This document shows, one piece after another, positions 1 to 64,000 of a stretch of DNA of 64,000 nucleotides. The position numbers and the translations under genes were made by a program. Source of the stretch: Bacteroidia bacterium. GTDB lineage: Bacteria > Bacteroidota > Bacteroidia > CAIKAF01. The notes under the pieces were generated by a model. That model saw only the letters and a program-made list of their open reading frames with translations. It ran no database searches and was not told the origin of the DNA. Position 1 is the first letter of the stretch, and each line of letters begins with the position of its first letter. The stretch is from the NCBI GenBank assembly GCA_030427255.1, contig JAUHWY010000001.1, forward strand, positions 48,141 through 112,140, in the 5' to 3' direction.

Positions 1-604
1 TGCGCAGGGCTAAATGGGGGGCAAGCGCATTAATTAAGGTCGATTTCCCTGCTCCTGAATGTCCCGAAAACAAGCAAACTTTATCTTGAATCAACGCTCG
101 AACCTTTTCAATATCTTCCTGTGAAAATGCAGAAATGGCAAAGAGTCGATAGCCCGCCCGGGCATAGGTTTCTTTCCACTCTTCCAAAATCAAATGCTCC
201 TTTTCTTTTTTTAGTAGGTCTACTTTATTCACTAACAAAATGGCCGGAATATCATAGGCTTCGGCACTAACCAGCAACCGATCCAAAAAACCGGTGGAGG
301 TTCTGGGTTGACTTATCGAGGCCACAATAACCAATACATCTATGTTGCTTGCTATAATCTGAGTCTCTTTACTCAGTTTGGTAGACTTTCGAATCAAATA
401 GTTTTTGCGACCCTCCACCTCGGTAATGAGCCATTCGCCATTTTGATCATCGCTTTGCACCAGAACTTGGTCACCCACAGCCACCGGGTTTGTATGTCTA
501 TGGTCCAAAAGACGCAAACGACCCCCTAAGCGGGCTTCCTTTATGCCTTCAGGAGTTTTTAACCGATAAAAACTTCCTGTTGAACGTAAAACAAGTCCTC
601 TCAT
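1..604 (-). CDS. rsgA: Ribosome small-subunit-dependent GTPase RsgA (YjeQ/EngC), N-terminal ~200 aa; the C-terminus lies beyond the window start
   Basis: Reverse translation gives MRGLVLRSTGSFYRLK...VLVIVAS...LLVNKVDL...SGHSGAGKSTLINAL, the circularly permuted GTPase with OB fold typical of RsgA. Its ATG at 604 overlaps the stop of the next gene (ATGA). Confidence 0.8.
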   Translation of the reverse strand, partial: MRGLVLRSTGSFYRLKTPEGIKEARLGGRLRLLDHRHTNPVAVGDQVLVQSDDQNGEWLITEVEGRKNYLIRKSTKLSKETQIIASNIDVLVIVASISQPRTSTGFLDRLLVSAEAYDIPAILLVNKVDLLKKEKEHLILEEWKETYARAGYRLFAISAFSQEDIEKVRALIQDKVCLFSGHSGAGKSTLINALAPHLALR

Positions 605-1020
605 ATTCCGGGAATAGGAAAGCTTGTGAAAATGTAGGTGGTTAACCCGGCCGTGGCCAAAACCAAAAAAGAAAGGGTATTGCCTAAAATTCCATCAACC
701 CAACTGCTTCGAGGGTAGGTGAAAATCATGAGCAAGGTTTCAAAAAGCCACATGGCCCCAACCACCATACCAAGGGTGGCAATTAACAGGGGATGCAGAG
801 GTAGCCGCAAATACAACATTACTCCGGCTCCCGTAAAAGAAAGAATTCCTGCAATTAGTGAAAAGTAAAGTGAGCCTTGAATGCTTCGGAAACCGGCAGC
901 CGATAAAAGCATGGATCGAAGCACGCAGAATACAATAAATACGCTACCTGCCATTACCCAATTCAACGGACGCTGCATAAATTCCGCAAATGCATCGTAA
1001 AGAATAACAGACTCCTGCAT
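601..1020 (-). CDS. Hypothetical integral membrane protein (4 predicted TM helices)
   Basis: 139-aa hydrophobic ORF with no recognisable motif, translationally coupled to rsgA. Confidence 0.45.
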   Translation of the reverse strand: MQESVILYDAFAEFMQRPLNWVMAGSVFIVFCVLRSMLLSAAGFRSIQGSLYFSLIAGILSFTGAGVMLYLRLPLHPLLIATLGMVVGAMWLFETLLMIFTYPRSSWVDGILGNTLSFLVLATAGLTTYIFTSFPIPGI

Positions 1021-1045
1021 GCCTAAATGTAAGGATTTAATTCCA

Positions 1046-3679
1046 TCAGCCCTTCAGTCGAACCAGTTGCTCCTCAATGGATTTTAACTTGGTTTCTGCA
1101 TCTGCGGCTTTTTGCCTTTCATTGGCCACTATTTCCGGCTTAGCGTTTTGCACAAATCGATCATTACTGAGCTTCTTTTCCACGCTTTTTAGAAAACCTT
1201 CCAAATAGGCCTTTTCCTTATTTAGCTTTTCTTCTTCGGCTTCCACATTTACCAAATGACCTGCCGGAATTTGCACCGACCACTGTTTCACTTGAAAACT
1301 AAAGCAGGGGCCATCGTAACTCTCATTTAATTTCACCTCCGAAATCCCTGCCATGTGTTGCAACAAAGCACCAAAATGACCTTTCCAAGAGTGGTCTTTA
1401 TCACTTATCCATGCCTCCAAAGGCTCTTTAAATGAAATGCCTTGATTTTGTCGAATGGCGCGAACTTCGGTAATAAAATTGCCTAGCTTTTCGGCATCTT
1501 GAAGCAGCACTTCATCTATGTTGCCTTGAGCCTTAATAGGCGTTTCCATCAAAAAGCGGCCTTGCTTCCCTTGAGTTAAGCCTTGCCAAATTTCTTCCGT
1601 AATAAAAGGCATAAAAGGATGAGCAATGCCACAGAGGGTTTCAAAAAAGGAGCTGGCTTTCTTTACCGTTGCTGTTGGAATGGAATGCCCTGCCGCCGGT
1701 TTAATCCATTCTAAGTACCAGCTGCAGAAATCATCCCAAATGAGCTTGTAAACAGTCATTAGGGCATCGCTGATTCTAAACTGCTCATAATGAGCATCCA
1801 ACTTTTCTCTAGCTTGGTTTAACTTGCTTTCAAACCATTGGTGGGCCCAAACTTGACGTTCGTTTTCTTCTGTATCTTCTCCTTCTCCCCAATGGCTAAG
1901 CAAGCGGTAGGCGTTCCATATTTTGTTGCTGAAATTTCTGCCCTGGCCACACAATGCTTCGTCAAACAATAAGTCGTTCCCGGCCGGCGCACTCAAAAGC
2001 ATACCCACACGAACTCCGTCTGCACCATACTGCTGAATCAAATCCAGGGGGTCCGGCGAGTTACCCAAGGATTTCGACATTTTTCTGCGCTGCTGGTCTC
2101 TTACAATACCGGTGTAATACACATTTCTAAATGGACGCTCCCCTTTAAAGGCATAACCGGCCATAATCATACGGGCAACCCAAAAGAACATGATTTCCGG
2201 AGCCGTAACCAAGTCATTGGTAGGGTAGTAGTAGCTTATTTCAGGGTTGTTGGGCGATTTGAACCCATCAAACACAGAAATGGGCCAAAGCCAAGAGCTG
2301 AACCATGTATCCAAAACATCCTCGTCCTGCCTTAGTTCCTTAAGCTGCAAGTCGGGCTGCTTTTGCTGCAATTGTACAAGAGCCTGTTCCGGACTTTGAG
2401 CTACCGCATAGCTTCCGTCGGGCGCATACCAAGCGGGAATCCGTTGGCCCCACCACAGCTGACGACTTATGCACCAATCCTTGATATTCTCTATCCAATA
2501 TTTGTAGGTGTTTTTGAATTTAGGAGGGTGAAATTGAATTTTATCCTCCATAACGTCAGACAAAACTTCAGGATGGGCTTTTAAAAAGGCCTTCATGTCT
2601 ACAAACCACTGCATGGAGAGCTTGGGCTCAATTACCGCTTCTGTTCGTTCCGAATGGCCTATTTGAGTGTGGTATACTTCACTCTTTTCCAACATACCGG
2701 CCTCTTCCAGGTCTTTTACAATGGCCTTGCGGGCCTCAAAGCGATCCATTCCGGCATACTTTCCGGCATGCGCGTTCATGGTACCGTCGTCGTTTATGCT
2801 GTCAATTACTTCTAAGCCATGTTTTTGTCCTATGGCGTAATCGTTGGGATCATGGGCAGGCGTTACCTTTAAACATCCTGTACCAAAGTCCATTGCAATA
2901 TAAGTGTCGGTAATAATGGGTACTTCACGATCGGTAAAAGGAACCCGTACTTTTTTTCCATGCAAGGCCAAATACCGCGGATCTTCCGGGTGCACACAAA
3001 CGGCCGTATCGGCAGGAATGGTTTCCGGCCTACTGGTGGCAATGGTAAGCGAACCACTCCCGTCTGCCAAGGGATACTGCACATAATAAAGCACTCCCTG
3101 CGTTTCTTTATGCACTACCTCCTCATCAGATAAGGCTGTTTTTCCGGCAGGATCCCAGTGCACCATGCGAACGCCACGGTATATCAAACCCCGCTTATGA
3201 AGCTCTACAAATACTTCCTGAACCGCCGCCGATAAATCTTCTTCCATGGTAAAACGGGTTCTGCTCCAATCGCAGCTGGCTCCCAGTTTTTTGAGTTGCT
3301 CTAGGATTATACCTCCGTACTTTTCCTTCCAAGCCCAAGCATGCTCTAAAAAGGCATCTCGGCCTATTTCCGTTTTGCTTAAGCCCTGAGATTTAAGCAA
3401 CTGCACCACTTTCGCTTCCGTAGCAATAGACGCATGATCTGTACCGGGAACCCAACAGGCGTTTTTGCCTTGCATCCTCGCTCGCCTCACCAATACATCC
3501 TGAATGGTATTGTTTAGCATGTGGCCCATGTGCAAAACCCCTGTCACATTGGGCGGTGGAATTACTATAGTGTAAGGCTCCCGTTCATCGGGTGTGGATT
3601 GAAAACAGCCCTTTTCTTGCCATAAGGAATACCAATACGCTTCTCTCTCTTGGTGGTTAAAACTCTTGCTAATCTCCAT
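1046..3679 (-). CDS. valS: Valine--tRNA ligase
   Basis: HIGH-type motif (LHMGHMLN), KMSKS motif and a C-terminal coiled-coil tail, ~875 aa. Start chosen at the internal Met (MEISKSF...); the ORF track extends to 3724. Confidence 0.93.
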   Translation of the reverse strand: MEISKSFNHQEREAYWYSLWQEKGCFQSTPDEREPYTIVIPPPNVTGVLHMGHMLNNTIQDVLVRRARMQGKNACWVPGTDHASIATEAKVVQLLKSQGLSKTEIGRDAFLEHAWAWKEKYGGIILEQLKKLGASCDWSRTRFTMEEDLSAAVQEVFVELHKRGLIYRGVRMVHWDPAGKTALSDEEVVHKETQGVLYYVQYPLADGSGSLTIATSRPETIPADTAVCVHPEDPRYLALHGKKVRVPFTDREVPIITDTYIAMDFGTGCLKVTPAHDPNDYAIGQKHGLEVIDSINDDGTMNAHAGKYAGMDRFEARKAIVKDLEEAGMLEKSEVYHTQIGHSERTEAVIEPKLSMQWFVDMKAFLKAHPEVLSDVMEDKIQFHPPKFKNTYKYWIENIKDWCISRQLWWGQRIPAWYAPDGSYAVAQSPEQALVQLQQKQPDLQLKELRQDEDVLDTWFSSWLWPISVFDGFKSPNNPEISYYYPTNDLVTAPEIMFFWVARMIMAGYAFKGERPFRNVYYTGIVRDQQRRKMSKSLGNSPDPLDLIQQYGADGVRVGMLLSAPAGNDLLFDEALCGQGRNFSNKIWNAYRLLSHWGEGEDTEENERQVWAHQWFESKLNQAREKLDAHYEQFRISDALMTVYKLIWDDFCSWYLEWIKPAAGHSIPTATVKKASSFFETLCGIAHPFMPFITEEIWQGLTQGKQGRFLMETPIKAQGNIDEVLLQDAEKLGNFITEVRAIRQNQGISFKEPLEAWISDKDHSWKGHFGALLQHMAGISEVKLNESYDGPCFSFQVKQWSVQIPAGHLVNVEAEEEKLNKEKAYLEGFLKSVEKKLSNDRFVQNAKPEIVANERQKAADAETKLKSIEEQLVRLKG

Positions 3680-3869
3680 GAAAATCTCTATATTGCTACA
3701 AAGGTAACAAAGGTGTGGCTTCATTTGCCTTGCTTTGCCCTTTTTGAACCTATTTTACAGCCCTTAGGCAATCCTCAAACCATTGACCATCGGCTGTTAA
3801 ACTTTTGTTAATCGTAAATTGTCCCTGTCTTTTTGCATAATTTTGGGATAGCACAATAGAAAACGCATT

Positions 3870-4334
3870 ATGAAAAAACTAGTTGGAACTTTTTTGTTGG
3901 CCTTAAGTCTAGGTTTTGGTGTTCATGCCCAAGACGGAAATGGCCCCAAGTTTTCCGCGGAGTCTATGGTTGTTGATTACGGCGAAGTCGCATACAAAGG
4001 TGACGGCGTTCGCGAATTTGTGTTTACGAATACCGGCAACCAACCGCTAATGATTACCAATGCCAAAGGATCCTGCGGTTGCACCGTACCCGAATGGCCT
4101 AAAGAACCCATCCGTCCGGGTGGAGAAGGGGTCATTAAAATCAAATACGATACCGGCCGTTCCGGCATGATTTCCAAAACCGTTACGGTTACTACCAACG
4201 AAGTAGAAAAAACCGACGACGCCGGAAACCCTCAATACAAACAACATGTAGTGCGCATCACCGGAAGCGTAAAAACGCCCCCCGCAAACGATGGACTCCC
4301 TGTAAATAACCAGGGCGCTGTTCCTACAGAGTAA
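3870..4334 (+). CDS. DUF1573 domain lipoprotein
   Basis: Signal peptide plus the KGSCGCTVPEWPKEPIRPGG signature of the Bacteroidota DUF1573 family. Confidence 0.7.
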   Translation: MKKLVGTFLLALSLGFGVHAQDGNGPKFSAESMVVDYGEVAYKGDGVREFVFTNTGNQPLMITNAKGSCGCTVPEWPKEPIRPGGEGVIKIKYDTGRSGMISKTVTVTTNEVEKTDDAGNPQYKQHVVRITGSVKTPPANDGLPVNNQGAVPTE

Positions 4335-4365
4335 TTGAGATACCATATTAGGTTTGTTATAGCAC

Positions 4366-4396
4366 TAAACCACTCCATTTTGGGGTGGTTTTTTTT
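4366..4396 (+). terminator. Rho-independent terminator hairpin (AACCAC...GTGGTT plus T8)
   Basis: Stem-loop followed by a T-run, immediately 3' of the DUF1573 gene. Confidence 0.5.
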
Positions 4397-4398
4397 GC

Positions 4399-4558
4399 GG
4401 CCCTACGGGCTGCTTGCTCCAAGCTGTGTCGTAAGGCCCACAAAACACCAACGCAGGGCCGGGGCTTGCTGCGCGCCGCCGCGGCCCTGCGGGTGCTTTT
4501 GGGGCCTTTCTTCCACAGGCTTTCCACAGCATCCCTGGCCGACCCGGCCCGCAGGCCC
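4399..4558 (-). repeat. GC-rich intergenic element, copy A (reverse orientation relative to copy B)
   Basis: ~75% GC island in a ~46% GC background. Its reverse complement aligns with copies B and C (GGATGCxGTGGAAAGCC ... GCGCGCAGCAA core). It generates four spurious overlapping ORFs. Confidence 0.6.
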
Positions 4559-4634
4559 ATTTTAACCAATTTTTTGGAATTTTTGGGGTAACCCTTGCCT
4601 TTGCAAAACGTATATTTAACAAAACATTTTTGCG

Positions 4635-5042
4635 ATGATTCGACTCTTATCTTTTTTGGCCTTCCTTTCCTTCGCAGCAACAAGCTCAGCACAAATAGCT
4701 ATTGGACCAAAATTAAGCGCCGCTAGTTTTGAAGTGGATTTTGGAGAAATTAAAAAGGGCGAAAAGCACCACACTACATTTATCATCAAAAACACAGGAA
4801 ATCAACCTTTGCTCATCAAAGATGCCAAAGGTTCCTGCGATTGCACCGTGCCCAAATATCCCCAAAGCCCAATTCGCCCGGGAGGTACTGCAGAACTAGA
4901 AATTTCTTACGATGCTAAATCAGCCGGCCCATTCAATAAAACTGTAACACTCACAACCAACGAACAAGAAGGAAAAGATAGCTTCGGCAGTGTAATCTAT
5001 AAAAAGCACGAAATCGAAGTAAAAGGTATTGTTGTGGATTAA
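4635..5042 (+). CDS. DUF1573 domain lipoprotein (paralog)
   Basis: KGSCDCTVPKYPQSPIRPGG signature; same architecture as 3870-4334. Confidence 0.7.
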   Translation: MIRLLSFLAFLSFAATSSAQIAIGPKLSAASFEVDFGEIKKGEKHHTTFIIKNTGNQPLLIKDAKGSCDCTVPKYPQSPIRPGGTAELEISYDAKSAGPFNKTVTLTTNEQEGKDSFGSVIYKKHEIEVKGIVVD

Positions 5043-5065
5043 GGGTTTTTGGTTGCTCTTAATAT

Positions 5066-5097
5066 AAAAGCCTCTCAAATTTGAGAGGTTTTTTTTT
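5066..5097 (+). terminator. Rho-independent terminator
   Basis: CCTCTCAAATTTGAGAGG hairpin followed by T9. Confidence 0.6.
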
Positions 5098-5099
5098 AC

Positions 5100-5170
5100 C
5101 TATCGTGACTGTTGACGCGTTGTGTTTTCAAGACCTAGTCACTGACCGAAGCGTCAGGGCCTAGCGTTTG
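5100..5170. repeat. REP-like palindromic element (CCTGAC/GTCAGG family), single unit
   Basis: GTTGACGCGTTGTGTTTTCAAGAC...TGACCGAAGCGTCAGGG is near-identical to 31355-31400. Confidence 0.55.
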
Positions 5171-5419
5171 CACGAAGTCGTTGTATAGAATTGCCGTAAG
5201 AACTGAATGACATCAATAGCCTCAAATGGTTTCTGTACCAAAGTGAAATACTCCATAGAAAAACCTTGGCTTCAAGTTGGAGGCTGTTTTAATCAAGCTT
5301 CTCCATCTCATTGGGACAGTATTAGGTTTAATAATAGATGCGCATTTAAGGCTTCCGGTTCATATTGATTGAAGGGATTTAAGCCCGAATCTTAAGCCGT
5401 GGCGGAAGAAAAGCGTTCA

Positions 5420-5452
5420 AAAAAAAAGCCGCTTCCTAGAAGCGGCTTTTTT
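5420..5452. terminator. Bidirectional rho-independent terminator
   Basis: A-run, AGCCGCTTC-CTAG-GAAGCGGCT hairpin, then T-run, downstream of the fasciclin gene. Confidence 0.6.
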
Positions 5453-5470
5453 ATGGACTCCAAAAATCAA

Positions 5471-6259
5471 TTAATTTCCACCTCTGGAGGTAGGAGCAGT
5501 GTTGTTGGTGCCGTCTCCGGTGCGTCCGGTAGGTGCGGTGTTGTTAGAGCCATCACCAGTTCTTCCGGTAGGCTGACCGCCACGAGTGGTACCGCCCTCA
5601 TTGGTGCTTCTATCCACTTCAACATTTACATTGGGGGTGGGATCTACCACCTTAGGGGCTTTTGCTTTTCCTTTTTTGGCAGGAGGAGTCATAACTGCAT
5701 CTACCACGTGCAAAATGCCATTAGTGGCAGCAATGTCGGCTTCTACTACATTGGCTCCACCAACCATGGTGCTTCCTTCGGCCACTTTTACTTGGACTAC
5801 TTTTTCATCAAGAGCATCCAATTCGGTGTAGTTTGCTAAGTCACCGGCAGAAAGGCGGCCACTTACCACGTGATAGGTAAGGATATCGGTCAAGTCTTGA
5901 CGACGCTTTAAGTCGGTTTTAAGCGCTTCAAGCTCAGCAGCGTCAAGTGCGGCAAAAGCTTCATTGGTAGGGGCAAATACCGTAAAGTTCTTTGTGGTAT
6001 CGCTAAGGGTTTCTACCAAACCTGCAGCAGAAATCAATTCCACTAGGGTAGTGAAGCGCTCATCTTTCATAGCGGTTTCAACTACATTTACAGGAGCATT
6101 TGCAGCAGCAATGCTGTCTAAGCGGGCTTGCTCAACAGCAGCCAATGAATCTTGACGTGCTTTTTCAGCATCTGCATCAGATTTGCCTTTACCTCCACAA
6201 GAAGAAAGGGCTACCGCTGTGGCTAGGCCAAAAACGGCTAAAGTGTTGTGAATTGCCAT
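5471..6259 (-). CDS. Fasciclin (FAS1) domain lipoprotein with a Gly/Thr-rich C-terminal repeat tail
   Basis: Lipoprotein signal (ALSSCGG), FTVFAPTNEAF fasciclin motif, and a repeated GRTGDGxNNTAPT tail. Start moved to the internal Met. Confidence 0.8.
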   Translation of the reverse strand: MAIHNTLAVFGLATAVALSSCGGKGKSDADAEKARQDSLAAVEQARLDSIAAANAPVNVVETAMKDERFTTLVELISAAGLVETLSDTTKNFTVFAPTNEAFAALDAAELEALKTDLKRRQDLTDILTYHVVSGRLSAGDLANYTELDALDEKVVQVKVAEGSTMVGGANVVEADIAATNGILHVVDAVMTPPAKKGKAKAPKVVDPTPNVNVEVDRSTNEGGTTRGGQPTGRTGDGSNNTAPTGRTGDGTNNTAPTSRGGN

Positions 6260-6470
6260 AATTACTATTTTGGTTTTTGGTATTGTAAAGCAAAGGTAAC
6301 AAGTGAAGGCACATTTTGGCAAAAAATGGAGCGCTAAGTGAAAGATTTTGTTTAGGGAATTCCGAATTTATTTTTTTTTAGGATTGATGCAACCTACTTT
6401 TAATAGTCTGCGTCTATGGAATAGCAAATAAACATTACTTTTGCTGAAACTTTAAAACAAACCACACATT

Positions 6471-6971
6471 ATGAAGCGTTTAGTTTCCAATTTCCAAATT
6501 TTAGGTGCTGTTGCTCTTATCGGCGGCGCCTTTGCTCTCCAATCTTGCGGCGCTGAAAAAGGCTGTACCGACATGCGTGCCGACAACTATGTTGCTACTG
6601 CCGAAGAAGACGACGGTACTTGCAACGAATCTGAAACCGAAGCAAAGTTCGCCGGTCTTTGGACGTTTACCATTGCAGGTGGTACCAGCACCTATAGCGT
6701 AGACGTTTCTGCTAGCAGCGTAGAAAATGATTACCGGATTACTGCTCAAACCACCCTTGGTCTGAACAACATCAATCCTGTGACCATCAATTTGAATGTT
6801 AATCAGGCTATTGCTACTTCAGGAATGGTTGATGTACCAAATATCAATGGCCAAATCGATACTTTGACCTTGACTTACAACTCTGCTACCTCTGCTACCT
6901 TAGCAGGTTCACTTAGCGGATTTGATACCGGTGGTCTGAATGGTTCTTTCTCCGACAACGGAACAAAATAA
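6471..6971 (+). CDS. Hypothetical lipoprotein
   Basis: Signal peptide with lipobox (LQSCG); no further motif. Confidence 0.45.
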   Translation: MKRLVSNFQILGAVALIGGAFALQSCGAEKGCTDMRADNYVATAEEDDGTCNESETEAKFAGLWTFTIAGGTSTYSVDVSASSVENDYRITAQTTLGLNNINPVTINLNVNQAIATSGMVDVPNINGQIDTLTLTYNSATSATLAGSLSGFDTGGLNGSFSDNGTK

Positions 6972-6991
6972 TTGCACGGTATTTGCAATAC

Positions 6992-7021
6992 AAAGGGGTG
7001 GAACGTCCACCCCTTTTTTTA
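6992..7021 (+). terminator. Rho-independent terminator
   Basis: GGGGTGGAACGTCCACCCC hairpin followed by T8. Confidence 0.55.
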
Positions 7022-7665
7022 TGCGCTTTACTTTTCTTACATATCTCCTCTGCTTTTTTAGCCTGAATGCAACGGCCCAAATCGTTGTAGTACCCAAAGA
7101 TTCTTCTCAAAACCGACCGCCCACCGGTAGGTTTGGTGATAATTTTGATAGGGATACGGTTTTGTTGGACTCTTCTGTGGTACTGTTTAAAAAACTTGAA
7201 GCGGTAGAACTTTTATCCTTAAGAACGTTTAAGCGTAAAAGAGACCAGCGCAGATACAATCGCTTGGTTGAACGTGTTAAACGCACCTATCCATTGGCTA
7301 AGTTAGCCGCACAAAAAATGGAGCTTTATGGTCAAACCTTAGCCAACGGAACCCGAAAAGACCGCAAAGAACTCATCCGGCAATTTGAAAAAGAGCTAAA
7401 AGAAGAACATGGCGCCAAACTAAAGCGCATGTCTTTTGCCGATGGACGCATATTACTTCGGTTAATCGATAGAGAAACCCAAAACACCCCCTTCGAATTG
7501 GTTAAGGATTTAAAAGGTTCTTTTCAAGCTGTTTTTTGGCAAGGAGTAGCCAACATTTTTGATTACGATCTCAAAGCTCCCTTTGACCCAAGCCAAAGGG
7601 AAGAGGATTTACACATCGACGAAATCTGTCGAATGATTGATGCCGGTATCATTAGCATACCTTAA
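7021..7665 (+). CDS. Hypothetical secreted protein
   Basis: MRFTFLTYLLCFFSLNATAQ signal peptide. The ORF-track start at 6940 overlaps the upstream gene and the terminator. Confidence 0.45.
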   Translation: MRFTFLTYLLCFFSLNATAQIVVVPKDSSQNRPPTGRFGDNFDRDTVLLDSSVVLFKKLEAVELLSLRTFKRKRDQRRYNRLVERVKRTYPLAKLAAQKMELYGQTLANGTRKDRKELIRQFEKELKEEHGAKLKRMSFADGRILLRLIDRETQNTPFELVKDLKGSFQAVFWQGVANIFDYDLKAPFDPSQREEDLHIDEICRMIDAGIISIP

Positions 7666-8801
7666 GCCTTGGCTTTATTTTGCTCCAAGACTCCACGGTA
7701 TAAGGCCTCGTATTGAGGTACAATGGTATTTAAATGAAACATTTGAGCACGCTTTTTGGAAGCGGCACTAAATTGCGCATAAGCCTTCGGGTCTTTCAAA
7801 AGGCTAAGGGCATTTCTGGCCATGTCTTCATAGTCGCCAATGGCACTTAAAAATCCGGTTTCGCCATGAATCTGAACTTCCGGCATTCCTCCCGCCCGGG
7901 TGGCAATCACTGGAACCCCGCAGGCCATTGCTTCTAAGGCAGATAAGCCAAAACTCTCCGATTCCGAAGGCAAGAAAAACAAGTCTGAACAGGGAAGTAC
8001 TTGAGTACTGTTCTTGATTTTTCCAACAAATACCGTGTCGTCATGAACTCCCAATGCTCTCGCTAAACTTTCGGCCATATTTCGTTCGGGGCCATCGCCT
8101 ACCATGAGCAAACGTACAGGGGTTTCTTTACGAATAAGGGCAAAGGCCTTTACTATGTCCTGAACTCTCTTTACTTTCCTAAAGTTGGAAATATGGGTGA
8201 TTATTTTTTCACCGTTTGGGGCTGTGTAGCGTTTTAGGCAATCGTCGCCGGGGGCTTGGTATTGTTCGGGCTCTATAAAATTGTACACTACCTGGATTTC
8301 TCTATCTACATCAAAATGCTTCAGTGTTTCTTCTTTTAAATAATTTGAAACAGCCGTAAGGCAATCCGACTGATTCATGGCGAAGCTAATGACCGGTTCA
8401 TAACTTTGGTCTTTGCCAACCAAAGTAATGTCAGTGCCATGCAATGTGGTAATAAAGGGAACATTTCGCCCCTTTTTCTTTAGGATTTCTCGGGCCATAA
8501 ATGCGGCCGGGGCATGAGGAATGGCATAGTGCACATGAATAAGATCTAAGGACTCAAACAAGGCGGTGCGCACCAGAGTGGAGGTTAAAGCCACCTCATA
8601 AGGCGCAAAATCAAACAGTGGGTAAGAGGGAATATTTACCTCATGAAAAAATACATTTTCTTGAAATGCATCCATCCGCACCGGTTGGCTGTAGGAGATA
8701 AAATGTACCTGATGTCCCTTTTTGGCCAATGCCTTGCCAAGTTCGGTGGCGACTACCCCGCTACCTCCAAAGGTGGGGTACAAAACGATTCCTATGCGCA
8801 T
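7662..8801 (-). CDS. bshA: GT4 glycosyltransferase, BshA-like (N-acetyl-alpha-D-glucosaminyl L-malate synthase)
   Basis: N-terminus MRIGIVLYPTFGGSGVVATELGKALAKKGHQVHFIS closely resembles Bacillus BshA ([32 protein letters not shown]). Confidence 0.7.
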   Translation of the reverse strand: MRIGIVLYPTFGGSGVVATELGKALAKKGHQVHFISYSQPVRMDAFQENVFFHEVNIPSYPLFDFAPYEVALTSTLVRTALFESLDLIHVHYAIPHAPAAFMAREILKKKGRNVPFITTLHGTDITLVGKDQSYEPVISFAMNQSDCLTAVSNYLKEETLKHFDVDREIQVVYNFIEPEQYQAPGDDCLKRYTAPNGEKIITHISNFRKVKRVQDIVKAFALIRKETPVRLLMVGDGPERNMAESLARALGVHDDTVFVGKIKNSTQVLPCSDLFFLPSESESFGLSALEAMACGVPVIATRAGGMPEVQIHGETGFLSAIGDYEDMARNALSLLKDPKAYAQFSAASKKRAQMFHLNTIVPQYEALYRGVLEQNKAKA

Positions 8802-8873
8802 GCCTGCAATATTGTTGACAGCTCAAATGAATGAAAACTATTACTTTTAACCTATAGTCTTAAGTTTATTTAA

Positions 8874-9557
8874 ATGGCCACGCAAGCGGAGGAGAATTAT
8901 TTAAAGGCAATTTTTAAGTTATCCGGGGCATTAGAACGAAGTGTTTCTACCAATGCTTTGGCCGATGCTTTAGAAACCAAAGCTTCTTCGGTTACCGACA
9001 TGGTCAAAAAGCTTTCCGATAAGAAATGGGTGAATTACCAACCATACCAAGGGGTAACCCTTTCTAAAAAGGGGAAGAAAATGGCCATTCAGGTCATCCG
9101 AAAGCATAGGTTATGGGAAGTGTTTTTGGTAAATCAATTGCATTTTAGGTGGGACGAAATTCATGAGATTGCCGAACAACTGGAGCATATTCAATCCGAT
9201 AAACTTATTGATCGGCTAGATCAGTTTCTGGGTTTCCCCCAGTTTGATCCGCATGGAGATCCTATTCCTACTGCCGACGGAAAGATTCGCCACCATAAAG
9301 ACGAAACGCTCAAAGACATGAACCCGGGTGATGTTTGCGAGGTTGTTGGCGTTAAAGCCCACGAAGCTGATTTTTTGCAATACCTGGATGGCATGAACTT
9401 AATTCCCGGCGTATCGGTGGAGGTGAAAAAAAGGTATGCCTATGACCAAAGTTTGGTGATTGCGGTAGATCAAGGCACTGATATTATGGTTAGCAGTACG
9501 GTCAGTCGTCAACTTCTTGTGCGTAAAAAAAGCCAAAGGGCTTTAGCCAACCCTTAA
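8874..9557 (+). CDS. DtxR/MntR family metal-dependent transcriptional regulator with a C-terminal FeoA-like domain
   Basis: Winged-helix N-terminus, metal-binding helix (HRLWEVFL...HEIAEQLEH), SH3-like tail. Confidence 0.85.
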   Translation: MATQAEENYLKAIFKLSGALERSVSTNALADALETKASSVTDMVKKLSDKKWVNYQPYQGVTLSKKGKKMAIQVIRKHRLWEVFLVNQLHFRWDEIHEIAEQLEHIQSDKLIDRLDQFLGFPQFDPHGDPIPTADGKIRHHKDETLKDMNPGDVCEVVGVKAHEADFLQYLDGMNLIPGVSVEVKKRYAYDQSLVIAVDQGTDIMVSSTVSRQLLVRKKSQRALANP

Positions 9558-10394
9558 GGTTGATTTTCGTTGCCATAGCAGGCTCAAAAGAAAGAAGGTT
9601 CCGGAAACCAAAACCATGGTAGTGGATGGGTCTAAATTTATCCACCATGCCAATACATAACCTCCTATGGCACTTAAGGCGGCTAAAGCAATAGACAAAG
9701 CCAGCATATGCTCCAGCCTTTTGACCCACAACCAAGCAGTGGCCGCAGGAAGCAACATAAAACCCATAACCAAAATAGCCCCTACGGCTTCAAAACTCCA
9801 CACGGTACTCAGAGAAACCAATGCGAGCAATTGCACATTCTTTCGCTCTACATTTAACCCTTGCGTCCGAGCAAAATCTATATCGAAACTGATGGATTTC
9901 CAGATTGGCCAAGAGGGGAGGAGTAATATGGCCCACAAACCGAGCAACATCAGCTGTTGCCAAACAGCCCAGGGAGCAAAGTCCAAAAATGTGCCACTTA
10001 GTGGCCGCCGAAAAGGAATCCAGAGCAATTCGCCATACAAAATGCAATCGGTGTCTAAATCAGCATTTTCACCAAAGAGGGTAACTCCTAAAATCCCAAG
10101 GGCAAAAAAAGAAGTATAAACCATGCCTGTGCTTGCTTCTACCCAAACATTCAGGTACTTGTTGAGCCAATAAATCAAAAGAGTTACCAACAAGCCGGTA
10201 GCGGCTGCAAAGAGCGTAATAAGGGGAGAGCTTCGGCTTTCTGCTAAAAGGTAGCCAATTACTAGTCCCGGTAAAATCGCATGTGCAATGGCATCGGTGA
10301 GCATTCCCATGCGACGTAGTACCAAAAAGGTGCCACCAATGCTGGCGTTTATGGCTATGAGCAAAGAGGTGATTAAAACGGCTGCACTAATCAT
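9543..10394 (-). CDS. Metal (Mn/Zn) ABC transporter permease
   Basis: ZnuB/MntB-like multi-TM permease, in an operon with the ATPase and substrate-binding protein. Confidence 0.85.
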   Translation of the reverse strand: MISAAVLITSLLIAINASIGGTFLVLRRMGMLTDAIAHAILPGLVIGYLLAESRSSPLITLFAAATGLLVTLLIYWLNKYLNVWVEASTGMVYTSFFALGILGVTLFGENADLDTDCILYGELLWIPFRRPLSGTFLDFAPWAVWQQLMLLGLWAILLLPSWPIWKSISFDIDFARTQGLNVERKNVQLLALVSLSTVWSFEAVGAILVMGFMLLPAATAWLWVKRLEHMLALSIALAALSAIGGYVLAWWINLDPSTTMVLVSGTFFLLSLLWQRKSTLRVG

Positions 10395-11632
10395 GATTTC
10401 TTGTAGGGAATTTGAGATTGGTGCGGATCTTGTTCAGGCTTACTCAGTATAGCTTCTAAGCGACTTTCTAGTTCATCGGTGAGTAGGTGCTCCACAATTT
10501 CTGCATTGTCGTGCAAATGATCGGCAGGCAAGTTTAGCCGCTCGTGTAAATAGCTTTCCCAGAGCCTGTGCCTACGAACTACGGAACTGGCTTTTTCTTG
10601 GCCTAAACTGCTTAAGGCCCAGCTTCCTTTTTCTTTTTCAATTAGGCCTTGTTGAGCCATACTTCTTTTTATCCGTAAGCTTTTGGCATCGCTAATGCCA
10701 CACCTAAAAGCCAGTTCTTGATCAGATAATCCCTTCGCTTTCCAAAGTTCTTTAAGGATGTTCTCTTGGATCCACCGTTTCTTTTCCAATAGACTAATCC
10801 AATAGCGGCTTAGGTAGCCTAGGTTGGGCCAAGCCAATAGTACAAAAAAGGCAAACAGCGAAAGCAATACCACCATAGCGGCTCCGGTAGAAATTCCCGG
10901 TTGGTAAGCCGACCACCAAGCTGCCAAGGCCCCGGAAAATCCGGCACTAAGCATGGAAATGCCAATCATGTATTTGGGTTTAAAGCTTAGAAAGTGCCCT
11001 ATAGCCGCCGGAGTAATGAGCAGTGCAGCGGTTAAAACCATGCCAATGGACCGTATGGATGCGGTAACTACTAAGGCAACCCATAAGTTAAGCAGCCACT
11101 CGGTTTGTCGCATTGGCATGCCTGAAGACTGGGCAAATTCCGGGTCAAAGCAAAAAAGCCAAAGAGGCCTAAACAACAGCCAGGCAAGGAATAAGGCCAA
11201 AACAAATAAGCCGCCAAGCACATAAACTTCGCTGGGTAACATGGCGGCAGCTTTACCCATAATAAGGTGCTGAACGCCTGAATTACCAAAGCCGGACCTT
11301 TGCATGCTGCTTAAAAGTGCCAAGCCTAATCCAAAAAACAATACCAAGCTAATTCCGGTGGCTCCGTCTTCGGGGATTTTAGACCGCTTGTGAATGGCAT
11401 TTACCAAGGCAATACTTAAAAGCCCCGTTCCGGTTCCGGCCAAATACACCAGCCAATGGTCGCGGTAGCCACTCAGCCAAATGCCCAAACAAACTCCCGG
11501 AAGCAAGGCATGTGCTAAGGCATCTCCCGCCAAGGATTGCCTGCGCAAATACATGGGAATACCGGTTAAGGCCGTAAGCAAACCGCTTAGACTACAGCCT
11601 ATAAATACCCAAACAGCATTACTCAAATCCAT
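10391..11632 (-). CDS. Metal ABC transporter permease fused to a C-terminal DtxR-like winged-helix/metal-sensing domain
   Basis: N-terminal ~280 aa is a permease. The C-terminal ~130 aa (RHRLWESYLHERL...) resembles a DtxR N-terminal domain. Confidence 0.75.
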   Translation of the reverse strand: MDLSNAVWVFIGCSLSGLLTALTGIPMYLRRQSLAGDALAHALLPGVCLGIWLSGYRDHWLVYLAGTGTGLLSIALVNAIHKRSKIPEDGATGISLVLFFGLGLALLSSMQRSGFGNSGVQHLIMGKAAAMLPSEVYVLGGLFVLALFLAWLLFRPLWLFCFDPEFAQSSGMPMRQTEWLLNLWVALVVTASIRSIGMVLTAALLITPAAIGHFLSFKPKYMIGISMLSAGFSGALAAWWSAYQPGISTGAAMVVLLSLFAFFVLLAWPNLGYLSRYWISLLEKKRWIQENILKELWKAKGLSDQELAFRCGISDAKSLRIKRSMAQQGLIEKEKGSWALSSLGQEKASSVVRRHRLWESYLHERLNLPADHLHDNAEIVEHLLTDELESRLEAILSKPEQDPHQSQIPYKKS

Positions 11633-12427
11633 TTAGCTCTTTTGATTTCTTGGGTCCTTAAACCTCCCCGGATTCCTGGTTACTAAATCAATGACATCGG
11701 ACAAAATGCTCAAGTCGCTTCCATAGGTTGCCGATAAATTCTCGTGATTAAACACTTCTGAAACAGGGCCTGAGGCTACAAGCCGGGTGTTTAATAAAAT
11801 GGCATCATCCAGAATTTTGCCGGCAGATACCAAATCGTGGTGCACCATTACAATACTTTTTCCTTGCTCAATGAGCAGCTTGAGCATATGCAAAATTCGT
11901 TCTGCAGATCCTGCATCTACTCCCGCAAAAGGCTCATCCAAAAATAAAAGAGATGGTTCTCTGGCTAAGGCCCGTGCTAAAAATACACGCTGCCTTTGTC
12001 CGCCGCTTAGCTGTCCGATTTGCCGATTCGCTAAATGGTTCATGCCTGTTTGTTCGAGCCAATACAAGGCGGCTTCCTTATCTTTTTTGCCCAGCCTTTG
12101 CCAAAACCTACCCGGACGATAACGCCCCATAAGGACCACATCCAATACCGTTGCAGGGAAGTTCCAGTCGACACTCTCTTTTTGTGGAACGTAAGCAATG
12201 CGGTGACGTACCCTATCTACTTTCTGCCCCCATAAGTGTGCATAACCGGTATAAGGCGTAATTTGCCCCAATAGGCATTTTAAAAGGGTGGACTTTCCAC
12301 TGCCGTTAGGACCTAGAATGCCCGTGAATTTACCTTCTTGTATCTGAAAATCTAAATTCCAGATGGCCGGTCTGCGACGGTAGCCTGCGGTTAGGTTGTG
12401 GACGTCTACTATGGGCTCGATTTTCAT
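11633..12427 (-). CDS. Metal ABC transporter ATP-binding protein
   Basis: Walker A GPNGSGKSTLLK and signature LSGGQRQRV. Confidence 0.9.
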   Translation of the reverse strand: MKIEPIVDVHNLTAGYRRRPAIWNLDFQIQEGKFTGILGPNGSGKSTLLKCLLGQITPYTGYAHLWGQKVDRVRHRIAYVPQKESVDWNFPATVLDVVLMGRYRPGRFWQRLGKKDKEAALYWLEQTGMNHLANRQIGQLSGGQRQRVFLARALAREPSLLFLDEPFAGVDAGSAERILHMLKLLIEQGKSIVMVHHDLVSAGKILDDAILLNTRLVASGPVSEVFNHENLSATYGSDLSILSDVIDLVTRNPGRFKDPRNQKS

Positions 12428-12429
12428 AT

Positions 12430-13353
12430 TTATGGGTTGCTAGCTAAGGATTCTGACAAGAGAAGGGCATTTGTTTGAAGCATGCTGCTCCAAGTATTGG
12501 CTAAGCTGCCTTCGGGTCCCGGGGCATCGGCGTATAAAGTGGCACCTTGGATTAATTGGTGTCCTTGAGCAGCACAGCCACGGACTACTGCCTCCATGGA
12601 CCTTCGGCTTTGTCCGGTTTCGGTAAAAACCGCAGGAATGCTTTGCTGCACCACATAATCCACCATGTCTTGAACCTCAAAAACGCCAAACTCAGCGGTG
12701 GTTGAAACTCCTTGTAGGGACTTGACTTCAAGGCCATATCTTCGGCCAAAATAGGTGAAGGCGTCGTGTACGGTAAGGAGTACCCGCCGGTGTGCCGGTA
12801 TGGTTTCTATGCGGCACATTACTTCTTGATCCAAGCTTAAGCAAAATTGCTTAAAGCGTTCTTTTCTGAATTGGAGGGTGTCTTGAGGAATGTTCAATTG
12901 GGGCGCTAGTTGGTCGGCTGCATGAAACATGCACTGCATCCAAAGTATAGGATCGAACCAGAAATGAGGGTCGTAATGGTAACCATCGGCCGGAATAGCC
13001 GCCTGAGGAGCCAATGCATCCGATAGCCGGACGGAAAAAGCTTGTAAATGTGGGCTTTCGAGCATGGAAGTCATGTTTCCTTCGAGGTAAAAACCATTGA
13101 ATACCACGGCTTGTGCGTTTTCTAAGGCGGAAAGATCTCCCGGAACCGGCCGATAGCTGTGTGGGTCTGAGCCCGGGCCCATAAGCACTTGAATTTCTGC
13201 GTAGTCTTTGATTAATGGCTCTAAGCCATCTCGAATCATTGCGGTAGTGGTTACCACCAGAGGACTTGTGCCTCCTTTAGGCGGGTTTTTGCAAGCCAAA
13301 AGGCAAATCAAAAGCAACCATGCAAAGAGGCCAAAGCGCATTTGGGGAAACAT
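12430..13353 (-). CDS. Metal ABC transporter substrate-binding lipoprotein (ZnuA/MntC/TroA family)
   Basis: TroA-like fold motifs and a signal peptide MFPQMRFGLFAWLLLICLLAC. The ORF-track N-terminal extension to 13596 runs into GC-rich element B and is rejected. Confidence 0.8.
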   Translation of the reverse strand: MFPQMRFGLFAWLLLICLLACKNPPKGGTSPLVVTTTAMIRDGLEPLIKDYAEIQVLMGPGSDPHSYRPVPGDLSALENAQAVVFNGFYLEGNMTSMLESPHLQAFSVRLSDALAPQAAIPADGYHYDPHFWFDPILWMQCMFHAADQLAPQLNIPQDTLQFRKERFKQFCLSLDQEVMCRIETIPAHRRVLLTVHDAFTYFGRRYGLEVKSLQGVSTTAEFGVFEVQDMVDYVVQQSIPAVFTETGQSRRSMEAVVRGCAAQGHQLIQGATLYADAPGPEGSLANTWSSMLQTNALLLSESLASNP

Positions 13354-13439
13354 AAGGCAAAGGTAGTTTTTGTAAACAGAATTTGAAAATTTGGCTTGTC
13401 TAAAAATAGGATTGTCTTTTATGAACCTGTATTTACTAC

Positions 13440-13600
13440 GGAGCTTAAGCGCCCCGGATGCGGTGGAAAGCCCGGAGGACCGAAGTCTAGCTTTTGCAGG
13501 CGGAAAGGAGTGGCGCGCAGCAAACTCCCTTTCCGACAAGCAAAAGCAGACTGAGGGACGATGACTTGAAACCGGCAGCCGGAAAAGGCGCCCCAAAAAG
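13440..13600 (+). repeat. GC-rich intergenic element, copy B
   Basis: Aligns along its length with the reverse complement of copy C. Shared blocks are CCCCGGATGC, GGAAAGCCCGGAGG, GGAGTGGxGCGCAGCAAACTCCCT and GGCAGCCGGAAAAGGC. Confidence 0.6.
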
Positions 13601-13602
13601 CC

Positions 13603-13636
13603 AAAAAAAAAGCCTCCACTGGGGAGGCTTTTAAAA
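13603..13636. terminator. Bidirectional terminator hairpin (AGCCTCC-ACTGG-GGAGGCT flanked by A/T runs)
   Basis: Located 3' of the minus-strand gene 13652-14608. Confidence 0.55.
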
Positions 13637-13651
13637 AACTAGGACCAAAGC

Positions 13652-14608
13652 TTAGTGAGCCACAGAAATTTTCTGGCGTCCAATGAGTTTGAAATCGGTC
13701 TGAACTACCAAAATGTACTGACCATTGCTCAAGTCTTGGAGGTCCATGCCCAGTTGATCGGCTTGGTTCCGTACTTCGCGCACGAGTTGACCATTGAGGT
13801 TGTAAAGACGCAAGCGTACGGGTTCGTTGATGTCTTGCACCTGCACCTGAATGCGGTCGGTAGCAGGATTGGGGAATACCTGAATGTTTGCATTTTGGGT
13901 TTCTTCAATGGAAGAGGTGAATTCAAAAGAAAGATCGTCCAAAGAAAGTGCAGAACCTACTTGTCCGGCGCTATTTTGGAGATTCACCAAATCGTAACCT
14001 GCACTGGAGGCCATAATGATGTTGATGGAATCGGGGGTGTTTTGGGAGGTGTAGTTGATGTCCACCGAAAATTGAGTCCACGCATTTTGTGCTGATGTAA
14101 TGACTAAGTTGCCGGTTCCAACCACCTCTTTGGTTTGGTTTAGGGCATCGTAGCGCGTTAGCTCCACAAAGAAGGCAGCAGAATCGCCGCTCACGGGGGC
14201 ATACTGGTAGTAGCCGGTCATGCGCTCAGGCCTTTGGGTGTAAGGACGTCCCAGGTAAATGGTTTGGTTGGCGATATCCACATCTCCGGTTCCCAAGTAC
14301 CCTGGAACAATAATAGCACCGGCCACATCATCGGTTACCACTTGAATAGAATAGGTGCCGTTGTAAGCATTTGCGGCGTCTAATCTAAATGCAGAGGGGG
14401 CGGTAAGAGGCGCATCCAAAATAGCGTTAAGGGTACGCAGGAAGTTTTGGGTACGGTCTTGGTTTGGTCCTAAGTCGTTGTAGGTTTGAGCACCACTGGT
14501 TTGGTAGCTGTTCCATTGCTCCATGTCGCCATTGGGCATAAGTGTTTGAGCGGTAAGCCCTAAGCTCAATACTAGAGAAGAAAAAGTAAAAATTGATTTC
14601 ATATCCAT
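13652..14608 (-). CDS. Secreted protein with a T9SS C-terminal sorting domain
   Basis: Signal peptide and a C-terminal ~80 aa ending ...YILVVQTDFKLIGRQKISVAH, typical of a Por secretion CTD. Confidence 0.7.
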   Translation of the reverse strand: MDMKSIFTFSSLVLSLGLTAQTLMPNGDMEQWNSYQTSGAQTYNDLGPNQDRTQNFLRTLNAILDAPLTAPSAFRLDAANAYNGTYSIQVVTDDVAGAIIVPGYLGTGDVDIANQTIYLGRPYTQRPERMTGYYQYAPVSGDSAAFFVELTRYDALNQTKEVVGTGNLVITSAQNAWTQFSVDINYTSQNTPDSINIIMASSAGYDLVNLQNSAGQVGSALSLDDLSFEFTSSIEETQNANIQVFPNPATDRIQVQVQDINEPVRLRLYNLNGQLVREVRNQADQLGMDLQDLSNGQYILVVQTDFKLIGRQKISVAH

Positions 14609-14659
14609 GCAGATTTGAGTACAAAGATAATTCAGGAAATTGGAATGCGGTGTTTTGAT

Positions 14660-17194
14660 CTAAAAAGTGAAGCCAATTTGGAGGGTGGTTAGCCTAGGAG
14701 GCGCCACGCCCAAGGGGCGAACGCTGTATTCTGCATTGAAGAGGTTTTCGCAAATAAGCCCTACTCTAAGCCATTTCCAAGAATAATTGATGCGTGCATC
14801 AAATACCCAAGCTCCGGCTCCTGCATTGTCCAAAAACTCTTGAAGTCCTCCAAACTGGCTGGAGGTGCCGGGCAATACAAAAAAGCGGTCGATTACCTGC
14901 ATGGTGCTGTAGTATCGTGCGGTGTAGCCGAGCGAAAATCCTTTAAAGTTGATTTGTACATCTCCGTTTACCAGATGTTGTACTCTGTATTTTAGGATGT
15001 TATTACCGCTTGAGGTATCGGTTGCCGTTTGGTTGTACGATAGATAAAATGTGTCCAACTGTCCACCGGGAACATTGATGTTGTTTTCGATGGAGGTGGC
15101 ATAGGCTAAATCCGGCTCCAGGGTCTGAGGCAAGCTGTAGGTATAGCCTGCGTTGATGTCAATGCTCCAGTTTTTGTGTAGCAGCAATTGGGTATACAAA
15201 ATGGCTTCTGTACCACGAATGCGTGCTTTTCCGGTGTTGAAGAATCGAAAACCTGAGAGGTTTGTTTGGATGTCAGAAAGGCCTACAAAGGCAAATTCCA
15301 CAAAGTTTTCGTATTCCTGCCAGAAGCCGGAAATATCCACAAAGCCACGCACCTTTTTACCGAAACGGTAGAGTTGTTTAAGCCCAATTTCGCCGCTCCA
15401 ACTGGTTTCAGGTTCCAAATCCGGATTGGCAAAGAAGCCGCTACCTCCGCTAAAGGTAGAGATGAAGCGTTCGCCGATGGTGGGAAAGCGAAAGCCTTGC
15501 CCCCAAGAGGCTCGGATGAATGTGCCGTCCGTAAGTCTAAAGTTGCTACCCACCCTAAACACCGGCTGTGCTTCGGTGATGTCGTTTACCTGAAAATACT
15601 CATACCTTCCTCCGGCAGTTAAGGTGAGCCGCTTAAAGAATTTTTTCTCTAATTGCACGTAAGCCGCAGCATTTAATGCATTGGAGGTGGAGTCTCCTGT
15701 ACCTGTAGCACTAAAAACACCTCCTGTACTCCAGGTGTGGCTCATGGTGACACCTGCGGTAATGGATAAATCTTTGGTTATAAACGGAAGGACTCCGGTG
15801 GATGAAAAATCCTTGCTGAACTGGTATTCGGCAAAAGAAGTTCGAGACCTGGAATCTTGTCCCTGTTGGAGGCTGTCGTTTTGCCCGTTTACATCTCCAT
15901 CAGACCAGCTGCCAAACAGACGAGCTCTAAGAATATGTTTGGCGCCCTTTTTCCCGGAATACATGAGGTATGGGTCCAAATAGGCAAAGAAATTGTTGAA
16001 ATTGGTAAGGCTTCCCGGAAGCATGCGGTAAATATTGGTGTCGGCATCCTGCCAAAAAAAGCTTTGGCTTTCGTTTAGAATAATGGCGTTTCCGTTCAAT
16101 CCGAAGCTAAGGCCGTCCCATTTTTTTATTCTAAATCGGGTATTGAAGTTCATGCGAATGCTTCGCTCATACTCGCCAATATTGGTTCGTGTGGTATCAA
16201 ACGGGCCGGTGGTAAAGCCTCCCTCAAGAGGTTCACCTCCTTTGAAGCCTTGGTCCCAAAGGGCTTGACCTCCAAGTACCAAGTCCACTTCAAAAGTTTC
16301 GCTTTTGGGCTTTATGATGCGTGAGTGCAGGAAGTTCATACCCGATTTGAGGGGATTAAACCCTGTCCAAGGCTTTTTGTAACTGTCGTTGGGGCCGCTG
16401 TATACTCCCGTAAACAGGTTTATTTTGGTTAAGGGTTTCCCGGTGGGGTAAGCGGTTCTAATGTTGATTACTCCATTGGAAGCTCCGGAGCCATAAAGTA
16501 CCGAGGAGGCTCCTTTAACTACCTCTATTTGAGAGGTGTTTTCCATAGGATAAAAGCTCCACATGGGCCTGCCGGCATCTGCGCGTAGTACGGGCATGCC
16601 GTCGATAAGAATGAGCACTCGGCTACCTAATCCGGAGCTAAAGCCTGAGCCGCCGCGAATTTGAGGCTCTGCATCCACAATGGTTACGCCTGGGATTTGT
16701 TCAATAACCAAGTCGGCAGAGGTGGCGTTTCGATTTCGAATAAGCTCCGGCTTAACCAGGCTGATGGAGACGGTAGATTCCTCGATTTTTTGGGGGTTTC
16801 GGCTTTCGGCATACACTACCTCGTTTAGTTCCAGCATGCTTGGCTCCAACACCATGTCTTTGAATAGTATTTCCCCGGCCTTGATGGTAATGGTATCGGT
16901 AGCTGCTTTAAAACCAACGGCAGAATAATGAATGATGTAAGTGCCGGGTTTATTTTCTAAGCGATAAAAGCCATTGAAGTCTGAAATGGCTCCCTTAAGG
17001 GAGGATTCTGTGGGTACTTCTCCTTGGTTTGCTCCGGGCTCGGTTAGGTACACGGTAACTAAAGGGACCGGTTCTTTTTCAGCGGAACCCGTTATGGTTC
17101 CTTGAACAGATCCATTTTGCGCATGAATATTCGTTTCTAGGGCGGTGCTCAAGGCCAAACCAAAAGCCAAATATGCAACAGCAGTTTTTATCAT
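14660..17194 (-). CDS. TonB-dependent outer-membrane receptor with an N-terminal carboxypeptidase-regulatory-like domain
   Basis: Plug domain motifs and a C-terminal beta-barrel ending in F (TLQIGFTF); signal peptide present. Confidence 0.85.
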   Translation of the reverse strand: MIKTAVAYLAFGLALSTALETNIHAQNGSVQGTITGSAEKEPVPLVTVYLTEPGANQGEVPTESSLKGAISDFNGFYRLENKPGTYIIHYSAVGFKAATDTITIKAGEILFKDMVLEPSMLELNEVVYAESRNPQKIEESTVSISLVKPELIRNRNATSADLVIEQIPGVTIVDAEPQIRGGSGFSSGLGSRVLILIDGMPVLRADAGRPMWSFYPMENTSQIEVVKGASSVLYGSGASNGVINIRTAYPTGKPLTKINLFTGVYSGPNDSYKKPWTGFNPLKSGMNFLHSRIIKPKSETFEVDLVLGGQALWDQGFKGGEPLEGGFTTGPFDTTRTNIGEYERSIRMNFNTRFRIKKWDGLSFGLNGNAIILNESQSFFWQDADTNIYRMLPGSLTNFNNFFAYLDPYLMYSGKKGAKHILRARLFGSWSDGDVNGQNDSLQQGQDSRSRTSFAEYQFSKDFSSTGVLPFITKDLSITAGVTMSHTWSTGGVFSATGTGDSTSNALNAAAYVQLEKKFFKRLTLTAGGRYEYFQVNDITEAQPVFRVGSNFRLTDGTFIRASWGQGFRFPTIGERFISTFSGGSGFFANPDLEPETSWSGEIGLKQLYRFGKKVRGFVDISGFWQEYENFVEFAFVGLSDIQTNLSGFRFFNTGKARIRGTEAILYTQLLLHKNWSIDINAGYTYSLPQTLEPDLAYATSIENNINVPGGQLDTFYLSYNQTATDTSSGNNILKYRVQHLVNGDVQINFKGFSLGYTARYYSTMQVIDRFFVLPGTSSQFGGLQEFLDNAGAGAWVFDARINYSWKWLRVGLICENLFNAEYSVRPLGVAPPRLTTLQIGFTF

Positions 17195-17473
17195 TATCGT
17201 CTTTTTTCGCGTCTTCCGGAGCTTTGGAACGTGTTGTTATGATATGGGTATTATAAGCAAAAGATAGACCAAAATGCCCCAATTGACTACTGCAAATATG
17301 GTTAAACCCAAAGAATTTTGGTTTGGCAAAATATTCTAAATAGCGATTATGCTCAATTTGACTTTGATTAAGTTCCATTTTAAAACAGGATGTTTATTTT
17401 TGCCTCATTATGAAGGCTTAACTACAAATCCCGACCGTCCGTACCCCTTGGTTTTATTTGTTATTGCATAGTT

Positions 17474-18943
17474 ATGCCTTCTCGAAGTATTGATTTTTTT
17501 TGGAATGGTTTGCGCCGGGCCTATAGGCTTGATGAATGGCGTGGTTTAGGTTTTCGTGATTTTCTTTCTTGGACAAAGCAAGGTTTAAGCGGCAAGGAAG
17601 ACGCAAAGGAGCTTACCCATGGATTGTTATGGAAGTCCGTGGTGCTACTTTCCATTCCCATGATGGCAGAAATGCTGATGGAGTCAGTATTTGCCGTAGT
17701 GGATATGTATTTTGTTTCTAAGCTTGGCGTACAAGAGCCGGCAATTGTTGGCATTACCGAATCGGTTTTAATGCTAATGTATTCTCTTGCCGTAGGTTTG
17801 TCGGTAGGACTTACGGCGATGATTAGCCGGAGGGTAGGTGAGGGGCGGTTTCGTCAAGCCGGGTTGACAGCTGTGCAGGGCCTTGCCTTATCGCTTGGAT
17901 TGAGTTTGGTTTTGGCCCTTCCGGGCATATGGTTTGCCGGCGATGTGTTGCGCCTGATGGGCGCAAACGCAGGATTGATTGAAAAGGGGGAGCGCTTTGC
18001 CGCTATTATGTACGGCGGCAACTTGTCCATTTTGTGGCTTTTTGCCTTAAATGCCATTTTCAGGGGCGCAGGCAATGCCAGTTTGGCCATGCGAACCCTC
18101 ATTTTGGCTAATGGGTTAAACCTGGTGCTGGATCCCCTTTTTATTTTTGGCCTTGGTTCATGGGAAGGTATGGGCTTGGAAGGCGCTGCTGTGGCCACCA
18201 ATATTGGAAGGTTTGTAGGGGTTGCTTATCAGTTGTATTATTTTTTGGGCGGCAAAAGCCGGGTGCGGGTTTTTAAGCATCAGCTGCGATTGAATGCTTT
18301 TCTGTTAAAGCGACTTGTTACGCTTTCATCCGGGGGGGTGGTTCAATTCCTTATAGAATCAGCCAGCTGGATGTTTTTAATTCGTGTTATGACAGGTTTT
18401 GGGGACGCGGCTCTTGCTGCATACACCATAGCCTTTCGAATTATTGTGTTTACTATTTTACCCGGCTGGGGATTGGCTAATGCAGCGGCTACCTTGGCGG
18501 GCCAAAATATTGGCGCCGGTTTTCCTCAAAGGGCTCGTGAGGCTGTCATGTTGTGTCTTAGATTAAATGTAGCCTTTTACGGCCTGCTTTCCCTTTTCCT
18601 TTGGTGGGCCTCTCCTTGGTTGGCGCAACAATTCAATCCGGATCCGGAGGTAGTTAAAACGGCTACCTTGGGCTTACGTGTAATTTCGTTGGGCTATATT
18701 TTCTTTTCGGCCGGAATGGTTTTTGGACAATCTCTAAATGGTGCCGGCGACACCAAATCTCCTATGTTCATTAATCTAATTGCTTTTTGGGCCATTCAAA
18801 TACCCTTGGCCTATGTTCTTGCCAACACTTTGGAATTGGGGCCTTTGGGTGTTTTTGCCTCCATTGCTTTTTGCCATTCTTTGTATGCGCTCATGGCCGG
18901 TTGGGTGTTTGGAAAGGGACGCTGGGCTAAGGTATTGGTCTAG
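17474..18943 (+). CDS. MATE family efflux transporter
   Basis: 12-TM pattern with two MatE repeats (LSIPMMAEMLMESVFAVVDMYFVSKLG...). Confidence 0.85.
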   Translation: MPSRSIDFFWNGLRRAYRLDEWRGLGFRDFLSWTKQGLSGKEDAKELTHGLLWKSVVLLSIPMMAEMLMESVFAVVDMYFVSKLGVQEPAIVGITESVLMLMYSLAVGLSVGLTAMISRRVGEGRFRQAGLTAVQGLALSLGLSLVLALPGIWFAGDVLRLMGANAGLIEKGERFAAIMYGGNLSILWLFALNAIFRGAGNASLAMRTLILANGLNLVLDPLFIFGLGSWEGMGLEGAAVATNIGRFVGVAYQLYYFLGGKSRVRVFKHQLRLNAFLLKRLVTLSSGGVVQFLIESASWMFLIRVMTGFGDAALAAYTIAFRIIVFTILPGWGLANAAATLAGQNIGAGFPQRAREAVMLCLRLNVAFYGLLSLFLWWASPWLAQQFNPDPEVVKTATLGLRVISLGYIFFSAGMVFGQSLNGAGDTKSPMFINLIAFWAIQIPLAYVLANTLELGPLGVFASIAFCHSLYALMAGWVFGKGRWAKVLV

Positions 18944-19620
18944 TCCAAATGTATGGACTGCCCGGCGTCCAAGGACTTCCAATCGGCAACATGTTCCGGC
19001 TCTTCCCTTTGGGTCCATTTTCTTAGCCATCCTTTGCCTGCTTTATCGCGGTCGTGGGTTCTTATCAACACCTTAGGCCGAAGCATGGACAGCAGCTGGG
19101 TTTGGTGTTGTATGGCCAAAGCAACGGTGCCTCCCAACCACCAAGGCAAATGATAGGCCCTAACCGAGGTAATCCAGGCTTGCGGTTCAGGCTTGGGAAG
19201 GACACCTTTTCCGGTCCATTTAAATCCGTGGGGGCTGTATAGAATGCGCAAGCCCTGTTCTTTGTGTTCAATTTCCCAAGCTTTTTGCAAAGGGTGCTTG
19301 CCATAGGCACGTAGGCAAAAAGGGCCCAGTTGTAGTTCCTGTTTATGCTTGAATCCTAATACAGGGGCATGCCCTTTGGCTCGTAATGCGTCAAGGCTAG
19401 GCTTGTGGCAGTGATCTCCAAAGTGAAAGGCCACAAAAATATAGGCATGCTCAGGAATGGATTGTATGCCTTCGCCATAATCGCTTAGCCATTCTTCCGA
19501 AAACCAAGAAGGACCGTTTTTCTGGCTGCCCGACAACCATGGGTCAATCACCAAATTGTCATTTCCGACTTGCCACAGCCAACTGCTGTCTTCATTTAAG
19601 GCTTGCAGGCGACTGCTCAT
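18940..19620 (-). CDS. Hypothetical protein, possibly a metallo-hydrolase-like fold
   Basis: His-rich FHFGDHCH segment only. Confidence 0.35.
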   Translation of the reverse strand: MSSRLQALNEDSSWLWQVGNDNLVIDPWLSGSQKNGPSWFSEEWLSDYGEGIQSIPEHAYIFVAFHFGDHCHKPSLDALRAKGHAPVLGFKHKQELQLGPFCLRAYGKHPLQKAWEIEHKEQGLRILYSPHGFKWTGKGVLPKPEPQAWITSVRAYHLPWWLGGTVALAIQHQTQLLSMLRPKVLIRTHDRDKAGKGWLRKWTQREEPEHVADWKSLDAGQSIHLD

Positions 19621-20533
19621 GCACTACTTTGTTTTTGATTTTCCATGGAATGAGTGCCGGTACTTCCTTTTGATACTTAGTATAGTCTTGCTTCCTAGTC
19701 CTTTGTCTTTTTTCCATCATGGGAATGCTCACAAAGGCAAATAGTAAGGTTAAGGACAAAGGCCCGGCAAAGGTCCACCAGTAGTCAGGGCTTGCTGCCA
19801 TACCTACGGCATAAACACCCCACCAAAACAGCAACTCTCCCAAATAATTTGGGTGGCGACTAATGGACCAAAGCCCCTTGCGAAAAACCAAGCCCGGTTT
19901 GAGCAAGCCGCGTTGCCTGGCACCGTACATTTGGTCGTCGGCCACGGTTTCTAAAAATAAACCGAGAAAACATAAGCCAAGACCTATGAAATCTAAGGCC
20001 TGTAGTTTAAATCCCCCTGAACTCGGGTTAAATATGGCCCAAAAGGGCAAACACATGGCAAATACAATAAGGGTAGGAAATAAATGAATGCCTAAAAACG
20101 AAACCGGCCAATACATCGCTCCCGTCTTTTTCCTAAAATCTTGGTATCTCCAATCTTCATGACCCAGACCGGTCCATCCTCGTGCCCAATTGTAGGTGAG
20201 TCTCCAAGCCCAAAAACTAACAAGCATAAAGCATAAACCTGCCCGAACCATGGCCACAGGACCGGGCTCCAACAGCAGCGAAGTATCTGCCTGACCCATC
20301 CAAAACAAAAACAAAAAAGGAGGAGCTACACTCCAATAAGCATCGTAAAAGGAGGAATTATTAAAGCCCAGGCTAAAGAAAAAGATAACCAAGGTGGCCA
20401 GCACATCTACCGATAAAAGCTGCACCATAGGATGCATAAATTCCAAATAGGGTAAGGCAACTGCGGCGGCTGCCAAACAACTCAAGTAAGCAATAAATAC
20501 CCAAAACAGGGCAACGTATCTATTTTGCTCCAT
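19592..20533 (-). CDS. DUF1295 / ICMT / steroid-5-alpha-reductase-like membrane protein
   Basis: ISRHPNYLGELLFWWG motif near the C-terminus and multiple TM helices. Confidence 0.65.
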   Translation of the reverse strand: MEQNRYVALFWVFIAYLSCLAAAAVALPYLEFMHPMVQLLSVDVLATLVIFFFSLGFNNSSFYDAYWSVAPPFLFLFWMGQADTSLLLEPGPVAMVRAGLCFMLVSFWAWRLTYNWARGWTGLGHEDWRYQDFRKKTGAMYWPVSFLGIHLFPTLIVFAMCLPFWAIFNPSSGGFKLQALDFIGLGLCFLGLFLETVADDQMYGARQRGLLKPGLVFRKGLWSISRHPNYLGELLFWWGVYAVGMAASPDYWWTFAGPLSLTLLFAFVSIPMMEKRQRTRKQDYTKYQKEVPALIPWKIKNKVVHEQSPASLK

Positions 20534-20537
20534 TATT

Positions 20538-22364
20538 TTACTTAAAATCTAGCCCCAATTTAGTTTTAAGTTCCATAAGCGCCGGGTTTTTTCGACACAT
20601 TTCTTCGAACTTTTCTTGATTGGTGTAAGGTTTAGCGCTGTTTTCCTGAACGCGCACTTCCGTTTTAAACTCAATAAAATCGTTGCTTAGTTTTTCTCGT
20701 ACATGAGCCAACAACTCTTGCCGTACTTCGTCAAAACTTTGCTCCTGTCCTCCATAATGCAAAACCACCAAAAACTCAGTTTCAGAGGCTTGTTCAAGCA
20801 AGCATTGACTCAATAAGGTTTGCAACATGGGGCGTTCCGACAGACCCGAACAAAAATCTTGAACGGCTGCTTCCAAAGCTTCCTTGGTAAAGGGCTCCTT
20901 TGCTTTAGGTTCCCAGTTTATGTCACCGGCAGCTTTTTGTTCTTGAATGCCCTTAATGGACAAACCTCGGCTTACAGCTTGCCTGCGCCGAGGTTTGTCT
21001 CTTGTTTCTTGATCCCCGGCATCGGGCGGGGGAGCTTTGCTTTGTTCTATCGTTGGAGGCGCTTTTTCCTCCGCTTTGGCCTCATGCTCCTTTACTAATT
21101 CTTGCGGCTCTGCTGAAGGTGCTGCAAAGCGATCTGCCTTAGCTATTTCTTTTTCCTGACTCAATGCCTGAGGCGCACCGGAGCTGCTGTTAGCGGGCCT
21201 GGAGTCTTCGGAACTTTTCGGGGGTTGAGTTCCTTGGCTTTTTGCTCCTTCCGGCCCCGAGCCGGGATCAGGATTGAGCAATCGCACCAAAAGCAGCATG
21301 GATAGCTCCAAATGCAAGCGTTTGTTGTTGGCATTGCGGTATTGCCCTTCGGACTGTGCAATGTGCTCCAGCATAGCTACTTTCTTGTCCAGTCCAATAG
21401 TGGCTGACTGAGCTACATACCGCTCCTTTACCTCATCCGTTGCTTCGAGCAATTTGGCTGTTTCAGGGCGATCTACCACCAATAAATTACGGATATGCTC
21501 TGCCAATCCGGCCAGCAAATGCCCCCCGTCAAATCCAAGATTCAGGACCTCGTTTACCAGCAACAACAAGTCCGTTCTTTGGGCGTCTCTAGCCATGTCT
21601 ACCATTTTAAAATGGTAGTCATAATCCAATACATTCAGGTTTTCAATCACCTGTTGGTAGCCAAAACTGGTGCCGGAGAAAGTGACAATTCGGTCAAAAA
21701 TACTCAGCGCATCCCGCAGTGCACCGTCGGCCTTTTGTGCAATCACATGCAGCCCCTTTTCTTCGGCTTCTATGTTTTCTTTTACGGCAATCCGTGCTAG
21801 GTGACCGGTAATATCGTCAACGGTAATTCTTTTGAAATCAAAGATTTGACACCTAGATAGGATGGTAGGCAGAATTTTATGTTTTTCGGTAGTGGCCAAT
21901 ATAAAAATGGCGTGCTTGGGCGGCTCCTCCAAGGTTTTTAAAAAGGCATTAAAGGCCTGTTGGCTGAGCATATGCACCTCATCAATGATATACACCGCAT
22001 AACTGCCCACCTGCGGCGCCATCCGCACCTGATTTATAAGGTCTCGAATGTCGTCTACTGAATTGTTCGAAGCCGCATCCAACTCATGGATATTGAAGGA
22101 ATGGGAGGTCTGAAACCCAACACAACTTTCGCAAGTTCCGCAAGGTTCCATTTCTGCAGATGGATTCATGCAGTTCAGCGACTTAGCCAATATTCGGGCA
22201 CAGGTGGTTTTGCCCACCCCGCGTGGACCACAAAACAACAGCGCATGAGGAATTTTCTTGCTTTTTAAAGCATTCCTCAAGGTGCTGGTAATGTGGGTCT
22301 GCCCAACTACATCATCAAAAGATATGGGCCTATATTTCCTGGCCGATACTACAAAATCCTCCAT
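20538..22364 (-). CDS. dnaX: DNA polymerase III subunits gamma/tau
   Basis: AAA+ clamp-loader Walker A (GPRGVGKTT), zinc module CGTCESC, and a low-complexity tau linker. Confidence 0.92.
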   Translation of the reverse strand: MEDFVVSARKYRPISFDDVVGQTHITSTLRNALKSKKIPHALLFCGPRGVGKTTCARILAKSLNCMNPSAEMEPCGTCESCVGFQTSHSFNIHELDAASNNSVDDIRDLINQVRMAPQVGSYAVYIIDEVHMLSQQAFNAFLKTLEEPPKHAIFILATTEKHKILPTILSRCQIFDFKRITVDDITGHLARIAVKENIEAEEKGLHVIAQKADGALRDALSIFDRIVTFSGTSFGYQQVIENLNVLDYDYHFKMVDMARDAQRTDLLLLVNEVLNLGFDGGHLLAGLAEHIRNLLVVDRPETAKLLEATDEVKERYVAQSATIGLDKKVAMLEHIAQSEGQYRNANNKRLHLELSMLLLVRLLNPDPGSGPEGAKSQGTQPPKSSEDSRPANSSSGAPQALSQEKEIAKADRFAAPSAEPQELVKEHEAKAEEKAPPTIEQSKAPPPDAGDQETRDKPRRRQAVSRGLSIKGIQEQKAAGDINWEPKAKEPFTKEALEAAVQDFCSGLSERPMLQTLLSQCLLEQASETEFLVVLHYGGQEQSFDEVRQELLAHVREKLSNDFIEFKTEVRVQENSAKPYTNQEKFEEMCRKNPALMELKTKLGLDFK

Positions 22365-22414
22365 AAGGCTATGCGCTCTGCTTCAAAGATACAATCCCTC
22401 TTCCAATCTTTTGC

Positions 22415-22927
22415 CTAAATCGTTTCGGCATCGGCTGTGCCGGAAAGAGAACCCATTTCTTTGTCAATAAGATACAAACCATTGGCTTCTAGTCCAATAA
22501 GCTTTATTTTATCCTGTATGCCACGCGCTAAAGTCTCCTCTTCGTGCTGCTCCTCTACATACCATTGCAAAAAGTTAAGGGTAGTGTAATCCTTTTCTTG
22601 GGTTGCTATATACACCAATTTATTAATGCCCTGCGATACTTTTACCTCGCCTTCCAAAAAGCAGTCTACTACCTCCATGATGTCCTTAAAATTCAATTGG
22701 ACTTTGTCCGGAGCCGGTGTCAAGGCATGACCGCCTGAGTCGTTGATGTATTTAAACAAGCGAAGCATGTGCATCCGCTCTTCGTCGGATTGCTTATAAA
22801 AAAAGCGCGCTGCACCTTCCATTCCTTTCATTTCGCACCAAGAGGCCATGGCTAAATAGCTGTATGAACTTTGGCACTCTACCTCAATCTGCTCATTCAG
22901 AGCTTCTTCTACTATTTTGGTAAGCAT
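22415..22927 (-). CDS. ftn: Ferritin
   Basis: Ferroxidase-centre residues in MLTKIVEEALNEQIEVECQSSYSYLAMASWC...EERMHM. Start placed at the internal Met. Confidence 0.85.
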   Translation of the reverse strand: MLTKIVEEALNEQIEVECQSSYSYLAMASWCEMKGMEGAARFFYKQSDEERMHMLRLFKYINDSGGHALTPAPDKVQLNFKDIMEVVDCFLEGEVKVSQGINKLVYIATQEKDYTTLNFLQWYVEEQHEEETLARGIQDKIKLIGLEANGLYLIDKEMGSLSGTADAETI

Positions 22928-22935
22928 AATGTTAT

Positions 22936-23859
22936 TTATCTGGTTTGTGGTAAGATAATTCGATATCCGTTTTCTGCCAAGTGGCAATCCTTAAAAATGG
23001 ACTTGGCCTCCTCTAAAACAGGAGCTAAGTCGCGGTAACGCACCGAAAAATGACCCAAAACCAGGGAGCCAACACCCCACTGACGCGCCAATTCTGCCGC
23101 CTCCTTGGCCGTGGAATGCCCGGTTTTTTTTGCTCTTGATTTATGCAGTTCCATAAAGGTCGCCTCATGATATAGAATATCCACAGCATCGTATTTGTTC
23201 ACGCGGTCTAACCTTGGCCGCGTATCTGTAACATACCCATACGACCGTACTTTTGGAGGCGGATCCGTTACCTCATCGCTCAAAATTACGGTGCCATCTT
23301 CCATGCAAACATCCTTGCCTTGCTTAAGTTGCTTTAGCGCCCTAACGCCAGGATGATGCGCCTCCACCCAATCCTTTTTGAGCTTGCGCCCACCTACTTT
23401 CTCATAAAACAAAAATCCGTGGCAGGGCACAGGGTGCGTTAGGGGAACTGCATAGCATTGCAGTCCCTTATCCTCAAACAGCAGTCCCTCAAAATCGGGT
23501 TCCAAAACATGCCTTTCCAACTCAAAACGAAAGGCATTGCCGGTTATGGAAATATAATGGTCCAAAAAGTCCAGCACCACTTGGGGAGCAAATAAACGCA
23601 AAGGCTGTCTTCTGTCTAGCAAATCCATGGTAGACAAAAGACCCGGTAGGCCCAAAAAATGATCGGCATGCGCATGCGAAATCACCAAACATTGCAAGCG
23701 TTGCATGGGCAATTTCTCTTGCCGTATTCGAATTTGAGTCCCCTCCCCACAATCCAATAAGTAGTGGCGGTGATGCACCGTAAGCCATTGACTGCTAAGC
23801 CAACGTTTAGCCGTTGGAACAGCAGAGCTACAACCAAGTATGGTAATTTCAAAATTCAT
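22936..23859 (-). CDS. rnz: Ribonuclease Z (tRNA 3' endonuclease, MBL fold)
   Basis: MNFEITILGCSSAVP...HAHADH motif. The ORF-track N-terminal extension into GC element C is rejected. Confidence 0.85.
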   Translation of the reverse strand: MNFEITILGCSSAVPTAKRWLSSQWLTVHHRHYLLDCGEGTQIRIRQEKLPMQRLQCLVISHAHADHFLGLPGLLSTMDLLDRRQPLRLFAPQVVLDFLDHYISITGNAFRFELERHVLEPDFEGLLFEDKGLQCYAVPLTHPVPCHGFLFYEKVGGRKLKKDWVEAHHPGVRALKQLKQGKDVCMEDGTVILSDEVTDPPPKVRSYGYVTDTRPRLDRVNKYDAVDILYHEATFMELHKSRAKKTGHSTAKEAAELARQWGVGSLVLGHFSVRYRDLAPVLEEAKSIFKDCHLAENGYRIILPQTR

Positions 23860-23862
23860 GTT

Positions 23863-24021
23863 TGGCGGCCTTTTCCGGCTGCCCGCTTCAAGTCCTCGGC
23901 CCTCGGCCCGGCAGGCTATACCGCACAGGGAGTTTGCTGCGCTCCACTCCTGTGCGCTAAGCCTGCCAGGGCCTCGTACCTCCGGGCTTTCCGCTTGCAT
24001 CCGGGGCCGGGTGAAAGTACA
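23863..24021 (-). repeat. GC-rich intergenic element, copy C (reverse orientation)
   Basis: Reverse complement aligns with copy B. The central hairpin keeps pairing through compensatory substitutions (CACAGGAG/CTCCCTGTG here, GAAAGGAG/CTCCCTTTC in B). Confidence 0.6.
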
Positions 24022-24261
24022 ATTTTTAATGGCATTCTTTTGAATCCACCTTGGGCTTGCGCCCTTGGGCTTTTTTTTTATCCAAACAGCACTTTTTAAA
24101 CCTCCACCCTTTATCCAAGCTTAGTTTGGTTGATGTAGAGATTTTTAATTTCAATACATTCTGATAATCAGCATATTAAAACCTTACATGTAGAGATTTT
24201 TTTCCAAATATTGGAATGGGTTTTGGAAACAAACAACACACAAAACACCCTCCAAAATTTC

Positions 24262-24293
24262 AAAAAAAAAAGCCTGCAATTGCAGGCTTTTTA
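24262..24293. terminator. Bidirectional rho-independent terminator
   Basis: A10, AGCCTGCAATTGCAGGCT hairpin, then T5. Confidence 0.6.
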
Positions 24294-24310
24294 AATCGTT
24301 TGAAACAGAA

Positions 24311-25180
24311 TTAATGCTGTACCATTAACTTATCCACAACTTGTGTTCCGTTAAGGTTTAGGCTAAGTCCATAGATTCCGTTGCTCAACGTGCTTGTAGG
24401 AATGCTTAAGCGTTGAGTGCCTGCCTGCACGAAATATGCTTGCTCAAATACTACACGTCCCAATGCATCGGTGATGGCGATTTGAGCCATTCCGGCGCTA
24501 GGAGCATAGATGGGCAATTCGGTGTAATTATGCGCAGGGTTGGGTTGCAAGGGCAGCAATTGAAGCCCATTGCCCTCACCAAAGTTTTCTACGGAGGCAG
24601 TAGCACAAATAGGCATAGCAATGTTGAAGGACAATACTCCATCTGTTCCCGGAACATCGTTGCAACCTAATCCGAGTGGGTCAATACGGCCCCTCACATC
24701 CACCTTGAAATATACGGTGTCGCAAGGATTATTGATAGGAGTGGGCACATTGGTCGAGGTCAAGCGCAAGCAAACCCTTTTCAAGTTTGTATTAGGCGCA
24801 ATGTCGATAGGGGTATTTTGAGAATTTGCCGGAGTAATGGCCGGACTCTGTGCATCTTGCCATACTTCCCAGTCAAAGTTGAAATTGGCGGGAATGTTTT
24901 GGTTGTAAGATGCCGCCGTATCTAAGCTTACGCTCAAGATTTTGATTCCACACAATTCAATGGAATCGCCGGGAGTCGGGGTAAGGGTGTTATCCACTTG
25001 TCCGGGAAGAACCACTGTATTTTGGTGGTTGTAATTGGTACCGGTTACCGCTTCGGGTATGGGGTTGGGGTTAAATCCCAATTCAGTAGCTGATGGATCC
25101 GGAGGAAATGGAGAACAAATTTGAGCTTGAAGGGCAGTGCCTAAACACATGGCCACAAACAGAGTACATGTTTTATTCAT
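24311..25180 (-). CDS. Secreted protein with a T9SS C-terminal sorting domain
   Basis: Signal peptide MNKTCTLFVAMCLGTALQAQ and a CTD ending ...GIYGLSLNLNGTQVVDKLMVQH. Confidence 0.7.
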   Translation of the reverse strand: MNKTCTLFVAMCLGTALQAQICSPFPPDPSATELGFNPNPIPEAVTGTNYNHQNTVVLPGQVDNTLTPTPGDSIELCGIKILSVSLDTAASYNQNIPANFNFDWEVWQDAQSPAITPANSQNTPIDIAPNTNLKRVCLRLTSTNVPTPINNPCDTVYFKVDVRGRIDPLGLGCNDVPGTDGVLSFNIAMPICATASVENFGEGNGLQLLPLQPNPAHNYTELPIYAPSAGMAQIAITDALGRVVFEQAYFVQAGTQRLSIPTSTLSNGIYGLSLNLNGTQVVDKLMVQH

Positions 25181-25205
25181 AAAACAGAAATTAAGAAACA
25201 AAAAA

Positions 25206-25598
25206 TTAACGGTCGTTTTCTTCTTGACTTAAGTCGTTGGCGATATTATCCATAATAATGAAATCTTCGATTTCGTTGGGATTATGGATAATGTTAAGGA
25301 TGCTATCGAGTTGAGAAATGGTAATCAACTTCATAACCGATTCCGACACCCCGGTAATTACCAAAACTCCCTGTGCTGTTTTGCACAGGCGGTTGGCCAC
25401 CAAAATTGAAGAGAGGCCACTGGAGTCAATGTACTTCACCTCGCTCAAATCGATCACTAAATTTTTAACCCCCTTTCCGTTTTGGAACACAATTTCCGAC
25501 TTAAGGTCAGGAGAAACCACACTATCTAGTTTGTCGGTTTCTATCTTGAGGGCTACAAAGTGATTTTGAGGATTGGTTGCAATACTCATTTTAGGCAA
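25206..25598 (-). CDS. STAS domain protein (anti-sigma factor antagonist-like)
   Basis: SpoIIAA-like fold signature LVIDLSEVKYIDSSGLSSIL. Confidence 0.75.
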   Translation of the reverse strand: MPKMSIATNPQNHFVALKIETDKLDSVVSPDLKSEIVFQNGKGVKNLVIDLSEVKYIDSSGLSSILVANRLCKTAQGVLVITGVSESVMKLITISQLDSILNIIHNPNEIEDFIIMDNIANDLSQEENDR

Positions 25599-25635
25599 TT
25601 TTAGGCAAAGTTAACAAAAAACAAAGGGCGGAGCA

Positions 25636-26580
25636 CTATGGATGGCTAGCCAATAGAAATAAAACCGCCATCCGTACGGCGACCCCATTTTCTACTTGAT
25701 CCAAGATGAGAGAGTCGGGACGGTCGGCCACTTCTGAACTAATCTCCACACCTCTGTTCATTGGGCCGGGGTGCAGCACCAAAGGAGGCTTTTCTAAACC
25801 TTGCAAATGCTGTTGTTGCAGGCCATAGAATCGCGCATATTCATAATTTCCGGGGAAGTAGCTGCCCTCTTGTCTTTCTTTTTGAATACGCAAGATATTA
25901 AGTGCGTCGTGACTGCCAACCACCTCCTGGAGTTTATGGTATACCTTTACTCCCAAACGTTCCATATTTCTGGGAATTAGGGTAGGGGGGCCACATACGC
26001 TAACCTTAGCCCCGAGTTTTTGCAAGCATCGAATATTGCTCAGGGCCACCCGGCTGTGCAAAATATCACCCACTATGGCAATGCGTTTTCCTGCCAAATC
26101 TCCCAAATGTTCTTGTAAGGTAAAGGCGTCAAGAAGCGCTTGGGTAGGATGTTCGTGCGTTCCATCACCTGCATTAATGATCTGAGCATGCTTACTTTTG
26201 GCAACTTGGGCTAAGCGTCTAGCCAAAAAGTGACTTGAACCCACCGCCGAATGGCGAATAACCACCATATCCACCTTCATGGCTAAGATATTATTGGCCG
26301 TGTCCACCAAGGTTTCCCCTTTAGCTAAACTGGATTGACTACCGGAAAAGTTGAGCACATCGGCACTAAGTCGCTTTTCTGCCAGCTCAAAACTCAGCTT
26401 GGTACGTGTGGAGTTTTCGAAGAACAGGTTTGCTATGGTAATGTCTCTAAGCGAGGGAACTTTTTTAATAGGTCGTTGGAGCACTTCTTTAAATTCGGTA
26501 GCTGTGCTCAAAATGTGCTGAATGTCCTCGACGCTCAGCTCCTGAATACCTAATAGGTGGCGCACAGAAAGGCTACTCAT
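25636..26580 (-). CDS. pyrB: Aspartate carbamoyltransferase catalytic subunit
   Basis: STRTKLSFE carbamoyl-phosphate-binding motif and HPTQALLD. Confidence 0.9.
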   Translation of the reverse strand: MSSLSVRHLLGIQELSVEDIQHILSTATEFKEVLQRPIKKVPSLRDITIANLFFENSTRTKLSFELAEKRLSADVLNFSGSQSSLAKGETLVDTANNILAMKVDMVVIRHSAVGSSHFLARRLAQVAKSKHAQIINAGDGTHEHPTQALLDAFTLQEHLGDLAGKRIAIVGDILHSRVALSNIRCLQKLGAKVSVCGPPTLIPRNMERLGVKVYHKLQEVVGSHDALNILRIQKERQEGSYFPGNYEYARFYGLQQQHLQGLEKPPLVLHPGPMNRGVEISSEVADRPDSLILDQVENGVAVRMAVLFLLASHP

Positions 26581-27125
26581 GGCGTATCATCGTTGGCGAC
26601 AAGAATTTGATCTTGTCCATGAAACTCTTTCCATTCCACCAAAATTCTTTGATGGGACTGTGATTCGGCTTTGAAGCCAACAAAATCAGCTTGAATGGGC
26701 AATTCTCGGGTCAAACGACGATCGACCAAAACCATTAACTGAACAGAAGAAGGTCTTCCAAAGGATTGGAGTGCATCTAGGGCTGCACGAATGGTTCTGC
26801 CGGTGTACAATACATCGTCTATTAAAATCACTCTTCGGTTTTCAAGGCTTACCGAAAGTTGGGTAGAGGCAGGGGCGGCAGGTTTGTTCCGTCGTCTAAA
26901 GTCGTCTCTATGGAAGGTGATGTCCAAAAGTCCAAAGTCAAAAGATTTTTCCGGAGCCAAATGCTCCAGCGACTGTTGAATACGCCGAGCCAGAAAAGTG
27001 CCCCTAGGTTGAACCCCAACCAACACCGGATTTGGGTATTGAGCATGAAACTCAAGCACCTGAATGGCAAGCCGCTGTATGCGTTCTTGCATGTGTTTCC
27101 CATTCCAGAGTAACCGCGACTGCAT
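26577..27125 (-). CDS. pyrR: Bifunctional pyrimidine operon regulator / uracil phosphoribosyltransferase PyrR
   Basis: PRTase motif VILIDDVLYTGRTIRAALDAL; overlaps pyrB by 4 nt. Confidence 0.9.
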   Translation of the reverse strand: MQSRLLWNGKHMQERIQRLAIQVLEFHAQYPNPVLVGVQPRGTFLARRIQQSLEHLAPEKSFDFGLLDITFHRDDFRRRNKPAAPASTQLSVSLENRRVILIDDVLYTGRTIRAALDALQSFGRPSSVQLMVLVDRRLTRELPIQADFVGFKAESQSHQRILVEWKEFHGQDQILVANDDTP

Positions 27126-27146
27126 GACTGAACTTTGGATAAAGGT

Positions 27147-27180
27147 AAAAAAAAAGCCCCCCGAATTTTCGGGGGGCTTA
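27147..27180 (-). terminator. Rho-independent terminator of rpsA (minus-strand sense)
   Basis: AGCCCCCCGAATTTTCGGGGGGCT hairpin with a T-run in the minus-strand transcript. Confidence 0.65.
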
Positions 27181-27185
27181 TGGGC

Positions 27186-28991
27186 TTACTTCTTATCCTC
27201 GTCCTTTTCGTTTTCCTCAAGTTCTTTCTTGAGGTTAGAAAGGGCGCTGATGTCTCCCAGCGTGGTAACCTCCACTTTCGAGGTTTTGGCTGTGGAGCCT
27301 TTGCTCTTAGATTTCGAGGGCTTCTCGTCGATTTTGACTTCTTCTCGGTTGCCGTCCCAAGTGCGGGTATGCGATACCAAGATTTTTTTGTCGTCTTTAG
27401 AGAATTCCAAGATGGCAAATTCGAGTTGCTCCTCCAGGTTTGCCTTACTTCCGTCCTCTTTTTTGAGGTGCTTCATTGGGGCAAAGCCTTCAATTCCGTA
27501 TGCTAAAGCCACTACAGCACCTTTGTCATTGAGTTCAATGATGGTTCCTTTGTGGTTTTCCTCAGGCTTAAATACGGAAGCAAATACTTCCCAAGGATCC
27601 TCTTCGAGCTGCTTGTGTCCAAGGCTCAACTTGCGGTTTTCCTTGTCGATATCAAGCACAACTACTTGAATTTTCTCATCGATTTTGGTGAAATCGCTAG
27701 GATGCTTGATTTTCTTAGTCCAGCTCAGGTCAGAGATATGGATTAAGCCGTCGATACCTTCTTCCAGCTCTACGAAAATACCGTAGTTGGTGAAGTTTTT
27801 AACGGTGGCTTCATGTTTGGAGCTAACCGGGTAACGCACCTCAATATCTTCCCAAGGATCTTTGGTAAGCTGCTTCATGCCCAAGGACATTTTGCGGTCT
27901 TCCCGATCGATGCTCAAGATGGTGGCTTCTACTTCGTCACCAACTTTAAGGAAGTCTTGGGCTGAACGTAGATGCTGAGACCAACTCATTTCAGAAACGT
28001 GAATCAGACCTTCAACACCAGGAGCGATTTCTACGAATGCACCGTAATCGGCGAGTACTACTACCCGTCCTTTTACTACATCGCCTTCTTTAATGTTGGC
28101 ATCCAATGCTTCCCAAGGATGAGCGCTAAGCTGCTTGAGGCCAAGGGCGATTCGACGTTTTTCGTCGTCGTAATCCAATACCACCACATTGATTTTTTGG
28201 TCGAGCTCCACCACCTCTTCCGGGTGAGAAATGCGGCCCCAACTTAAGTCGGTGATGTGGATAAGTCCGTCTACACCACCTAAGTCTACAAATACACCAT
28301 AAGATGTAATGTTCTTTACGATGCCTTCGAGAACCTGACCTTTTTCCAACTTGGAAATGATATGCTTCTTTTGTTCTTCGAGCTCCTCTTCCAAAAGTAC
28401 CTTGTGGGAAACAACCACGTTCTTAAATTCTTGGTTAATTTTCACAACCTTGAATTCCATGGTCTTACCTACATAGATATCGTAATCGCGGATAGGCTTA
28501 ACATCGATTTGGCTGCCCGGAAGGAAAGCCTCAATGCCAAATACGTCTGCAATCAAGCCACCTTTGGTGCGGCACTTGATAACTCCGGTAATTACTTCGT
28601 CTTTTTGGTGTACTTCGTTCACACGATCCCAAGCACGAATAGCACGTGCTTTGCGGTGGCTAAGTACCAATTGACCGTTTTTGTCTTCCAAATGGTCGAT
28701 GTACACCTCTACGGTATCTCCTACCGCCAAATCGGAATTGTAACGGAATTCGGTACGTGCCACAATACCTTCTGATTTGTAACCAATATTGATTACAACA
28801 TCTTTGGGTGTGAGCATTACCACTTTACCATCAACAATTTCAGCTTCAGCAACGCTGTTTAATGTACCGTCGTACATTTCGGTAAGTGCTTCCCGCTCTT
28901 GTGTGGAATAATTGTCGCCTTTTTTACTTACTGAGTTCCAGTCAAACTCTTGTACGGCAGGCGATGCCGTGTTTTGTTGTTCTTCTGACAT
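27186..28991 (-). CDS. rpsA: 30S ribosomal protein S1
   Basis: Six S1 repeats and a Lys/Glu-rich C-terminal tail. Start at MSEEQQ. Confidence 0.9.
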   Translation of the reverse strand: MSEEQQNTASPAVQEFDWNSVSKKGDNYSTQEREALTEMYDGTLNSVAEAEIVDGKVVMLTPKDVVINIGYKSEGIVARTEFRYNSDLAVGDTVEVYIDHLEDKNGQLVLSHRKARAIRAWDRVNEVHQKDEVITGVIKCRTKGGLIADVFGIEAFLPGSQIDVKPIRDYDIYVGKTMEFKVVKINQEFKNVVVSHKVLLEEELEEQKKHIISKLEKGQVLEGIVKNITSYGVFVDLGGVDGLIHITDLSWGRISHPEEVVELDQKINVVVLDYDDEKRRIALGLKQLSAHPWEALDANIKEGDVVKGRVVVLADYGAFVEIAPGVEGLIHVSEMSWSQHLRSAQDFLKVGDEVEATILSIDREDRKMSLGMKQLTKDPWEDIEVRYPVSSKHEATVKNFTNYGIFVELEEGIDGLIHISDLSWTKKIKHPSDFTKIDEKIQVVVLDIDKENRKLSLGHKQLEEDPWEVFASVFKPEENHKGTIIELNDKGAVVALAYGIEGFAPMKHLKKEDGSKANLEEQLEFAILEFSKDDKKILVSHTRTWDGNREEVKIDEKPSKSKSKGSTAKTSKVEVTTLGDISALSNLKKELEENEKDEDKK

Positions 28992-29240
28992 ACAATCAGA
29001 ACTGCCGAATAACATTCAAAACTTCCAGGAACAGTCGGCGTTGGAAGTTTTGTCCGCCATTCGTAGGTTTTACATGATTTAAACCCGACTGTCCCTTCAA
29101 TTGGGCTGCAAAGATAGCCTTTATATACTATCTGTCAAGTTTTTGACCCATGTTTTTCTTATCCGCCTTTTTTTTGAAAGGATTGTAGACAGAAAAGAAT
29201 ATTTTTTGTAATTTTAACTAACATCAAAACTCCCACTCTG

Positions 29241-29456
29241 ATGAAAACTTCCACACCTCTATTAATTGCTATTGCTTTTTTGTTCACTGCTATGCTTTTG
29301 CCTTCTTGCACAAGTCAAGAATATGCCAAAGCCCATAGACCTGGTGTTGACCGTTCGTACTTACTCGATGCTTCTCTTCAAGCCGAACAAGCTACAGGTC
29401 TTCCTCCCCACAACGGAGGGGCAAATACGCCGGGATTGACGCGCAGTCATAAATAA
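29241..29456 (+). CDS. Putative small lipoprotein (71 aa)
   Basis: Clean signal peptide plus lipobox (LLPSCTSQ); no homology recognisable. May be spurious. Confidence 0.3.
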   Translation: MKTSTPLLIAIAFLFTAMLLPSCTSQEYAKAHRPGVDRSYLLDASLQAEQATGLPPHNGGANTPGLTRSHK

Positions 29457-29594
29457 GTAGGTACTCCTAGCTTTAGGAAAAGCTGAATCCTGAATCCCTC
29501 CGGGTGTTATCTCTTGGAGGGATTTAGTGTCTCTTTCCATGTTTTTTCTTGAGGGATTGAAGACCTTTAACCCATGGTTTTTTCGGCGGCGTTT

Positions 29595-29820
29595 CTTTTC
29601 CAGACGCTTCGGTCAGGATTTTAGAACCTGCCGCTACGTGCTGAGGCTTAGGTACTGAGGCTTAGGTACTGAGGCTTAGGTACTGACGCTTAGGTACTGA
29701 CGCTTAGGTGCTGACGCTTACGGTCTGCATCCCTGAGTCAGCATCTTTGATTCAGGGTTTATAACCCCTATGCTTCGGTCAAATCTCAAGCATCTTGTTT
29801 TGACCATAGCGTCAGGAGTT
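29595..29820. repeat. REP/BIME-like cluster: CCTGAC-GCTTCG-GTCAGG palindromes plus a ~6.5-copy 14-bp tandem array (CTGAGGCTTAGGTA, 29637-29723)
   Basis: CAGACGCTTCGGTCAGG at 29601-29617 and GACCATAGCGTCAGG at 29801-29815. The tandem units are seen directly in the sequence. Confidence 0.6.
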
Positions 29821-30044
29821 CCTCATTTGCAATGGGTAAAAAGGTCAAGTTCGCAGTTGAACCGACAGGCTTAGTGTCTATGCCTTAGGAGCTTGTTTAA
29901 TGTTTTACATTAGAAATTAGATAAAGGGATCGGGGCACCCTTGGTTTCCTTTTTTAGGGCAGATTTTTAATTTTTTTTCACATTGTTTCGAGATTTGGCC
30001 AAAAAGGCAGTAAGTTTGGCCTCCTTATTATATACTATAGCTGC

Positions 30045-31253
30045 ATGAGCAAACATCCATTGGATTTCATTGAGCCCAAAACACCTTCAGCCGGGCGCAA
30101 GTACAAAGCCGGAGGAGGCAAAAAGGTGCCTTTTTCGGAGTTCGTCCACGACTATGTAAACGGAGACGTTGACATCAAAGGCGATTTTATTGAGTTCATG
30201 GAATGTCGGAACGAGTATTTCGATTACCGACTAACCTGGAAACACATTAAGTTTTTCTTCGGACGCATGATTCCCGAAGTGGTCATTCATAGCAAATCGC
30301 AAGATGAGCGTATTGTACGCGACCACTACGACCGCGGAAACGATTTCTTTTCTTCGTTTTTGGGACCACGCATGATTTATACTTCCGGTTTCTGGAACGA
30401 TCCGGCTACCGAAACTTTGGAGCAGGCTCAGGACCGCAAGATGACCATGGTATGTGACAAGCTGCACATGCAACCAGGCCACAAGCACCTAGATATTGGC
30501 TGCGGTTGGGGTACTTTGGTGGCTTATGCTTCTAAGTTTTATGGAACAGATTCTACCGGTATTACCTTGGCTCAAGACGGTACCGATCATGGCAATAAGC
30601 AAATTGCGGACCATGGTGTTGCCGACAAAGCCCGGATTTTGCGCATGGATTACCGTGATATGATTACTCCCGGTAAGAACGACTTGAAATTCAACGCCAT
30701 TACCTGCTTGGAAATGGGTGAACACGTAGGGCTTCGCAAGTTCCCTAAGTTCATCAAGAATATTTACGACAAGCTGGAAGACGATGGTCTTTTCTACATT
30801 CAACAAGCCGGTCTTCGTGCTAACCCGGGTCTTTTGGCCAAAGGTGAGCACTGGGAAGATTTGGTTTGGGGTTTGTTCATGAACCAATACATTTTCTCCG
30901 GAGCTGATGCCTCCACTCCACTTGCTTTCTTAGTGAAGTGTTTGCAGAATGCCAATTTTGAGGTTCAAAGCGTGGAGAACATCGGAATTCACTATTCCCA
31001 CACCATGACTTGCTGGTACCATAACTGGGAAAGCAACAAGGAGTATATCCTTAAAACTTATGGTGAGTGGTGGTACCGCATTTGGCGCGTATTCCTTTAC
31101 TGGTCTGTAATTGTAGCTCGTCAAGGAAGCTCTACCTGCTGGAGCATTGTAGCTCATAAAAACCTGAACAGTGTTGACCGGAACCGCTACATCGGAAGGG
31201 TCAACTTGGGAGAACGTATGGACCTGAATTCCGTTAAGGAGTTTGCGGTTTAA
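30045..31253 (+). CDS. Cyclopropane-fatty-acyl-phospholipid synthase family SAM-dependent methyltransferase
   Basis: SAM-binding motif HLDIGCGWGTLVAYASKF and the CFA-synthase-like C-terminal region. Confidence 0.85.
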   Translation: MSKHPLDFIEPKTPSAGRKYKAGGGKKVPFSEFVHDYVNGDVDIKGDFIEFMECRNEYFDYRLTWKHIKFFFGRMIPEVVIHSKSQDERIVRDHYDRGNDFFSSFLGPRMIYTSGFWNDPATETLEQAQDRKMTMVCDKLHMQPGHKHLDIGCGWGTLVAYASKFYGTDSTGITLAQDGTDHGNKQIADHGVADKARILRMDYRDMITPGKNDLKFNAITCLEMGEHVGLRKFPKFIKNIYDKLEDDGLFYIQQAGLRANPGLLAKGEHWEDLVWGLFMNQYIFSGADASTPLAFLVKCLQNANFEVQSVENIGIHYSHTMTCWYHNWESNKEYILKTYGEWWYRIWRVFLYWSVIVARQGSSTCWSIVAHKNLNSVDRNRYIGRVNLGERMDLNSVKEFAV

Positions 31254-31339
31254 TCCCTAATTTCTTTGTTTGAAAGGACAGCATTTTTTGCTGTCCTTTT
31301 TTTTTGTCAAGTTTTGAAGCATGAGACCGATGGTTTGTG

Positions 31340-31665
31340 CCTACTGAGACAGTTGATACGTTGCGTTTTCAAGACGAAGTCCCCGACCGAAGCGTCAGGG
31401 AAGCAGTCCCTGACCGAAGCGTCAGGGAAGCAGTCCCTGACCCAAGCGTCAGGGAAGCAGTCCCTGACCGAAGCGTCAGGGGTTTAAGGCGCAGGCAAAT
31501 AGAAAGGCCTCTGACGCTTCGGTCAGGACAGGCCGGAGTTTACTAGTTGTAAATGAGGACCCTGAGATTTGCCCATAACGCAGACCCTGGCGTTCCTGTC
31601 AGGGTTTATAATCCCGACCGCAGCGTCAGGGCAGGATTGCCGTCAGAATAGCATCGCATCAACAG
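31340..31665. repeat. REP/BIME-like composite cluster with a 4-copy 27-bp tandem array (GACCGAAGCGTCAGGGAAGCAGTCCCT, 31385-31483)
   Basis: Tandem units seen directly. The 3' half (31520-31660) is homologous to 51840-51990, with a shared ...CAGAATAGC terminus. Confidence 0.6.
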
Positions 31666-31762
31666 TTTCCTACTTTGGCAACGAGCCAATTTTTACAGCG
31701 GCGTCAGGATTACCCTATGTATTAAAACAGCGTAGTCGATTTAGCCAATGAAGGGAATGAAA

Positions 31763-32722
31763 CTAAACGGTCGTTGGAGACTTGGTAATTTCGGCCATAT
31801 CTTCTGCCTCCATTGGCCTATTTATCGTCTCTAAAACCCAGTCTTTATCTTTGGTTTTAGGAAAATTGGCCAAAGGCTGACCCATATAATCAAGCCTTTT
31901 TCCCGGGTAAATGCAGCTTTGCCATAAGTATTTAAGGATACTGGGCTGGTCTAAGTTTGGGTGGATATAGGGCGCAATGTGTTTTTTGTGGTATTCCGGG
32001 TAAAGCGACCAATGTAGGGCAGGGCGCATGTGATGCGCTCCATGGTACCCATTGTTGCACACCAAGTAATTGAAAAGCTTTCCGGTAAAGTTTCTGGAAT
32101 GGTTGTAAGGGTGTTTTTCGTCGCAACCATCGTGCTGCCAAAAGTTGGTTCCAAAAATTCCCCAAACGGCGTACACATTTGGTATAATGAGCCAAAGCAA
32201 TGCCAATTTCCAATCGATGGCAAACCAAAGGATTTTCCAAGCGCAAGCAAAAGCAACTTCGGTATAATAGCGCCTGGCCCAAACCGGTTTTTTGGGAGCT
32301 ACATGTTTAACAAAGCGATTTTCTGTGCGAATAATCCCGGGAATCATTACAAAGAAAAACAACAGTTGGTTCAGCAAATTCCAGCGGAACCTCATTTTCC
32401 AAGTTCTGGTATTGTCTTTATCGGTTTGTAGATGTTTGTGGTGGCTTAGGTTATGTCCGGGTACATAACCGGTGGCAGGGCTTCCAAAGGCTAGCGTAAG
32501 TAATATTTGATGAACCCTATTTAGGGTGGTATGGTAAAAAATAGGACAATGGATGGAGTTGTGGATGGTAATGGCTACCATAAAGTTTAAGGCACACAGA
32601 ATTCCAAGCATAGGGATAACCCAAACCCAAGAAATCGGAACAAAAAACCAAGCTCCCAAAAAGGCCACGAAATAAAGGCCCAAGAACAAGAGCGATCTTG
32701 AATCTGCGCGGTAGCGTAACAT
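31763..32722 (-). CDS. Membrane fatty-acid desaturase family protein
   Basis: Histidine boxes HNLSHHKH and HGAHHMRP; multi-TM. Confidence 0.75.
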   Translation of the reverse strand: MLRYRADSRSLLFLGLYFVAFLGAWFFVPISWVWVIPMLGILCALNFMVAITIHNSIHCPIFYHTTLNRVHQILLTLAFGSPATGYVPGHNLSHHKHLQTDKDNTRTWKMRFRWNLLNQLLFFFVMIPGIIRTENRFVKHVAPKKPVWARRYYTEVAFACAWKILWFAIDWKLALLWLIIPNVYAVWGIFGTNFWQHDGCDEKHPYNHSRNFTGKLFNYLVCNNGYHGAHHMRPALHWSLYPEYHKKHIAPYIHPNLDQPSILKYLWQSCIYPGKRLDYMGQPLANFPKTKDKDWVLETINRPMEAEDMAEITKSPTTV

Positions 32723-32892
32723 AGGCTAAAAAGGCTAAGTCAAAAGTATGAAAATGAACCTTATAAACAGATTAGCTTTTGGAGCTTGCTCCAAAAAAAA
32801 TAGCCAGCTTCGGGAATACGCTTAAAAATTAAGGCAATTTGTAAAAAAAGTTTGTGAGAAATTGCTCAATGCGTACATTTGCATCCCGCCAA

Positions 32893-32980
32893 GGTGAGGT
32901 GGGTGAGTGGCTTAAACCAGCAGTTTGCTAAACTGCCGTACTCGAACAGGGTACCGGGGGTTCGAATCCCCCCCTCACCG
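32893..32980 (+). tRNA. tRNA-Ser (anticodon GCT), class II with a long variable arm
   Basis: Acceptor GGTGAGG/CCTCACC, anticodon stem GCAGT/ACTGC with loop TTGCTAA, T-arm GGGGG-TTCGAAT-CCCCC, discriminator G. Confidence 0.7.
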
Positions 32981-32987
32981 CAGCACT

Positions 32988-33062
32988 CGGGGTGTAGCGT
33001 AGCCCGGTTATCGCGCCTGCTTTGGGAGCAGGAGGTCGCAAGTTCGAATCTTGCCACCCCGA
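32988..33062 (+). tRNA. tRNA-Pro (anticodon TGG)
   Basis: Acceptor CGGGGTG/CACCCCG, anticodon stem CCTGC/GCAGG with loop TTTGGGA, T-arm GCAAG-TTCGAAT-CTTGC. Confidence 0.85.
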
Positions 33063-33068
33063 CTTTTA

Positions 33069-33104
33069 CAAGGGTTGTGGTTTTACCATAACCCTTGTTT
33101 TTTT
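33069..33104 (+). terminator. Terminator-like hairpin between tRNA-Pro and tRNA-Arg
   Basis: CAAGGGTTGTGG-TTTT-CCATAACCCTTG followed by T7. Confidence 0.45.
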
Positions 33105-33111
33105 GAGCCAA

Positions 33112-33185
33112 GGTCCCATAGCTCAGCTGGATAGAGCAACTGCCTTCTAAGCAGTAGGTCTCAGGTTCGAATCCTGATGGGACTA
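33112..33185 (+). tRNA. tRNA-Arg (anticodon TCT)
   Basis: Acceptor GGTCCCA/TGGGACT, D-arm GCTC/GAGC, anticodon stem ACTGC/GCAGT with loop CTTCTAA, T-arm TCAGG-TTCGAAT-CCTGA. Confidence 0.9.
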
Positions 33186-33443
33186 CTTTTGTTTTCTGTA
33201 AATTGCTGATTTACAGGTATTGGGAAACTTGCCTTTCTGATTTGTAGACACATTTGTAGACACATTTTCGGGAATTGCTCCAATTTGCGCTACTTGCTGC
33301 CGGCTCGTGTTGCTCTTTTTTATGGTGTCGGTTTAGTTGGCTACCGGCATCCAATCGGTTTTCCCTTGTCGGGTGCATACTCGGTGCCGGTCGCTATTTC
33401 TCCCTACTTCTTCTGTAATGTAATCTTTATGGAGGTAGGCTAT

Positions 33444-34454
33444 TCAATTGCAAAGTCCTTTTATCATTTCGTAAGCATCAGCGAATCCTAGCTCTCCAGC
33501 TTTACTCCAGTCCCAACAAGCTCCGTTTTTGTCTCCGAGATTGTATTTTGAGACACCTCTGTTGAAATAAGCATCTTGATACCCAGGGTCTAGTTCTATA
33601 GCCTTGTTATAATCTGCTATTGCTCCTCTGGAGTCTTCGAGCCTCTCCTTTGCCGCACCTCTGTTGTGATAAGCTTCTTTATACCCAGGGTCTAGTTCTA
33701 TTGCCTTATTACAGTCTGAAATAGCTCCTCTATAGTCTCCGAGATTGTACTTTGACGCACCTCTGTTGTAATAAGCTTTTTTATACCCAGGGTCAAGTTC
33801 TATTGCCTTGTTATAATCTGCTATTGCTCCTTTATAATCTCCGAGGCTTTCCTTTGCCGTACCTCTCATGAAATAAGCGTTTTCATGCCCAGGGTCTAGC
33901 TCTATTGCCTTATTACCGTCTGAAATAGCTCCTCTATAGTCTCCGAGAGTGTACTTTGCTATACCTCTGCTGTAATAAGCGGCTACATAGGAAGGGTTTA
34001 GCTCTATAGCCTTGTTAAAGTCTGCTATTGCTCCTCTGGAGTCTCCAAGTTTGCCCTTTGCCCCACCTCTTATGAAATAAGCGTCTACATACAAAGGGGC
34101 ACGCTCTATTGCCTTATTACAGTCTGAAATAGCTCCTCTATAGTCTCCGAGATTGTACTTTGACGCACCTCTGTGTTCATAAGCTTCTAAATACCCAGGG
34201 TCTAGTTCTATAGCCTTGTTATAATCTGCTATTGCTCCTCTAAAGTCTTCAAGCCTCTCCTTTGCCCTACCTCTTATGAAATAAGCACCTTTATCCCCAG
34301 GGTCTAGTTCTATAGCCTTGTTAAAGTCTGCTATTGCTCCTCTATTGTCTCCGAGATTGTACTTTGCCAGACCTCTGTCAAGGTATTCTTCCGCAGTCTG
34401 ACTAAATACATTGCTACTCCAAAAAAGCAAAAAAATAAAAAATACGTTTTTCAT
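33444..34454 (-). CDS. Secreted TPR-repeat protein (nine near-identical 34-aa TPR units)
   Basis: Signal peptide and a repeated ...GAIADYNKAIELDPGY...AYFxRG... unit. The DNA is internally repetitive. Confidence 0.8.
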   Translation of the reverse strand: MKNVFFIFLLFWSSNVFSQTAEEYLDRGLAKYNLGDNRGAIADFNKAIELDPGDKGAYFIRGRAKERLEDFRGAIADYNKAIELDPGYLEAYEHRGASKYNLGDYRGAISDCNKAIERAPLYVDAYFIRGGAKGKLGDSRGAIADFNKAIELNPSYVAAYYSRGIAKYTLGDYRGAISDGNKAIELDPGHENAYFMRGTAKESLGDYKGAIADYNKAIELDPGYKKAYYNRGASKYNLGDYRGAISDCNKAIELDPGYKEAYHNRGAAKERLEDSRGAIADYNKAIELDPGYQDAYFNRGVSKYNLGDKNGACWDWSKAGELGFADAYEMIKGLCN

Positions 34455-34539
34455 TTTAGTTCGTTATTGGTTAAAAACTCCTTTAGGTTATTTGCAATAG
34501 GCAGTTCCGCTCAATTATTGATGCCATGTCGTTTACTTT

Positions 34540-34845
34540 TTATGGATTGGCTGCTTCTTGTTTGTGTACTTGAAAAACCACTTCCCCCGGCCATGTCTGC
34601 GTCGGGGTATTGTCGCTTTCGGCTGCCGGTGGGGGTGTTACTAAGACCAAAAGCTTAACCATGATTTCAAGGTATGCCTTGGGGTTCGTTTCTGCCAAGG
34701 TATTGAGGCTTGCCTCCATTTTTTCGCCTTGCCCCTGCAAAGCTTGGCCGATTAACTTTCGGGCTTGCTCGGTTAGCTTGTTGGGGACTCCTTTTCGGGT
34801 TCCGCTTTTTCCTGCCTTGGTTCCGGTGTCGGAGTTGAATTGCAC
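34540..34845 (-). CDS. Hypothetical protein (101 aa), island cargo
   Basis: ORF only; no motif. Confidence 0.3.
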   Translation of the reverse strand: MQFNSDTGTKAGKSGTRKGVPNKLTEQARKLIGQALQGQGEKMEASLNTLAETNPKAYLEIMVKLLVLVTPPPAAESDNTPTQTWPGEVVFQVHKQEAANP

Positions 34846-35021
34846 TTTCCGTTACTTTGGTTTGTGTGGGTGTACGTTACCGGGAATGGGTTGTTTCAAA
34901 ATAAATAGCCCAATGATTGACTTTTCCCCTCTACTTGAACGGTGAATAACGCTCATTCAATCTTTAGGCTTGGCCTGCCAAAAATAGGAAATTCCTAGAT
35001 TTAATTAAATGCTTTGGAGCT

Positions 35022-35453
35022 ATGGATAAATTAACAGACGATTGGGTTCAGCTTACAGACGGTCGGGAACCGATTTACTTTTACCTTGTCGAGGAACATG
35101 TTACTACCTTTGGAAAAGATGAGGGTAGGAATGAGCCCATTAGTTACGCTAAAGAATTTAATGGACCCAATTTGCGAAAGTGCAAAGAAGATGCAGAAGC
35201 ATACTATTGGGAAAGGTTAGAGGGCTTAGAAAAGGCCGGTTCCTACTTTTTGCCATTTGCAAGCCATTCAAATTTTGAGTTTGGCAAAAACGCTGCATTT
35301 TCTATTTATCTATCTTTAGTTGAGTACTATGATGAAGACGATTTTTTCCTTCACACTATTTTGGGGGATGATGAAGAGGAAATGGTCGAGGCTAGGGAAG
35401 CAGAAGCGTACATACTTAGCGAAAGGGAGGATGAAGAGGATGAAGAGTTCTAG
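35022..35453 (+). CDS. Highly acidic 143-aa protein with a poly-Asp/Glu C-terminal tail (ends EREDEEDEEF); the only plus-strand island gene
   Basis: ORF flanked by 22-bp direct repeats CGGTGAATAACGCTCATTCAAT (34940-34961 and 35515-35536). Confidence 0.5.
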   Translation: MDKLTDDWVQLTDGREPIYFYLVEEHVTTFGKDEGRNEPISYAKEFNGPNLRKCKEDAEAYYWERLEGLEKAGSYFLPFASHSNFEFGKNAAFSIYLSLVEYYDEDDFFLHTILGDDEEEMVEAREAEAYILSEREDEEDEEF

Positions 35454-35531
35454 CTTTTTTCTAAAATAGCACATAGGTAGGTCCGGTTTTTGGTTGTTTC
35501 CCCCCACTAGTAAGCGGTGAATAACGCTCAT

Positions 35532-36482
35532 TCAATAGCTCGAAGAGCTCGCCCAATGGTTGGCCATTTTCGCATCCTTTAGGCTTGGGAAACAAATCGC
35601 TCGGAGCTCGTTTCTTATTTCGTTTGATGTTTGCGCCCAATGCACTAAGCCGGCATCCTGCAAACGGTTGTTTAGCTTGGTGCGCTCCCTTCTGAATTGC
35701 TGTGGGTTTTCCCGTGAAAGGGAAATGAAATACCGGGGGTTGGTCCATTCTTTGTTCCATGTGGCCACCTCGGACCGGGCCTCTTTTTCTTGCGGCACAA
35801 ATAACACCTCGTTTAGGCTTTCCTCTATCTTATGCCTCAACTTAGATAAACGGCTCGGGTTGGCTAAGTCGGCAAAGGTTGAAATACCCATTTGGTTTAG
35901 TTGTCTCATTTTGGAATAATGCCTTTCCCATCGAATGAGCTTTTCCGGGTCCGTATTTTGCACCTCCATCGCTGTTTCTATTTCCTTGGTGTACTGCCTA
36001 CCTTTTGCGTAAAGCTTGTCTCCAAACTCGCTTTTGGTGGCCACTACTCCAAACTTCCGATCGCTTAACATCGCCTCAAATGGTGTGGATTTATGGAGGA
36101 ACGCTCCTTTCAAGATTTCTTGGGCCCTGTGGCTTGTCCGCACGTTCGCCCCTGCTTCTAAGTTCTCTAATTGGATTTCGTGCGGTGAAACGCCCAAATG
36201 GTCGGAAATGGAAATGAGGCCTTCCAAAAGTTGTCGAAAATCCAAGGGCTTCCAGTTCGCCCCACCTTGTTGGTGCTTATGTATGGAGCCGGAAAGGATT
36301 ATTCTTGTGGGGCTGCCGGCAGCAGGGAAAAAGCCCTTGGCCTTCATGGAGCCAAAATAATACTCCTGCCAAGGGCTTATTTCGCCTGTGCGCTCATTCA
36401 CCACCATTTGCCATTCTATGGCCTCGCTTGCTTCTTTAGGAAACGCTAGGGGGTGAATACTAGCTTTTAGAAAGTCTATCAC
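35532..36482 (-). CDS. Putative replication initiation protein, Rep_trans-like (weak)
   Basis: 316 aa; the segment GDKLYAKGRQYTKE...LIRWERHYSK loosely resembles the RIYNKKQE...HLWRVEIELK region of rolling-circle Rep_trans initiators. Context is int/xis/regulator. Confidence 0.35.
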   Translation of the reverse strand: MIDFLKASIHPLAFPKEASEAIEWQMVVNERTGEISPWQEYYFGSMKAKGFFPAAGSPTRIILSGSIHKHQQGGANWKPLDFRQLLEGLISISDHLGVSPHEIQLENLEAGANVRTSHRAQEILKGAFLHKSTPFEAMLSDRKFGVVATKSEFGDKLYAKGRQYTKEIETAMEVQNTDPEKLIRWERHYSKMRQLNQMGISTFADLANPSRLSKLRHKIEESLNEVLFVPQEKEARSEVATWNKEWTNPRYFISLSRENPQQFRRERTKLNNRLQDAGLVHWAQTSNEIRNELRAICFPSLKDAKMANHWASSSSY

Positions 36483-36514
36483 TATCTTTGATTGCTAGTC
36501 GGTTCAAACGGCTA

Positions 36515-36874
36515 TCAAATTGCACCGAAGAGGCCCATTTGTTGGGCCTTTTCTTTTTTATGGCCGTAGTGCTCAACCGGCAAACCGGTTTCTCGCTCCG
36601 TGTCGATTTTGTTCTCTACACGAACAAGCCCTTCTTTTTTGAGCTTGTTTAGGACGCTGCATAAAGAGGACTCTCTAATTTTGAGAACTTCTTGCAATTT
36701 TAACCTTGAAAACGTGGCTTCCGGGAAAGTCCCTAGGAATTGCAAAATTCTCTCTTTATGCTTTAGGTGCGCAAGCTCTCTCGCATAGGTACGGTAAGCT
36801 TCTAGGGAGTTCCGGTGCATCCTGTGGTTTGGGTGCTTAATTCCCCTACCTAGGGTTTGGTTATCGCTCTTCAT
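36515..36874 (-). CDS. Winged-helix DNA-binding transcriptional regulator (119 aa)
   Basis: wHTH-like segment ...RILQFLGTFPEATFSRLKLQEVLKIRESSLCSVLNKLKKEGLVRV...; 4-nt overlap with the xis-like gene. Confidence 0.5.
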   Translation of the reverse strand: MKSDNQTLGRGIKHPNHRMHRNSLEAYRTYARELAHLKHKERILQFLGTFPEATFSRLKLQEVLKIRESSLCSVLNKLKKEGLVRVENKIDTERETGLPVEHYGHKKEKAQQMGLFGAI

Positions 36875-37140
36875 CGCTTGGCCCTCCCTTTTAATTGTTG
36901 TTCAATCTCGGAGCGCAAGAATAGGACCCTTTTCCCCATCCGGTAGCCTTTAATTACTCCCTGCTTTTCCAGTTTGTTAATGGTCGGGAAACTGATTTTG
37001 AATTGTGCCCGGACTTGGTCCCGGGTCAACCACTTTTCAGTTTGTTGGCCGCTTTCGCTTTGGCCTTGTTCTTTGATGTGCTCGTGAATTTCGAGAACGG
37101 CGTTCTCAATAACTCGCAAACGGTTTTCTAGGTTTTGCAT
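36871..37140 (-). CDS. xis: Excisionase/MerR-type HTH DNA-binding protein (Xis-like)
   Basis: LTRDQVRAQFKISFPTINKLEKQGVIKGYRMGKRVLFLRSEI matches the excisionase HTH_17 pattern. Confidence 0.6.
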   Translation of the reverse strand: MQNLENRLRVIENAVLEIHEHIKEQGQSESGQQTEKWLTRDQVRAQFKISFPTINKLEKQGVIKGYRMGKRVLFLRSEIEQQLKGRAKR

Positions 37141-37184
37141 AATTTAAAAATTGATTTAATGCAAAGCTATTACCGCTCAAAGTC

Positions 37185-37237
37185 AGAAACTTAGGAAACT
37201 TAGGGAGGAAAACTTAGGAAACTTAGGAAACTTAGGT
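37185..37237. repeat. Five tandem iteron-like 9-10-bp repeats, (G)AAACTTAGG
   Basis: Seen directly; located between the orf315 stop and the xis start. Confidence 0.65.
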
Positions 37238-37247
37238 TTTGTTTTAT

Positions 37248-38195
37248 TTAGCTAGATAATAGATTGTTTATCTTTATCAAATAGCCCTTATTTTTCTTTA
37301 GTGGTGAAGTTTCTAGTTTTCGCAAAAGTCTAATAACGGTTCTCTCCGTTACGCCCTTACCGCCACCCTCGTAGTTTATTAAATACTCGCCTATTCTGTC
37401 TAAAGCTGCATTATCTTTAACTAAGTCAGAAACTATACCTGCATTACTCTTAATTCCGTCCAATTTTTTAAGGCCTGTTTTCTCTGTCATAAAATCATAC
37501 CCATTCAATTTCAATTCATTTTTGAAATCATAACCAGTAATCCCACAGAACAAAATGCAAAGGTTTTCCTTGCTCCGGCCGCCCCTCAACCATTCAAAAA
37601 ACTTTTCCCATAATCCATCATTTGATTGAGTTTCCGGCTTAGAATCTTCCCTTCCTTCTTTGTCGGGGTCAACCTCATTTGGTCTAGGTACAACTTCCTT
37701 GGGTTCATTATCGGGGGTCCACCTACTAATTGTTATGCCTTGGTCACTACTATTCAAACTATTTTGTAATTCAAAGAATTGCTCCCATTGGTATTGTTGA
37801 CCAAAGCCAAGGGTTTTCTCTAATTCTTTGAGCCTAGCATGGAATAGTTCAAAGTCAACCGCCCTATCATGGCTCCCAAAAAAACTAATGTACTTTTGGG
37901 CCCAATCCTTTTGCCTTTGAATGGCTTTTTGTACCAGTCTCAACCCTTTTTCATTATTGTTTCCATACTTCCCAATTGTGGCCTCTATTTCCTCTCCAAG
38001 CTTCCTTTGCTTTTCGATTATTTCAGCCTCCCAATCGGTGTTCTTATAAATGGGGAGTATCATTTCTTGCCACCAATCTTTGTTGACCCTAGCCACTTTA
38101 AACGGAGCCCGGGTCGGTTTATAATCCTCGGGGTTTAATAGAATGGTCCAACCTTTAGGGGGCCTTTTTAATTTTAACGGTTCCTTCCTTTTCAT
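37248..38195 (-). CDS. Hypothetical island protein (315 aa), translationally coupled to the integrase
   Basis: 4-nt overlap with the int stop; no recognisable domain. Confidence 0.5.
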   Translation of the reverse strand: MKRKEPLKLKRPPKGWTILLNPEDYKPTRAPFKVARVNKDWWQEMILPIYKNTDWEAEIIEKQRKLGEEIEATIGKYGNNNEKGLRLVQKAIQRQKDWAQKYISFFGSHDRAVDFELFHARLKELEKTLGFGQQYQWEQFFELQNSLNSSDQGITISRWTPDNEPKEVVPRPNEVDPDKEGREDSKPETQSNDGLWEKFFEWLRGGRSKENLCILFCGITGYDFKNELKLNGYDFMTEKTGLKKLDGIKSNAGIVSDLVKDNAALDRIGEYLINYEGGGKGVTERTVIRLLRKLETSPLKKNKGYLIKINNLLSS

Positions 38196-39487
38196 ACCTG
38201 TGCGCTTAATTCCTTGTACTTCTCTTCAAAAGTCGCAAGTATCATTTCGCTATGCTCCCTAGTGGTCATTTTGATGTAATTAAGAAACACCTTCTCCGAA
38301 CTGTGCCCGGTTATGGCCATAATACTAATGGCCGGCACTCCCATTTTGTATAAGTTGGTGGCAAAGGATCTCCTAGCTGTATGGGAACTGATAAAGTGAA
38401 ACTTAGGCCTTTTTATTTCCTCAACTTCAAAGCCTCTATTCTTGGTTGCCTCTACAGTTTCTACAATACCGGCAAGCTTCCCAATTTCCTTTATAAGGCT
38501 GTTTAGGCTTTGGTCAGGCATGTATGGCAATTCAAAGTCGTACTTTTCTAGGATTTTCTTGGTAGGTGAAAACAACGGAATTTCCACTTCGCTATCGGTC
38601 TTTTGCGCCTTTATTACTATAAACTTACTGTCTATGATGTGCTTTTTCTTAACTCGCTTAAAGTCGGAAATGCGTAAACCAGTCCAACAACCAAAAAGGA
38701 AAAGGTCCCGGGCTTTCTCGTATCTTGGCAAATGCGAAAGATTGAGGCCTTCCAGTTTCTTTAATTCATCCAAGGAAAGAAACACGCTATGAACCTTCTC
38801 CTTTATTACCTTGAACTTTTTGTCTTTGAAAATTTCGTTCTTTGAAATTCCCTCTTCGTATGCTGCTCGAAGTATTGCCTTAATGTTTTTGATGTGTTTC
38901 CCTATGTTATTTGGAGTAAACCTTTTCCCGGTGTCCCTGCCTAGTCTATCCCTGCCTTTACAATAAGCTACAAAAGAGGCGTACCAAGCCATGTCGAAGT
39001 CCTCAAAACCAATGTTCGGTTGATACTCTTCTAAAAGCTTTTTCGTTTGCTGATAAGAGTTCACAACCGAATTTTGACTTAATGGCTTGCCGGCAGCACT
39101 AAGCCTTAGTTTGTGCCCTTCCATGAAATGGTCCACAAATGCAAAAAAGCTCTTGGGCGCAAGCTTTGATCCGGGTGCTTGTTCTTGTTTTTTAGGGTTT
39201 AGGAGCTCTCTAAACTCGTCAAGGGTTGGCTCTATGCCTAATTGCCCAAAGGGCTTGTAAAGTTCGGCTATTGCTTCCTTATAAGCTTCTAATCGCTCGT
39301 TTTTGTAAAATGCGTCAGGGTCGCTCCTTCTTACCTTTTGCTGTTTCTCGTTCCAGTCCTTTACCAAAACGGACTCTCCTACATTCTTGGTAAGCTTTTT
39401 ATAATCCCAACGAATTACGGCTTGTATTGACGCTTCATCGCCCTTGGTTCTGGGCCTCAAATAAAAGTGCACGGTCATAACTATCAA
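38192..39487 (-). CDS. int: Tyrosine-type site-specific recombinase/integrase
   Basis: C-terminal catalytic region ...HTARRSFATNLYKMGVPAISIMAITGHSSEKVFLNYIK... (R..H..R..Y) and an N-terminal SAM-like domain. Confidence 0.9.
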   Translation of the reverse strand: MIVMTVHFYLRPRTKGDEASIQAVIRWDYKKLTKNVGESVLVKDWNEKQQKVRRSDPDAFYKNERLEAYKEAIAELYKPFGQLGIEPTLDEFRELLNPKKQEQAPGSKLAPKSFFAFVDHFMEGHKLRLSAAGKPLSQNSVVNSYQQTKKLLEEYQPNIGFEDFDMAWYASFVAYCKGRDRLGRDTGKRFTPNNIGKHIKNIKAILRAAYEEGISKNEIFKDKKFKVIKEKVHSVFLSLDELKKLEGLNLSHLPRYEKARDLFLFGCWTGLRISDFKRVKKKHIIDSKFIVIKAQKTDSEVEIPLFSPTKKILEKYDFELPYMPDQSLNSLIKEIGKLAGIVETVEATKNRGFEVEEIKRPKFHFISSHTARRSFATNLYKMGVPAISIMAITGHSSEKVFLNYIKMTTREHSEMILATFEEKYKELSAQV

Positions 39488-39904
39488 ATTGCATAGCTAA
39501 GTTAGCACATTTGAAATTTGTGGACACATTTGTGGACATATTTTCTTTATTTCATTTTACTTTAAAGAGTCTTACTTAATCGATAATCCACTAATTACAA
39601 GGGGTGCAAAACTAAAAGGCCTTTATTCTCAATCCTTTTAAAATTGAAAATACGAATCCTGATGGGATCACTAAGAAAGTCCACCGAAAGCCTTTAATGT
39701 TCCAAACCTTGGGAACTAGAGCATGCTTGCATGTTCATAGTTCCTAAGGTTTGGAACGATTTGTTGCCAAAGGCAGCAAATGGGCTTTCGGAATTCGGAG
39801 CATACAGGATCAGGCACAACTCCTGATGAGAATAGAGCGGTCGGGATTTTGGAAAGTAGCCGCAATCTCTCCCTCATTTCAAAAAGACTTAGAGAATTTT
39901 AAAT

Positions 39905-40080
39905 TAAAAGCCCGCAGCGTATGCCATCTTATTAGAATGGCCCCCCTGCCCGGCGGAGGGGCCGCTGCCACCAAAGCCCGCAGGGGCAGGACTGAGGAGG
40001 CCCCCCTCAGTTATGGGGGGGACCCCGCAAGCCTTGCCCCTGCGTGGCTTTGGTGGTAGCGCACCGGAGTATGGGCAGGA
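39905..40080. repeat. GC-rich intergenic element, copy D (divergent; long imperfect hairpin)
   Basis: CTGCCACCAAAGCCCGCAGGGGCAGG pairs with CCTTGCCCCTGCGTGGCTTTGGTGG. It is ~70% GC and shares AAAGCCCGxAGG-type blocks with copies A-C. Confidence 0.4.
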
Positions 40081-40154
40081 TAGATACCTAGCATGTTTTT
40101 GGAAGGCGGGCCCGCAAAAATTAATTTTCCTTTTTTGTGGAAATCAAGCTTTGG

Positions 40155-41846
40155 TTAAGGACAAACTCTAGTAATCTGAATCGATCCGTGGCCTGTGTTC
40201 CAGGAATTTAGGTTTTGAATGCTTCCATTAAAGGAGGACGATCCATTGTATTGTCCGTTGGAAGTAGCCACGTTGGAAGCACCGGAAGCAACAAAAGAGC
40301 CGCCGCCACCGCCGCCGCCGCCGTTGGAGCCGCCACCGCCGCCGCTGTATCCGCCGCCGCCGGCACCTCCGGTGGAGCTGCAGCCACCGGCTCCGCCAAA
40401 GCCTCCTACGGCTTGTGAACCGGGTCCTCCTTGACTTCCATTTACATAGGCTTTTCCAAAGAAGTTATCCGAGCCGTAATTGTACACGGTATTGCCATCG
40501 GTCTGATAGCCCCCGGCGCCGCCTCCGCGGGTGCCGTTGCCGCCACCATTTCCGGAACTACCGCCCCACATGCCTTGGTTGTAGCCGTAATCGGACCAAA
40601 CATTGTTGTTGTCGTTGCAAGTATTGTACCCGTTATTGCCCCTTATTAGCGTGGTGCCATCGCTTCGGCAACCGTTTTGGGCAGAACGACCATCTCCGCC
40701 GCCGCCGCCGGCCACAATAATGGGCTGGCCATTGCTCACCACATAGCTGCCACCGCCGCCGCTTCCGTTATTGTCCACTCCGGTGGCTCCCTGTTGGCCT
40801 ACTACCATTTGCAGGTTTTGACCGGCACTAAGACTAAAATCTGCGGCCAAAACTACACCTCGACCGGGATTAGCACCTCCGCCGGAGGCGCCGCGCACGG
40901 TAATTCGATACACCCCACTGCTGGGAACGGACCAAGTTTGGATGCCATTATTTACAGTGACTACACCGCTTCCATAGCTGCTGTTGCATTGGCTTTGGCT
41001 GGGGCCGTTTTGGCCGCTTGCGCCGCAGGGGGTAAAGCTTTGGTTCACCGCAATGCAAGAAGTTACCTGAACCATGGAGTCCAAGGTGCTGGAACAGCCA
41101 TCGGCGTCGGTAATGGTTAAACTTGCCTGATAGGTGCCTGTATTGGAATAGCTCACCGAGGGGCTTTGCAGGTTGGAGGAAGCCGGAGTACCGTTTTGAA
41201 AGGTCCAAGCATAGGTAGCTCCATTTTGGATGGCACTAAAGGTGGAAGGAGCCTGAGTGCTTATAGGATAAGGGCTAATGGTGTAACTGGAGTCGGGATT
41301 GCTAACATCTACCAACAAAGAGGCGGTTGATGAGCTTCCACAGGCATTTACTGCCACCACCTGAAGGGTTCGCTGGCCTTCGACGCCTGAAAAATTAACC
41401 GTTATGGAGTTAGATCCCTGACCGCTAACCAAGGTGTCTTGTCCGGGAATGGTCCACTGATACGAAGTAGCCCCTTGAACCGGAGCTACAGAAAAGCTTT
41501 TGTTGGCATCGGCGCGGCAAACGTGGCTTTGGCCTTGGATGGAGGAAGGCGTAGGAGGCGGGTTTTGGCAATCGCATACGATGGCTTTCCAACCGGTGGA
41601 AAAATAGGCCTCAATGCAGTCGGTATCGGTATTGTAAATTTGTAGTCCAAAGGGAGGCGTTGGAAGTGCGTTTCTTTGCTGGGTGTTCAATCTTGAAAGT
41701 AGAAATCCACCTTGGGTTGATTGCAGGTCAAGCACTGCGGCCGAGTCGGGTGCCTGATTGGATCCAATGGTTACTCCCTGGGCCATGCCGGAAATGGAGG
41801 AAAAAAGAACGAAAGAAAAAATACAAATACGTAGTGAGTAGTTCAT
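40155..41846 (-). CDS. Secreted protein with Ig/PKD-like repeats and a C-terminal glycine-rich domain
   Basis: Signal peptide and long GGGGxGG runs in the last ~250 aa. Assignment to the Gly-rich domain family that also occurs in ALK/LTK is from memory. Confidence 0.55.
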   Translation of the reverse strand: MNYSLRICIFSFVLFSSISGMAQGVTIGSNQAPDSAAVLDLQSTQGGFLLSRLNTQQRNALPTPPFGLQIYNTDTDCIEAYFSTGWKAIVCDCQNPPPTPSSIQGQSHVCRADANKSFSVAPVQGATSYQWTIPGQDTLVSGQGSNSITVNFSGVEGQRTLQVVAVNACGSSSTASLLVDVSNPDSSYTISPYPISTQAPSTFSAIQNGATYAWTFQNGTPASSNLQSPSVSYSNTGTYQASLTITDADGCSSTLDSMVQVTSCIAVNQSFTPCGASGQNGPSQSQCNSSYGSGVVTVNNGIQTWSVPSSGVYRITVRGASGGGANPGRGVVLAADFSLSAGQNLQMVVGQQGATGVDNNGSGGGGSYVVSNGQPIIVAGGGGGDGRSAQNGCRSDGTTLIRGNNGYNTCNDNNNVWSDYGYNQGMWGGSSGNGGGNGTRGGGAGGYQTDGNTVYNYGSDNFFGKAYVNGSQGGPGSQAVGGFGGAGGCSSTGGAGGGGYSGGGGGSNGGGGGGGGSFVASGASNVATSNGQYNGSSSFNGSIQNLNSWNTGHGSIQITRVCP

Positions 41847-41897
41847 AGCTTAAGCATCTACTCAAATTTAGGGTTCAAAGTTTAATGAGCCAAACAA

Positions 41898-43289
41898 TTA
41901 AGGCACAAGTCTTCCGGCTACAAAATCTACGTAGAGCGCAGATTTAAGAAGTTTACGCTTTACATCTGCTTGTTTTACGTTGGCGTCAATCCACTTTAGC
42001 TCTCGTTGATTGATGACAAAAATGGTAGTTTCACCAAAGCCAAATTTAATGCGCTCGGCATTTAATATGGTTTCGTAGTTTACCGTCATTTGATTGAACA
42101 AATCAATTTGTCCCCTCAAGTTTTCGTAAATCTGAAACCTATTTCGCAATTCGTTTCTGGTTTCTAAGGTGGACTGTTCGAATGCCCAAGCGGTTTGCTG
42201 GAGTTTGGCCTTAACGGCTTTAAGTTTACCACGTTCTTTGCGGAGCATGATGGGCATATAAAACTGAATCCCAAACTTGTAATTGTCGGTAAAATAAATT
42301 GGGGTGTCCTCGTTGTACAAGAAATTATACGAGGCATTGAGCACAGGCAACAGGTCGTTTTGCCTCAATTTCTTTTCAATAGCCAATACTTCTACCTCAT
42401 AGCCCAATTGCGCCAAAGCAGGGTTTAAGGTTCGGATGTCGGCTTGCATAAGCGCTATGGAGTCGGCGGTAAGGCTCAGTTGGGGTAGGGCATCTAAAAT
42501 GGGTTCGGGCACAATACTGTCTTGAATTTCCATTGGGACCAATCCGTCTTGCCATAAAAAGTTGGAAAGGTTTAGGCGGGCTTGTTCAAGTTCCCACTTG
42601 GCTTCGGCCAATCGAGCTTGTCGGTCTTGCAGCAAAAGCAGGGCGTCTAGGGTATCTATGGCGGGTCTGTCGCCTTGTTGGTAGCTGATTCTGGCGGCAT
42701 CCATTTGCCGTACACCGGCTTCTACGGCCGTTTCCAACACCTCTTTTGTACGGAAGGTAAAGGCCCAATCCCAGTAGGCGCTTCCTGCCTTTAAAAGCAG
42801 CTCATTCCATTTTTGGCGTCTTTCTTCTTCGCCAACTTTGCGCATCCATTGGGCTTGCCTAAGGGCTGCCCGTCGTTCGTCCATGAGCAAACCGCGCGCC
42901 AGGGAAACCTCCAAACCTGCGGAGGGCAGTCCCATTTCCGGATTGGTTCTGGAGGGGTCTAAAAAGGTTCCTCTATACAATTCGTAGCCTGCTTGAGCGC
43001 TTATGCCGTACCAAGTGGGAACCTTGAGTTTGGTTTCCCAGAGTTGCCAATAATTTTTGGAGTCAAAGTCTTTTTGGTCGTAGCTGCTGCTCAATACCGG
43101 GTCAAATGCTCCCCGTGCTTGCAACAGTTCTCCTGCCCTCAGCTCCGGATATTGATCGGCTACAAAAGCAAAGGGGTGATGGCTTTTTACCAGACCCATT
43201 ACTTCTTGGTAGCTCAGCTCCTGTTTTTGTCCCAATAGTAAGGTAGAGCTGAGGAATGCCAATGGTATAAAAAACCAACGCAGCATCAT
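41898..43289 (-). CDS. TolC family outer-membrane efflux protein
   Basis: Two OEP repeats and a signal peptide. Start at the Met whose ATG overlaps the HlyD stop. Confidence 0.85.
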   Translation of the reverse strand: MMLRWFFIPLAFLSSTLLLGQKQELSYQEVMGLVKSHHPFAFVADQYPELRAGELLQARGAFDPVLSSSYDQKDFDSKNYWQLWETKLKVPTWYGISAQAGYELYRGTFLDPSRTNPEMGLPSAGLEVSLARGLLMDERRAALRQAQWMRKVGEEERRQKWNELLLKAGSAYWDWAFTFRTKEVLETAVEAGVRQMDAARISYQQGDRPAIDTLDALLLLQDRQARLAEAKWELEQARLNLSNFLWQDGLVPMEIQDSIVPEPILDALPQLSLTADSIALMQADIRTLNPALAQLGYEVEVLAIEKKLRQNDLLPVLNASYNFLYNEDTPIYFTDNYKFGIQFYMPIMLRKERGKLKAVKAKLQQTAWAFEQSTLETRNELRNRFQIYENLRGQIDLFNQMTVNYETILNAERIKFGFGETTIFVINQRELKWIDANVKQADVKRKLLKSALYVDFVAGRLVP

Positions 43290-44665
43290 TTGCCTTCGGT
43301 TTTCTTGCCCCCGGTTTCTTCCAACATGGGCAAATCCTGACCTGAGGTATAATAATCGGGCGGGAAGCCATTGATTTGTCGCCACAATTCATACCACACA
43401 GGTACGTCGTTGAGCAAGGCAAAGCCTTGGGCTCCTGCACCTACCCGAATGGCATTGGGCCAAGCTTCTTCGGTGGGATCCTCTTGAATCAATACACGGT
43501 ACCGTCCATTGGAAGAAATGTCGGAGTCTACCGAAAAAACGCGTCCGCCAAAAGTTCCATAAGACACGCCGGGCCAGCCTGAAAAAACAATGGTTGGCCA
43601 ACCGTCAAATATGATTCGCACGGGTGCGCCAATTTTCATTAGGGGCAAATCCAAAGGTTTTACATACATCTCCACGGCCATTCTTGGCCTTAGGGCAGTT
43701 ATGGAAACCAAGGGTTCACCTGCTTTTACGTTTTCTCCGATACCCGATTTAAGTACTTTAACGATTTGTCCCTCCTTGGGGGCAGTAATGTACCAAAAGC
43801 GGCTTCGGATGCTGTAATTGGCGTATTGGTTGTTCAGTTTGGCAATCTCTTCATCGGCCTTAAAAAGTTCGGAATTTGCCGTTTGTATTTCGGATTCAAT
43901 TTTAAAGATCTTGCTTAGGTATTCGGCTTCGATGCTGTTGAGCTCAATGGAGGCATTGATGAGTTCCCGGTTCGAGTTGTCCAGCTTGTTTTCCGCAGAG
44001 ACCAACTTGGCCGCAGCTTCTTGGGCTTTGTTTCTTCTGGTTTCCAAATCCCTTAAAGAGAGAATTCCCTCCTTTTCGTACATAATTTGACCGCGGCGAA
44101 GCTGTTCATCGGCAATTTCATAGCCAATTTTGGCCATTTCCACCTCAGCGCTGTCGATTCTAACCTTTCTTCGGGCAATTTCCACCTTGTTTTTTGCCTT
44201 ATTAAGGCTGTACTCTAAATTGGCGCGCTCTGCACGAATCTGGCCTTCGAGGTTTTGAATTTTTTGTTGATAGGCAATAGCTCCTCCCTCTTTGGCCTCC
44301 AATTGTTCCCGGGTCCGCAGCAACAGTTGTGGGTCAAAATACTGATCCTTGATTTCACTGATGAACACAATGGTGTCGCCCTCTTGAACGGTATCGCCTT
44401 CTTGAATGTACCATTTTTCCACACGACCGTCGATGCGCGATTGCAGGGTTTGTGGGCGATCGGAGGGGGTAAGCGTGGTTACTTTTCCTTTGGCTCGGAT
44501 GTTTTGGGTCCAAGGCAAAAACATAAGAATCACCAAAATGCCCAAAATCCCCAACAACCAATACGAAAGCAAACGGGCGGTTCTTGGATTGGTCACCTTA
44601 CGGAATGCTCCAAAATCCTCCTGCTTTATATCTACCGGTGTTTTATGTTGTGAAATGTCCAGCAT
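43286..44665 (-). CDS. HlyD family membrane-fusion (periplasmic adaptor) protein
   Basis: N-terminal TM, long coiled-coil, C-terminal beta-barrel. Typical type-I secretion MFP. Confidence 0.85.
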   Translation of the reverse strand: MLDISQHKTPVDIKQEDFGAFRKVTNPRTARLLSYWLLGILGILVILMFLPWTQNIRAKGKVTTLTPSDRPQTLQSRIDGRVEKWYIQEGDTVQEGDTIVFISEIKDQYFDPQLLLRTREQLEAKEGGAIAYQQKIQNLEGQIRAERANLEYSLNKAKNKVEIARRKVRIDSAEVEMAKIGYEIADEQLRRGQIMYEKEGILSLRDLETRRNKAQEAAAKLVSAENKLDNSNRELINASIELNSIEAEYLSKIFKIESEIQTANSELFKADEEIAKLNNQYANYSIRSRFWYITAPKEGQIVKVLKSGIGENVKAGEPLVSITALRPRMAVEMYVKPLDLPLMKIGAPVRIIFDGWPTIVFSGWPGVSYGTFGGRVFSVDSDISSNGRYRVLIQEDPTEEAWPNAIRVGAGAQGFALLNDVPVWYELWRQINGFPPDYYTSGQDLPMLEETGGKKTEGK

Positions 44666-44670
44666 ATCAA

Positions 44671-46848
44671 TTAGTGTAGAAATGGATGTAGTAGTCCCAA
44701 GGATTTCAAATTTGCCGGACTATCGTCCGCAAAAACCTTACCGTCTTTAAGTATGATGATTCGGTCGCATTTTTCTGCAAAGGCCAAATCACGCGATACT
44801 GCCAAAAGGGTGGTTTCGGGCATTTTTTTAACCAATAGGTTTGTAAGTGCTTCTTGTTCTTCGGCATCAAGCGTACCCAAAAACTCATCCAACAGCAGCA
44901 GTTTCGGGTTTTCGACCAAACAACGCGCAAGGTTGATTTTTTGAATCATGGTAGAAGATAAGCCCTTTTTTTCGGGTATCAATAGCGTATCAAAGCCATT
45001 TTTAAGGTTTTGAATGATAGGCGTTAAACCCACTAAGTCTGCTGCTTTGGCAACTTCGGTAAAGCCTACGAAGGGCCTTCCCAAGCTTATATTTTCTAAG
45101 ACTGTGCCGTAGAAAACATCGTTTTCCAAAAAGTTCTCTCCAATTAGGGTATGCACATCTAAAGCATCCAGGTTTTCTAATGGAATTCCTTCCATAATCA
45201 CTTTCCCGGAGGCCGGTTTGTGTAGGCCGGTTACTATAGAAAGAATGGTAGATTTCCCACTGCCTTCTAAGCCGGTAATGCACACTTTTTCTCCTCGGTT
45301 CAACTTAAAACTTACTCCATTCAACACCGGTGTTCCACACAAACTGCTGTTGAATTTAATGTCGCGCACCTCTACCGCCATGCCCTCCTTACCTATAAGT
45401 CCGGTGAGTCTACGGCCCGATTGAATTTCCAGAGGATAGTCGGTAAAAAGCCCTAGTTTTTCGGTGCCTGTCAATACTTCGTAAATGCTTTCTAAGCCTT
45501 GAATAATTTTTTCTACCGAGTTAATAATCAAAATGATTACAATTTCTCCGGCCACAAATTGTCCAATGTTGATCTGCTGGTCTACCACCAAGGAACCACC
45601 AAGAATCAACAGTCCGGCGGTAATCAGCATCTTAAACATGACTACATACCAGTTTTGACTAATGATTACCCGGAATTTTTTGCGACGGAAATGGATGTAG
45701 TCTCCAACCAATTTATCCGTCTTTTCCAAAGGAAGACTGCTGTTGCCTGTTAGTTTAAACAAGTTCAAGTTTCGTCCAATTTCTTCGAGCCAATGCGCCG
45801 TTTTGTACTTGTAGGTCGACTCCTTTAAGCTTGCGGCCATGGCTTTAGGACTGGTGACTCTAAAAATGATATACAAAATCAACGAAAGAAAAATCCCAAA
45901 AAACACAAAAGTCCAGTGATAAAAGGCCAGCAATATCATTCCAAACAAAATTTGCAAGCCGGCACCTGTAAGCTCAATAAGTAATTTAGGAAGTCCTTTT
46001 TGTACGGTTAGAATATCAAAAAATCGATTCACCAATTCCGGTGTATACTGATCTTCTAGTTTATCCAAGCGCATGCGCGGAATGCGCCAGGCAAATTCAA
46101 AACTAGCCCGGGCAAACAAACGCTGTTGCATGGCTTCCACAATCCACAGCTGCATAATTTGCAAGCCGCCGGTAATTAGTACCCCCAGAAGCACCAAGCT
46201 AATGAGCAACACCAAGGAGGTCGATATTTGCGCTCCCATCAACAGCGAAATAATCGCCTGAATCCCCAAGGGCAGGCTCAAAGTGGCCAATCCATGCAAT
46301 AAGGCATAAACGTAAAGAAGTATCACCTCCTTACGCTCTTGGTGCATCATTCTAAAAAAGCGCCGAATGGGCTTAGATGTAAGGTCTTGCTTGGAGTCTC
46401 CCAATTCAGCAAACAAAGGCTCCATGGGCGCATAGAGCAAAATAGGGAAGCGGCCGTTTTCTTGATAAAAATCCTCTACCGGAAGCGCCGTGCACTCATA
46501 ACTATGACTTTTCAGCTCTTCTCCCCGTTCAAAATTGGCAATTACATAGCCTTTTTTCTTGCGCTCTACCCAAATAAATCCCTCTCGATTTTTGGAATAA
46601 AACACCACAGGGTAGTCGGGAAGATCGCACAAGGAGTGCAGCTGTTCCGTAGATGAAACCGACTCTTTTAAAGCAAGTCTTGAAAGGGCAGCGGCGTTCC
46701 TTAATACGTCCAAAGTATCTTCCAAAGCAACCCTTTCCTCGTCAGGATGGTCGTTCCAAAAATCAACCAATTCGGGTTGAACCTCCTTGTCTTTGCCAAA
46801 AAATGCCGCTGCACGTTCTGACAACAGGCGTAACTGGATGCTTTTCAT
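44671..46848 (-). CDS. Type-I-secretion-type ABC exporter (N-terminal C39-like domain without an obvious catalytic Cys, 6-TM domain, NBD)
   Basis: Walker A GLEGSGKSTILS and signature LSSTMIQKINLAR; ~725 aa like the HlyB/bacteriocin exporter class. Confidence 0.85.
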   Translation of the reverse strand: MKSIQLRLLSERAAAFFGKDKEVQPELVDFWNDHPDEERVALEDTLDVLRNAAALSRLALKESVSSTEQLHSLCDLPDYPVVFYSKNREGFIWVERKKKGYVIANFERGEELKSHSYECTALPVEDFYQENGRFPILLYAPMEPLFAELGDSKQDLTSKPIRRFFRMMHQERKEVILLYVYALLHGLATLSLPLGIQAIISLLMGAQISTSLVLLISLVLLGVLITGGLQIMQLWIVEAMQQRLFARASFEFAWRIPRMRLDKLEDQYTPELVNRFFDILTVQKGLPKLLIELTGAGLQILFGMILLAFYHWTFVFFGIFLSLILYIIFRVTSPKAMAASLKESTYKYKTAHWLEEIGRNLNLFKLTGNSSLPLEKTDKLVGDYIHFRRKKFRVIISQNWYVVMFKMLITAGLLILGGSLVVDQQINIGQFVAGEIVIILIINSVEKIIQGLESIYEVLTGTEKLGLFTDYPLEIQSGRRLTGLIGKEGMAVEVRDIKFNSSLCGTPVLNGVSFKLNRGEKVCITGLEGSGKSTILSIVTGLHKPASGKVIMEGIPLENLDALDVHTLIGENFLENDVFYGTVLENISLGRPFVGFTEVAKAADLVGLTPIIQNLKNGFDTLLIPEKKGLSSTMIQKINLARCLVENPKLLLLDEFLGTLDAEEQEALTNLLVKKMPETTLLAVSRDLAFAEKCDRIIILKDGKVFADDSPANLKSLGLLHPFLH

Positions 46849-47034
46849 GATGTCTGCGCTCTGTGTTCAAACCCCCGTTACACGCATTTGTTCACGGAAC
46901 CTCAAACCGAGTGCAAAAGTACGGAGAAGCCAAACCATTGCAAAATGTTGATTTTGGCCCATATCTGGAGAGTCCAACCCATCAAATTTCCATTTTTTGT
47001 GCCTTTGCCGATTCGGGCCCTTAGCTCTTAAACT

Positions 47035-47185
47035 ATGGGTCTTTCAAATCCGGCCCCGGTTCCGGACTCCCTCGCTTTGCCCAAGCGCCGGGGGCCTCCG
47101 GTGGTTCCGCAAAGCTACACCTCCTCGGCCTCCCGGCGCTAGGGCGCAGCTTCGGGCGGTCCTCCTCCCGGCCGGGGGGCCATTC
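47035..47185 (+). repeat. GC-rich intergenic element, copy E
   Basis: 5' end CTTTCAAATCCGGCCCCGG matches the reverse complement of the copy C terminus. GCAAAGC/GCGCAGC blocks present. Confidence 0.5.
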
Positions 47186-47193
47186 TTTGGAGT

Positions 47194-47793
47194 TTATTTA
47201 CTCTTTGGCCATTCCATTCTTTTGCTTCCTCTGGAATACAAATCCGTTCCCCAAACTTTCCCATCCTTTATGGCAAAAGCCACTCCATGCTTTCCGTGCT
47301 GTTTGCCCGTCATGTTTTCATGGTGTGGTTTGGATTTTTTCCATTGCTTAAACGAAAACTCAGCGATATGCCGGGCAATATTGTCCATGTCCCCCACAAC
47401 TCCTGCCGAAAAATTCATCAATACATTTTCTCCGGACCATGCATCAGGCGCTCTGCCTCCTGCAGCCCAAGCGTATCGATCTCCCGGCATGGCTCCTGTA
47501 AAAAAGTCGTTTCCCTGCTCTTGGGTATGTCCTAAACGGTCCAGGTTGCGCATGTAAACGGAATGGTTATAGGCCGCCAACCATACCAAGGGGTCAAAAG
47601 CCAAGGTGTCTAATTTCTTTTGGGAGCGGTAGTCATTCAAAAGTTCGTGGAAATGTAGGGCTGCACGGTACTCCAGCTGCATTAGGCTGTCTTTTTCCAT
47701 GCGGTTTAGCCAAACCTTCACTTCCGACCAACGGTATACCTGGGCTTGAAGGCAAACCGGAAAAATACAAAGCGCAAACAGCCATCGAACCAT
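47194..47793 (-). CDS. Secreted CAP (SCP/PR-1-like) domain protein
   Basis: Signal peptide; GHTQ...GENV...HHENM pattern is suggestive of a CAP domain. Confidence 0.45.
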   Translation of the reverse strand: MVRWLFALCIFPVCLQAQVYRWSEVKVWLNRMEKDSLMQLEYRAALHFHELLNDYRSQKKLDTLAFDPLVWLAAYNHSVYMRNLDRLGHTQEQGNDFFTGAMPGDRYAWAAGGRAPDAWSGENVLMNFSAGVVGDMDNIARHIAEFSFKQWKKSKPHHENMTGKQHGKHGVAFAIKDGKVWGTDLYSRGSKRMEWPKSK

Positions 47794-47837
47794 AGACTTC
47801 TTTTTGTTTAAACGCAAAAAAGGCCGGAAATGGTATG

Positions 47838-48110
47838 CTATGACTTTAGTTTTTGCCTTACCATAAAAGGCCCCCATGGCAGCAAACTCATGGCCATTAC
47901 CTTAATGGTTTTCCAAGCCGTCCATTCAAGCAGTTGGGCCAAGTAAAAGGCAGCCAAAATATAGACCACAAACAAGAAACCATGGGCTGCTCCCACATAG
48001 CGAACTGCCTCGGGAATATCTGCCAAGTACTTCAGTGGCATGGCAATCAACAACAATACTACATAGGAGATGCCTTCCAATAAGGCAATCCACATAAAGG
48101 CTTTTTTCAT
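47838..48110 (-). CDS. DUF3817-like small membrane protein
   Basis: 90 aa with two or three TM helices, WxxLEGISY-type N-terminus. Confidence 0.5.
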   Translation of the reverse strand: MKKAFMWIALLEGISYVVLLLIAMPLKYLADIPEAVRYVGAAHGFLFVVYILAAFYLAQLLEWTAWKTIKVMAMSLLPWGPFMVRQKLKS

Positions 48111-48112
48111 GT

Positions 48113-48640
48113 TTATTCCTCCAAAACCAAACGCACTTCTTGTCCTTGCAAATACAGGGTGAATTCTACAGGATCAAAATATTCCGGGTCAAAATTCCAT
48201 TGCCGGGGAATTCTGCCTGTTCTGGAAAAAATATCCCTGTCGGCATCAATCAAATAAACCACATAGTAGGGCTCGTCTTTTAAATAACGAAGTACAAAGG
48301 CGCTGATTTCTTGGGTAAACTGATTTTTGGGCACAATGGTTAAAGAATCGGTGCCGGCCATAGGAAAGCGAAATACATAGCGGTCCAATCGGTCGTAAAT
48401 AATGTTTAGTGCCCATTCCTTGCTTTTGGCAATTGGTCCAACTTCTATATGGTAGTTGGCTCGTGGCGCAGACCCATTTAAGCTGTCGGTAATTTGAATT
48501 CCGGCGCAGGTTTCGGCATAAAACTTCCAAATATAATCCTCGTCTTTAGGACCCGTGGGCTTTTTTTCGGTTTGTGCCAAGCCGGCACTTGACATTAAAA
48601 TAAAAACCAAGCTGAGTACATAAAAAGAAAGCGTATGCAT
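48113..48640 (-). CDS. Hypothetical secreted protein
   Basis: Signal peptide; no motif. Confidence 0.45.
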   Translation of the reverse strand: MHTLSFYVLSLVFILMSSAGLAQTEKKPTGPKDEDYIWKFYAETCAGIQITDSLNGSAPRANYHIEVGPIAKSKEWALNIIYDRLDRYVFRFPMAGTDSLTIVPKNQFTQEISAFVLRYLKDEPYYVVYLIDADRDIFSRTGRIPRQWNFDPEYFDPVEFTLYLQGQEVRLVLEE

Positions 48641-48669
48641 AGTGTTTTTCCTTTGGTTTGGTCATGAAA

Positions 48670-49488
48670 TTACATAAATCGGGCCATTTCTTGTTGAAGT
48701 CCTTGGGCAGCTTCAGCGGCTTTGAGGTCAAAATCCTTTCCCATGCCGGCATGCATAATGCTTCGGCTGGCATTTATAAGGACTCTTGGAGTTCTTCCGG
48801 GATGTTCTGCCCGCATCACATCCTCTACTTTACCTCCTTGCGCACCTATGCCGGGCACTAGCAATACATGGTCCGGAACAATGCGTCTAATTTCTAAAAA
48901 TGCAGCGGGACGGGTTGCTCCTACTACCATCATAAGTTTATCCGGACCTGCTTTTTCCGCCAATTGACGCAAAACTTCCAGATACACAGGCTTTCCGTCG
49001 TTCAGTAATTTACCCTGAATGTCCTCTGCCCCGGGGTTGCTGGTGAGCCCAAGGGCAATGGTAAAGGTATCTTCAATTGCCAAGTAAGGATTTAGGGTTT
49101 CCATACCCATGTAGGGCGAAACGGTAAGGGCGTCGAAGGGCCAATGTTGCAACCAAGCTTTGGCATAGGCATCGGCTGTATTGCCGATGTCACCGCGTTT
49201 GGCATCGGCAATAACCAAAATGGGCTCATTTAAGCTCTTAATAAAATTCAAGGTTTTATTTAGGCTTTGCAAGCCAGGAATACCTTGAGCCTCATAAAAT
49301 GCGGTGTTTAATTTAAAGGCCACCGCATAGGGTAGGGTAGCTTCTACAATGCGCCTATTGAATTCAAATACGGCATCGTTGGCATAGCTCAGGCTTTCCG
49401 GAAGTTTGTTGGGGTCGGTGTCGAGACCAACACACAAACAACTCTGCTTGGTCGACATGTGGTCCAAAAGTAGCTCCAGCTTATCCAT
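48670..49488 (-). CDS. pyrF: Orotidine 5'-phosphate decarboxylase (type 2, long form)
   Basis: CVGLDTDPNKLP and IADAKRGDIGNTA motifs. Confidence 0.85.
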   Translation of the reverse strand: MDKLELLLDHMSTKQSCLCVGLDTDPNKLPESLSYANDAVFEFNRRIVEATLPYAVAFKLNTAFYEAQGIPGLQSLNKTLNFIKSLNEPILVIADAKRGDIGNTADAYAKAWLQHWPFDALTVSPYMGMETLNPYLAIEDTFTIALGLTSNPGAEDIQGKLLNDGKPVYLEVLRQLAEKAGPDKLMMVVGATRPAAFLEIRRIVPDHVLLVPGIGAQGGKVEDVMRAEHPGRTPRVLINASRSIMHAGMGKDFDLKAAEAAQGLQQEMARFM

Positions 49489-50560
49489 CCAGCTCTTCTT
49501 GAAGTTTTTCGGCTTGTTCTGTCGTTTGCAATGCTTTTATGATAGGCATCAAATGGCCGTTCATGATTTCCGGTAAGTTATAGACCGACAAATTGATGCG
49601 GTGGTCGGTGAGTCTGCTTTGCGGAAAGTTGTATGTGCGGATTTTAGCGCTTCGGTCTCCGGTGCTCACCATAGATTTTCTTTTTCCTGAAAGCTCGGCT
49701 TGCTTTTCGCGCAAGGCTTTTTCGAACAAACGGGAGCGCAATACTTGCATGGCCTTGTCAAAATTACGCAATTGCGAGCGTTCGTCTTGGCAAGAAACCA
49801 CCAATCCGGTAGGCAAGTGGGTCAAACGAACGGCTGAATAGGTTGTATTTACGGACTGCCCTCCTGCACCGGAGGAGCAAAACGTATCTTTTCGAATGTC
49901 TTTGGGGTCGATATGCACGTCTACCTCGTCTGCTTCGGGCAAAACCACCACCGTAGCGGCTGAGGTGTGTATGCGTCCTTGTGTTTCAGTGGCAGGTACG
50001 CGCTGCACCCGATGGACCCCGCTTTCGAACTTTAGGGTACCATAGGCCATATTGCCTTCAACGTTTACAATAACTTCTTTGTAGCCACCGGAAGTTCCTG
50101 GGGTGGCGTCTACGTGCACTACTTTAAACCCTTCGTTTTCGCAAAAGCGTTCGTACATGCGCAGCAAATCGCCGGCAAAAATGGCCGCCTCGTCGCCACC
50201 GGTTCCTCCTCGAATTTCCAACACAGCATTGCGGTGGTCTTCCGGGTCTTTTGGTACCAAAAGCAGACGCAGTTTTTCCTCCTGGGTTTCTATGGTTTGT
50301 TCTAAATGTTCAATTTCTTCTTTAGCCAGGTTGCGTAAGTCCTCATCTTTTTCTTCACGCAGCAAGGCTTTGGCCGATTCCATGTGTTGTTTGGCTTCTT
50401 TCCAAAGAGCACCTTCTTTGCAGATGGCTTCGGCTTCGCCATAAGCTCTTTGTAGGGCCACAAAAGCTTTAACGTCTGCCGCTATTTGGGGGTCAGACAA
50501 TTGAGTTTCAAGTTCTTCTTTTTTTTCTTGAAAATGGGCTATGCGGGCTTCTAAATTCAT
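49481..50560 (-). CDS. prfA: Peptide chain release factor 1
   Basis: GGQ motif (SGAGGQSVNTT) and PAT tripeptide (RF1-type). Confidence 0.9.
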   Translation of the reverse strand: MNLEARIAHFQEKKEELETQLSDPQIAADVKAFVALQRAYGEAEAICKEGALWKEAKQHMESAKALLREEKDEDLRNLAKEEIEHLEQTIETQEEKLRLLLVPKDPEDHRNAVLEIRGGTGGDEAAIFAGDLLRMYERFCENEGFKVVHVDATPGTSGGYKEVIVNVEGNMAYGTLKFESGVHRVQRVPATETQGRIHTSAATVVVLPEADEVDVHIDPKDIRKDTFCSSGAGGQSVNTTYSAVRLTHLPTGLVVSCQDERSQLRNFDKAMQVLRSRLFEKALREKQAELSGKRKSMVSTGDRSAKIRTYNFPQSRLTDHRINLSVYNLPEIMNGHLMPIIKALQTTEQAEKLQEELDG

Positions 50561-51723
50561 TCGGTGTAGCTAAATGTGCCAAATTCGGTTTCCAACACCA
50601 CTTCGGCTTTTTCGGAGGCTTGCACAAAACCACTAATGGTGGCGTCTAAGCCAAAAGGGCGACAAGCGGCAACAAATTCTTCGGCCGCCGATGGCGGCAT
50701 AAAAAGTTCCATGCGGCTGCCCATGTTAAATACGGTATACATTTCCTGCCAATCGGTTCCCGATTGTCTTTGAATGGCTCTAAACAAGGGCGGAACGGGG
50801 AGCATTTGGTTTTTAATCACCTTGTGTCCCTTCAAAAATTTAAGGACTTTGGTATGGGCTCCACCCGTGAGGTGAATAATGCCATGAATTTGAGGTCTAA
50901 ATATGGGCAGCAATTCTTTGAGGATGGGCAAGTAGGTGCGGGTGGGCGATAAGGCCAAACGGCCATAATCTATGCCTGTAGATGGTTCGGTATCGGTGAG
51001 GCTTAGTTTTCCAGAATACAAGAATTGCGAAGAAATGAGTGGGTCATAGGTTTCGGGGTACTCACGCAAGTAGCTTTTGTTGAACAGGTCATGCCTGGCA
51101 GAAGTTAGGCCATTGCAGCCAATGCCGCTGTTGTATTGGGCTTCGTAGTTGGTTTGTCCATAACTTGCCAGGGAAACCACGGCATCACCGTCTTTAGGTT
51201 GAATTTCAATAACCTGTTTCCTTTCCATGCGGCCCATAACGGTAAAACCAACGTCAATGGTGCGCACCAAATCGCCTACATCGGCGGTTTCTCCTCCGGC
51301 ATGCTGAATGTTTAAACCTAAGGCGTTCCAATCGTTTATAATTTCGGCGGTACCTTGAATGAGCGCTTCTAAAACACTCCCGGGAATTAGGGTTTTGTTT
51401 CGGGCAATGGTAGAGGATATAACAAAGCCTTCGGTCATTCCTGCGCAGGCCATATCGTCTAAGTTCATTACCAAGGCATCTTGAGCGATGTGCTTCCAAA
51501 CGGAAAGGTCACCGGTGGTTTTCCAATACAAATAAGCCAAAATGGGTTTGGTACCTGCTGTATCGGCATGCATGATGAGGGCATGTTCGGGGGAGCCGGT
51601 GAGCACATCGGGAAGGATTTTACAAAACGCTTTTGGATACAAGCCTTTGTCCAAATTTCGAATGGCTTGGTGCACCTCTTTTTTGTCGGAGGAAACGCCT
51701 CGTGCGGCATAACGATCGCTCAT
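50557..51723 (-). CDS. purM: Phosphoribosylformylglycinamidine cyclo-ligase (AIR synthase), Bacteroidota long form
   Basis: N-terminus MSDRYAARGVSSDKKEVHQAIRNLDKGLYPKAFCKI... matches the Bacteroides PurM pattern. Confidence 0.88.
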   Translation of the reverse strand: MSDRYAARGVSSDKKEVHQAIRNLDKGLYPKAFCKILPDVLTGSPEHALIMHADTAGTKPILAYLYWKTTGDLSVWKHIAQDALVMNLDDMACAGMTEGFVISSTIARNKTLIPGSVLEALIQGTAEIINDWNALGLNIQHAGGETADVGDLVRTIDVGFTVMGRMERKQVIEIQPKDGDAVVSLASYGQTNYEAQYNSGIGCNGLTSARHDLFNKSYLREYPETYDPLISSQFLYSGKLSLTDTEPSTGIDYGRLALSPTRTYLPILKELLPIFRPQIHGIIHLTGGAHTKVLKFLKGHKVIKNQMLPVPPLFRAIQRQSGTDWQEMYTVFNMGSRMELFMPPSAAEEFVAACRPFGLDATISGFVQASEKAEVVLETEFGTFSYTE

Positions 51724-51839
51724 AATGCAAAGGTCAACATTTTTTGGAAGATAAAGCGCCCCGGCCTGAACGGACAGCTGACTGAAGTGGGCCTTTAGTC
51801 CGCCTTTGGAGACCGTTGAGGGGAGGCGTTTTCAAGGCA

Positions 51840-51990
51840 GATTAAGGCACGGACAAATGGAAAGTCCGCAGTTTACTAACGGTAAATGAGGACTCCTGAC
51901 GCTATGGTCAGGACAAAAATGCTTGACATTTGGCCGTAACGCAAACCCTGACGCCTTGGTCAGGGCAAGTATTTCACCAGAATAGCTTTC
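51840..51990. repeat. REP/BIME-like composite element, homologous to 31520-31660
   Basis: AGTTTACTAxxGTAAATGAGGAC...CCTGACGC...GGTCAGG...CAGAATAGC is shared. Confidence 0.6.
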
Positions 51991-52101
51991 CCTCAACGGG
52001 CTCCTTTGGCGAGGAGGTGGAGCCTTAAGCGAACCCCCGCAGCCTTAGGCGGACTTAAGGCCCACAAAGGCACTGGAAGTGGAGGACGGAACAGGCGCCC
52101 C

Positions 52102-52134
52102 AAAAAAAAGGCCATCTCGAAAGATGACCTTTTG
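52102..52134 (-). terminator. Rho-independent terminator of the OmpA-family gene
   Basis: GGTCATCT-TTCG-AGATGGCC hairpin and a T-run in minus-strand sense. Confidence 0.55.
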
Positions 52135-52152
52135 TTGTTCGGTGTTTTTTAA

Positions 52153-54258
52153 TTATTCGCCTTCGGGCTTGGGCGTGCCTTCGCCGCCTTCTTCCTCTTC
52201 GTTTTTAGGCGTACCCGGTTTGAAGTCCTCAGAGAGAATTTTCAGCGTTACGCGACGATTGATACGGTGGGCGTCTTCGAATACCTCTTCGCCTTCGCTG
52301 GTGCGGAGCGCGTTGATGTATTCCTCGGTCATAACGGTATCTTTATTGAAGATGTAACCGGTTTTAAGACCTTTCATGTCTTTGAGCAATTTCCGAGGTT
52401 CGGTTTCGCCATAGCCATTAGGTACCAATCTGTTGGGGTCGATACCCGCATCTACAAGGAGACGCACGATTTCGTTGGCACGACGCTCGGATAGTTTCCG
52501 GTTGTATTCGTCGTTACCTCTGGCATCGGTATGGGCACCAATCTCAACTTTCAGCCTTGGGTTGTCTTCAAGAATGATTTGAAGGTTTTTGACGGTATCC
52601 ATGTATTCAGGTTCGACTTCTTTTTTATCGAATACAAACTGAATTTCGAATTCAAGGCTAACCTTGGTTGTTTTGAGGGCAAAATCAGCTACGATGTTGG
52701 TGTCTTTGCAGGTTTTGAGTGGATCAAGACCCATGGAAGAGGCACGGTTTACATCGTTGTAATAGTTTTCTCTGGTGGCCTGCATGTCGTAAGTAACCCC
52801 AAAAGGAATATCCATTTTATAGAAGCCCATTTTGTCGGTAGTGATGGTCTTTTTTTCGCCATCGGGATTGGTGAGTTCTACGGTAGCGTTTTCCAATGGT
52901 TCTCTGGTGTCTACGTCAACCACGGTTCCGCTAAGGGTAATGGTGGCGGTAGGGATGGAGAAAGCCCAAATGTCGTCGAGTCCCCGGCTTCCTTCGCGGT
53001 TTGAGGACAAGTAGCCTCTTTCTTGTCCGCGTTCAAACATGATTCCGAAATCGTCCTTAGGCGAGTTGATTGGAAACTTCATGTTTTCTACGTTACCCCA
53101 GGTTTTGTCTCCGGTGAGCTCGGCCTTGTAAATGTCAAGGCCACCCATACCTTCGGGGCGGTTGGAGGAGAAATAAAGCGTACCGTCGAGTTTGAGGTGC
53201 GGATATACTTCGTTATCGGTGGTGTTGATTTCGTCGCCCAAGTTTTTGGGTTCAACAAAGGTTTTAGCGCGGCGCTGGTATTCGGCCACCCATAAGTCCA
53301 TTCCTCCTTTGGTGCCGGTCATATTGGAGGCAAATACCATATACTTTCCATCTCCTGAGATGGTTGGGTGCGCAGTTACGAAGCTGTCCGGAGCGATTTC
53401 AATGTTTTCCGGTTCTGCCCATTTGGTACCCATGCGACGGGTTTTAAGGATGCGGCATCCGGAGCCGTTTTTCTTGTCTTGGAAACAACGGGTAAAGTAC
53501 ATGTAGCTGTAGCGGTTGTCCATGGCGCCGGCGCCTTCGGAGTGTTCGGAAGATAGACCTTCCAATCGCTTAGGCTCTTTCCATTCATTGGAACGACGTT
53601 CGGCTTCAACCATATACAAATCTTCGGGAACACCGCCATGGGTTCCCCATTCTTTGCCTGAGCCTTTGCCTTTAAACTTTCGGTTGGAGGTGAAAATAAT
53701 TTCGTCTTGACGGCGTGAAGAGATAAAAGGAGAGAACTCCATATCTCTAGTATTCCAGGCTTTAACGTTTTCTACTTGATAACAAGTAGGGTTGTTTTTC
53801 CATTGGATAGCGAGTTCGCAGGATTTCACGCCCAATTCGCCGCGAGGGTCGTTGGGTTCCATTTCCTTGTATTTTTTGAACTCGCTCATAGCCTCTTCGT
53901 ATTCACCTTCGGCTTTAAGTAAGCTAGCGTATTCGTAGATAGCGGCAGCATTTTTAGGGTCGTAGCGCAGCACCTTTTTTAGTTGGCTGGTGGCTCTCCT
54001 GTATTCGTTCATTTTTAGGTAACACTTGGCTACCATAAACGCTACGCAAGCCTTCATGGACTTGTCTTTGCCCACTTTTCCTGAGGCTTTTTGGTAGAGC
54101 TTGATTGCTTCAGGGAAATTGTTGCTGATGTAAGCAAAGTCAGCTTTAGCTGTGCCTTTGTGCCCACATTGCGCCATAGCCGGCTGGGCTGCCATAAGGG
54201 CTAATCCGACCATAAGGCCGGCAGTTCGGGTCAGTGCGTTGGTCTTCGTTCTCGCCAT
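52153..54258 (-). CDS. OmpA-family peptidoglycan-associated protein with N-terminal TPR and TolB-like beta-propeller repeats
   Basis: C-terminal OmpA motif (GAHTDARGNDEYNRKLSERRA); signal peptide. Confidence 0.8.
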   Translation of the reverse strand: MARTKTNALTRTAGLMVGLALMAAQPAMAQCGHKGTAKADFAYISNNFPEAIKLYQKASGKVGKDKSMKACVAFMVAKCYLKMNEYRRATSQLKKVLRYDPKNAAAIYEYASLLKAEGEYEEAMSEFKKYKEMEPNDPRGELGVKSCELAIQWKNNPTCYQVENVKAWNTRDMEFSPFISSRRQDEIIFTSNRKFKGKGSGKEWGTHGGVPEDLYMVEAERRSNEWKEPKRLEGLSSEHSEGAGAMDNRYSYMYFTRCFQDKKNGSGCRILKTRRMGTKWAEPENIEIAPDSFVTAHPTISGDGKYMVFASNMTGTKGGMDLWVAEYQRRAKTFVEPKNLGDEINTTDNEVYPHLKLDGTLYFSSNRPEGMGGLDIYKAELTGDKTWGNVENMKFPINSPKDDFGIMFERGQERGYLSSNREGSRGLDDIWAFSIPTATITLSGTVVDVDTREPLENATVELTNPDGEKKTITTDKMGFYKMDIPFGVTYDMQATRENYYNDVNRASSMGLDPLKTCKDTNIVADFALKTTKVSLEFEIQFVFDKKEVEPEYMDTVKNLQIILEDNPRLKVEIGAHTDARGNDEYNRKLSERRANEIVRLLVDAGIDPNRLVPNGYGETEPRKLLKDMKGLKTGYIFNKDTVMTEEYINALRTSEGEEVFEDAHRINRRVTLKILSEDFKPGTPKNEEEEGGEGTPKPEGE

Positions 54259-54312
54259 GTTTATCCAATTGGATTACTTTGTCCTTTAACGTCCAAATAT
54301 GCAGCATATTTT

Positions 54313-54972
54313 TTAAAATCCCAATTCCGGATACAGGATAAAGACAAGATTTAAGCTTGCAAAGAAGAAAACTTGTAAAAAGAACACGGCCAATGCAATG
54401 GGATTTGACCGGGGAGGGCTGATTTTTTGAAAGGCCCAATGAAATGCCAAGGCAAGCCCAAACCAACATATATAATTGAAGATGGGGATATTTCCTCCTG
54501 CCCAATGCCAATAATCAAAACGTATGGCCACTTGCTCCAAAAGCACATCGTAGGCCGTCATGGTTCCGGCAGCGAGCAATGGCCTCCACATGGAATGAAT
54601 CTTGCGCCATAAGGCCTGTGTCATCCAAACCATAAGCACCCAATTGACCCCAATCATAATTGGGATTCCTTGAATTTTCCAACCCAGCGCCTCTCCGTAA
54701 TGGTAATTTCCAAAAAGAAGTCCCGTATGCACCCCAAGCCATTCGGCAAAGAAGCCTCCGGTAAAAGGTATAAGGACAGCCACCCAACGGGCTTTTGGCC
54801 AAGGATACTCCCAAGCTATAAGCAAACCAAAAGCCAACAAAAGGTTGGCCACGGTGAGCGAGGCGGTTAGTGTTCGGGTGGGAGGGTATATGAGGCCTAC
54901 CAAGCCCACCAAGTAAATTATGGTCAAAAAAAGGATGATTTTTTTTGCCCCAATTTCTTTTAAGCCCTTCAT
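54313..54972 (-). CDS. Multi-TM membrane protein, possibly carotenoid-biosynthesis-associated
   Basis: Hydrophobic 219 aa; 4-nt overlap with the upstream crtI-like gene. Confidence 0.35.
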   Translation of the reverse strand: MKGLKEIGAKKIILFLTIIYLVGLVGLIYPPTRTLTASLTVANLLLAFGLLIAWEYPWPKARWVAVLIPFTGGFFAEWLGVHTGLLFGNYHYGEALGWKIQGIPIMIGVNWVLMVWMTQALWRKIHSMWRPLLAAGTMTAYDVLLEQVAIRFDYWHWAGGNIPIFNYICWFGLALAFHWAFQKISPPRSNPIALAVFFLQVFFFASLNLVFILYPELGF

Positions 54973-56438
54973 GCGTCCGGGATTTCATTGGCTGCGATGG
55001 CAGCAGAATTTAAACATAAGGGAATTCCACCGCCGGGGTGCACACTCCCTCCCGTAAAGTACAGGTTTTTGAATCGACGCGAAAAATTAGGGTGGCGGTT
55101 AAAGGCAGCCATGCGTTGGTTGCTCGCACTTCCATACAAGGCTCCATCAGGCGAGCCGGTTCGGTCGGCAATCCCTTTGGGATTTAAAATCCATTCGGCT
55201 CGAATCTTGGATTCAACCGGTCGATTCAAAATCCGTTCTAACTTTTGCAAGATGCTTTTCCTTGCCTGGTCTTGTGCTTCCCGGCTTAGTGGTTTGTCGC
55301 CCGGAAGGTTGATCATGGTGAACCAATTTTCATGGCCCTTTGGGGCATCTCCTTCCACCTTTTTGCTCGAGATGTATATGTAAATGGTGGGATCGTCCGG
55401 CGCGCCTGATTGGTTTTCCAATTGATGAAACTCCTTTTGGTAATCGTCCGAAAAGAAAATATTGTGGAGTTCCAGCTCTGGAAATGCTCCCTCTATTCCC
55501 CAATTGAAAACCAGAGCCGAGGTGCTTCGGTCGGCCTCTTTTATGCGTTTTGGGAGGGTTTCCTTGGGAGAGAGTAGGGGGTACAGGGCTGCTACATCAA
55601 TGGCACTTACGGTCAAATTCGGCTCTATTTCGTTTTCTTGAGCACAAACCTTGTGAATAACCCCATTTTGGTGATGGATTTGGGTTACGGTTTGCTCAAA
55701 CTTAAATTGCACCCCAAGCGATTTAGCCAACGACTCTAAGCCTTGAGTAATGGAAATCATACCCCCCTTGGGCAACCAGGCCCCTTGGAAGTACTCCAGA
55801 GAAGGAATGGCCTGTAAGGTTGCCGGAGCCTTGTATGGAGAGCTGCCATTGTAGGTGGCGTAGCGGTCAAATAGTTGCACCAGCTTGGGATTGTTCAATC
55901 GGGATGCGTGGGCTTGATGCATGCTTTTAAACACCTGCAATTGGGGAAATCTAGCCACTCCTCTCAAAAAATCTTTGGACAAAAAGGTGTCGGCTTTGTG
56001 CATGCTTCTAAAGAGAAACACCGGAGCTGTAGTATCGTAAATGTCTTTACTTCGCTGAAGTTGCTTCATTACGGCGGCCTTAGAAACTCCAAAGGCTTCC
56101 GCTGCGTCTTGGGCAAATTGATCCGGGTCTGCTGGTGCATCAAAGCGGGTTCCATCTTCCCAGAAATAGCGGCAAATGGGATCTAAACGCTCATATGCAA
56201 ACATTTCCTTTGGTTTTCCGGCCAGTTGATAAAGGTCTTCTACCAAAGTGGGTAAAGTAAACAGACTAGGGCCTGCGTCAAAACGGTAAGGACCGAGTTT
56301 GTATTCGGAAAGTTTGCCTCCGGCAAAGCTGTTTTTTTCCCAAACTTCTACCCGATAGCCTTTTATGGCCAAGCGAATAGATATGGCCAGTCCTGAAATT
56401 CCGGCACCCAATACTAAGGCCAGTGGTTTTTGCCTCAC
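54969..56438 (-). CDS. Phytoene desaturase family FAD-dependent oxidoreductase (CrtI/CrtD type)
   Basis: N-terminal dinucleotide-binding fold LVLGAGISGLAISIRL and the C-terminal carotene desaturase motif. Confidence 0.8.
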   Translation of the reverse strand: MRQKPLALVLGAGISGLAISIRLAIKGYRVEVWEKNSFAGGKLSEYKLGPYRFDAGPSLFTLPTLVEDLYQLAGKPKEMFAYERLDPICRYFWEDGTRFDAPADPDQFAQDAAEAFGVSKAAVMKQLQRSKDIYDTTAPVFLFRSMHKADTFLSKDFLRGVARFPQLQVFKSMHQAHASRLNNPKLVQLFDRYATYNGSSPYKAPATLQAIPSLEYFQGAWLPKGGMISITQGLESLAKSLGVQFKFEQTVTQIHHQNGVIHKVCAQENEIEPNLTVSAIDVAALYPLLSPKETLPKRIKEADRSTSALVFNWGIEGAFPELELHNIFFSDDYQKEFHQLENQSGAPDDPTIYIYISSKKVEGDAPKGHENWFTMINLPGDKPLSREAQDQARKSILQKLERILNRPVESKIRAEWILNPKGIADRTGSPDGALYGSASNQRMAAFNRHPNFSRRFKNLYFTGGSVHPGGGIPLCLNSAAIAANEIPDA

Positions 56439-56584
56439 GCAATGATTTTTGATAAGAACAGGCAGAAAAAGGAATGGTTTAAGGGAATCTCCTCATGCGC
56501 CCTTCGGTTTTGTTGGTGAAGCGAATTAATTGAAGTTGAAATTGCTCTCTGGCTGCTTATCATAAACCAAAAGAGACCGTTGAC

Positions 56585-56770
56585 GAATTGCTATTCCGGC
56601 GGCGATTCTGCCCTGACGCTGCGGTCAGGATAATACACGCTTACAGGAACCTCAGGGGCTGCGTTGCGTTCAAACCTCAAGCATTTTGCTCTGACCTTAA
56701 CGTCACGAGGCCCTTCGATTTGTACCTGCCTTAAACCCCTGACGCTTCAGTCAGGAACTACGTCTTAAGA
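56585..56770. repeat. REP/BIME-like cluster (CCTGACGCTGCGGTCAGG, CCTGACGCTTCAGTCAGG)
   Basis: Begins GCTATTC, the reverse complement of the ...CAGAATAGC terminus of the other copies. Confidence 0.55.
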
Positions 56771-56893
56771 ACACAAGGCGTCAACGGTCTCCAAAGGTTC
56801 TATTTGTGTTTAGGGAATTTAAGCGCATTGTGTTTGTCTAATTCCATTATATATATGCCTCAAAAGTGAGTGAAACGGCAGGTGCAAAGGGTT

Positions 56894-58009
56894 TTACTCC
56901 AAACCCAAAAGCCAATTCCAAGCTTGCTCAAAACGTTTGGGGTCAAAGGCTGGATGGTTGGTTAATGCCTGCGGTTTAATGGCTTGGAGCCGACCTTCGC
57001 GTGCTTCGGTAAGGCTTTTTGTCCAGTCTTCTAAAGTTGATTTTACATGGCAAAAATCCTCGAGTCCTGTGCCTTCTACCATTGCCGGATTGCACAACAC
57101 AGGCCGTCCTGTGCTTAGGGCATGCAAGAGTTTGAGTTTGACCCCGGTATTTTGGTTGGTGGGCAATACGTGCACGCTGCAAGATTCCATCCATTGCTTT
57201 AAAACGGCATCGCCGGGAGATTCCAACCAACGTACCTGCTTATTGGGAAATTGCTTGGCCAAGGCATTTGCTCCCCGACCTGCAATCCATAAAGGGAATT
57301 CATCGGTCCAAGGAAGCCTTAGCAACCACTTTACTGCTGCTTGGTTTTCTATGACACTTAAGTCTCCATGATAAAGCGCCATTGGCAATGCTTTATTTGG
57401 GTTGGGTTCCACTTTCCAAGGATGGCCGGGATAGTGCAAGAAAACCGGTCGACCATACCTTTCGAAATGGTTGAGGTCTCCGGGACGAATGACCACCAAT
57501 CCCGAAGCTAAGGCTAGCATTTTTTCGGAATTTCGAAGTCGGGCAGCTTCCCATTTGAAATAAAACTTAGGGATTATACGGTGCTCATTTCCGGCTAAGC
57601 CTTGGTAATAATCGGCCTCAATATTGTGGCAACGAACCACAATACATCGATTTGGGAAAGCTTTACGAAGCTTGGGCAGCCAAGCCGTGCTGTGTTGGCC
57701 TTCTAACCAAATGGGCGCGTTGTCCTTGCTGAGCGATTTCCACAGTGCCTCGTTTTTTCTACTGGCAACAATGTAGGGAAGCCTTCCCCAACCGCTTTTT
57801 TTAAAAGAACTTCGCTTGTAGAGCTTTACCTCACCTGCCCAAGCCGGGGTTTGAGCATCTGCTTGTCTTCCATAGTCAAAAGCGTGCAGGGCAATTTGGT
57901 GTCCGGCTTCACACCAGGCCTTCCAACGGTAATGCACATCCTGTATTCCTCCATAGCCGGGAGGCCAAGGACGGTCAAAGCATACCATATGCAGCTCAGG
58001 AGCGGGCAT
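56894..58009 (-). CDS. Glycosyltransferase, GT4-like
   Basis: C-terminal GT-B (glycosyl transferase group 1) region. Start placed at an internal Met to limit overlap. Confidence 0.6.
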   Translation of the reverse strand: MPAPELHMVCFDRPWPPGYGGIQDVHYRWKAWCEAGHQIALHAFDYGRQADAQTPAWAGEVKLYKRSSFKKSGWGRLPYIVASRKNEALWKSLSKDNAPIWLEGQHSTAWLPKLRKAFPNRCIVVRCHNIEADYYQGLAGNEHRIIPKFYFKWEAARLRNSEKMLALASGLVVIRPGDLNHFERYGRPVFLHYPGHPWKVEPNPNKALPMALYHGDLSVIENQAAVKWLLRLPWTDEFPLWIAGRGANALAKQFPNKQVRWLESPGDAVLKQWMESCSVHVLPTNQNTGVKLKLLHALSTGRPVLCNPAMVEGTGLEDFCHVKSTLEDWTKSLTEAREGRLQAIKPQALTNHPAFDPKRFEQAWNWLLGLE

Positions 58010-59144
58010 GGCTAAAGGCACGTTCGATTTGAGCCAAAAGGTTCGGGGCATCTTTTTCCCATACGAGCTCTTTGGCAGCTCTTTTGCAGTTTTCAGCAGC
58101 TAAACGGGTGCCTTCAGGGTCATTTAGGCGGCGTTTTACTGCTTTTGCGATGGCGGTTGGGCTTACCTCCGGCAACATCCAACCGGTTTCATAAGCTTTT
58201 AATACTTTTCGGAGTTCTATTAAATCTGAGCTGAGCACAGGAACCCCCGCTTGCATATAGTCAAAAAGTTTGTTGGGTAAGGAAAGCCTGTAATTGATGC
58301 TTAATGGTTTGTCAAGTGAAAGCCCCAATTGGCATAATCTGGTGCAGGCCAATAGCTCTTTGTAAGGCATCCGTTCGTGCCAAAGAAGTCGATTTCGAAC
58401 TCCTAAGGATTCGGCTATTGTGGGTAGGCTGTGAAAAATATCGCCACTACCTATGGTCGCCAAATATACATGGTCGGGAAGGTACTGTAATGCAGCAATA
58501 GCTTCTTCGGCGCCACGTTGCATGTTGATGCCACCGCCCTGTAAAATCATTATAAAAGCTTCCTCCGGCCAACCCAGTTCGGCGCGGTTTTTTGTGGGCT
58601 GGAGTTCAGCCAAGCTTTGTGCCATAGGTAAATTACGCAATACGCTAAATTCTTTGCCATATTGCTCTTGGAGCAATTGAGCGATGGATTCGTTTACGGT
58701 AAGTCGCGCTTGTGTACGTGGCACTAAAAAGCGTTCCAAGCTTCTCCAAATGCGGCGCTTAAGTGGCGATTCGCTAAGCTCAGGCATGCCGGTGTAAAAT
58801 TCGTGGCTGTCGTATACCAGTGGAACCCTGCGTAGTTGAGCAGCCAACCAGGCAGCAGGAAGACTGTCTAAATCATTGGCATATATCAAATCTGCTGGAC
58901 CTTTAAGTAGGGAAAAGAGCAAGCGGCATTGAAACTCTGCGAAAAAAGGAATGTTCTTATGAAACCAAGCACCTACTCGGTTTCTAGGGTAGAAGGTATG
59001 GCTTAAGGGGCAGGAATGTTTGCCTTTTCTTCCGGTTAGCTCAACCGAATAGCCTGCATGTACCAGAGTCTCGCAGGTCTTGCGCACCCTTTGGTCGGTT
59101 TCTAAATCAGATATAACCACTACCCGTATGGTTTTTGCCGGCAT
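57996..59144 (-). CDS. Glycosyltransferase family 4
   Basis: GT4 N- and C-domains. Start at MPAKTIRVVVIS. Confidence 0.7.
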   Translation of the reverse strand: MPAKTIRVVVISDLETDQRVRKTCETLVHAGYSVELTGRKGKHSCPLSHTFYPRNRVGAWFHKNIPFFAEFQCRLLFSLLKGPADLIYANDLDSLPAAWLAAQLRRVPLVYDSHEFYTGMPELSESPLKRRIWRSLERFLVPRTQARLTVNESIAQLLQEQYGKEFSVLRNLPMAQSLAELQPTKNRAELGWPEEAFIMILQGGGINMQRGAEEAIAALQYLPDHVYLATIGSGDIFHSLPTIAESLGVRNRLLWHERMPYKELLACTRLCQLGLSLDKPLSINYRLSLPNKLFDYMQAGVPVLSSDLIELRKVLKAYETGWMLPEVSPTAIAKAVKRRLNDPEGTRLAAENCKRAAKELVWEKDAPNLLAQIERAFSHARS

Positions 59145-59259
59145 GCTACGAAAGTAAATAAAGGACCGTGGTTTTGCATTACAAAAGGGCAAATGGGAGG
59201 ACTAAGGCCTTAGCTTTTCTTTGCTTGGGTAAAACTTTTATATTTTTCGGGTCTAAACC

Positions 59260-59820
59260 TTGGCCATGAAAGCTCATCTAATCTACATGCTGCGGCGCGT
59301 TCTGGCTTATTTTGTGGATGTGTTTATTGTTTATTCCGCGGTTATGCTTTTGCTCCAATCCTTGCTTTTGACTCCGGTAAGGAATGCGCTGGGCTGGGAT
59401 TGGAAATGGTTCGAAGACCCAACGCATATGTATCTGTACGTACTTCTTAGCATTTCTTTGCCGGGCTGGCTTTATTTTATTGGATTGGATGGATACCGAG
59501 GCCGCAACACTTTTGGTAAGCGCTTGTTTAAGCTTCAGTTAAGGAGACCCAATGGTAAAACTTTAGGGTGGCAACAAGTGCCTGCAAGGGTTTTCTTAAA
59601 ACTTTTGCCTTGGGAGTTGGCCCACATAGGCATGACGTTTCCTGAGCCCATGTTTGCGCAAGAGCAACCTCAGTTTAATCCCTTATTGTTCGTTTCTATG
59701 GGTTTGCCTTTATTTTATTTAGGGACTCTATGGTTTTCTCAAAAAGGCCAAACCGTGTATGATAGGCTAATCGGTACTGCGGTAATTGGGAAAAAGAAGG
59801 CAACCGGTGTATTTAAATAA
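59260..59820 (+). CDS. RDD family membrane protein
   Basis: RRVLAYFVDxF...YDRLIGTAVI pattern. Confidence 0.7.
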   Translation: MAMKAHLIYMLRRVLAYFVDVFIVYSAVMLLLQSLLLTPVRNALGWDWKWFEDPTHMYLYVLLSISLPGWLYFIGLDGYRGRNTFGKRLFKLQLRRPNGKTLGWQQVPARVFLKLLPWELAHIGMTFPEPMFAQEQPQFNPLLFVSMGLPLFYLGTLWFSQKGQTVYDRLIGTAVIGKKKATGVFK

Positions 59821-60020
59821 GGCCTAATTTGGAAGAAGGCCCCCGGGCCGAACGGATACCCCACAGGCTCAAAGGCCGGTATCCTTAGTGGGCGGAGGCT
59901 GAGGTACGAAGCCCACGTACCACTTAGGAAACCGTGCCTTTGAGACGAGGAGTAGGAGGGAGGACCGGAATTGGGCCCCAAACACATACAACATTTAGCC
60001 TCCATTTTGGTTATTCAAGT

Positions 60021-60659
60021 ATGAAGCCATTGCTTTTTGTGCCTGCCGTTTTTTGCTTGTTTTGGGGCTGTTCGGCGGCGCCTCAGGCTGCGCCCGAGTC
60101 CGGGCAAACCTCAATTAATCTTACCACGGATATGGATACCATTACTTTAGGAGCGGGTTGCTTTTGGTGTACCGAAGCTATTTTTTCGAACATGAAGGGC
60201 GTTCAATCTGCCAAACCCGGATATTCGGGTGGCCATATTAAAAATCCGGCCTATCGCGAAGTGTGCAGCGGCCGAACCGGCCATGCCGAAGTAGTGCAGG
60301 TGGTGTACGATCCGGGAATGGTGTCGCTTCGTGAATTGTTGGCCGTGTTTTTTCAAACGCACGACCCCACCACCTTAAATCGACAAGGCGCAGACGTGGG
60401 CACGCAATACCGGAGTGCCGTGTTTTACCATTCAGAGGCTCAAGCCGAATTGGCCAAATCCATTATTAAAGAGCTAGATGCAAGTGGGGCTTTTCCAAAT
60501 CCCATTGTTACAGAAGTTACTGCATTTGAAACCTTTTATGAGGCTGAACCTGAGCACTTAGATTATTACGCTAAAAATCCGGACCAAGGATATTGCCGCG
60601 TGGTTATTCGTCCAAAAATGGAAAAGTTCAAAAAGGTATTTCCAGATTTGGTGAAATAA
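60021..60659 (+). CDS. msrA: Peptide methionine sulfoxide reductase MsrA (secreted/lipoprotein form)
   Basis: GAGCFWCTEAIF active-site motif and a signal peptide. Confidence 0.9.
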   Translation: MKPLLFVPAVFCLFWGCSAAPQAAPESGQTSINLTTDMDTITLGAGCFWCTEAIFSNMKGVQSAKPGYSGGHIKNPAYREVCSGRTGHAEVVQVVYDPGMVSLRELLAVFFQTHDPTTLNRQGADVGTQYRSAVFYHSEAQAELAKSIIKELDASGAFPNPIVTEVTAFETFYEAEPEHLDYYAKNPDQGYCRVVIRPKMEKFKKVFPDLVK

Positions 60660-60660
60660 G

Positions 60661-61683
60661 CTAAAAACCCAAACGCTCTAAACCGGCTTGGGCAACTTTT
60701 AGGTCAGGCTCTTGGCTCAGAGCTTTCTGGTAAAAAATGCGGGCACTATCTTGTTGTCCCAACAATTCCAAAGCATAACCTTTATGGTAAAGCGCCAAAT
60801 AAAAATCGGGTTCGTGGTTTAGGGCTCGATTAAACCAGGTTAGCGATTCGGTGGCTTTTCCCTCTTCGAAAAGAAATATGTAGCCAATATTGTGTATGCT
60901 GGGCACATGGTTCTTATCGAATGCCAGCAAATCTTGATACACCCGAATGGCTTCTTTAGGACGGTTGTGGTACTGCAGATAGTAAGCCAATCCATAATAG
61001 GCCTCCTGTTTTGTGGGATTTACAGAAATGGCATTTTGATAGTAGTCAATGGCCAAGTCATTGTTTTTGGCAGCGTGTAGATTGGCCAATTGCATGTAGG
61101 CATGAAAGTAGGTTGGGTCTTGTTCTACCGCCGTTTGAAACGAAGAAATAGCCAAATTGGTGTCGCCTGTTTCTGCAAATATCATGCCCTTAGTAAAATA
61201 GGTTCGAGCCTCAAATGGATCCAATAAAATGGCTTTGTCGAGGTATTCAAATGCAGATTGGTACTGGCCTAAATAATATTGGAGTTCGCCCATTCTCAAA
61301 TTGGCATCCAAATTATTAGGATCTAAGGCTAGGGCCTTTTGAATCGTGGCTCGTGCTTGCTCTACTTCTCGGGTAGTATAGTATAAATCAGCGGCATGCA
61401 ACAGAATATCTGTTCTAAACGAATCTAAGCTCAAGGCTTTTTCCGCATCCATTAATGCCTTATTAAAAACCTCTTGTTCGGCATAATATCTGGAGCGGGC
61501 AAACCACGCATCCACGTCTCCGGGGTTTTCGGCTACTTTACGGTTGAGTCGTCCAATGGTGCTGGTGCTGTCCTGAGTTTCTTGGGGAGGAGTTTTAGCT
61601 CCGTTTCCACAAGAACTCAGGTACACAAAGGATAGACAAAGCAAAGCGACCTTTGCTAAGGTATATACTACAGAGTTTCGCAT
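60661..61683 (-). CDS. TPR-repeat lipoprotein
   Basis: Lipobox (LSSCGN) and multiple TPR units. Confidence 0.75.
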   Translation of the reverse strand: MRNSVVYTLAKVALLCLSFVYLSSCGNGAKTPPQETQDSTSTIGRLNRKVAENPGDVDAWFARSRYYAEQEVFNKALMDAEKALSLDSFRTDILLHAADLYYTTREVEQARATIQKALALDPNNLDANLRMGELQYYLGQYQSAFEYLDKAILLDPFEARTYFTKGMIFAETGDTNLAISSFQTAVEQDPTYFHAYMQLANLHAAKNNDLAIDYYQNAISVNPTKQEAYYGLAYYLQYHNRPKEAIRVYQDLLAFDKNHVPSIHNIGYIFLFEEGKATESLTWFNRALNHEPDFYLALYHKGYALELLGQQDSARIFYQKALSQEPDLKVAQAGLERLGF

Positions 61684-62708
61684 TATTTAGCGGTAATCGC
61701 TTCTTTGATTTTGCCTTCTATTTCTTCGGCCAAATCGGGATTGTCTTGAAGCAGTGTTTTAACGGCTTCTCTTCCTTGGCCGAGTTTGGTTTCGCCATAG
61801 CTGTACCAAGAGCCTGACTTTTTCAGCACATCGGTTTCTACACCAATGTCAATCACCTCGCCCATTTTGGAAATTCCTCCGCCATACACAATGTCGAATT
61901 CGGCCATTTTAAAAGGGGGAGCCAATTTATTCTTCACCACTTTTACGCGGGTTCGGTTGCCCACCAAGGTGTCACCATCCTTAAGTTGGCCGGTGCGTCG
62001 AATATCAAGCCTCACAGAAGCATAAAATTTCAGGGCATTACCTCCGGTGGTGGTTTCCGGCGAACCGTACATAACCCCGATTTTTTCGCGCAATTGGTTG
62101 ATGAAAATACAACAGCAGCCGGTTTTGGAAATAGAAGCCGTAAGCTTCCGAAGGGCCTGACTCATTAATCGGGCTTGCAAGCCTACCTTGGAGTCGCCCA
62201 TTTCCCCTTCCAATTCGCCTTTGGGGACCAAAGCCGCAACGGAGTCAATAACAATAATATCTATGGCACCGGAACGAATGAGGTTATCGGCAATTTCCAA
62301 AGCTTGCTCACCGTTGTCGGGTTGAGAAATAAGTAAGTTTTCGGTGTCTACTCCCAATTTCTCGGCATAAAACCGGTCGAAGGCATGTTCGGCATCGATA
62401 AAGGCTGCTATACCGCCTTTGCGTTGAGCCTCAGCCATGGCATGAAGGGTTAAGGTTGTTTTACCGGACGATTCAGGTCCATAAATTTCAACCACCCTTC
62501 CTTTGGGATATCCGCCAATACCTAAAGCCAAATCCAGCGTTAAGGAGCCGGAGGGAATAATTTCCGCAGCTTCAATGGCCGAATCGCCCATGCGCATAAT
62601 GGTTCCCTTCCCGTAGGTCTTTTCTATACGGTCTAAGGTCATTTTTAGGGCCTGTAACTTCTCTTTGTTATCCGTCGATGCCATATTTTTTGTCATTTTA
62701 CCGACCAA
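61683..62708 (-). CDS. recA: Recombinase A
   Basis: Walker [10 protein letters not shown]; canonical RecA sequence throughout. Confidence 0.95.
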
Positions 62709-62883
62709 AGATACGACTAAAATCTTTTGCGCACTTCCTTAAGTTATTAACAATAGGTTGATAATAGGCGCTTTTGGCCTGCTGCTGCAACAAAAGAAAA
62801 TGTCATATTTTTTGTCTATACTCTTATATAATATAGAACAAAGGCAAGAATTACCTTGCCTTTATTCTAGTGCATTAATCGTT

Positions 62884-63354
62884 TCAAAGCTTTGCTAAAG
62901 CTTCCCTGATTTGCTCGGTGTGGCTCTTGCTTTGTACTTTCTTAAATACCTTAACCAGTTTGCCCTCCGGATCAATCACAAAAGTGTTCCGGTTGGTTCC
63001 CATATACTTGCGACCATACATGTTTTTCTCCACCCACGTTCCATACTTTTCATGCACGCTCTTGTCCTCGTCGGCCACCAATTGAAAAGGCAAATCGTAT
63101 TTGGCAATGAACTTTTGGTGGCTTGCGGCGCTATCGCTGCTAACCCCAATTACCTCAAATCCTTCTTTTTTAAGGTCCTCGTAGTTGTCCCTCAGGTTGC
63201 AAGCTTCTGCCGTACAACCGGGGGTGTCGTCTTTGGGATAAAAATACAATATCACATGCTTGCCCCTAAAATCGGAAAGCTTAATGGACTTTCCGTCCTG
63301 GTTTTTAGCTTCAAAATCCGGGGCCATGTTTCCTGCTTCGGGTACATTACTCAT
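62884..63354 (-). CDS. bcp: Thioredoxin-dependent peroxiredoxin Bcp
   Basis: YFYPKDDTPGCTAEAC motif. Confidence 0.9.
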   Translation of the reverse strand: MSNVPEAGNMAPDFEAKNQDGKSIKLSDFRGKHVILYFYPKDDTPGCTAEACNLRDNYEDLKKEGFEVIGVSSDSAASHQKFIAKYDLPFQLVADEDKSVHEKYGTWVEKNMYGRKYMGTNRNTFVIDPEGKLVKVFKKVQSKSHTEQIREALAKL

Positions 63355-63424
63355 AGCTGTTTGTTTTTAGTTCTATTTCTATGGATGCTAACAATCCCCA
63401 TTGGGATTTGTTATTTCCTAAGGT

Positions 63425-64000
63425 TTATTTGCTTCCTGCCGGTTTCCACACCGTTTCTACTTGGCAACGCATGGTAATCATGCCTGGCAATCCGGGCACT
63501 TCGCTGGTTTCTTCCATCCGCAAAGGCCTATCCTCCGGAAGCAATTGAGCCTCGTTTAAACTCCAAATGGGGTCGTAAAAGCGGTGTGTGCAACCTTTGG
63601 AAATCATGTTGGCCAATTCCATAGATCCGCTTCCGCTGCCCTGAACGCCCAAAGCCGCCAACTGCTGCTGCGCCTTTTGGACAGCCTGCTGTAAGGCTTG
63701 CTGCTCGGCATTGCTCAAATCCGTTGTGGGTTCTACCTTTAAAATGGTTATTTCCGGCATAGAAGCCAGTTGAATCAGTTTGGCATGGATCTCATCCTTG
63801 CTTATCGGAAAATAAAAAGACAGCATTACTTCGGGCAGGGTGCCGGTTTGCCGCACACCTCTGCTCCCCCAAACCATGGGCAATCCGCTTTCTACCGAAA
63901 AACTGGTGGTTGTCCCTTGATTCATCTCCTTGCGAAAGGCATCGATTTTTTTTTGGGCAGCAGCATAGGCGGCCTGGTAATCTTCCCCGCTGCCTTTTAG
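63425..64000 (-). CDS. Periplasmic SIMPL/DUF541-like protein, C-terminal part; the N-terminus lies beyond the window end
   Basis: The reading frame stays open through 64000; Ala/Gln-rich helical segment. Low confidence. Confidence 0.4.
   Translation of the reverse strand, partial: LKGSGEDYQAAYAAAQKKIDAFRKEMNQGTTTSFSVESGLPMVWGSRGVRQTGTLPEVMLSFYFPISKDEIHAKLIQLASMPEITILKVEPTTDLSNAEQQALQQAVQKAQQQLAALGVQGSGSGSMELANMISKGCTHRFYDPIWSLNEAQLLPEDRPLRMEETSEVPGLPGMITMRCQVETVWKPAGSK

Follow-up and report, generated by a model that had tools for sequence, protein, structure and literature searches.

The closest described systems in form are the ERIC (IRU) elements, imperfect palindromes of ~130 to 150 bp that lie between genes at gene boundaries, in either orientation, give a long RNA stem-loop and occupy orthologous sites conserved between species. 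Their copy number is modest to high, and their known function is only at the level of mRNA fate (PMC3184786). The repeat family reported here, previously undescribed and found in an uncultured Flavobacteriales genome, shares this size, palindromic form, placement and conservation of sites, its RNA stem-loop being a prediction. Unlike ERIC, its elements are far richer in GC than their genome, lack a flanking TA or target duplication, and have paralogues that are far more diverged (49 to 72% identity), in a host that belongs to the Flavobacteriales. No sequence similarity to ERIC, which has a 127-bp enterobacterial consensus, is apparent, and since host phylum and GC differ, we claim only a functional analogy.

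REP/BIME elements and REPINs are likewise extragenic, GC-rich and hairpin-forming, with conserved outer parts around a variable, compensated spacer, no target duplication and a frequent position just downstream of genes or terminators (PMC3116915). REPINs consist of two near-identical inverted REPs of 20 to 25 nt and occur as large populations of near-identical copies linked to a single RAYT gene (PMC3116915), whereas here the conserved arms are asymmetric (5' CCGGATGC..GGAAAGCC against 3' CTTGAA..GCAGCCGG), divergence between copies is high, and neither the loci fetched from relatives nor the 64-kb stretch of DNA that was analyzed (the window) showed a RAYT. The bcr1 (Bacillus cereus group) and Correia/CREE (Neisseria) MITEs, at ~100 to 160 bp, also form long double-stranded RNA folds, with covariation in bcr1, and are transcribed with neighboring genes, a likeness that is predicted only for the elements here. 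Those MITEs have terminal inverted repeats and direct repeats of 2 to 5 bp, and differ in distribution between close strains, whereas the elements here lack direct repeats and keep their sites throughout three species-level lineages. Terminal inverted repeats are present here as well, but since the whole element is palindromic, they discriminate poorly. Finally, GC-rich structured noncoding RNAs were reportedly found as GC islands (GC-IGRs) in AT-richer genomes by Klein et al. in 2002 and in later Breaker-lab screens, which are said to yield mostly single-copy RNAs with defined promoters and terminators. The elements described here were also detected as GC islands in spacers, with covariation.

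Copies A (4396 to 4544, minus strand), B (13446 to 13593, plus strand) and C (23864 to 24012, minus strand), each a rod-like hairpin of ~150 nt, are true homologues. A combined block pattern gives three matches where 0.00 are expected, and R1, a covariance model built from the three, scores them at 111.9 (E = 4e-22), 157.8 and 152.4 bits, respectively. R1 recovers four copies in the window, the last being a divergent fourth member, copy F (59835 to 59979, plus strand), matched over the full model length at 48.8 bits (E = 1e-8) and, on the same strand, at 29 bits by R2, a covariance model built from the rods of a sister genus. The original prediction, made from the sequence alone, had described a family of five copies, overlooking F and including two further GC-rich hairpins of ~145 nt. 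Rod D (39934 to 40076, strand unassigned; MFE, −107 kcal/mol) falls outside family 1 by model and by alignment, reaching 12 to 14 bits with R1 on both strands, as a generic hairpin would. Rod E (47040 to 47186, strand unassigned; MFE, −83 kcal/mol) has no R1 match on either strand at E ≤ 10, so that of the four copies thought alignable, A, B and C hold and E drops out. Common to rods D and E is only a 26-nt end, as an inverted match; one end of rod D (AGAATGGCCCCCC...) resembles rod E and copy F, and the termini of rod E on the minus strand (GGCCCCCCGG ... CCGGAACCGGGGCC) resemble those of copy F and rod D. The MFE is −87 to −98 kcal/mol for copy A, in which an extra outer stem extends to about 4562, and −72.7 kcal/mol for copy F. 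The five islands first singled out are indeed intergenic and exceptional in composition and structure (MFE, −70 to −112 kcal/mol; a scan with 160-nt windows has a mean of −39.4 and a standard deviation of 9.2), with a GC content below the 70 to 75% then given, namely, 59 to 71% (69% in A, 59% in B, 67% in C, 67% in D and 71% in E). The six rods in 64 kb, about one per 10 kb, are the strongest-folding segments of the window apart from a REP-like array. The window also holds a separate, genuinely REP-like family, CCTGAC-N6-GTCAGG.

Each element is a GC-rich quasi-palindrome that forms one imperfect hairpin of ~70 bp over ~150 nt. The base of the rod is conserved and comprises a closing helix, an A/U-rich bulge that is always on the same strand, and a CCGG or GGG helix. 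Also conserved are a purine-rich internal loop (GGAAAGCC opposite CUUGAA) and, within family 1, the apical loop (GCGCAGCAA), while the long stems between these parts vary freely and stay paired. The ends of the rod pair with each other (e.g., GCGCCCCGG ... CCGG-AAAA-GGCGC), and similar ends occur in A to F and in rods of other genera. Four blocks had been proposed as shared between copies; they are exact in B and C and reduced in A to shorter cores (GGATGC, GGAAAGCC, GCGCAGCAA, GCAGCC). The loop sequence said to be kept in all three copies is so as the 9-mer GCGCAGCAA, the full 11-mer GCGCGCAGCAA being present only in A and B.

The stem differences between copies had been quoted exactly, and the inference that a central stem stays paired through compensatory change holds for the whole ~150 nt, which is a single rod. 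Across few independent lineages, and with a structure derived from the same sequences, a structure-fitted alignment has 93.8% standard pair cells and 29 of 46 pairs changed on both sides; none of 500 shuffles reaches the observed pairing, and slid controls are 29 to 43% paired. A MAFFT alignment not fitted to the structure is still 90.1% paired, with 19 of 46 pairs changed on both sides and again 0 of 500 shuffles. Maintenance of the hairpin of a repeated element by compensatory change is supported by these counts, and more strongly than could be seen from one genome, because compensated substitutions also separate the orthologues of a copy across three lineages (seven fully compensated pairs; for copy A, four compensated pairs). 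The choice originally offered, of a structured noncoding RNA or a MITE, was right in that the hairpin is kept by compensatory change and too simple as a split, since mobile hairpin repeats covary too: compensatory changes are described for REPIN and bcr1 hairpins (PMC3116915, PMC3184786).

Copies A, B and C and rod D lie at the same sites in three species-level lineages of 87 to 89% identity. The elements are 94.9% and 93.7% identical, other aligned spacers are 84.7% and 88.8% identical, and coding DNA is 90.2% and 88.0% identical, so that the fixed copies change about half as fast as other spacer DNA, and their high GC is held in a genome of 46% GC. By element, the orthologues are 94% identical for copy A (in L186 and L187), 95% for copy B (L042/L186 and L187/L169, versus 89% over the surrounding 8 kb), 93 to 96% for copy C in the three lineages and 92 to 94% for rod D (L169/L170). 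R1 found no extra copies in about 37 kb of each relative.

Beyond these lineages, the loci change. In the sister genus, the rnz site is empty, copy C being absent from an rnz leader of 106 to 115 nt; the CCAAACA that follows copy C is the ancestral rnz leader, present there as CAAACCATG. An apparently shared CCGGAAAA in the rnz leader of one sister-genus species is treated as a coincidence, as it is absent in two other species. Two paralogous rods occur at other sites in the sister genus, flanked by spacers that cannot be aligned, and their stems have been rewritten yet remain paired (20 of 48 pairs compensated among four sequences). L194, a third lineage at genus level, carries two rods as well as a 66-nt copy with an internal deletion, matched by R1 and R2. 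Cross-family model matches fall on one strand only, and all three genera keep the one-sided bulge and the loops. Stems rewritten between species at fixed loci make for unusually clean evidence of selection on pairing. Pattern scans of genome contigs returned 52 loci, of which only the orthologue of copy B in L042 is real, and those of metagenome and viral contigs gave no real match; the patterns were too strict (copies A and C of strain M30B58 read GAAAAGC rather than GGAAAGC) and missed these known copies, and the scans therefore say nothing about copy number.

No Rfam 15 family matches A, B, C, F, the sister-genus rods or the L194 rods at gathering score or at E ≤ 10, and rod D gives only miRNA-precursor noise (29 to 32 bits against a cutoff of 97). 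SRP, 6S, Y RNA, RNase P, tmRNA and riboswitches were set aside for lack of Rfam signal, and retron or omega/bridge RNAs for lack of an associated gene. The motif GGAAAGCCCGG resembles GGAAAGUCCGGGC, which we take to be the CR-I motif of RNase P.

Copy A lies between two plus-strand DUF1573 genes, the upstream of which ends in an intrinsic terminator (4367 to 4391, plus strand; in the terminator scan, an 11-bp stem and then a T-run) whose T-tract runs into the end of the copy. Copy B lies between the terminator of a PCMD/T9SS gene (13652 to 14608, minus strand) and the start of znuA (minus strand, about 13353) and is antisense to both; that terminator (13608 to 13632, minus strand; 10-bp stem and then a T-run) likewise leads its T-tract into the end of the copy, and island 1 of the sister genus also adjoins a terminator T-tract. 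Both A and B sit past terminators that look efficient and run antisense to their flanking genes, so that any read-through RNA would carry the complement of the family orientation. Copy C is sense to rnz (RNase Z), with the model end at 23864, the end of the closing stem at about 23868 and the ATG at 23857 to 23859, and copy F lies in sense orientation between an RDD-family gene (59260 to 59820, plus strand) and msrA (ATG at 60022, plus strand). The copies thus occur in both orientations relative to their neighbors, as predicted. The promoter-proximal position ascribed to them applies only loosely: it suits C, ~6 to 10 nt before the rnz ATG, but A and B come right after the upstream gene's intrinsic terminator and face away from the gene that follows, and F has co-oriented genes on either side.

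Several observations point to a dispersed repeat superfamily and not to a classical small-RNA gene: the density, the occurrence in either orientation, loci that differ by genus, the 66-nt deleted copy, the placement at T-tracts and the lack of a consistent promoter or terminator. Our preferred reading, which we put at somewhat less than an even chance, is that the elements form an ancient, lineage-restricted and rarely spreading superfamily of ERIC/REP-like structured repeats, kept under selection for the hairpin. Copies would spread rarely, by a process like transposition or duplication that may favor the T-tract after terminators and leave no target duplication. The rod would fold as RNA or as single-stranded DNA, RNA being the level that we infer, and fixed copies may be retained because the hairpin acts in transcripts that run through gene boundaries. 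ERIC and REP elements affect mRNA stability in enterobacteria (PMC3116915, PMC3184786). By analogy with them, the most likely role would be that of a highly stable RNA duplex, serving as a block to exonucleases, as a processing site or as an insulator between neighboring transcription units. Counting against this reading are the position of A and B past terminators and antisense to their neighbors, an ambiguous strand test, the missing signs of mobility (no polymorphic copy, target duplication or transposase in the data examined) and paralogues far more diverged, at 49 to 72% identity, than typical MITE or REPIN populations. If the hairpins set mRNA ends or bind a dedicated protein, they would give a handle on posttranscriptional control in Bacteroidota.

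The main rival to an ERIC/REP-like repeat is a paralogous family of independently transcribed, trans-acting small RNAs, rod-shaped and ~150 nt long, whose apical and purine-rich internal loops would bind a protein or a target. To our knowledge, few interspersed structured repeats have been described and few small RNAs characterized in the Bacteroidota, and we know of no Hfq/ProQ-type paradigms for the phylum. The strong covariation, the conserved unpaired motifs and an evolution slower than that of the flanks would all suit such RNAs, as would the asymmetric bulge and loops kept across three genera, the strand specificity of the cross-family matches and an MFE that is lower for the family strand than for its complement in each of the 11 sequences tested. 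Like many small-RNA genes, copies A and B are divergent from the gene downstream, and B has a weak sigma-70-like site 34 nt upstream. However, scans for Bacteroidetes-type (TTG / TAnnTTTG) and sigma-70 promoters revealed no motif at a consistent position across copies, and no terminator was found on the family strand after any copy. Given the position of C a few nucleotides before the rnz ATG and of F between co-oriented genes, at least these two would be parts of mRNAs. It would be unusual, too, for small-RNA genes to occur at a density of about one per 10 kb, to fall into several sequence families and to include a deletion derivative of 66 nt. G-U against A-C counts leave the strand ambiguous, at 7 versus 1 for pairs predicted from both strands and 7 versus 13 when reverse-strand-only pairs are added. 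We consider independently transcribed small RNAs possible, if on the unlikely side.

More doubtful again, we speculate that the rods could represent a new class of abundant structured RNAs in a Flavobacteriales clade of at least three genera, in which the conserved basal module (the closing helix, the A/U-rich bulge on one side and the purine-rich loop GGAAAGCC / CUUGAAGC) would be a platform where a protein or RNase binds or processes the RNA. Such RNAs would act in trans or mark transcript boundaries genome-wide and would not be passive repeats.

A purely selfish nature, as hairpin transposons of the MITE, REPIN or IS200/IS605-derived kind devoid of host function, is improbable. The hairpin would then be kept either for a trans-acting enzyme that needs it on single-stranded DNA or through template-switch repair, which would restore complementarity within a quasi-palindrome. 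As in REPINs, imperfect palindromes with conserved ends have variable, compensated interiors, and T-tract neighbors without target duplication are what a Y1-transposase-type insertion 3' of a short target would leave. That absence extends to A, B, C, D, E and F, none of which is flanked by the target-site duplication that the original prediction had named as the mark of a MITE. Loci that differ between genera and the existence of a deletion derivative fit as well, as does one sister-genus species in which a paralogue matches no less closely than the positional orthologue. However, none of the four loci (A, B, C and D) shows presence/absence polymorphism across the three species-level lineages, and the roughly halved spacer rate of the fixed copies is not expected of a neutral fossil. 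Template-switch repair would erase the internal loops and the one-sided bulge, yet both persist across genera, and paralogue identities of 49 to 72% imply no recent burst. A Pfam scan of the window's proteins and the gene tables for the fetched loci revealed no Y1 transposase, RAYT or other transposase. Were the elements REPIN-like replicators, they would extend the REPIN phenomenon to the Flavobacteriales.

A DNA-level role, as cruciform-forming or protein-binding sites (nucleoid, gyrase, recombination) at gene boundaries, is highly unlikely. In its favor, 88% of pair cells are Watson-Crick, so that the two strands fold with nearly the same stability, the strand counts are ambiguous, the copies take both orientations, and gyrase and IHF binding is known for REP/BIME elements. 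However, a double-stranded binding site needs neither asymmetric bulges and loops nor strand-specific cross-family similarity, extrusion would be energetically unlikely, without strong supercoiling, for a 70-bp GC-rich cruciform that contains many mismatches, and compensated stem turnover via G-U intermediates is more typical of RNA.

Whatever their role, the elements cause annotation errors. Phantom open reading frames had been predicted, and public gene calls do carry "proteins" of 78 to 80 amino acids over B and, over C, a 354-aa RNase Z with a false N-terminal extension of 47 residues. A genuine small protein was rejected, as the frame open in several copies is broken by stop codons in the window's copy B and, for L169, L170 and L175, in copy C, and the stem substitutions are compensatory. 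A profile of the phantom peptides matched, among 5.8 billion proteins, only the three orthologous calls over B. The six-frame translations of A, B and C, joined as a 1,019-aa query, had no match, the candidate list probably being swamped by low-complexity proteins, and an exact look-up gave no record for either the 154-aa protein of the window or P0128. Short-read contigs also break inside the elements. Breaks inside copy B were considered as a sign of repeats, but no exact stretch that is shared reaches 31 nt, and a coverage dropout at the hairpin is more likely.

The five intervals in which the original prediction had placed GC-rich elements (4399-4558, 13440-13600, 23863-24021, 39905-40080, and 47035-47185) are intergenic GC islands in a window of 46.2% GC, as claimed. 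Measured over these intervals, however, GC content was 59 to 71% rather than the 70 to 75% reported, with peaks of 0.69 to 0.77 in 100-nt windows for elements A (4396-4544, -), C (23864-24012, -), D (39934-40076), and E (47040-47186). When MFE was scanned in 160-nt windows over all 64 kb (mean, -39.4 kcal/mol; SD, 9.2 kcal/mol), all five ranked among the strongest folders (-70 to -112 kcal/mol), together with a sixth interval at 59801-60020 (-73 kcal/mol), a REP-like array at 31321-31660, and a tRNA cluster. Three weaker peaks were found at 5501-5660, 27121-27300, and 29581-29740. The second of these covers the spacer upstream of pyrR-pyrB (26577-27125, -), reaches -67 kcal/mol at only 48% GC, and gave weak, leader-like noise in Rfam; it may be a PyrR-type attenuator. 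A GC island confusable with these elements, but without a rod, lies at 40239-40802 inside an ORF encoding a PKD/PTL-type surface protein (40155-41846, -); it is coding, with GC up to 82% and GCC/GCCGCC repeats, and is Gly-rich on the minus strand.

Every element is predicted to fold into one long imperfect hairpin, or rod, with an MFE of -70 to -99 kcal/mol. The base is closed by a helix of ~5 bp, above which lies an A/U-rich bulge of 3 to 5 nt, in every case on the 3' strand. The next helix, CCGG/CCGG, is separated by an A-G mismatch from a UGC/GCA helix, and a 3x3 purine loop (GGA/GAA) stands between the latter and an AAG/CUU helix. Several GA/GA loops and then two variable long helices follow, and the rod is capped by an apical loop with GCGCAGCAA; an internal loop of the rod reads GGAAAGCC / CUUGAA. 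A covarying hairpin had been predicted and is present, but it is the entire element and not the central stem alone. When 11 sequences were aligned with MAFFT, standard pairs filled 90.1% of pair cells and both sides had changed in 19 of 46 pairs, values reached by 0/500 shuffles, while slid controls were 29 to 43% paired. A model-fitted alignment including the additional copy F (59835-59979, +) raised this to 93.8% and 29 of 46 pairs (shuffles, 0/500), bearing out the compensatory stem changes first described, with counts that come from few independent lineages and from a structure taken from the same sequences as tested. The strand on which the copies align with one another (the family strand) had the lower MFE in 11/11 sequences. 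A test of G-U versus A-C pairs, however, was ambiguous when pairs were defined from both strands, so that either strand may be the acting one, as RNA or as single-stranded DNA.

Elements A (read on the minus strand), B (13446-13593, +), and C (-) are alignable across ~150 nt, with 68 to 72% identity between B and C and 49 to 56% between A and either. The combined pattern of shared blocks matches at exactly A, B, and C against 0.00 expected. Four long blocks had been proposed as common to the copies; they are exact in B and C, whereas A has only shorter cores in common. A covariance model of this family (148 positions, 46 pairs), trained on the A, B, and C copies from three lineages, scored these copies at 112 to 158 bits and added F as a fourth, divergent, full-length copy (48.8 bits; E value, 1e-8). 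Element E, previously described as alignable, gave no match to the model on either strand at E values of up to 10, and D scored 12 to 14 bits on both strands, the level of any long hairpin. D and E have a 26-nt end in common, and their termini are similar to those of F. D and E thus form separate rod families, not copies of the first, and are perhaps its distant relatives. Near D, the segment 39689-39775 (+) matched Clostridiales-1 RNA in Rfam below threshold (35.6 bits versus a gathering score of 48; E value, 4e-4) and is 94% conserved in L169/L170.

The window belongs to an uncultured Flavobacteriales genus, for which three groups of relatives were fetched: L179, which shows no difference from the window at B or C; the ~89% identical GCA_018401695.1 'Flavobacteriales bacterium M30B58' (L042, L180, L181, and L186); and a third lineage of GCA_964545365.1 and ENA/Logan contigs (L169-L178, L187, and L188), ~87% identical. 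A, B, C, and D occupy the same sites in all three. Per-base identity to the window in the M30B58 and third lineages was 94.9% and 93.7% for the elements, compared to 84.7% and 88.8% for other aligned spacer DNA and 90.2% and 88.0% for coding DNA. The majority of variable paired positions among orthologues were compensated, with several G-U intermediates: G:C to C:G twice, A:T to C:G, and G:C to T:A in A; T:A to C:G in B; and C:G to G:C in C, where an A:T pair has also replaced a mismatch. The elements are not coding, as the frame open in several copies is interrupted by stops in copy B of the window and in the L169, L170, and L175 versions of copy C. The compensated changes and slow divergence of the elements indicate that purifying selection for pairing acts on each fixed copy, and their high GC is being maintained against genome composition. 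Two independent short-read assemblies from different lineages (Logan contigs L171 and L179) stop at the same position inside B, at the hairpin apex, which suggests that rods lead to lost coverage or to broken assembly graphs. A MatE efflux gene (17474-18943) is present in the window, L179, and M30B58 (L180/L186) and missing from the L169/L170/L187 lineage, as a clean gene-sized indel between the TonB-receptor and DUF1295-side genes.

Related rods occur in other genera. In a sister genus whose RNase Z is 55% identical to that of the window, local gene order is kept, and the spacer upstream of rnz (only 106 to 115 nt) holds no element. Two GC-rich rods, which are reverse-complement paralogues, lie instead at the IPPT-CMAS and OTCace-STAS spacers (L183:3100-3253 and 8266-8420; L189:3120-3273 and 8240-8394; L191:1-91). 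Their apex (GCGACCTTGGGAGC) and ends are conserved while the flanking spacers are unalignable, and the stems are nearly wholly rewritten yet paired between two species with coding DNA only 73 to 75% identical (across four sequences, 20 of 48 pairs show compensation). In L189, the paralogue is no less similar than the positional orthologue, a possible sign of gene conversion or of replacement. A covariance model of this sister-genus family matched F, A, C, and B in the window (29, 23, 15, and 10.5 bits), always on the same strand as the first model and never on the opposite one. L194, a third lineage at the genus level whose RNase Z is 50% identical, carries two rods and, 700 nt from a full-length one, a 66-nt internally deleted copy (2970-3035, +). 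The first model matched all three (28.7 to 40.9 bits), and the sister-genus model matched the two full-length rods (30.8 to 38.9 bits). Since the short copy consists of the basal module only (GGCCTGGGA..GCGGAAAGCC..GGACTTGAAGC..GGCCCAGTGCCGCC), the rod base is suggested to be a functional or recognized core; common to the genera are 5' GGCC(A/T)GGGA... and 3' ...CCCGG-bulge-GCCGCC. No rod was found in a 21-kb Cryomorpha ignava locus. The rods of the window, sister genus, and L194 matched no Rfam 15 family and none described in the literature searched.

Both orientations had been claimed and were found: A, between two DUF1573 genes (+), and B, between a T9SS-tailed gene and znuA, are antisense to their neighbors, whereas C, ending a few nucleotides before the rnz ATG, and F, between an RDD-family gene and msrA, are sense. 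A and B start directly where the T-tract ends in the intrinsic terminator of the upstream gene, as does the first sister-genus island. That copies are constrained in place, keep their asymmetric loops, and turn over their stems speaks for a function that would depend on the folded single strand. Other features are typical of an old superfamily of dispersed repeats and not of classical small-RNA genes: the rods number ~1 per 10 kb, fall into several sequence families, lie in either orientation, occupy loci that are specific to each genus, include a deletion derivative, and are placed next to terminators, and the family strand showed no terminator and no promoter at a consistent position. We tentatively propose that the rods are an ERIC/REP-like structured intergenic repeat whose spread would be rare and whose fixed copies would persist as highly stable hairpins that function in transcripts spanning gene boundaries; REP and ERIC elements influence the fate of mRNAs (PMC3116915, PMC3184786). 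Covariation by itself does not tell a noncoding RNA from a mobile element, since compensatory changes are also known in the hairpin repeats REPINs and bcr1 (PMC3116915, PMC3184786). An independently transcribed small-RNA family is the main rival, somewhat less likely than the repeat. A purely selfish, REPIN/MITE-like element is improbable. A check for target-site duplications, the suggested mark of a MITE, found the flanks of all copies without direct repeats; transposase and RAYT genes were absent among the window genes scanned and in the fetched gene tables; and the sole recombinase is the tyrosine integrase of an unrelated island. A DNA-level site is very improbable.

The segment encoding the tyrosine integrase (38192-39487, -) at its end spans ~6.4 kb (33186-39545) and adjoins a three-tRNA cluster (32893-33185). 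Direct repeats of 30 nt (ATTTGTrGACACATTTGTrGACAyATTTTC) bound it at 33240 and 39516, the right repeat and rod D bracketing the stretch that resembles Clostridiales-1 RNA. The 6.4-kb segment also carries a gene for a TPR protein of 102-nt repeats and several genes without a Pfam match, is missing in L169/L170, where window position 33182 joins 39653, and resembles an integrative island that entered the genome at a tRNA. A second repeat family, unrelated to the rods, consists of short REP-like palindromes (CCTGAC-N6-GTCAGG; 13 units versus 0.06 expected) in both orientations at 5093-5159, 29598-29819, 31334-31669, 51800-52011, and 56573-56800; part of the units lie in 27-nt tandem arrays, flanking sequence is held in common (TTTTCAAGAC...), and the family may be REP/BIME-like. 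At 29621-29732, a 14-nt unit (TAGGTACTGAGGCT) is repeated in tandem in ~8 copies within the 1-kb spacer upstream of a CMAS-like methyltransferase gene, a spacer that aligns only partially with relatives.

Follow-up and report, generated by a model that had tools for sequence, protein, structure and literature searches.

Bacterial MITEs with TIRs and TSDs of fixed length include the Correia/NEMIS elements of Neisseria, the pneumococcal RUP elements, the cyanobacterial Nezha elements, and MITEs of Porphyromonas such as BrickBuilt. A TIR together with a 5-bp TSD is a hallmark of cut-and-paste transposition of the DDE type, and single-strand transposition by RAYT/Y1 enzymes (IS200/IS605, RAYT) is not known to create target duplications. 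STRR insertions occur in cyanobacterial RNase P RNA. The SDRs of heterocyst-forming cyanobacteria, which Elhai et al. reportedly described in 2008, are said to be units of approximately 21 to 27 nucleotides (nt) that nest in MITE-like elements and whose presence varies among sequences that are otherwise conserved. The REP/BIME/REPIN sequences of E. coli and Pseudomonas, which are associated with RAYT, are extragenic palindromes of 18 to 20 nt that occur in both orientations, in inverted doublets, and in mosaics of variable copy number (PMC3116915, PMC6006769). Within TnpA-Y1, subclass 2.6 is specific to Bacteroidetes and has "atypical" hairpins on its flanks (PMC6006769), and the REPs of this subclass are species-specific and differ from one another (PMC6006769 Table S1). 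CGTC-tagged REPs, the hosts of which include a member of the Bacteroidetes, have no dedicated transposase (Di Nocera et al. 2013, PMC3733652). They are defined by an unpaired terminal CGTC, stems of 8 to 9 bp that start with A/T pairs, loops of 4 to 5 nt, and a CCA tail (PMC3733652).

The window analyzed here is a 64-kb stretch of DNA from a Bacteroidia bacterium. The genes of this stretch encode T9SS sorting domains, TonB receptors carrying a CarboxypepD_reg domain, DUF1573, a long S1 protein, and a CrtD-like protein. A cyanobacterial origin of its repeats (SDR, STRR, or HIP1) was ruled out, as GCGATCGC sites number zero and the gene content is Bacteroidota-like. An nhmmer profile made from 18 copies of a MITE was run on the window and gave refined element spans; it detected exactly five copies and nothing more. 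We conclude that these five loci are likely copies of one non-autonomous MITE. The sequence-only reading had counted six palindrome loci, two of them twice. The copies, named E1 to E5, and the features associated with them are as follows.

5105-5223, plus strand: E1, with a single hairpin (5141-5158) between an intact left end, GTGACTGTTGACGCGTTGTGTTTTCAAG, and a right end that has decayed; in nhmmer, the left part gave E=4e-16 and the right end E=0.008.
Approximately 29553-29868, minus strand: E2, degenerate, with modules a and b missing, blocks c, d, and e kept, and decayed ends; nhmmer E=1e-10.
29641-29720, no strand assigned: 14-bp tandem array inside E2, 5.7 units, 96% matching, unit CTGACGCTTAGGTA, consisting of one hairpin arm plus loop.
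31346-31669, plus strand: E3, full-length, 324 bp, six hairpins.
31378-31481, plus strand: 27-bp tandem array inside E3, 3.9 units, 96% matching, the unit being the HP1 module (7-nt leader plus 20-nt hairpin).
51787-52065, no strand assigned: a second, unrelated palindromic element with arms GTGGGCCTTTAGTCCGCC and GGCGGACTTAAGGCCCAC, in which E4 is nested.
51809-52003, plus strand: E4, full-length, 195 bp, hairpins at 51895-51912 and 51947-51964; nhmmer E=3e-48.
56573-56791, minus strand: E5, full-length, 219 bp, hairpins at 56612-56629 and 56738-56755; nhmmer E=8e-48.
5141, 29600, 31382, 31409, 31436, 31463, 31510, 31613, 51895, 51947, 56612, and 56738: starts of the window hairpins.

The 18-mer CCTGACGCTTCGGTCAGG occurs 12 times in the window at up to three mismatches, while none was expected from dinucleotide-preserving shuffles, and 7 of these 12 hairpins are exact matches to CCTGAC-N6-GTCAGG. 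The palindromes first recognized from the sequence alone are a true, extragenic repeat family. All 12 fall within E1 to E5 and none is free-standing; E2 contains the hairpin at 29600-29617 along with a hairpin remnant at 29795-29819. Each has a GC-rich stem of 6 to 7 bp and a 6-nt loop, and the flanks have in common only a C at position -1 and an A or G at position +1. That the repeats might be a chance or low-complexity artifact, or rho-independent terminators of separate origin that only resemble one another, draws on nothing beyond the general frequency of GC-rich hairpins downstream of genes. The shuffles, the 79 to 82% identity that the copies retain over 60 to 107 nt outside the hairpins, and profile E values as low as 1e-48 refute this account, the probability of which is practically nil. 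Both tandem arrays proposed earlier are real, with slightly different numbers (5.7 rather than approximately 6.5 units of 14 bp, 3.9 rather than 4 units of 27 bp, and the spans listed above). A contig assembled from short reads of this strain breaks within both arrays. Array copy number does differ between copies, with the HP1 module present once, twice, four times, or at least seven times.

Each intact copy of the element (E3, E4, E5, and 13 copies elsewhere) opens with the 18-bp TIR GAGACCGTTGACGCGTTG and closes with its reverse complement. The two shared modules noted in the sequence-only reading, GTTGAyrCGTTGyGTTTTCAAGAC and one ending in CAGAATAGC, hold up as the left end of the element and the subterminal portion of its right end, respectively. 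In the window and related genomes, 11 of the 16 intact copies have a perfect 5-bp TSD and 2 more match at four of five positions; matching TSDs are lacking in three further copies (L044, L062, and L084). The perfect TSDs are 11 5-mers of differing sequence, without a strict target consensus, and each would arise by chance at a rate of approximately 1/1024. Within the window, E3 is bounded by a perfect CTACT (31341-31345 and 31670-31674), E4 by a perfect CTTTG (51804-51808 and 52004-52008), and E5 by CAAAA/CAAAG, a match at four of five positions; no TSD was recognizable at E1, and a TSD is absent from E2.

The copies measure 93 to 516 bp, have no coding capacity, and are dispersed between genes. 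Their scaffold has a fixed order of block a, block b, an apical block c with a small hairpin of its own, block d, which is a diverged inverted copy of block b, and block e. As many as five slots of this scaffold take a module of 25 to 27 nt, consisting of a 7- to 8-nt leader and the hairpin CCTGAC-GCTTCG-GTCAGG, and the main difference among copies is whether these modules are present, absent, nested, or tandemly amplified, which results in a modular series of copies on one scaffold (93, 120, 130 ... 324 bp). The HP1, HP3, and HP5 modules are clean indels of 26 to 27 nt, free of duplications; HP2 is the sole slot with a covarying 5-nt direct repeat, AGNCC. Folding of E4 as DNA gave -43.9 kcal/mol (z=-6.3) and folding of E5 as RNA gave z=-3.8, with the TIRs paired in both.

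In being small, non-coding, and dispersed between genes, in their TIRs, constant-length TSDs, and ability to fold back, and in insertion differences between related genomes, these elements are like the bacterial MITEs named at the outset. They differ from them in having a sequence of their own, in a 5-bp TSD without a strict target consensus, and in an interior made of a variable number of one 18- to 20-nt hairpin that is also found outside the element across the phylum. The MITE family appears to be a new one of a known kind of element, and we infer its transposition from structure and comparison.

The clusters had originally been interpreted as REP/BIME elements, that is, as REPs moved as single-stranded DNA by a RAYT encoded elsewhere and assembled into BIME-like mosaics. 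Several features resemble such a system: the hairpins are extragenic palindromes of 18 to 20 nt in both orientations and of variable copy number, they often form head-to-head pairs (e.g., 31463-31482 with 31508-31527), and in the 110 hairpin-bearing loci examined across genomes they lie mostly 10 to 50 nt beyond stop codons, with enrichment between convergent genes and depletion between divergent genes. In contrast to REPs, every window hairpin is enclosed in an element bounded by TIRs and TSDs, and the foot expected next to the hairpin (GTAG, GTGG, GCTAG, or CGTC) is absent from the window copies. None of the approximately 70 subclass 2.6 REPs listed in PMC6006769 Table S1 resembles the hairpin, and the 18-mer is not species-specific but identical across four orders. 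A motif search of 2,411 open reading frames (ORFs) from the window and the 110 hairpin-bearing loci found none with HUH plus Y motifs and no RAYT/Y1-like ORF, and all-against-all clustering of the ORFs at the 110 loci revealed no protein family that recurs beside the hairpins, only housekeeping genes. Of the original interpretation, the extragenic palindrome family stands; the view of the loci as REP/BIME clusters does not, since the units are TIR-bounded with 5-bp TSDs, and we regard a REP/RAYT system as improbable here. The same architecture indicates transposition of the DDE type rather than of the RAYT/Y1 type. CGTC-tagged REPs are likewise short palindromes outside genes that no transposase gene accompanies, and CGTC does occur in GCGTCAGG. 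The window hairpins differ from them in a GC-rich stem of 6 to 7 bp, a 6-nt loop, a CGTC that spans loop and stem, and the lack of a CCA tail. Neither CGTC-tagged REPs nor the published subclass 2.6 REPs were accepted as the identity of the hairpin, given the mismatch in sequence and architecture.

The MITE was seen only in the source genome and two related metagenome-assembled genomes (MAGs; labeled or inferred Flavobacteriales), with at least 11 loci in JAGYKD01 (Flavobacteriales M30B58) and 3 in CAZJFM01, besides four metagenome contigs. Comparison with related genomes provides evidence of mobility. At a locus of a related genome with 87 to 94% nucleotide identity (L106), a MITE copy is located in the same spacer as E5, 9 bp from the E5 site, and has the TSD AAATT; the two insertions, 9 bp apart and with different TSDs, are independent and show that insertion differs between related genomes. 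This copy also differs from E5 by an internal module of 85 bp. E4 exceeds its L106 counterpart by one hairpin unit of 25 nt. The spacer bearing E4 is 430 bp long in the window versus 60 bp in a syntenic, more distant relative. The second palindromic element that hosts E4 is missing at the orthologous site of the related genome. No exact empty site was recovered in the comparison with related genomes.

These TSDs and differing insertion points, which point to mobility, also bear on the view that the loci are functional RNA modules, i.e., terminators, mRNA-stabilizing 3' structures, or small RNAs that are repeated because of selection. Some observations favor this view: where A- and T-runs flank it, the 18-mer resembles a genuine intrinsic terminator acting in both directions, as seen in several Flavobacteriales behind tRNA-Phe and other genes (L004, L006, L023, L035, L046, L082, and L100), it makes up helices of RNase P RNA and of Flavo-1 RNA, and the window copies follow genes or separate genes arranged in tandem. 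However, none of the window hairpins is followed by a T-run, real terminators already adjoin E1, E3, and E4, and where copies differ in a stem, the changes are mismatches and not compensatory. Orientation relative to the upstream gene is without clear strand bias across the 110 loci (52 versus 39), and no Rfam family matched the elements at its gathering score, with only subthreshold noise at E values of up to 10. We therefore consider RNA modules maintained by selection a very unlikely explanation of the repeats. Nor are the loci unrelated rho-independent terminators, an outcome that the sequence-only reading had itself raised, since they share sequence far past the hairpins and T-runs are missing.

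For the MITE, a DDE-type transposase encoded elsewhere would act in trans through 5-bp staggered cuts. Slippage or recombination between the palindromes, which are nearly identical, could add and remove hairpin modules, and an insertion process of the modules' own may contribute. Because the copies are intergenic and mostly just beyond the 3' ends of genes, the transcribed hairpins may putatively stabilize or attenuate RNA as a by-product. A search for an autonomous IS with these TIRs found none in the window, the 110 genome loci, 120 metagenome loci, viral contigs, or, by BLAST, plasmids. The 120 metagenome loci found in the TIR scan were almost all chance matches in high-GC coding DNA, with four true MITE copies, and the scan of viral contigs returned no TIR match and two hairpin matches. 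Comparison of the larger ORFs of the window with Pfam revealed no transposase, and the TIR was matched to no IS family.

The hairpin itself is a Bacteroidota-wide motif, not a MITE-specific one, and is the more interesting lead. The expectation that it is multicopy far beyond the window was borne out: the identical 18-mer is found in 61 assemblies, approximately 56 of which are Bacteroidota, in the orders Bacteroidales, Flavobacteriales, Chitinophagales, and Cytophagales. Besides the MITE, it is found in terminators and other repeat families, in a conserved element of Bacteroidia with four stems and 140 nt, in helix P12 of RNase P RNA, and at the apex of Flavo-1 RNA. Cultured isolates of Maribellus and Saccharicrinis are among its carriers (L019, L040, and L089). 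A literature search for the exact sequences returned nothing relevant, and no description of one 18-nt hairpin common to MITEs, terminators, RNase P RNA, and Flavo-1 RNA was found in the searchable literature. A parallel can be drawn to SDRs and STRR, as here, too, units of approximately 21 to 27 nt are present or absent, nested in MITE-like elements, and located inside structured RNA genes. Unlike SDRs, the unit belongs to a different phylum, has a different sequence, and is a near-perfect hairpin, and no general TSD was found for it, a grid search over offsets in 148 distinct contexts having given no dominant signal.

Tentatively, and as a rather doubtful proposal, the 25- to 27-nt module might be a phylum-wide micro-mobile or actively homogenized element comparable to cyanobacterial SDRs or HIP1, with copies placed at the tips of hairpins already present and the MITE as only one carrier; this would predict a conserved protein that recognizes CTGAC-N6-GTCAG. 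The MITE TIR GTTGACGCGTTG partly resembles the hairpin arm plus loop CCTGACGCTTCG, which hints that a single putative protein could bind both.

In place of a REP/RAYT reading, the window now has a defined element for annotation. With its ends, TSD length, and module map known, the element can be masked genome-wide and assembly breaks in these MAGs are explained, while array copy number and insertion sites are markers for strain typing. Should the hairpin spread on its own or be recognized by a conserved factor, it would give Bacteroidota an equivalent of REP/RAYT or of the SDR/HIP1 systems of cyanobacteria.

The palindrome family described in the sequence-only reading is real: seven CCTGAC-N6-GTCAGG palindromes occur in the window, and CCTGACGCTTCGGTCAGG was found 12 times at ≤3 mismatches and never in dinucleotide-preserving shuffles. 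Both tandem arrays were also recovered with Tandem Repeats Finder, the 14-bp array as 5.7 units at 29641-29720 and the 27-bp array as 3.9 units at 31378-31481, each with 96% identity. The six loci originally counted reduce to five, two having been entered twice, and all 12 hairpins fall within them. Aligned in a shared orientation, the five loci are copies of a single element, a non-coding MITE, and not separate hairpin clusters; with the hairpins left out, pairwise identity between copies is 79 to 82% over 60 to 107 nt. An nhmmer profile of 18 copies detected exactly five in the window:

E1, 5105-5223
E2, ~29553-29868, a degenerate copy lacking blocks a and b
E3, 31346-31669
E4, 51809-52003
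E5, 56573-56791

Intact copies start with GAGACCGTTGACGCGTTG and end with its reverse complement. The shared module GTTGAyrCGTTGyGTTTTCAAGAC noted earlier is the left end of the MITE, and the shared terminus "CAGAATAGC" sits slightly inward of its right end. Among 16 intact copies, some in the window and the others in related genomes reached through a scan for the 18-base hairpin, 11 are flanked by perfect 5-bp direct repeats of varying sequence (CTACT at E3 and CTTTG at E4; CTTAA, TAAGC, CACCT, CATAG, ATCTT, AGGGG, GTTTT, AAATT, and TAAAG outside the window), and two further copies, including E5, match at four of five positions. These repeats are target-site duplications (TSDs). The terminal inverted repeats (TIRs), the TSDs, the dispersal, and the differing insertion points were observed directly, and it is likely that the window loci are a MITE mobilized in trans by a putative transposase that would make 5-bp staggered cuts. 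No such enzyme was found in the window, the hairpin-bearing genome loci, metagenome loci, viral contigs, or plasmids. The REP/BIME interpretation first proposed, with a REP-associated tyrosine transposase (RAYT) suspected elsewhere, fails because the copies have TSDs, the foot sequence is missing, and the hairpin is unlike published Bacteroidetes REPs and identical phylum-wide; a REP/RAYT system is an improbable source of the window hairpins.

The 18 copies form a length series of 93 to 324 bp (the longest copy, 516 bp, is broken by an assembly gap) on a fixed scaffold with hairpin slots HP1 to HP5, in this order:

Part 1, left TIR and TGTGTTTTCAAG
Part 2, slot HP1
Part 3, block b, ATTAAGGCACGGACAAATGGAAAGTCC
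Part 4, slot HP2
Part 5, block c, GCAGTTTACTAnTTGTAAATGAGGA, a small apical hairpin
Part 6, slot HP3
Part 7, block d, AAAACTTGAGATTTGGCCGTAACGCAAAC, an inverted and diverged copy of block b
Part 8, slots HP4 and HP5
Part 9, block e, ACAGGATCGCCGCCAGAATAGC, and right TIR

Given this order of parts, the whole MITE is a fold-back. As single-stranded DNA, E4 has a predicted fold of -43.9 kcal/mol (z = -6.3) in which the TIRs are paired and the hairpins form side arms; the fold predicted for E5 as RNA has a z of -3.8. A purely functional RNA is unsupported for the window copies and highly improbable. Whether slots are filled or empty varies from copy to copy. The HP1 and HP5 inserts are 27-nt modules consisting of a leader, TTTATAAT or ACGnAGT, followed by the hairpin, and the HP3 insert is a like module in reversed orientation. 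The 27-bp array of E3 is four repeats of this leader-plus-hairpin module, which is present once, twice, or at least seven times in other copies, while the 14-bp array of E2 repeats the hairpin arm and loop; in several copies a variant hairpin, TGCTGAC-GCTGCG-GTCAGCA, sits within the loop of another. The indel pattern suggests that modules would be gained or lost via slippage or recombination between near-identical palindromes. On either side of the HP2 insert is the 5-nt direct repeat AGNCC, which covaries among copies; a general search of 148 contexts found no universal duplication flanking the hairpin unit, and we regard it as rather doubtful that the hairpin spreads by itself. The inner part of the TIR, GTTGACGCGTTG, resembles the hairpin arm and loop, CCTGACGCTTCG, with TGACGC common to both, which could be a shared protein-binding motif or coincidence.

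Contig L106 (CAZJFM010000091.1) shares synteny and 87 to 94% nucleotide identity with window positions 52073-59985 and carries a MITE copy in the same orientation in the spacer equivalent to that of E5. The L106 copy lacks an 85-bp internal stretch, and its insertion point is 9 bp further along, with the TSD AAATT versus CAAAA/CAAAG at E5; the two are independent insertions or the result of excision and then reinsertion. E4 is one 25-nt hairpin unit longer than its L106 counterpart. The spacer that contains E4, between the OmpA-like and AIR-synthase-related genes, is 430 bp in the window versus 60 bp in a more distant relative with the same gene order (60% protein identity). One short-read contig from this strain terminates within each of the two tandem arrays; E5 is spanned by another contig, with spacer length unchanged. 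E4 is also nested in a second, unrelated palindromic element with arms GTGGGCCTTTAGTCCGCC (51787-51804) and GGCGGACTTAAGGCCCAC (52048-52065) and CTGrAAGTGG flanks, which is single copy in the window and missing at the orthologous site of L106. The assembly containing L106, CAZJFM01 (L025, L032, L097, and L106), is labeled "Candidatus Competibacteraceae" (Gammaproteobacteria), yet L106 is syntenic with the Bacteroidota-type window, and L032 and L097 bear the same MITE; the label or binning looks wrong.

The window genes are housekeeping and Bacteroidota-like (among them valyl-tRNA synthetase, a 609-amino-acid S1 protein, T9SS-sorted proteins, TonB-dependent receptors, and carotenoid genes), the GC content is 46%, and HIP1 sites number zero. 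Convergent genes flank E1 and E3, tandem genes flank E2, E4, and E5, and E1, E3, and E4 each adjoin an ordinary terminator. A Pfam scan of the larger ORFs in the window gave no transposase, and the sole recombinase was a tyrosine integrase, which lies in an island of its own. This ~6.3-kb segment directly follows a tRNA-Ser/Pro/Arg cluster (32893-33186), is enclosed by 30-bp direct repeats, ATTTGTrGACACATTTGTrGACAyATTTTC (33240-33269 and 39516-39545), and contains, besides the integrase (38192-39487), a TPR protein and two 315-amino-acid ORFs that matched nothing in Pfam; the stretch 33240-39545 resembles a small integrated element carrying att-like repeats. Within the gene for the TPR protein (33444-34454, minus strand) is a 102-bp tandem repeat (8.3 units, 76 to 81% identity, 33531-34378) whose repeats are the TPR units. 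GCC/GCCGCC-rich low-complexity repeats at 40296-40767 encode a Gly-rich stretch within a PKD-domain protein gene (40155-41846, minus strand). A third repeat family (…GGAAAAGGCGCCCCAAAAA…) occurs in both orientations at 13500-13600, 23861-23957, and 52074-52106 and at L045 ~1020-1150; the 18-mer hairpin is present in its copies in JAGYKD01 (Flavobacteriales M30B58) and absent from those in the window.

An exact-match scan for the 18-mer, one genome per species, returned at least 110 stretches in at least 61 assemblies. Among the matches listed, 55 of 61 assemblies are labeled Bacteroidota (Bacteroidales, Flavobacteriales, Chitinophagales including Saprospiraceae, and Cytophagales), one is labeled Competibacteraceae but is syntenic with the window, and five other matches lie in high-GC DNA and at least partly appear coding; these five are compatible with chance, about 17 chance matches being estimated for the whole database. 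Also among the matches listed, conservation is limited to the 18-mer with C at -1 and A/G at +1, the flanks being unrelated overall; the TIR-bearing MITE occurs only in the window genome, CAZJFM01, and JAGYKD01; and hairpins lie mostly 10 to 50 nt past stop codons and are enriched between convergent genes, with no clear strand bias. Viral contigs carry almost no copies of the hairpin.

In Flavobacteriales the 18-mer looks like a terminator, flanked by A and T runs, after tRNA-Phe and other genes, in many Bacteroidales it caps a longer stem, CCCCCTGCCCC[HP]GCAGGCCTAAAGGGGG, and it also lies within a Chitinophagales repeat. In the RNase P RNA of two Bacteroidales/Rikenellaceae MAGs it forms helix P12 (L076:3538-3922 and L103:3076-3460). 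At four Flavo-1 RNA loci, three of which belong to a single genome, it takes the place of the variable apical stem or caps it:

L033:7338-7415, Flavo-1 RNA with the 18-mer
L067:837-907, Flavo-1 RNA with the 18-mer
L078:2055-2125, Flavo-1 RNA with the 18-mer
L010:310-392, Flavo-1 RNA with the 18-mer

Both loop orientations were found in RNA. A conserved ~140-nt four-stem element of Bacteroidia MAGs (L002:2898-3036, L017:464-599, L073:1285-1426, and 10 more loci), for which there was no Rfam match, has an outer stem, ACCACCyCCC/GGGGTGGT, enclosing the 18-mer hairpin (stem 1) and three further hairpins. Compensatory changes occur at five pairs, in a stem other than the 18-mer hairpin, and the L070 and L088 elements each contain an extra small GC palindrome at the same insertion point after GTACT.

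The window MITE is a new family within bacterial MITEs, an already-known kind. Its interior, made from one hairpin module, recalls REP mosaics and, more strongly, the small dispersed repeats of cyanobacteria, which nest in MITE-like elements. A literature search found no description of this hairpin's exact conservation, and it is that conservation, spanning orders and extending into structured RNAs unrelated to one another, that is the unusual point.

Follow-up and report, generated by a model that had tools for sequence, protein, structure and literature searches.

A 6.5-kb integrative element in a Flavobacteriales tRNA-Arg gene encodes a putative Rep_trans-fold nickase

Genes and sites at the tRNA-Arg locus

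The stretch of DNA analyzed here (the window, 64 kb) is from an uncultured Flavobacteriales bacterium. ARAGORN identified tRNA-Ser, tRNA-Pro, and then tRNA-Arg(TCT), in that order, at the locus, and the following features lie between the last of these and a second copy of part of its sequence (window coordinates):

33112..33186, +, tRNA-Arg(TCT), the integration target (ARAGORN; Rfam 71.9 bits)
33168..33182, +, attL core, a 15-nt identity block (exact repeat; shuffles 0/100)
33240..33269, +, P' arm repeats, two copies of ATTTGTAGACAC, candidate arm-type integrase binding sites (repeat family D5)
33375..34548, -, cargo insertion with the gene for a secreted ~9xTPR protein (ORF 33444-34454, 336 aa)
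34540..34845, -, orf101, a conserved small basic protein (weak phrog_11043 match only)
34935..34961, -, post-rep motif, native copy, ATTGAATGAGCGTTATTCACCG|TTCAA, including 22-nt repeat copy 1 (34940-34961)
34962..35514, +, 553-nt cassette with acidic orf143 (35022-35453, +), between 22-nt direct repeats
35515..35536, -, 22-nt repeat copy 2, overlapping the orf316 stop codon
35532..36482, -, orf316, a putative Rep_trans-fold tyrosine nickase (RCR initiator and/or relaxase)
36515..36874, -, wHTH119, a small winged-helix protein of 119 aa (weak MarR-type matches)
36871..37140, -, Xis-like HTH_17 protein of 89 aa, a putative recombination directionality factor/regulator
37186..37236, -, five tandem 9-bp iterons, 5 x AAACTTAGG (CCTAAGTTT on the gene strand)
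37248..38195, -, orf315, overlapping the int stop codon by 4 nt
38192..39487, -, tyrosine integrase of the Bacteroidota type with an arm-binding N-domain (Pfam, PHROG)
39516..39545, +, P arm repeats, two copies of ATTTGTGGACA(C/T)
39653..39667, +, attR core; the original tRNA 3' end (TCAC), now displaced, comes after it
39668..39836, +, host flank outside the element, a ~164-nt highly structured unit (repeat D8)

All of the open reading frames listed in an earlier note on this DNA are present where it placed them, and the xis-like gene, wHTH gene, iterons, acidic cassette, and secreted TPR protein that it described are real. The core genes are all co-directional. The integrase matches SAM_5 (8e-13), Phage_integrase (1e-11), and Arm-DNA-bind_5 (3e-4) in Pfam as well as phrog_1 (1e-28), and it contains the motifs GLRISD, HTARR, GH, and NYIK; gene callers place its start at 39478 (428 aa). 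The Xis-like protein matches HTH_17 (8e-5), the TIGR01764 excisionase model (4e-5), and phrog_66 (2e-5), all below the curated cutoffs. Its gene overlaps that of wHTH119 by 4 nt, and in the distant family loci L009 and L011 the equivalent place likewise holds an HTH_17 gene. For orf315, which the earlier note had left without a confident assignment, searches of Pfam, NCBIfam, PHROG, PADLOC, and the PDB gave no match either singly or as a family, and its sequence contains no Walker A motif. Profile searches of the island also found no phage structural or conjugation families, in line with the same note.

A 15-nt repeat bounds an element that is missing from related genomes

The sequence CGAATCCTGATGGGA occurs exactly twice in the 64-kb window, at 33168-33182 inside tRNA-Arg(TCT) and at 39653-39667, and none of 100 shuffles contained two matches to it, even with two mismatches allowed. 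The repeat had been described as the last 15 nt of the tRNA; its recurrence at 39653-39667 holds, but it extends from the T-loop to the acceptor stem and stops 3 to 4 nt short of the tRNA 3' end. The terminal bases of tRNA-Arg, from 33183 (CTAC...), are element-derived, since the attP of the relative L008 carries the same sequence to the right of the core: the tRNA ends in ...TGGGATCAC in the empty-site genomes L014 and L013 and in ...TGGGACTAC in the window, the latter as in the L008 attP. The element comprises positions 33183-39667 (6485 bp) and lies at the 3' end of tRNA-Arg(TCT), which it has rebuilt with its own sequence. Just outside it, the end of the host-flank unit (39810-39834) repeats the tRNA-Arg T-arm/acceptor in degenerate form.

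In L014 and L013, which are syntenic Flavobacteriales MAGs with flanks of 86 to 95% nucleotide identity, position 33182 is joined directly to 39653 through a single 15-nt core; tRNA-Arg is intact and the window's right flank follows directly. attP junctions joining both island ends are present in eight contigs of relatives from ENA, JGI, and Logan data, whose integrases are ~78% identical to that of the window element. Three are circular (L004, 4770 nt; L007, 5288 nt; L047, 4770 nt), with terminal overlaps of 141, 141, and 123 nt, respectively, and the ends are joined in the same way in L005, L008, L046, L048, and L049. A circular assembly can arise from tandem copies too. All circles come from relatives; neither a circular form nor an attP read of this exact element was seen. 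Of the checks that the earlier note had proposed, a search for an empty tRNA-Arg site succeeded in two related genomes and one for an excised circle in relatives, and its island in tRNA-Arg bounded by a 15-nt repeat is borne out by the exact repeat, the empty sites, and the attP junctions.

In each attP contig, the arm-repeat motif lies to the left and to the right of the core, and TTGTGGACAC/GTGTCCAC recurs at each end of L002, a distant element. The topology is shared by distant family members, with L002 in tRNA-Cys (16-nt direct repeat) and L011 in tmRNA (17-nt direct repeat), and each of the three distant contexts sampled combines HTH_17, a small ORF, a Rep-like gene, and an integrase.

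A conserved core carries strain-specific cargo

The conserved core consists of int, orf315, the five 9-bp iterons, the Xis-like HTH gene, the small wHTH protein, orf316, and orf101, and spans ~4.8 kb. Two parts, the TPR gene and the cassette with acidic orf143, are cargo specific to the strain. The TPR protein matches Pfam TPR_1 (4e-62) and phrog_7590 (6e-73), and its gene has a 102-nt tandem periodicity. The insertion that carries it is absent from L004, L005, L008, L047, and L049, all of which have orf101 and jump from 34549 to 33374. The 22-nt direct repeats flanking the orf143 cassette are identical at 22/22 positions (repeat D16), and degenerate similarity runs ~60 nt beyond them; L004, L005, L007, and L047 have one repeat copy and no cassette. 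The orf143 product has a pI of 4.16 and no family matches in profile searches.

The narrow family has no members in IMG/VR or INPHARED (cultured phages), and the wider family has a single weak match, in one uncultured 28-kb phage contig. The family is also absent from PLSDB plasmids, so autonomous plasmid-like maintenance is not documented.

orf316 resembles Rep_trans initiators in fold and residue pattern

The AlphaFold2 (AF2) model of orf316 (pLDDT 92.7) has significant PDB matches to Rep_trans initiators only, with Foldseek TM-scores of just 0.40 to 0.45. The viral proteins closest in structure are of the Inoviridae type, and the BFVD matches include one to an Inoviridae sp. protein. The invariant residues of orf316 fit the Rep_trans set D46, D142, R189-Y191-K193, and R212-E214 (PMC4797284) in order and spacing, and hhalign pairs YDKG with RIYNK and RfE with RVE, with weak sequence-level support (E = 0.019; probability, 2.4%). 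The candidate active site in the model would consist of Y158, the basic residues K156/K160/R184, and the acidic residues D3/E109/E186, the correspondence of D3 and E109 being based on order and spacing, not superposition. The Pfam Rep_trans model does not match orf316. We regard orf316 as a putative, highly diverged Rep_trans-fold tyrosine nickase, with nicking predicted from the modeled fold and residue pattern.

Directly after the rep stop codon, ATGARCGYTWTTCACCGTTCAA is found as a single copy in L002/L003, L004, L005, and L007. The L002/L003 Rep is just 50% identical, yet the motif is kept. A 17-mer of the motif has a chance expectation of 0.03 in the window. The sequence ATGAGCGTTATTCACCG/TTCAA is the best candidate for the Rep nick site (dso or oriT); the hairpin at the proposed site is weak (z = -1.6).

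A TAnnTTTG-like motif and the start of xis lie immediately downstream of the iterons. Their 9-nt period is kept with a different sequence in L008/L046, L045, and L002. Changes of iteron sequence go along with exchange of the wHTH core and of the C-terminus of orf315, while Rep stays ~98% identical; in L045, the central domain of wHTH119 is exchanged along with the iterons, and its termini and Rep are conserved. The orf315 C-terminal domain co-varies with iteron type, and with three or four types, wHTH and orf315 are inseparable on that basis. wHTH119 is a candidate iteron/origin specificity factor or regulator.

Proposed life cycle and alternative readings

Collectively, we consider it probable that this is an integrative element that excises via Int and Xis and replicates, or is mobilized, via a Rep_trans-fold nickase. 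The integrase and the Xis-like HTH_17 protein would recombine attL with attR to release a circle, the integrase probably binding the paired TTGTRGACAC arm repeats on either side of the core. The boundaries, the empty site, and the circles in relatives are observed for this step, and we infer what Int, Xis, and the arm sites contribute. On the circle, orf316 would nick a specific site and drive rolling-circle replication, and the same nick could double as an origin of transfer. The co-variation suggests that an element-specific factor, either the core of wHTH119 or the C-terminal domain of orf315, may bind the iterons in front of the xis-wHTH-rep operon and control expression or recognition of the origin. 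The stretch from rep to attP would serve as a cargo zone, here occupied by the cassette with acidic orf143 and the gene for the secreted TPR protein. Horizontal transfer could proceed by conjugative mobilization or phage packaging of RCR concatemers.

An integrative mobilizable element (IME), the alternative offered in the earlier note, is viable and overlaps with this life cycle rather than excluding it, but we hold it to be only a tentative possibility that orf316 is mainly a MOB_T-like relaxase. It would nick the post-rep motif as oriT, a single strand would leave through the T4SS of a co-resident Bacteroidota conjugative element, and circle replication would be incidental. In the ICESt3/Tn916/ICEBs1 group, the relaxases are proteins with the Rep_trans fold, and many small streptococcal IMEs contain little beyond a tyrosine integrase and such a relaxase (PMC5704250, PMC7563843). 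Int and xis are present here, T4SS genes are absent, and a conserved cis motif lies beside the nickase gene. However, MOB_T relaxases are described in Firmicutes only, and known Bacteroidetes IMEs use MobP (PMC5704250); neither a coupling protein nor a helper element was found, and several metagenomes repeatedly yielded closed circles lacking host flanks, which suggests that a free or concatemeric form is abundant.

We judge it unlikely that the element is a phage satellite (PICI-like or VEIME-like), with excision induced by a helper phage and Rep concatemers packaged in helper capsids. Its small size and its int, xis, and rep module integrating in a tRNA gene would suit a satellite; marine VEIMEs lack capsid genes and are found as concatemers in virions, and a subset, with plasmid-like genes for replication, integrates in Flavobacteria (PMC9618062). 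Both orf101 and the TPR protein match PHROG families lacking an assigned function, and the nearest viral structural matches are Inoviridae-type. Profile searches nevertheless detected no terS, portal, capsid, ppi/cpm-like, primase-helicase, or divergent repressor genes, and the phage database results above and the 4.8-kb core also argue against a satellite. Because the core genes are all co-directional, there is no divergent repressor switch. The satellite/PICI-like gene order proposed earlier is not upheld, and the element does not qualify as a PICI in size, regulators, primase, or packaging genes.

A defective or cryptic filamentous (inovirus-like) prophage replicating via a Rep_trans initiator is very improbable. 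Such initiators are known in Gram-negative filamentous phages (PMC4797284), and the BFVD match and the size, within the inovirus range, are compatible with this origin; yet there is no morphogenesis ATPase (orf315 lacks Walker A), genes for small hydrophobic coat proteins were not found, the conserved core has no space for a structural module, and the circular contigs show neither a Zot/pI-like ATPase nor coat proteins. Finally, a chance 15-nt match in ordinary conserved chromosome, favored by nothing more than the shortness of the repeat, is refuted by the precise absence of the interval from two syntenic genomes and the attP junctions and circles in relatives (eight contigs), and the shuffle test (0/100) also speaks against it.

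Comparison with known systems

Like PICIs and marine VEIMEs, the element is a site-specific island with int, an AlpA/Xis-like HTH, and a replication module but no structural genes, and VEIMEs likewise lack capsid genes and resemble RCR concatemers (PMC9618062). Unlike them, it lacks primase-helicase, terS, capsid-remodeling genes, and a divergent repressor and is less than half the usual PICI size.

Bacteroides NBU1 and NBU2 share the Bacteroidota-type tyrosine integrase, small size, and helper dependence for transfer (predicted for the window element). They integrate in the 3' end of a tRNA gene, as the window element does. In contrast to it, they carry a primase and are not known to have a Rep_trans-fold protein or an iteron array. 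Their relaxase is of the MobP type (PMC5704250).

Rep-Arvir of the temperate pleolipovirus SNJ2 (PMC13107129) is similar in that the virus integrates in a tRNA gene, the initiator is related to Rep_trans at the structural level only, an origin element lies downstream of rep, and a wHTH is involved. Rep-Arvir is archaeal, however, with a DUF7845 domain fused to the wHTH that is a separate gene here, and SNJ2 is a virus with structural genes.

With the pT181-family initiators RepC/RepD/RepDE and RepSTK1 (Rep_trans; PDB 4CWC, 4CWE, 4CIJ; PMC4797284), orf316 shares the [K/R]-x-Y-x-K tyrosine motif, the R-x-E strand, an acidic residue on an h-D/E-h-A/G-h-D/N strand, and an N-terminal acidic residue, all at similar spacing. 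It differs in its ~10% sequence identity without an HMM match, in having N107 for R140, E109 for D142, and N113 for D146, and in its C-terminal half, a different all-helical domain; its gene is on an integrative element rather than a free plasmid, and the candidate origin follows the gene instead of lying inside it.

Streptococcal IMEs such as IME_Sga2069_rpmE and IMESag-rpsI are also small, integrate at the 3' end of a conserved gene, and combine a tyrosine integrase, an excisionase, and one Rep_trans/MobT-type nickase, thought to serve maintenance and/or mobilization, with no T4SS genes (PMC5704250, PMC7563843). The window element differs from these in its Bacteroidota host (not Firmicutes), in a nickase with no PF02486 match that is recognizable by fold alone, in its separate conserved small wHTH protein and 9-bp iteron array, and in the targets of its family, which are tRNA or tmRNA genes.

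Boundaries of the element and its empty site

The genes for tRNA-Ser, tRNA-Pro and tRNA-Arg(TCT) form a cluster at 32893-33186 (ARAGORN), and the 15-mer CGAATCCTGATGGGA has exactly two copies in the 64-kb window, one at 33168-33182 within the 3' part of tRNA-Arg and one at 39653-39667. Two matches were found in 0 of 100 shuffles, with two mismatches permitted. The earlier note had described this repeat as the last 15 nt of the tRNA; the repeat is real and spans the T-loop to the acceptor stem, stopping 3 to 4 nt short of the 3' end. The island so delimited is 6485 bp long and has a GC content of 42.7%, versus 46.2% for the window. Two syntenic metagenome-assembled genomes, L013 (Flavobacteriales bacterium M30B58) and L014, were retrieved via a host gene adjoining the tRNA cluster. 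Both are 86 to 95% identical to the window in nucleotide sequence across the flanks, both have the tRNA-Ser/Pro/Arg cluster, and in both the site is empty: window position 33182 abuts 39653 directly, with a single core copy between, which is the unoccupied site that the earlier note had suggested looking for. After the end of the empty-site tRNA-Arg, ...CCTGATGGGATCAC, comes TAAGAAAGTCCACC..., the right flank of the window. The joined ends of a metagenomic relative (attP of L008) read ...GAGTCCTGATGGGACTACTTTT..., and this sequence, together with the empty-site tRNA end, shows that the element supplies CTAC... beyond the attL core and that TGGGATCAC at attR is the original 3' end of the host tRNA, now displaced. 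As read from the sequence, the acceptor stem has 7 bp with one G-U pair in both versions of tRNA-Arg, and the occupied-site tRNA scores 71.9 bits (Rfam). An Rfam scan gave nothing above threshold except tRNAs, and a scan with a sigma-70 promoter model, which is ill-suited to Bacteroidota, gave no excess over shuffles. The island is a discrete, precisely bounded integrative element in tRNA-Arg.

Circular forms in relatives

Exact and near matches to the island proteins in metagenomes led to circularly permuted contigs. Two of these (L004 and L007; ENA, k141) have exact 141-nt terminal overlaps that close them into circles of 4770 and 5288 nt, and a JGI contig (L047) closes into a 4770-nt circle through a 123-nt overlap. 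The junction joining both island ends is also present in L005, L008, L046, L048 and L049. The integrases of these relatives are about 78% identical to that of the window. The excised circle and junction that the earlier note had suggested looking for are thus seen in relatives and not for the window copy, so that a circular form is established for the family. A circular assembly could also come from tandem or concatemeric DNA.

Gene content, arm repeats and cargo

All ORFs named in the earlier note are present in the interval. On the circles, the order is attP, int, orf315, iterons, xis-like gene, wHTH gene, orf316 (rep), a conserved noncoding motif, orf101, arm repeats and attP, which makes up a conserved core of about 4.8 kb. 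The int, orf315, xis, wHTH, rep and orf101 genes all lie on the minus strand, with 4-nt overlaps between orf315 and int and between the wHTH and xis-like genes.

Proteins and arm repeats of the element.
Integrase, 431 aa, minus strand: Arm-DNA-bind_5, Phage_int_SAM_5 and Phage_integrase (Pfam), with PHROG matches; Bacteroidota type
xis-like protein, 89 aa, minus strand: weak HTH_17/excisionase match
wHTH119, 119 aa, minus strand: weak MarR-type winged-helix match
TPR protein, 336 aa: carries a signal peptide
orf143 protein, 143 aa: strongly acidic, pI 4.16, 39 D+E
33240-33269: paired arm repeats, ATTTGTAGACAC twice
39516-39545: paired arm repeats, ATTTGTGGACAC-type, twice

The integrase has the motifs GLRISD, HTARR, GH and NYIK and the R...HxxR...H...Y pattern, and its gene lies 166 to 175 nt away from the attR core. 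When all eight proteins were scanned against Pfam, NCBIfam, PHROGs and PADLOC, orf315, orf316, orf143 and orf101 received no assignment, and a PDB sequence search with profiles A1 (narrow orf316 family), A2 and A4 (orf315) gave no match. The paired arm repeats flank the core on either side in every attP, and their GTGGAC/GTCCAC motif recurs at both ends of a distant family member (L002); by inference, the integrase N-domain may bind them as arm-type sites.

The segment with the TPR gene (33375-34548) is missing from L004, L005, L008, L047 and L049. The TPR gene and the orf143 cassette are cargo, and both are missing from circular or attP-bearing relatives. In L007, a lipoprotein gene takes the place of orf101. 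Comparison by eye of the flanks of the TPR insertion revealed no repeat apart from a TGTCG microhomology. The TPR gene itself (33488-34399) is built of tandem 102-nt units with 70 to 82% DNA identity, which suggests a recent repeat expansion; in the identical Logan contig L001, the assembly breaks within this gene, and the Logan run ERR3428543 contains an identical contig.

A predicted Rep_trans-like fold and active site in orf316

Only three close clusters of orf316 were found among 5.8 billion proteins. A profile search of 1.84 billion representatives returned 1542 relatives at E<=1e-3, of which 587 also passed E<=1e-10, and the named sources so far are Flavobacteriales-type bacteria. For the 84 family members sampled, Pfam, NCBIfam and PHROG yielded nothing meaningful, the strongest match being that of one member to Rep_trans (E 0.0047), and orf316 had no match to the Pfam Rep_trans HMM (PF02486) at E<=1. 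An AF2 model built from 4 sequences (pLDDT 40) was discarded, and a 48-sequence alignment gave an AlphaFold model with a pLDDT of 92.7 and a pTM of 0.89. With this model, a Foldseek search of the PDB at E<=1e-3 returned two matches, both to Staphylococcus aureus RepDE (4CWE/4CWC; E 7e-5, probability 1.0, TM 0.40/0.45). The predicted structure contains the TBP-like catalytic-domain fold of Rep_trans proteins.

The active site of Rep_trans proteins comprises the catalytic Y191, R189 and K193, which are required for religation, and the metal ligands D46, D142 and E214, one per strand; R140, A144, D146 and R212 are also conserved (PMC4797284). In the orf316 family, the invariant or near-invariant residues are D3, S66, H68, N76, E109, G111, N113, K156, Y158, K160, R184 and E186, and K156-L-Y158-A-K160 is invariant in both alignments (84 and 48 sequences).

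Proposed correspondence between orf316 and Rep_trans residues.
orf316 D3 (MIDF): Rep_trans D46 (SFDA)
orf316 E109-x-G111-x-N113: Rep_trans D142-x-A144-x-D146
orf316 K156-x-Y158-x-K160: Rep_trans R189-x-Y191-x-K193
orf316 R184-x-E186: Rep_trans R212-x-E214

The spacings between these residues are similar (106/49/28 in orf316 versus 96/49/23 in RepC numbering), and D3, E109 and E186, which were matched to the metal ligands by order and spacing, are on separate predicted strands. In its default local mode, hhalign pairs YDKG of orf316 with RIYNK of RepD and RfE with RVE, a weak alignment (E 0.019); global and low-mact alignments to RepD were meaningless and were set aside. Based on the fold match, the residue mapping, the spacing and the hhalign pairing, we treat orf316 as a putative Rep_trans-fold tyrosine nickase, and we keep it out of PF02486 because it fails that HMM. 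The core interpretation in the earlier note, an integrative element bounded precisely within tRNA-Arg and equipped with a Rep_trans-like initiator, is right, the initiator being recognizable by its fold. What is new here is a putative structural assignment for a large unannotated Bacteroidota protein family, which would give a testable function to 1542 clusters at 50% identity that have no Pfam, NCBIfam or PHROG model. Known mobile elements of Bacteroidota carry other relaxases and primases, and the assignment would extend Rep_trans-type rolling-circle nickases to integrative elements of this phylum.

Iterons and their specificity

An array of five 9-bp iterons precedes both a TAGCTTTG (TAnnTTTG-like) motif and the start of xis. 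The 9-nt period is common to all relatives, and the iteron sequence varies.

Iteron sequences in the window and its relatives.
CCTAAGTTT: window, L004 and L007
TCTAARTYC: L008 and L046
AAAAACTCG: L045
AGTCGARRA: L002

The Rep N-terminus of L045 is about 98% identical to that of the window, while comparison of L045:2100-2840 with window 36515-37250 revealed that the wHTH central domain, the orf315 C-terminal domain and the iteron sequence are all replaced. The wHTH termini are conserved, including the N-terminal HPxH[RK]xHRNS motif. Iteron specificity therefore follows the wHTH protein and/or orf315, and not Rep. By analogy with the fused wHTH in the archaeal family Rep-Arvir (PMC13107129), wHTH119 is the more attractive candidate for the iteron reader. 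Iteron-type theta replicons have a Rep_3/RepA-type initiator beside their iterons; here iterons are present, and neither orf315 nor wHTH119 matches a Rep_3/RepA model.

A conserved motif after rep and the orf143 cassette

Directly 3' of the rep stop codon lies ATGARCGYTWTTCACCGTTCAA, which is kept in two distant family loci (L002 and L003) despite a Rep identity of 50% and DNA that otherwise barely aligns to the window. The motif is a candidate nick site, as a double-strand origin (dso) and/or oriT; its hairpin is weak (z -1.6). On the cassette-capture reading given below, a nick by orf316 within the post-rep sequence ATTGAATGAGCGTTATTCACCGTTCAAG would fall between CACCG and TTCAA. A perfect 22-nt direct repeat, ATTGAATGAGCGTTATTCACCG on the gene strand, brackets the orf143 cassette (34940-34961 and 35515-35536) and ends exactly at this CACCG/TTCAA boundary within the conserved motif. 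Degenerate similarity continues for about 60 nt beyond each copy (34891-34961 versus 35455-35536), so that the post-rep region is present in duplicate on either side of orf143. L004, L005, L007 and L047 have one 22-nt copy and are without the cassette. The cassette is present in the two integrated copies observed, those of the window and L050, and in none of the circular or attP contigs spanning the site.

The cassette may stem from Rep-driven strand transfer between a pair of origins, or else from recombination among variants of the element. The integrated-only distribution is what would be expected if Rep, by initiating and terminating between two origins, removes or inserts the cassette. 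A broader and rather improbable reading is that these elements are a widespread, undescribed Bacteroidota replicon type, in which a structurally cryptic nickase of the Rep_trans type acts together with 9-bp iterons and with a specificity subunit, the wHTH protein, that is separate and can be swapped, and the nick site after rep doubles as a site of cassette capture. If so, capture would be akin to that of genes by integrons or ISCR elements, with a rolling-circle initiator as its driver. An integron-like origin for the cassette was rejected, as it shows no attC-like structure (z -1.6) and int does not qualify as an integron integrase (TIGR02249 score 17 versus a cut-off of 265). The defined cis sites and the origin-adjacent cassette are new.

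The Logan contig L050 (SRR19514069, 1659 nt) extends from the TPR gene start across orf101 and the 22-nt site into the 5' part of orf143, which is fused directly to the int 5' region and followed by a different att-like core, GGAGTCCGATCAGTATC. It represents a decayed relative from which the entire rep/xis/orf315 block is deleted.

Exchange of the attP core

The integrases of L008 and L004 are 95.8% identical, and their attP cores differ. That of L008 is of the tRNA-Arg type (GAGTCCTGATGGGACTAC), whereas L004, L005, L007 and L046 to L049 have a tRNA-Cys-type core (GAGTCCGCTCGGGACCTC), which matches the 3' end of tRNA-Cys in L002. About 55 nt adjoining the core also differ between L008 and the tRNA-Cys-type contigs, and the two core types have GAGTCC-N4-GGGAC in common (regions compared: L008:240-460, L004:180-460, and L002:4440-4470 and 9000-9085). 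Near-identical integrases with different cores suggest that target switching proceeds via exchange of an attP segment of about 75 nt. This swapping of attP cores is new, and the family illustrates both tRNA target swapping and cargo pick-up.

Host DNA flanking the element

Directly after tRNA-Arg is a unit of about 164 nt (window 39653-39836) that ends in a degenerate second T-arm/acceptor copy (39810-39834). Its predicted fold has an energy of -84 kcal/mol (z -9.7), with compensatory changes in 7 of 56 predicted pairs across 5 copies. There is one copy in L014 (9300-9640) and three in tandem in L013 (8900-9640), each beginning ...TCCTGATGGGATCAC, and against Rfam the unit gave only a subthreshold match to Clostridiales-1 (35.6 bits, below the gathering score of 48). 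The unit may be a structured RNA cotranscribed with the tRNAs, or a gene-less, att-bounded remnant (CIME-like) offering extra att sites. Upstream of the tRNA cluster, two overlapping plus-strand ORFs at 31266-31546 encode tandem peptide repeats (SGKQSLTEA and REAVPDRSV by frame), which point to a short, intergenic tandem DNA repeat. To the right of the island, a 563-aa ORF (40155-41846) reaches a GC content of 61% versus 46% for the window and encodes a secreted product whose C-terminal half is of low complexity and rich in Gly, Asn and Ser; L013 and L014 are syntenic throughout this region.

The wider family

The three distant contexts examined have one module, consisting of an xis-like HTH gene (HTH_17 in the 4.5-kb contigs L009 and L010 and in L011), a small ORF, a Rep-like gene and a Bacteroidota-type integrase. 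L002 occupies tRNA-Cys(GCA), and its direct repeat measures 16 nt; L011 (Ornithobacterium rhinotracheale) occupies the 3' end of tmRNA, and its direct repeat measures 17 nt. In these two loci, whose targets are visible, the integrase gene is located at the far end from the RNA gene and is read toward it, as in the window. A scan of the genome contig collection with A1 found no relative, and tblastn of orf316 against phages (INPHARED) and plasmids (PLSDB) gave no match. Among the wider-family members used as queries, P0183 had no match in the collection search and P0163 had marginal matches only, to a C-terminal fragment on a Hymenobacter plasmid and to an uncultured 28-kb phage contig. The sole match of the wider family in the phage collection is MT835707.1:5506-6180 (28.6% identity over 217 aa, E 2e-11), on a 28-kb contig from human feces that is labeled "Bacteriophage sp." and has no annotation, which suggests that some members may sit on phage-like genomes.

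Comparison with known systems

The "PICI-like" label in the earlier note is not supported. Searches of Pfam, PHROGs and NCBIfam found no terS, ppi, cpm, rpp or capsid gene, the genes through which PICIs are packaged or take over capsids. There is no primase or helicase, the putative Rep_trans-fold nickase being present instead, and no divergent master repressor/activator is found beside int in the 4.8-kb, all-minus-strand core. Gene-poor elements can also travel by being packaged as concatemers, as VEIMEs are (PMC9618062); a route of this kind or a PICI-like satellite is, taken jointly, a doubtful account of the element. The narrow orf316 family and orf143 are absent from IMG/VR and orf316 is unmatched in INPHARED. 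An inovirus is unlikely, with no morphogenesis ATPase, no coat genes and only weak BFVD matches (TM 0.44 or less).

Like an integrative mobilizable element (IME), the island has its own integration/excision module and no mating-pore genes. No canonical Mob family is matched in the element, and the putative nickase and post-rep motif are the candidate relaxase and oriT. With its att core, arm repeats, iterons and candidate nick site, this compact 4.8-kb integrative replicon might be turned into integrating or shuttle vectors for Flavobacteriales that are hard to manipulate. The element resembles SNJ2, an integrated archaeal virus with a Rep_trans relative recognizable by structure alone (PMC13107129), and in its working it is closest to small IMEs of streptococci, in which a tyrosine integrase is accompanied by a Rep_trans/MobT protein (PMC5704250, PMC7563843).
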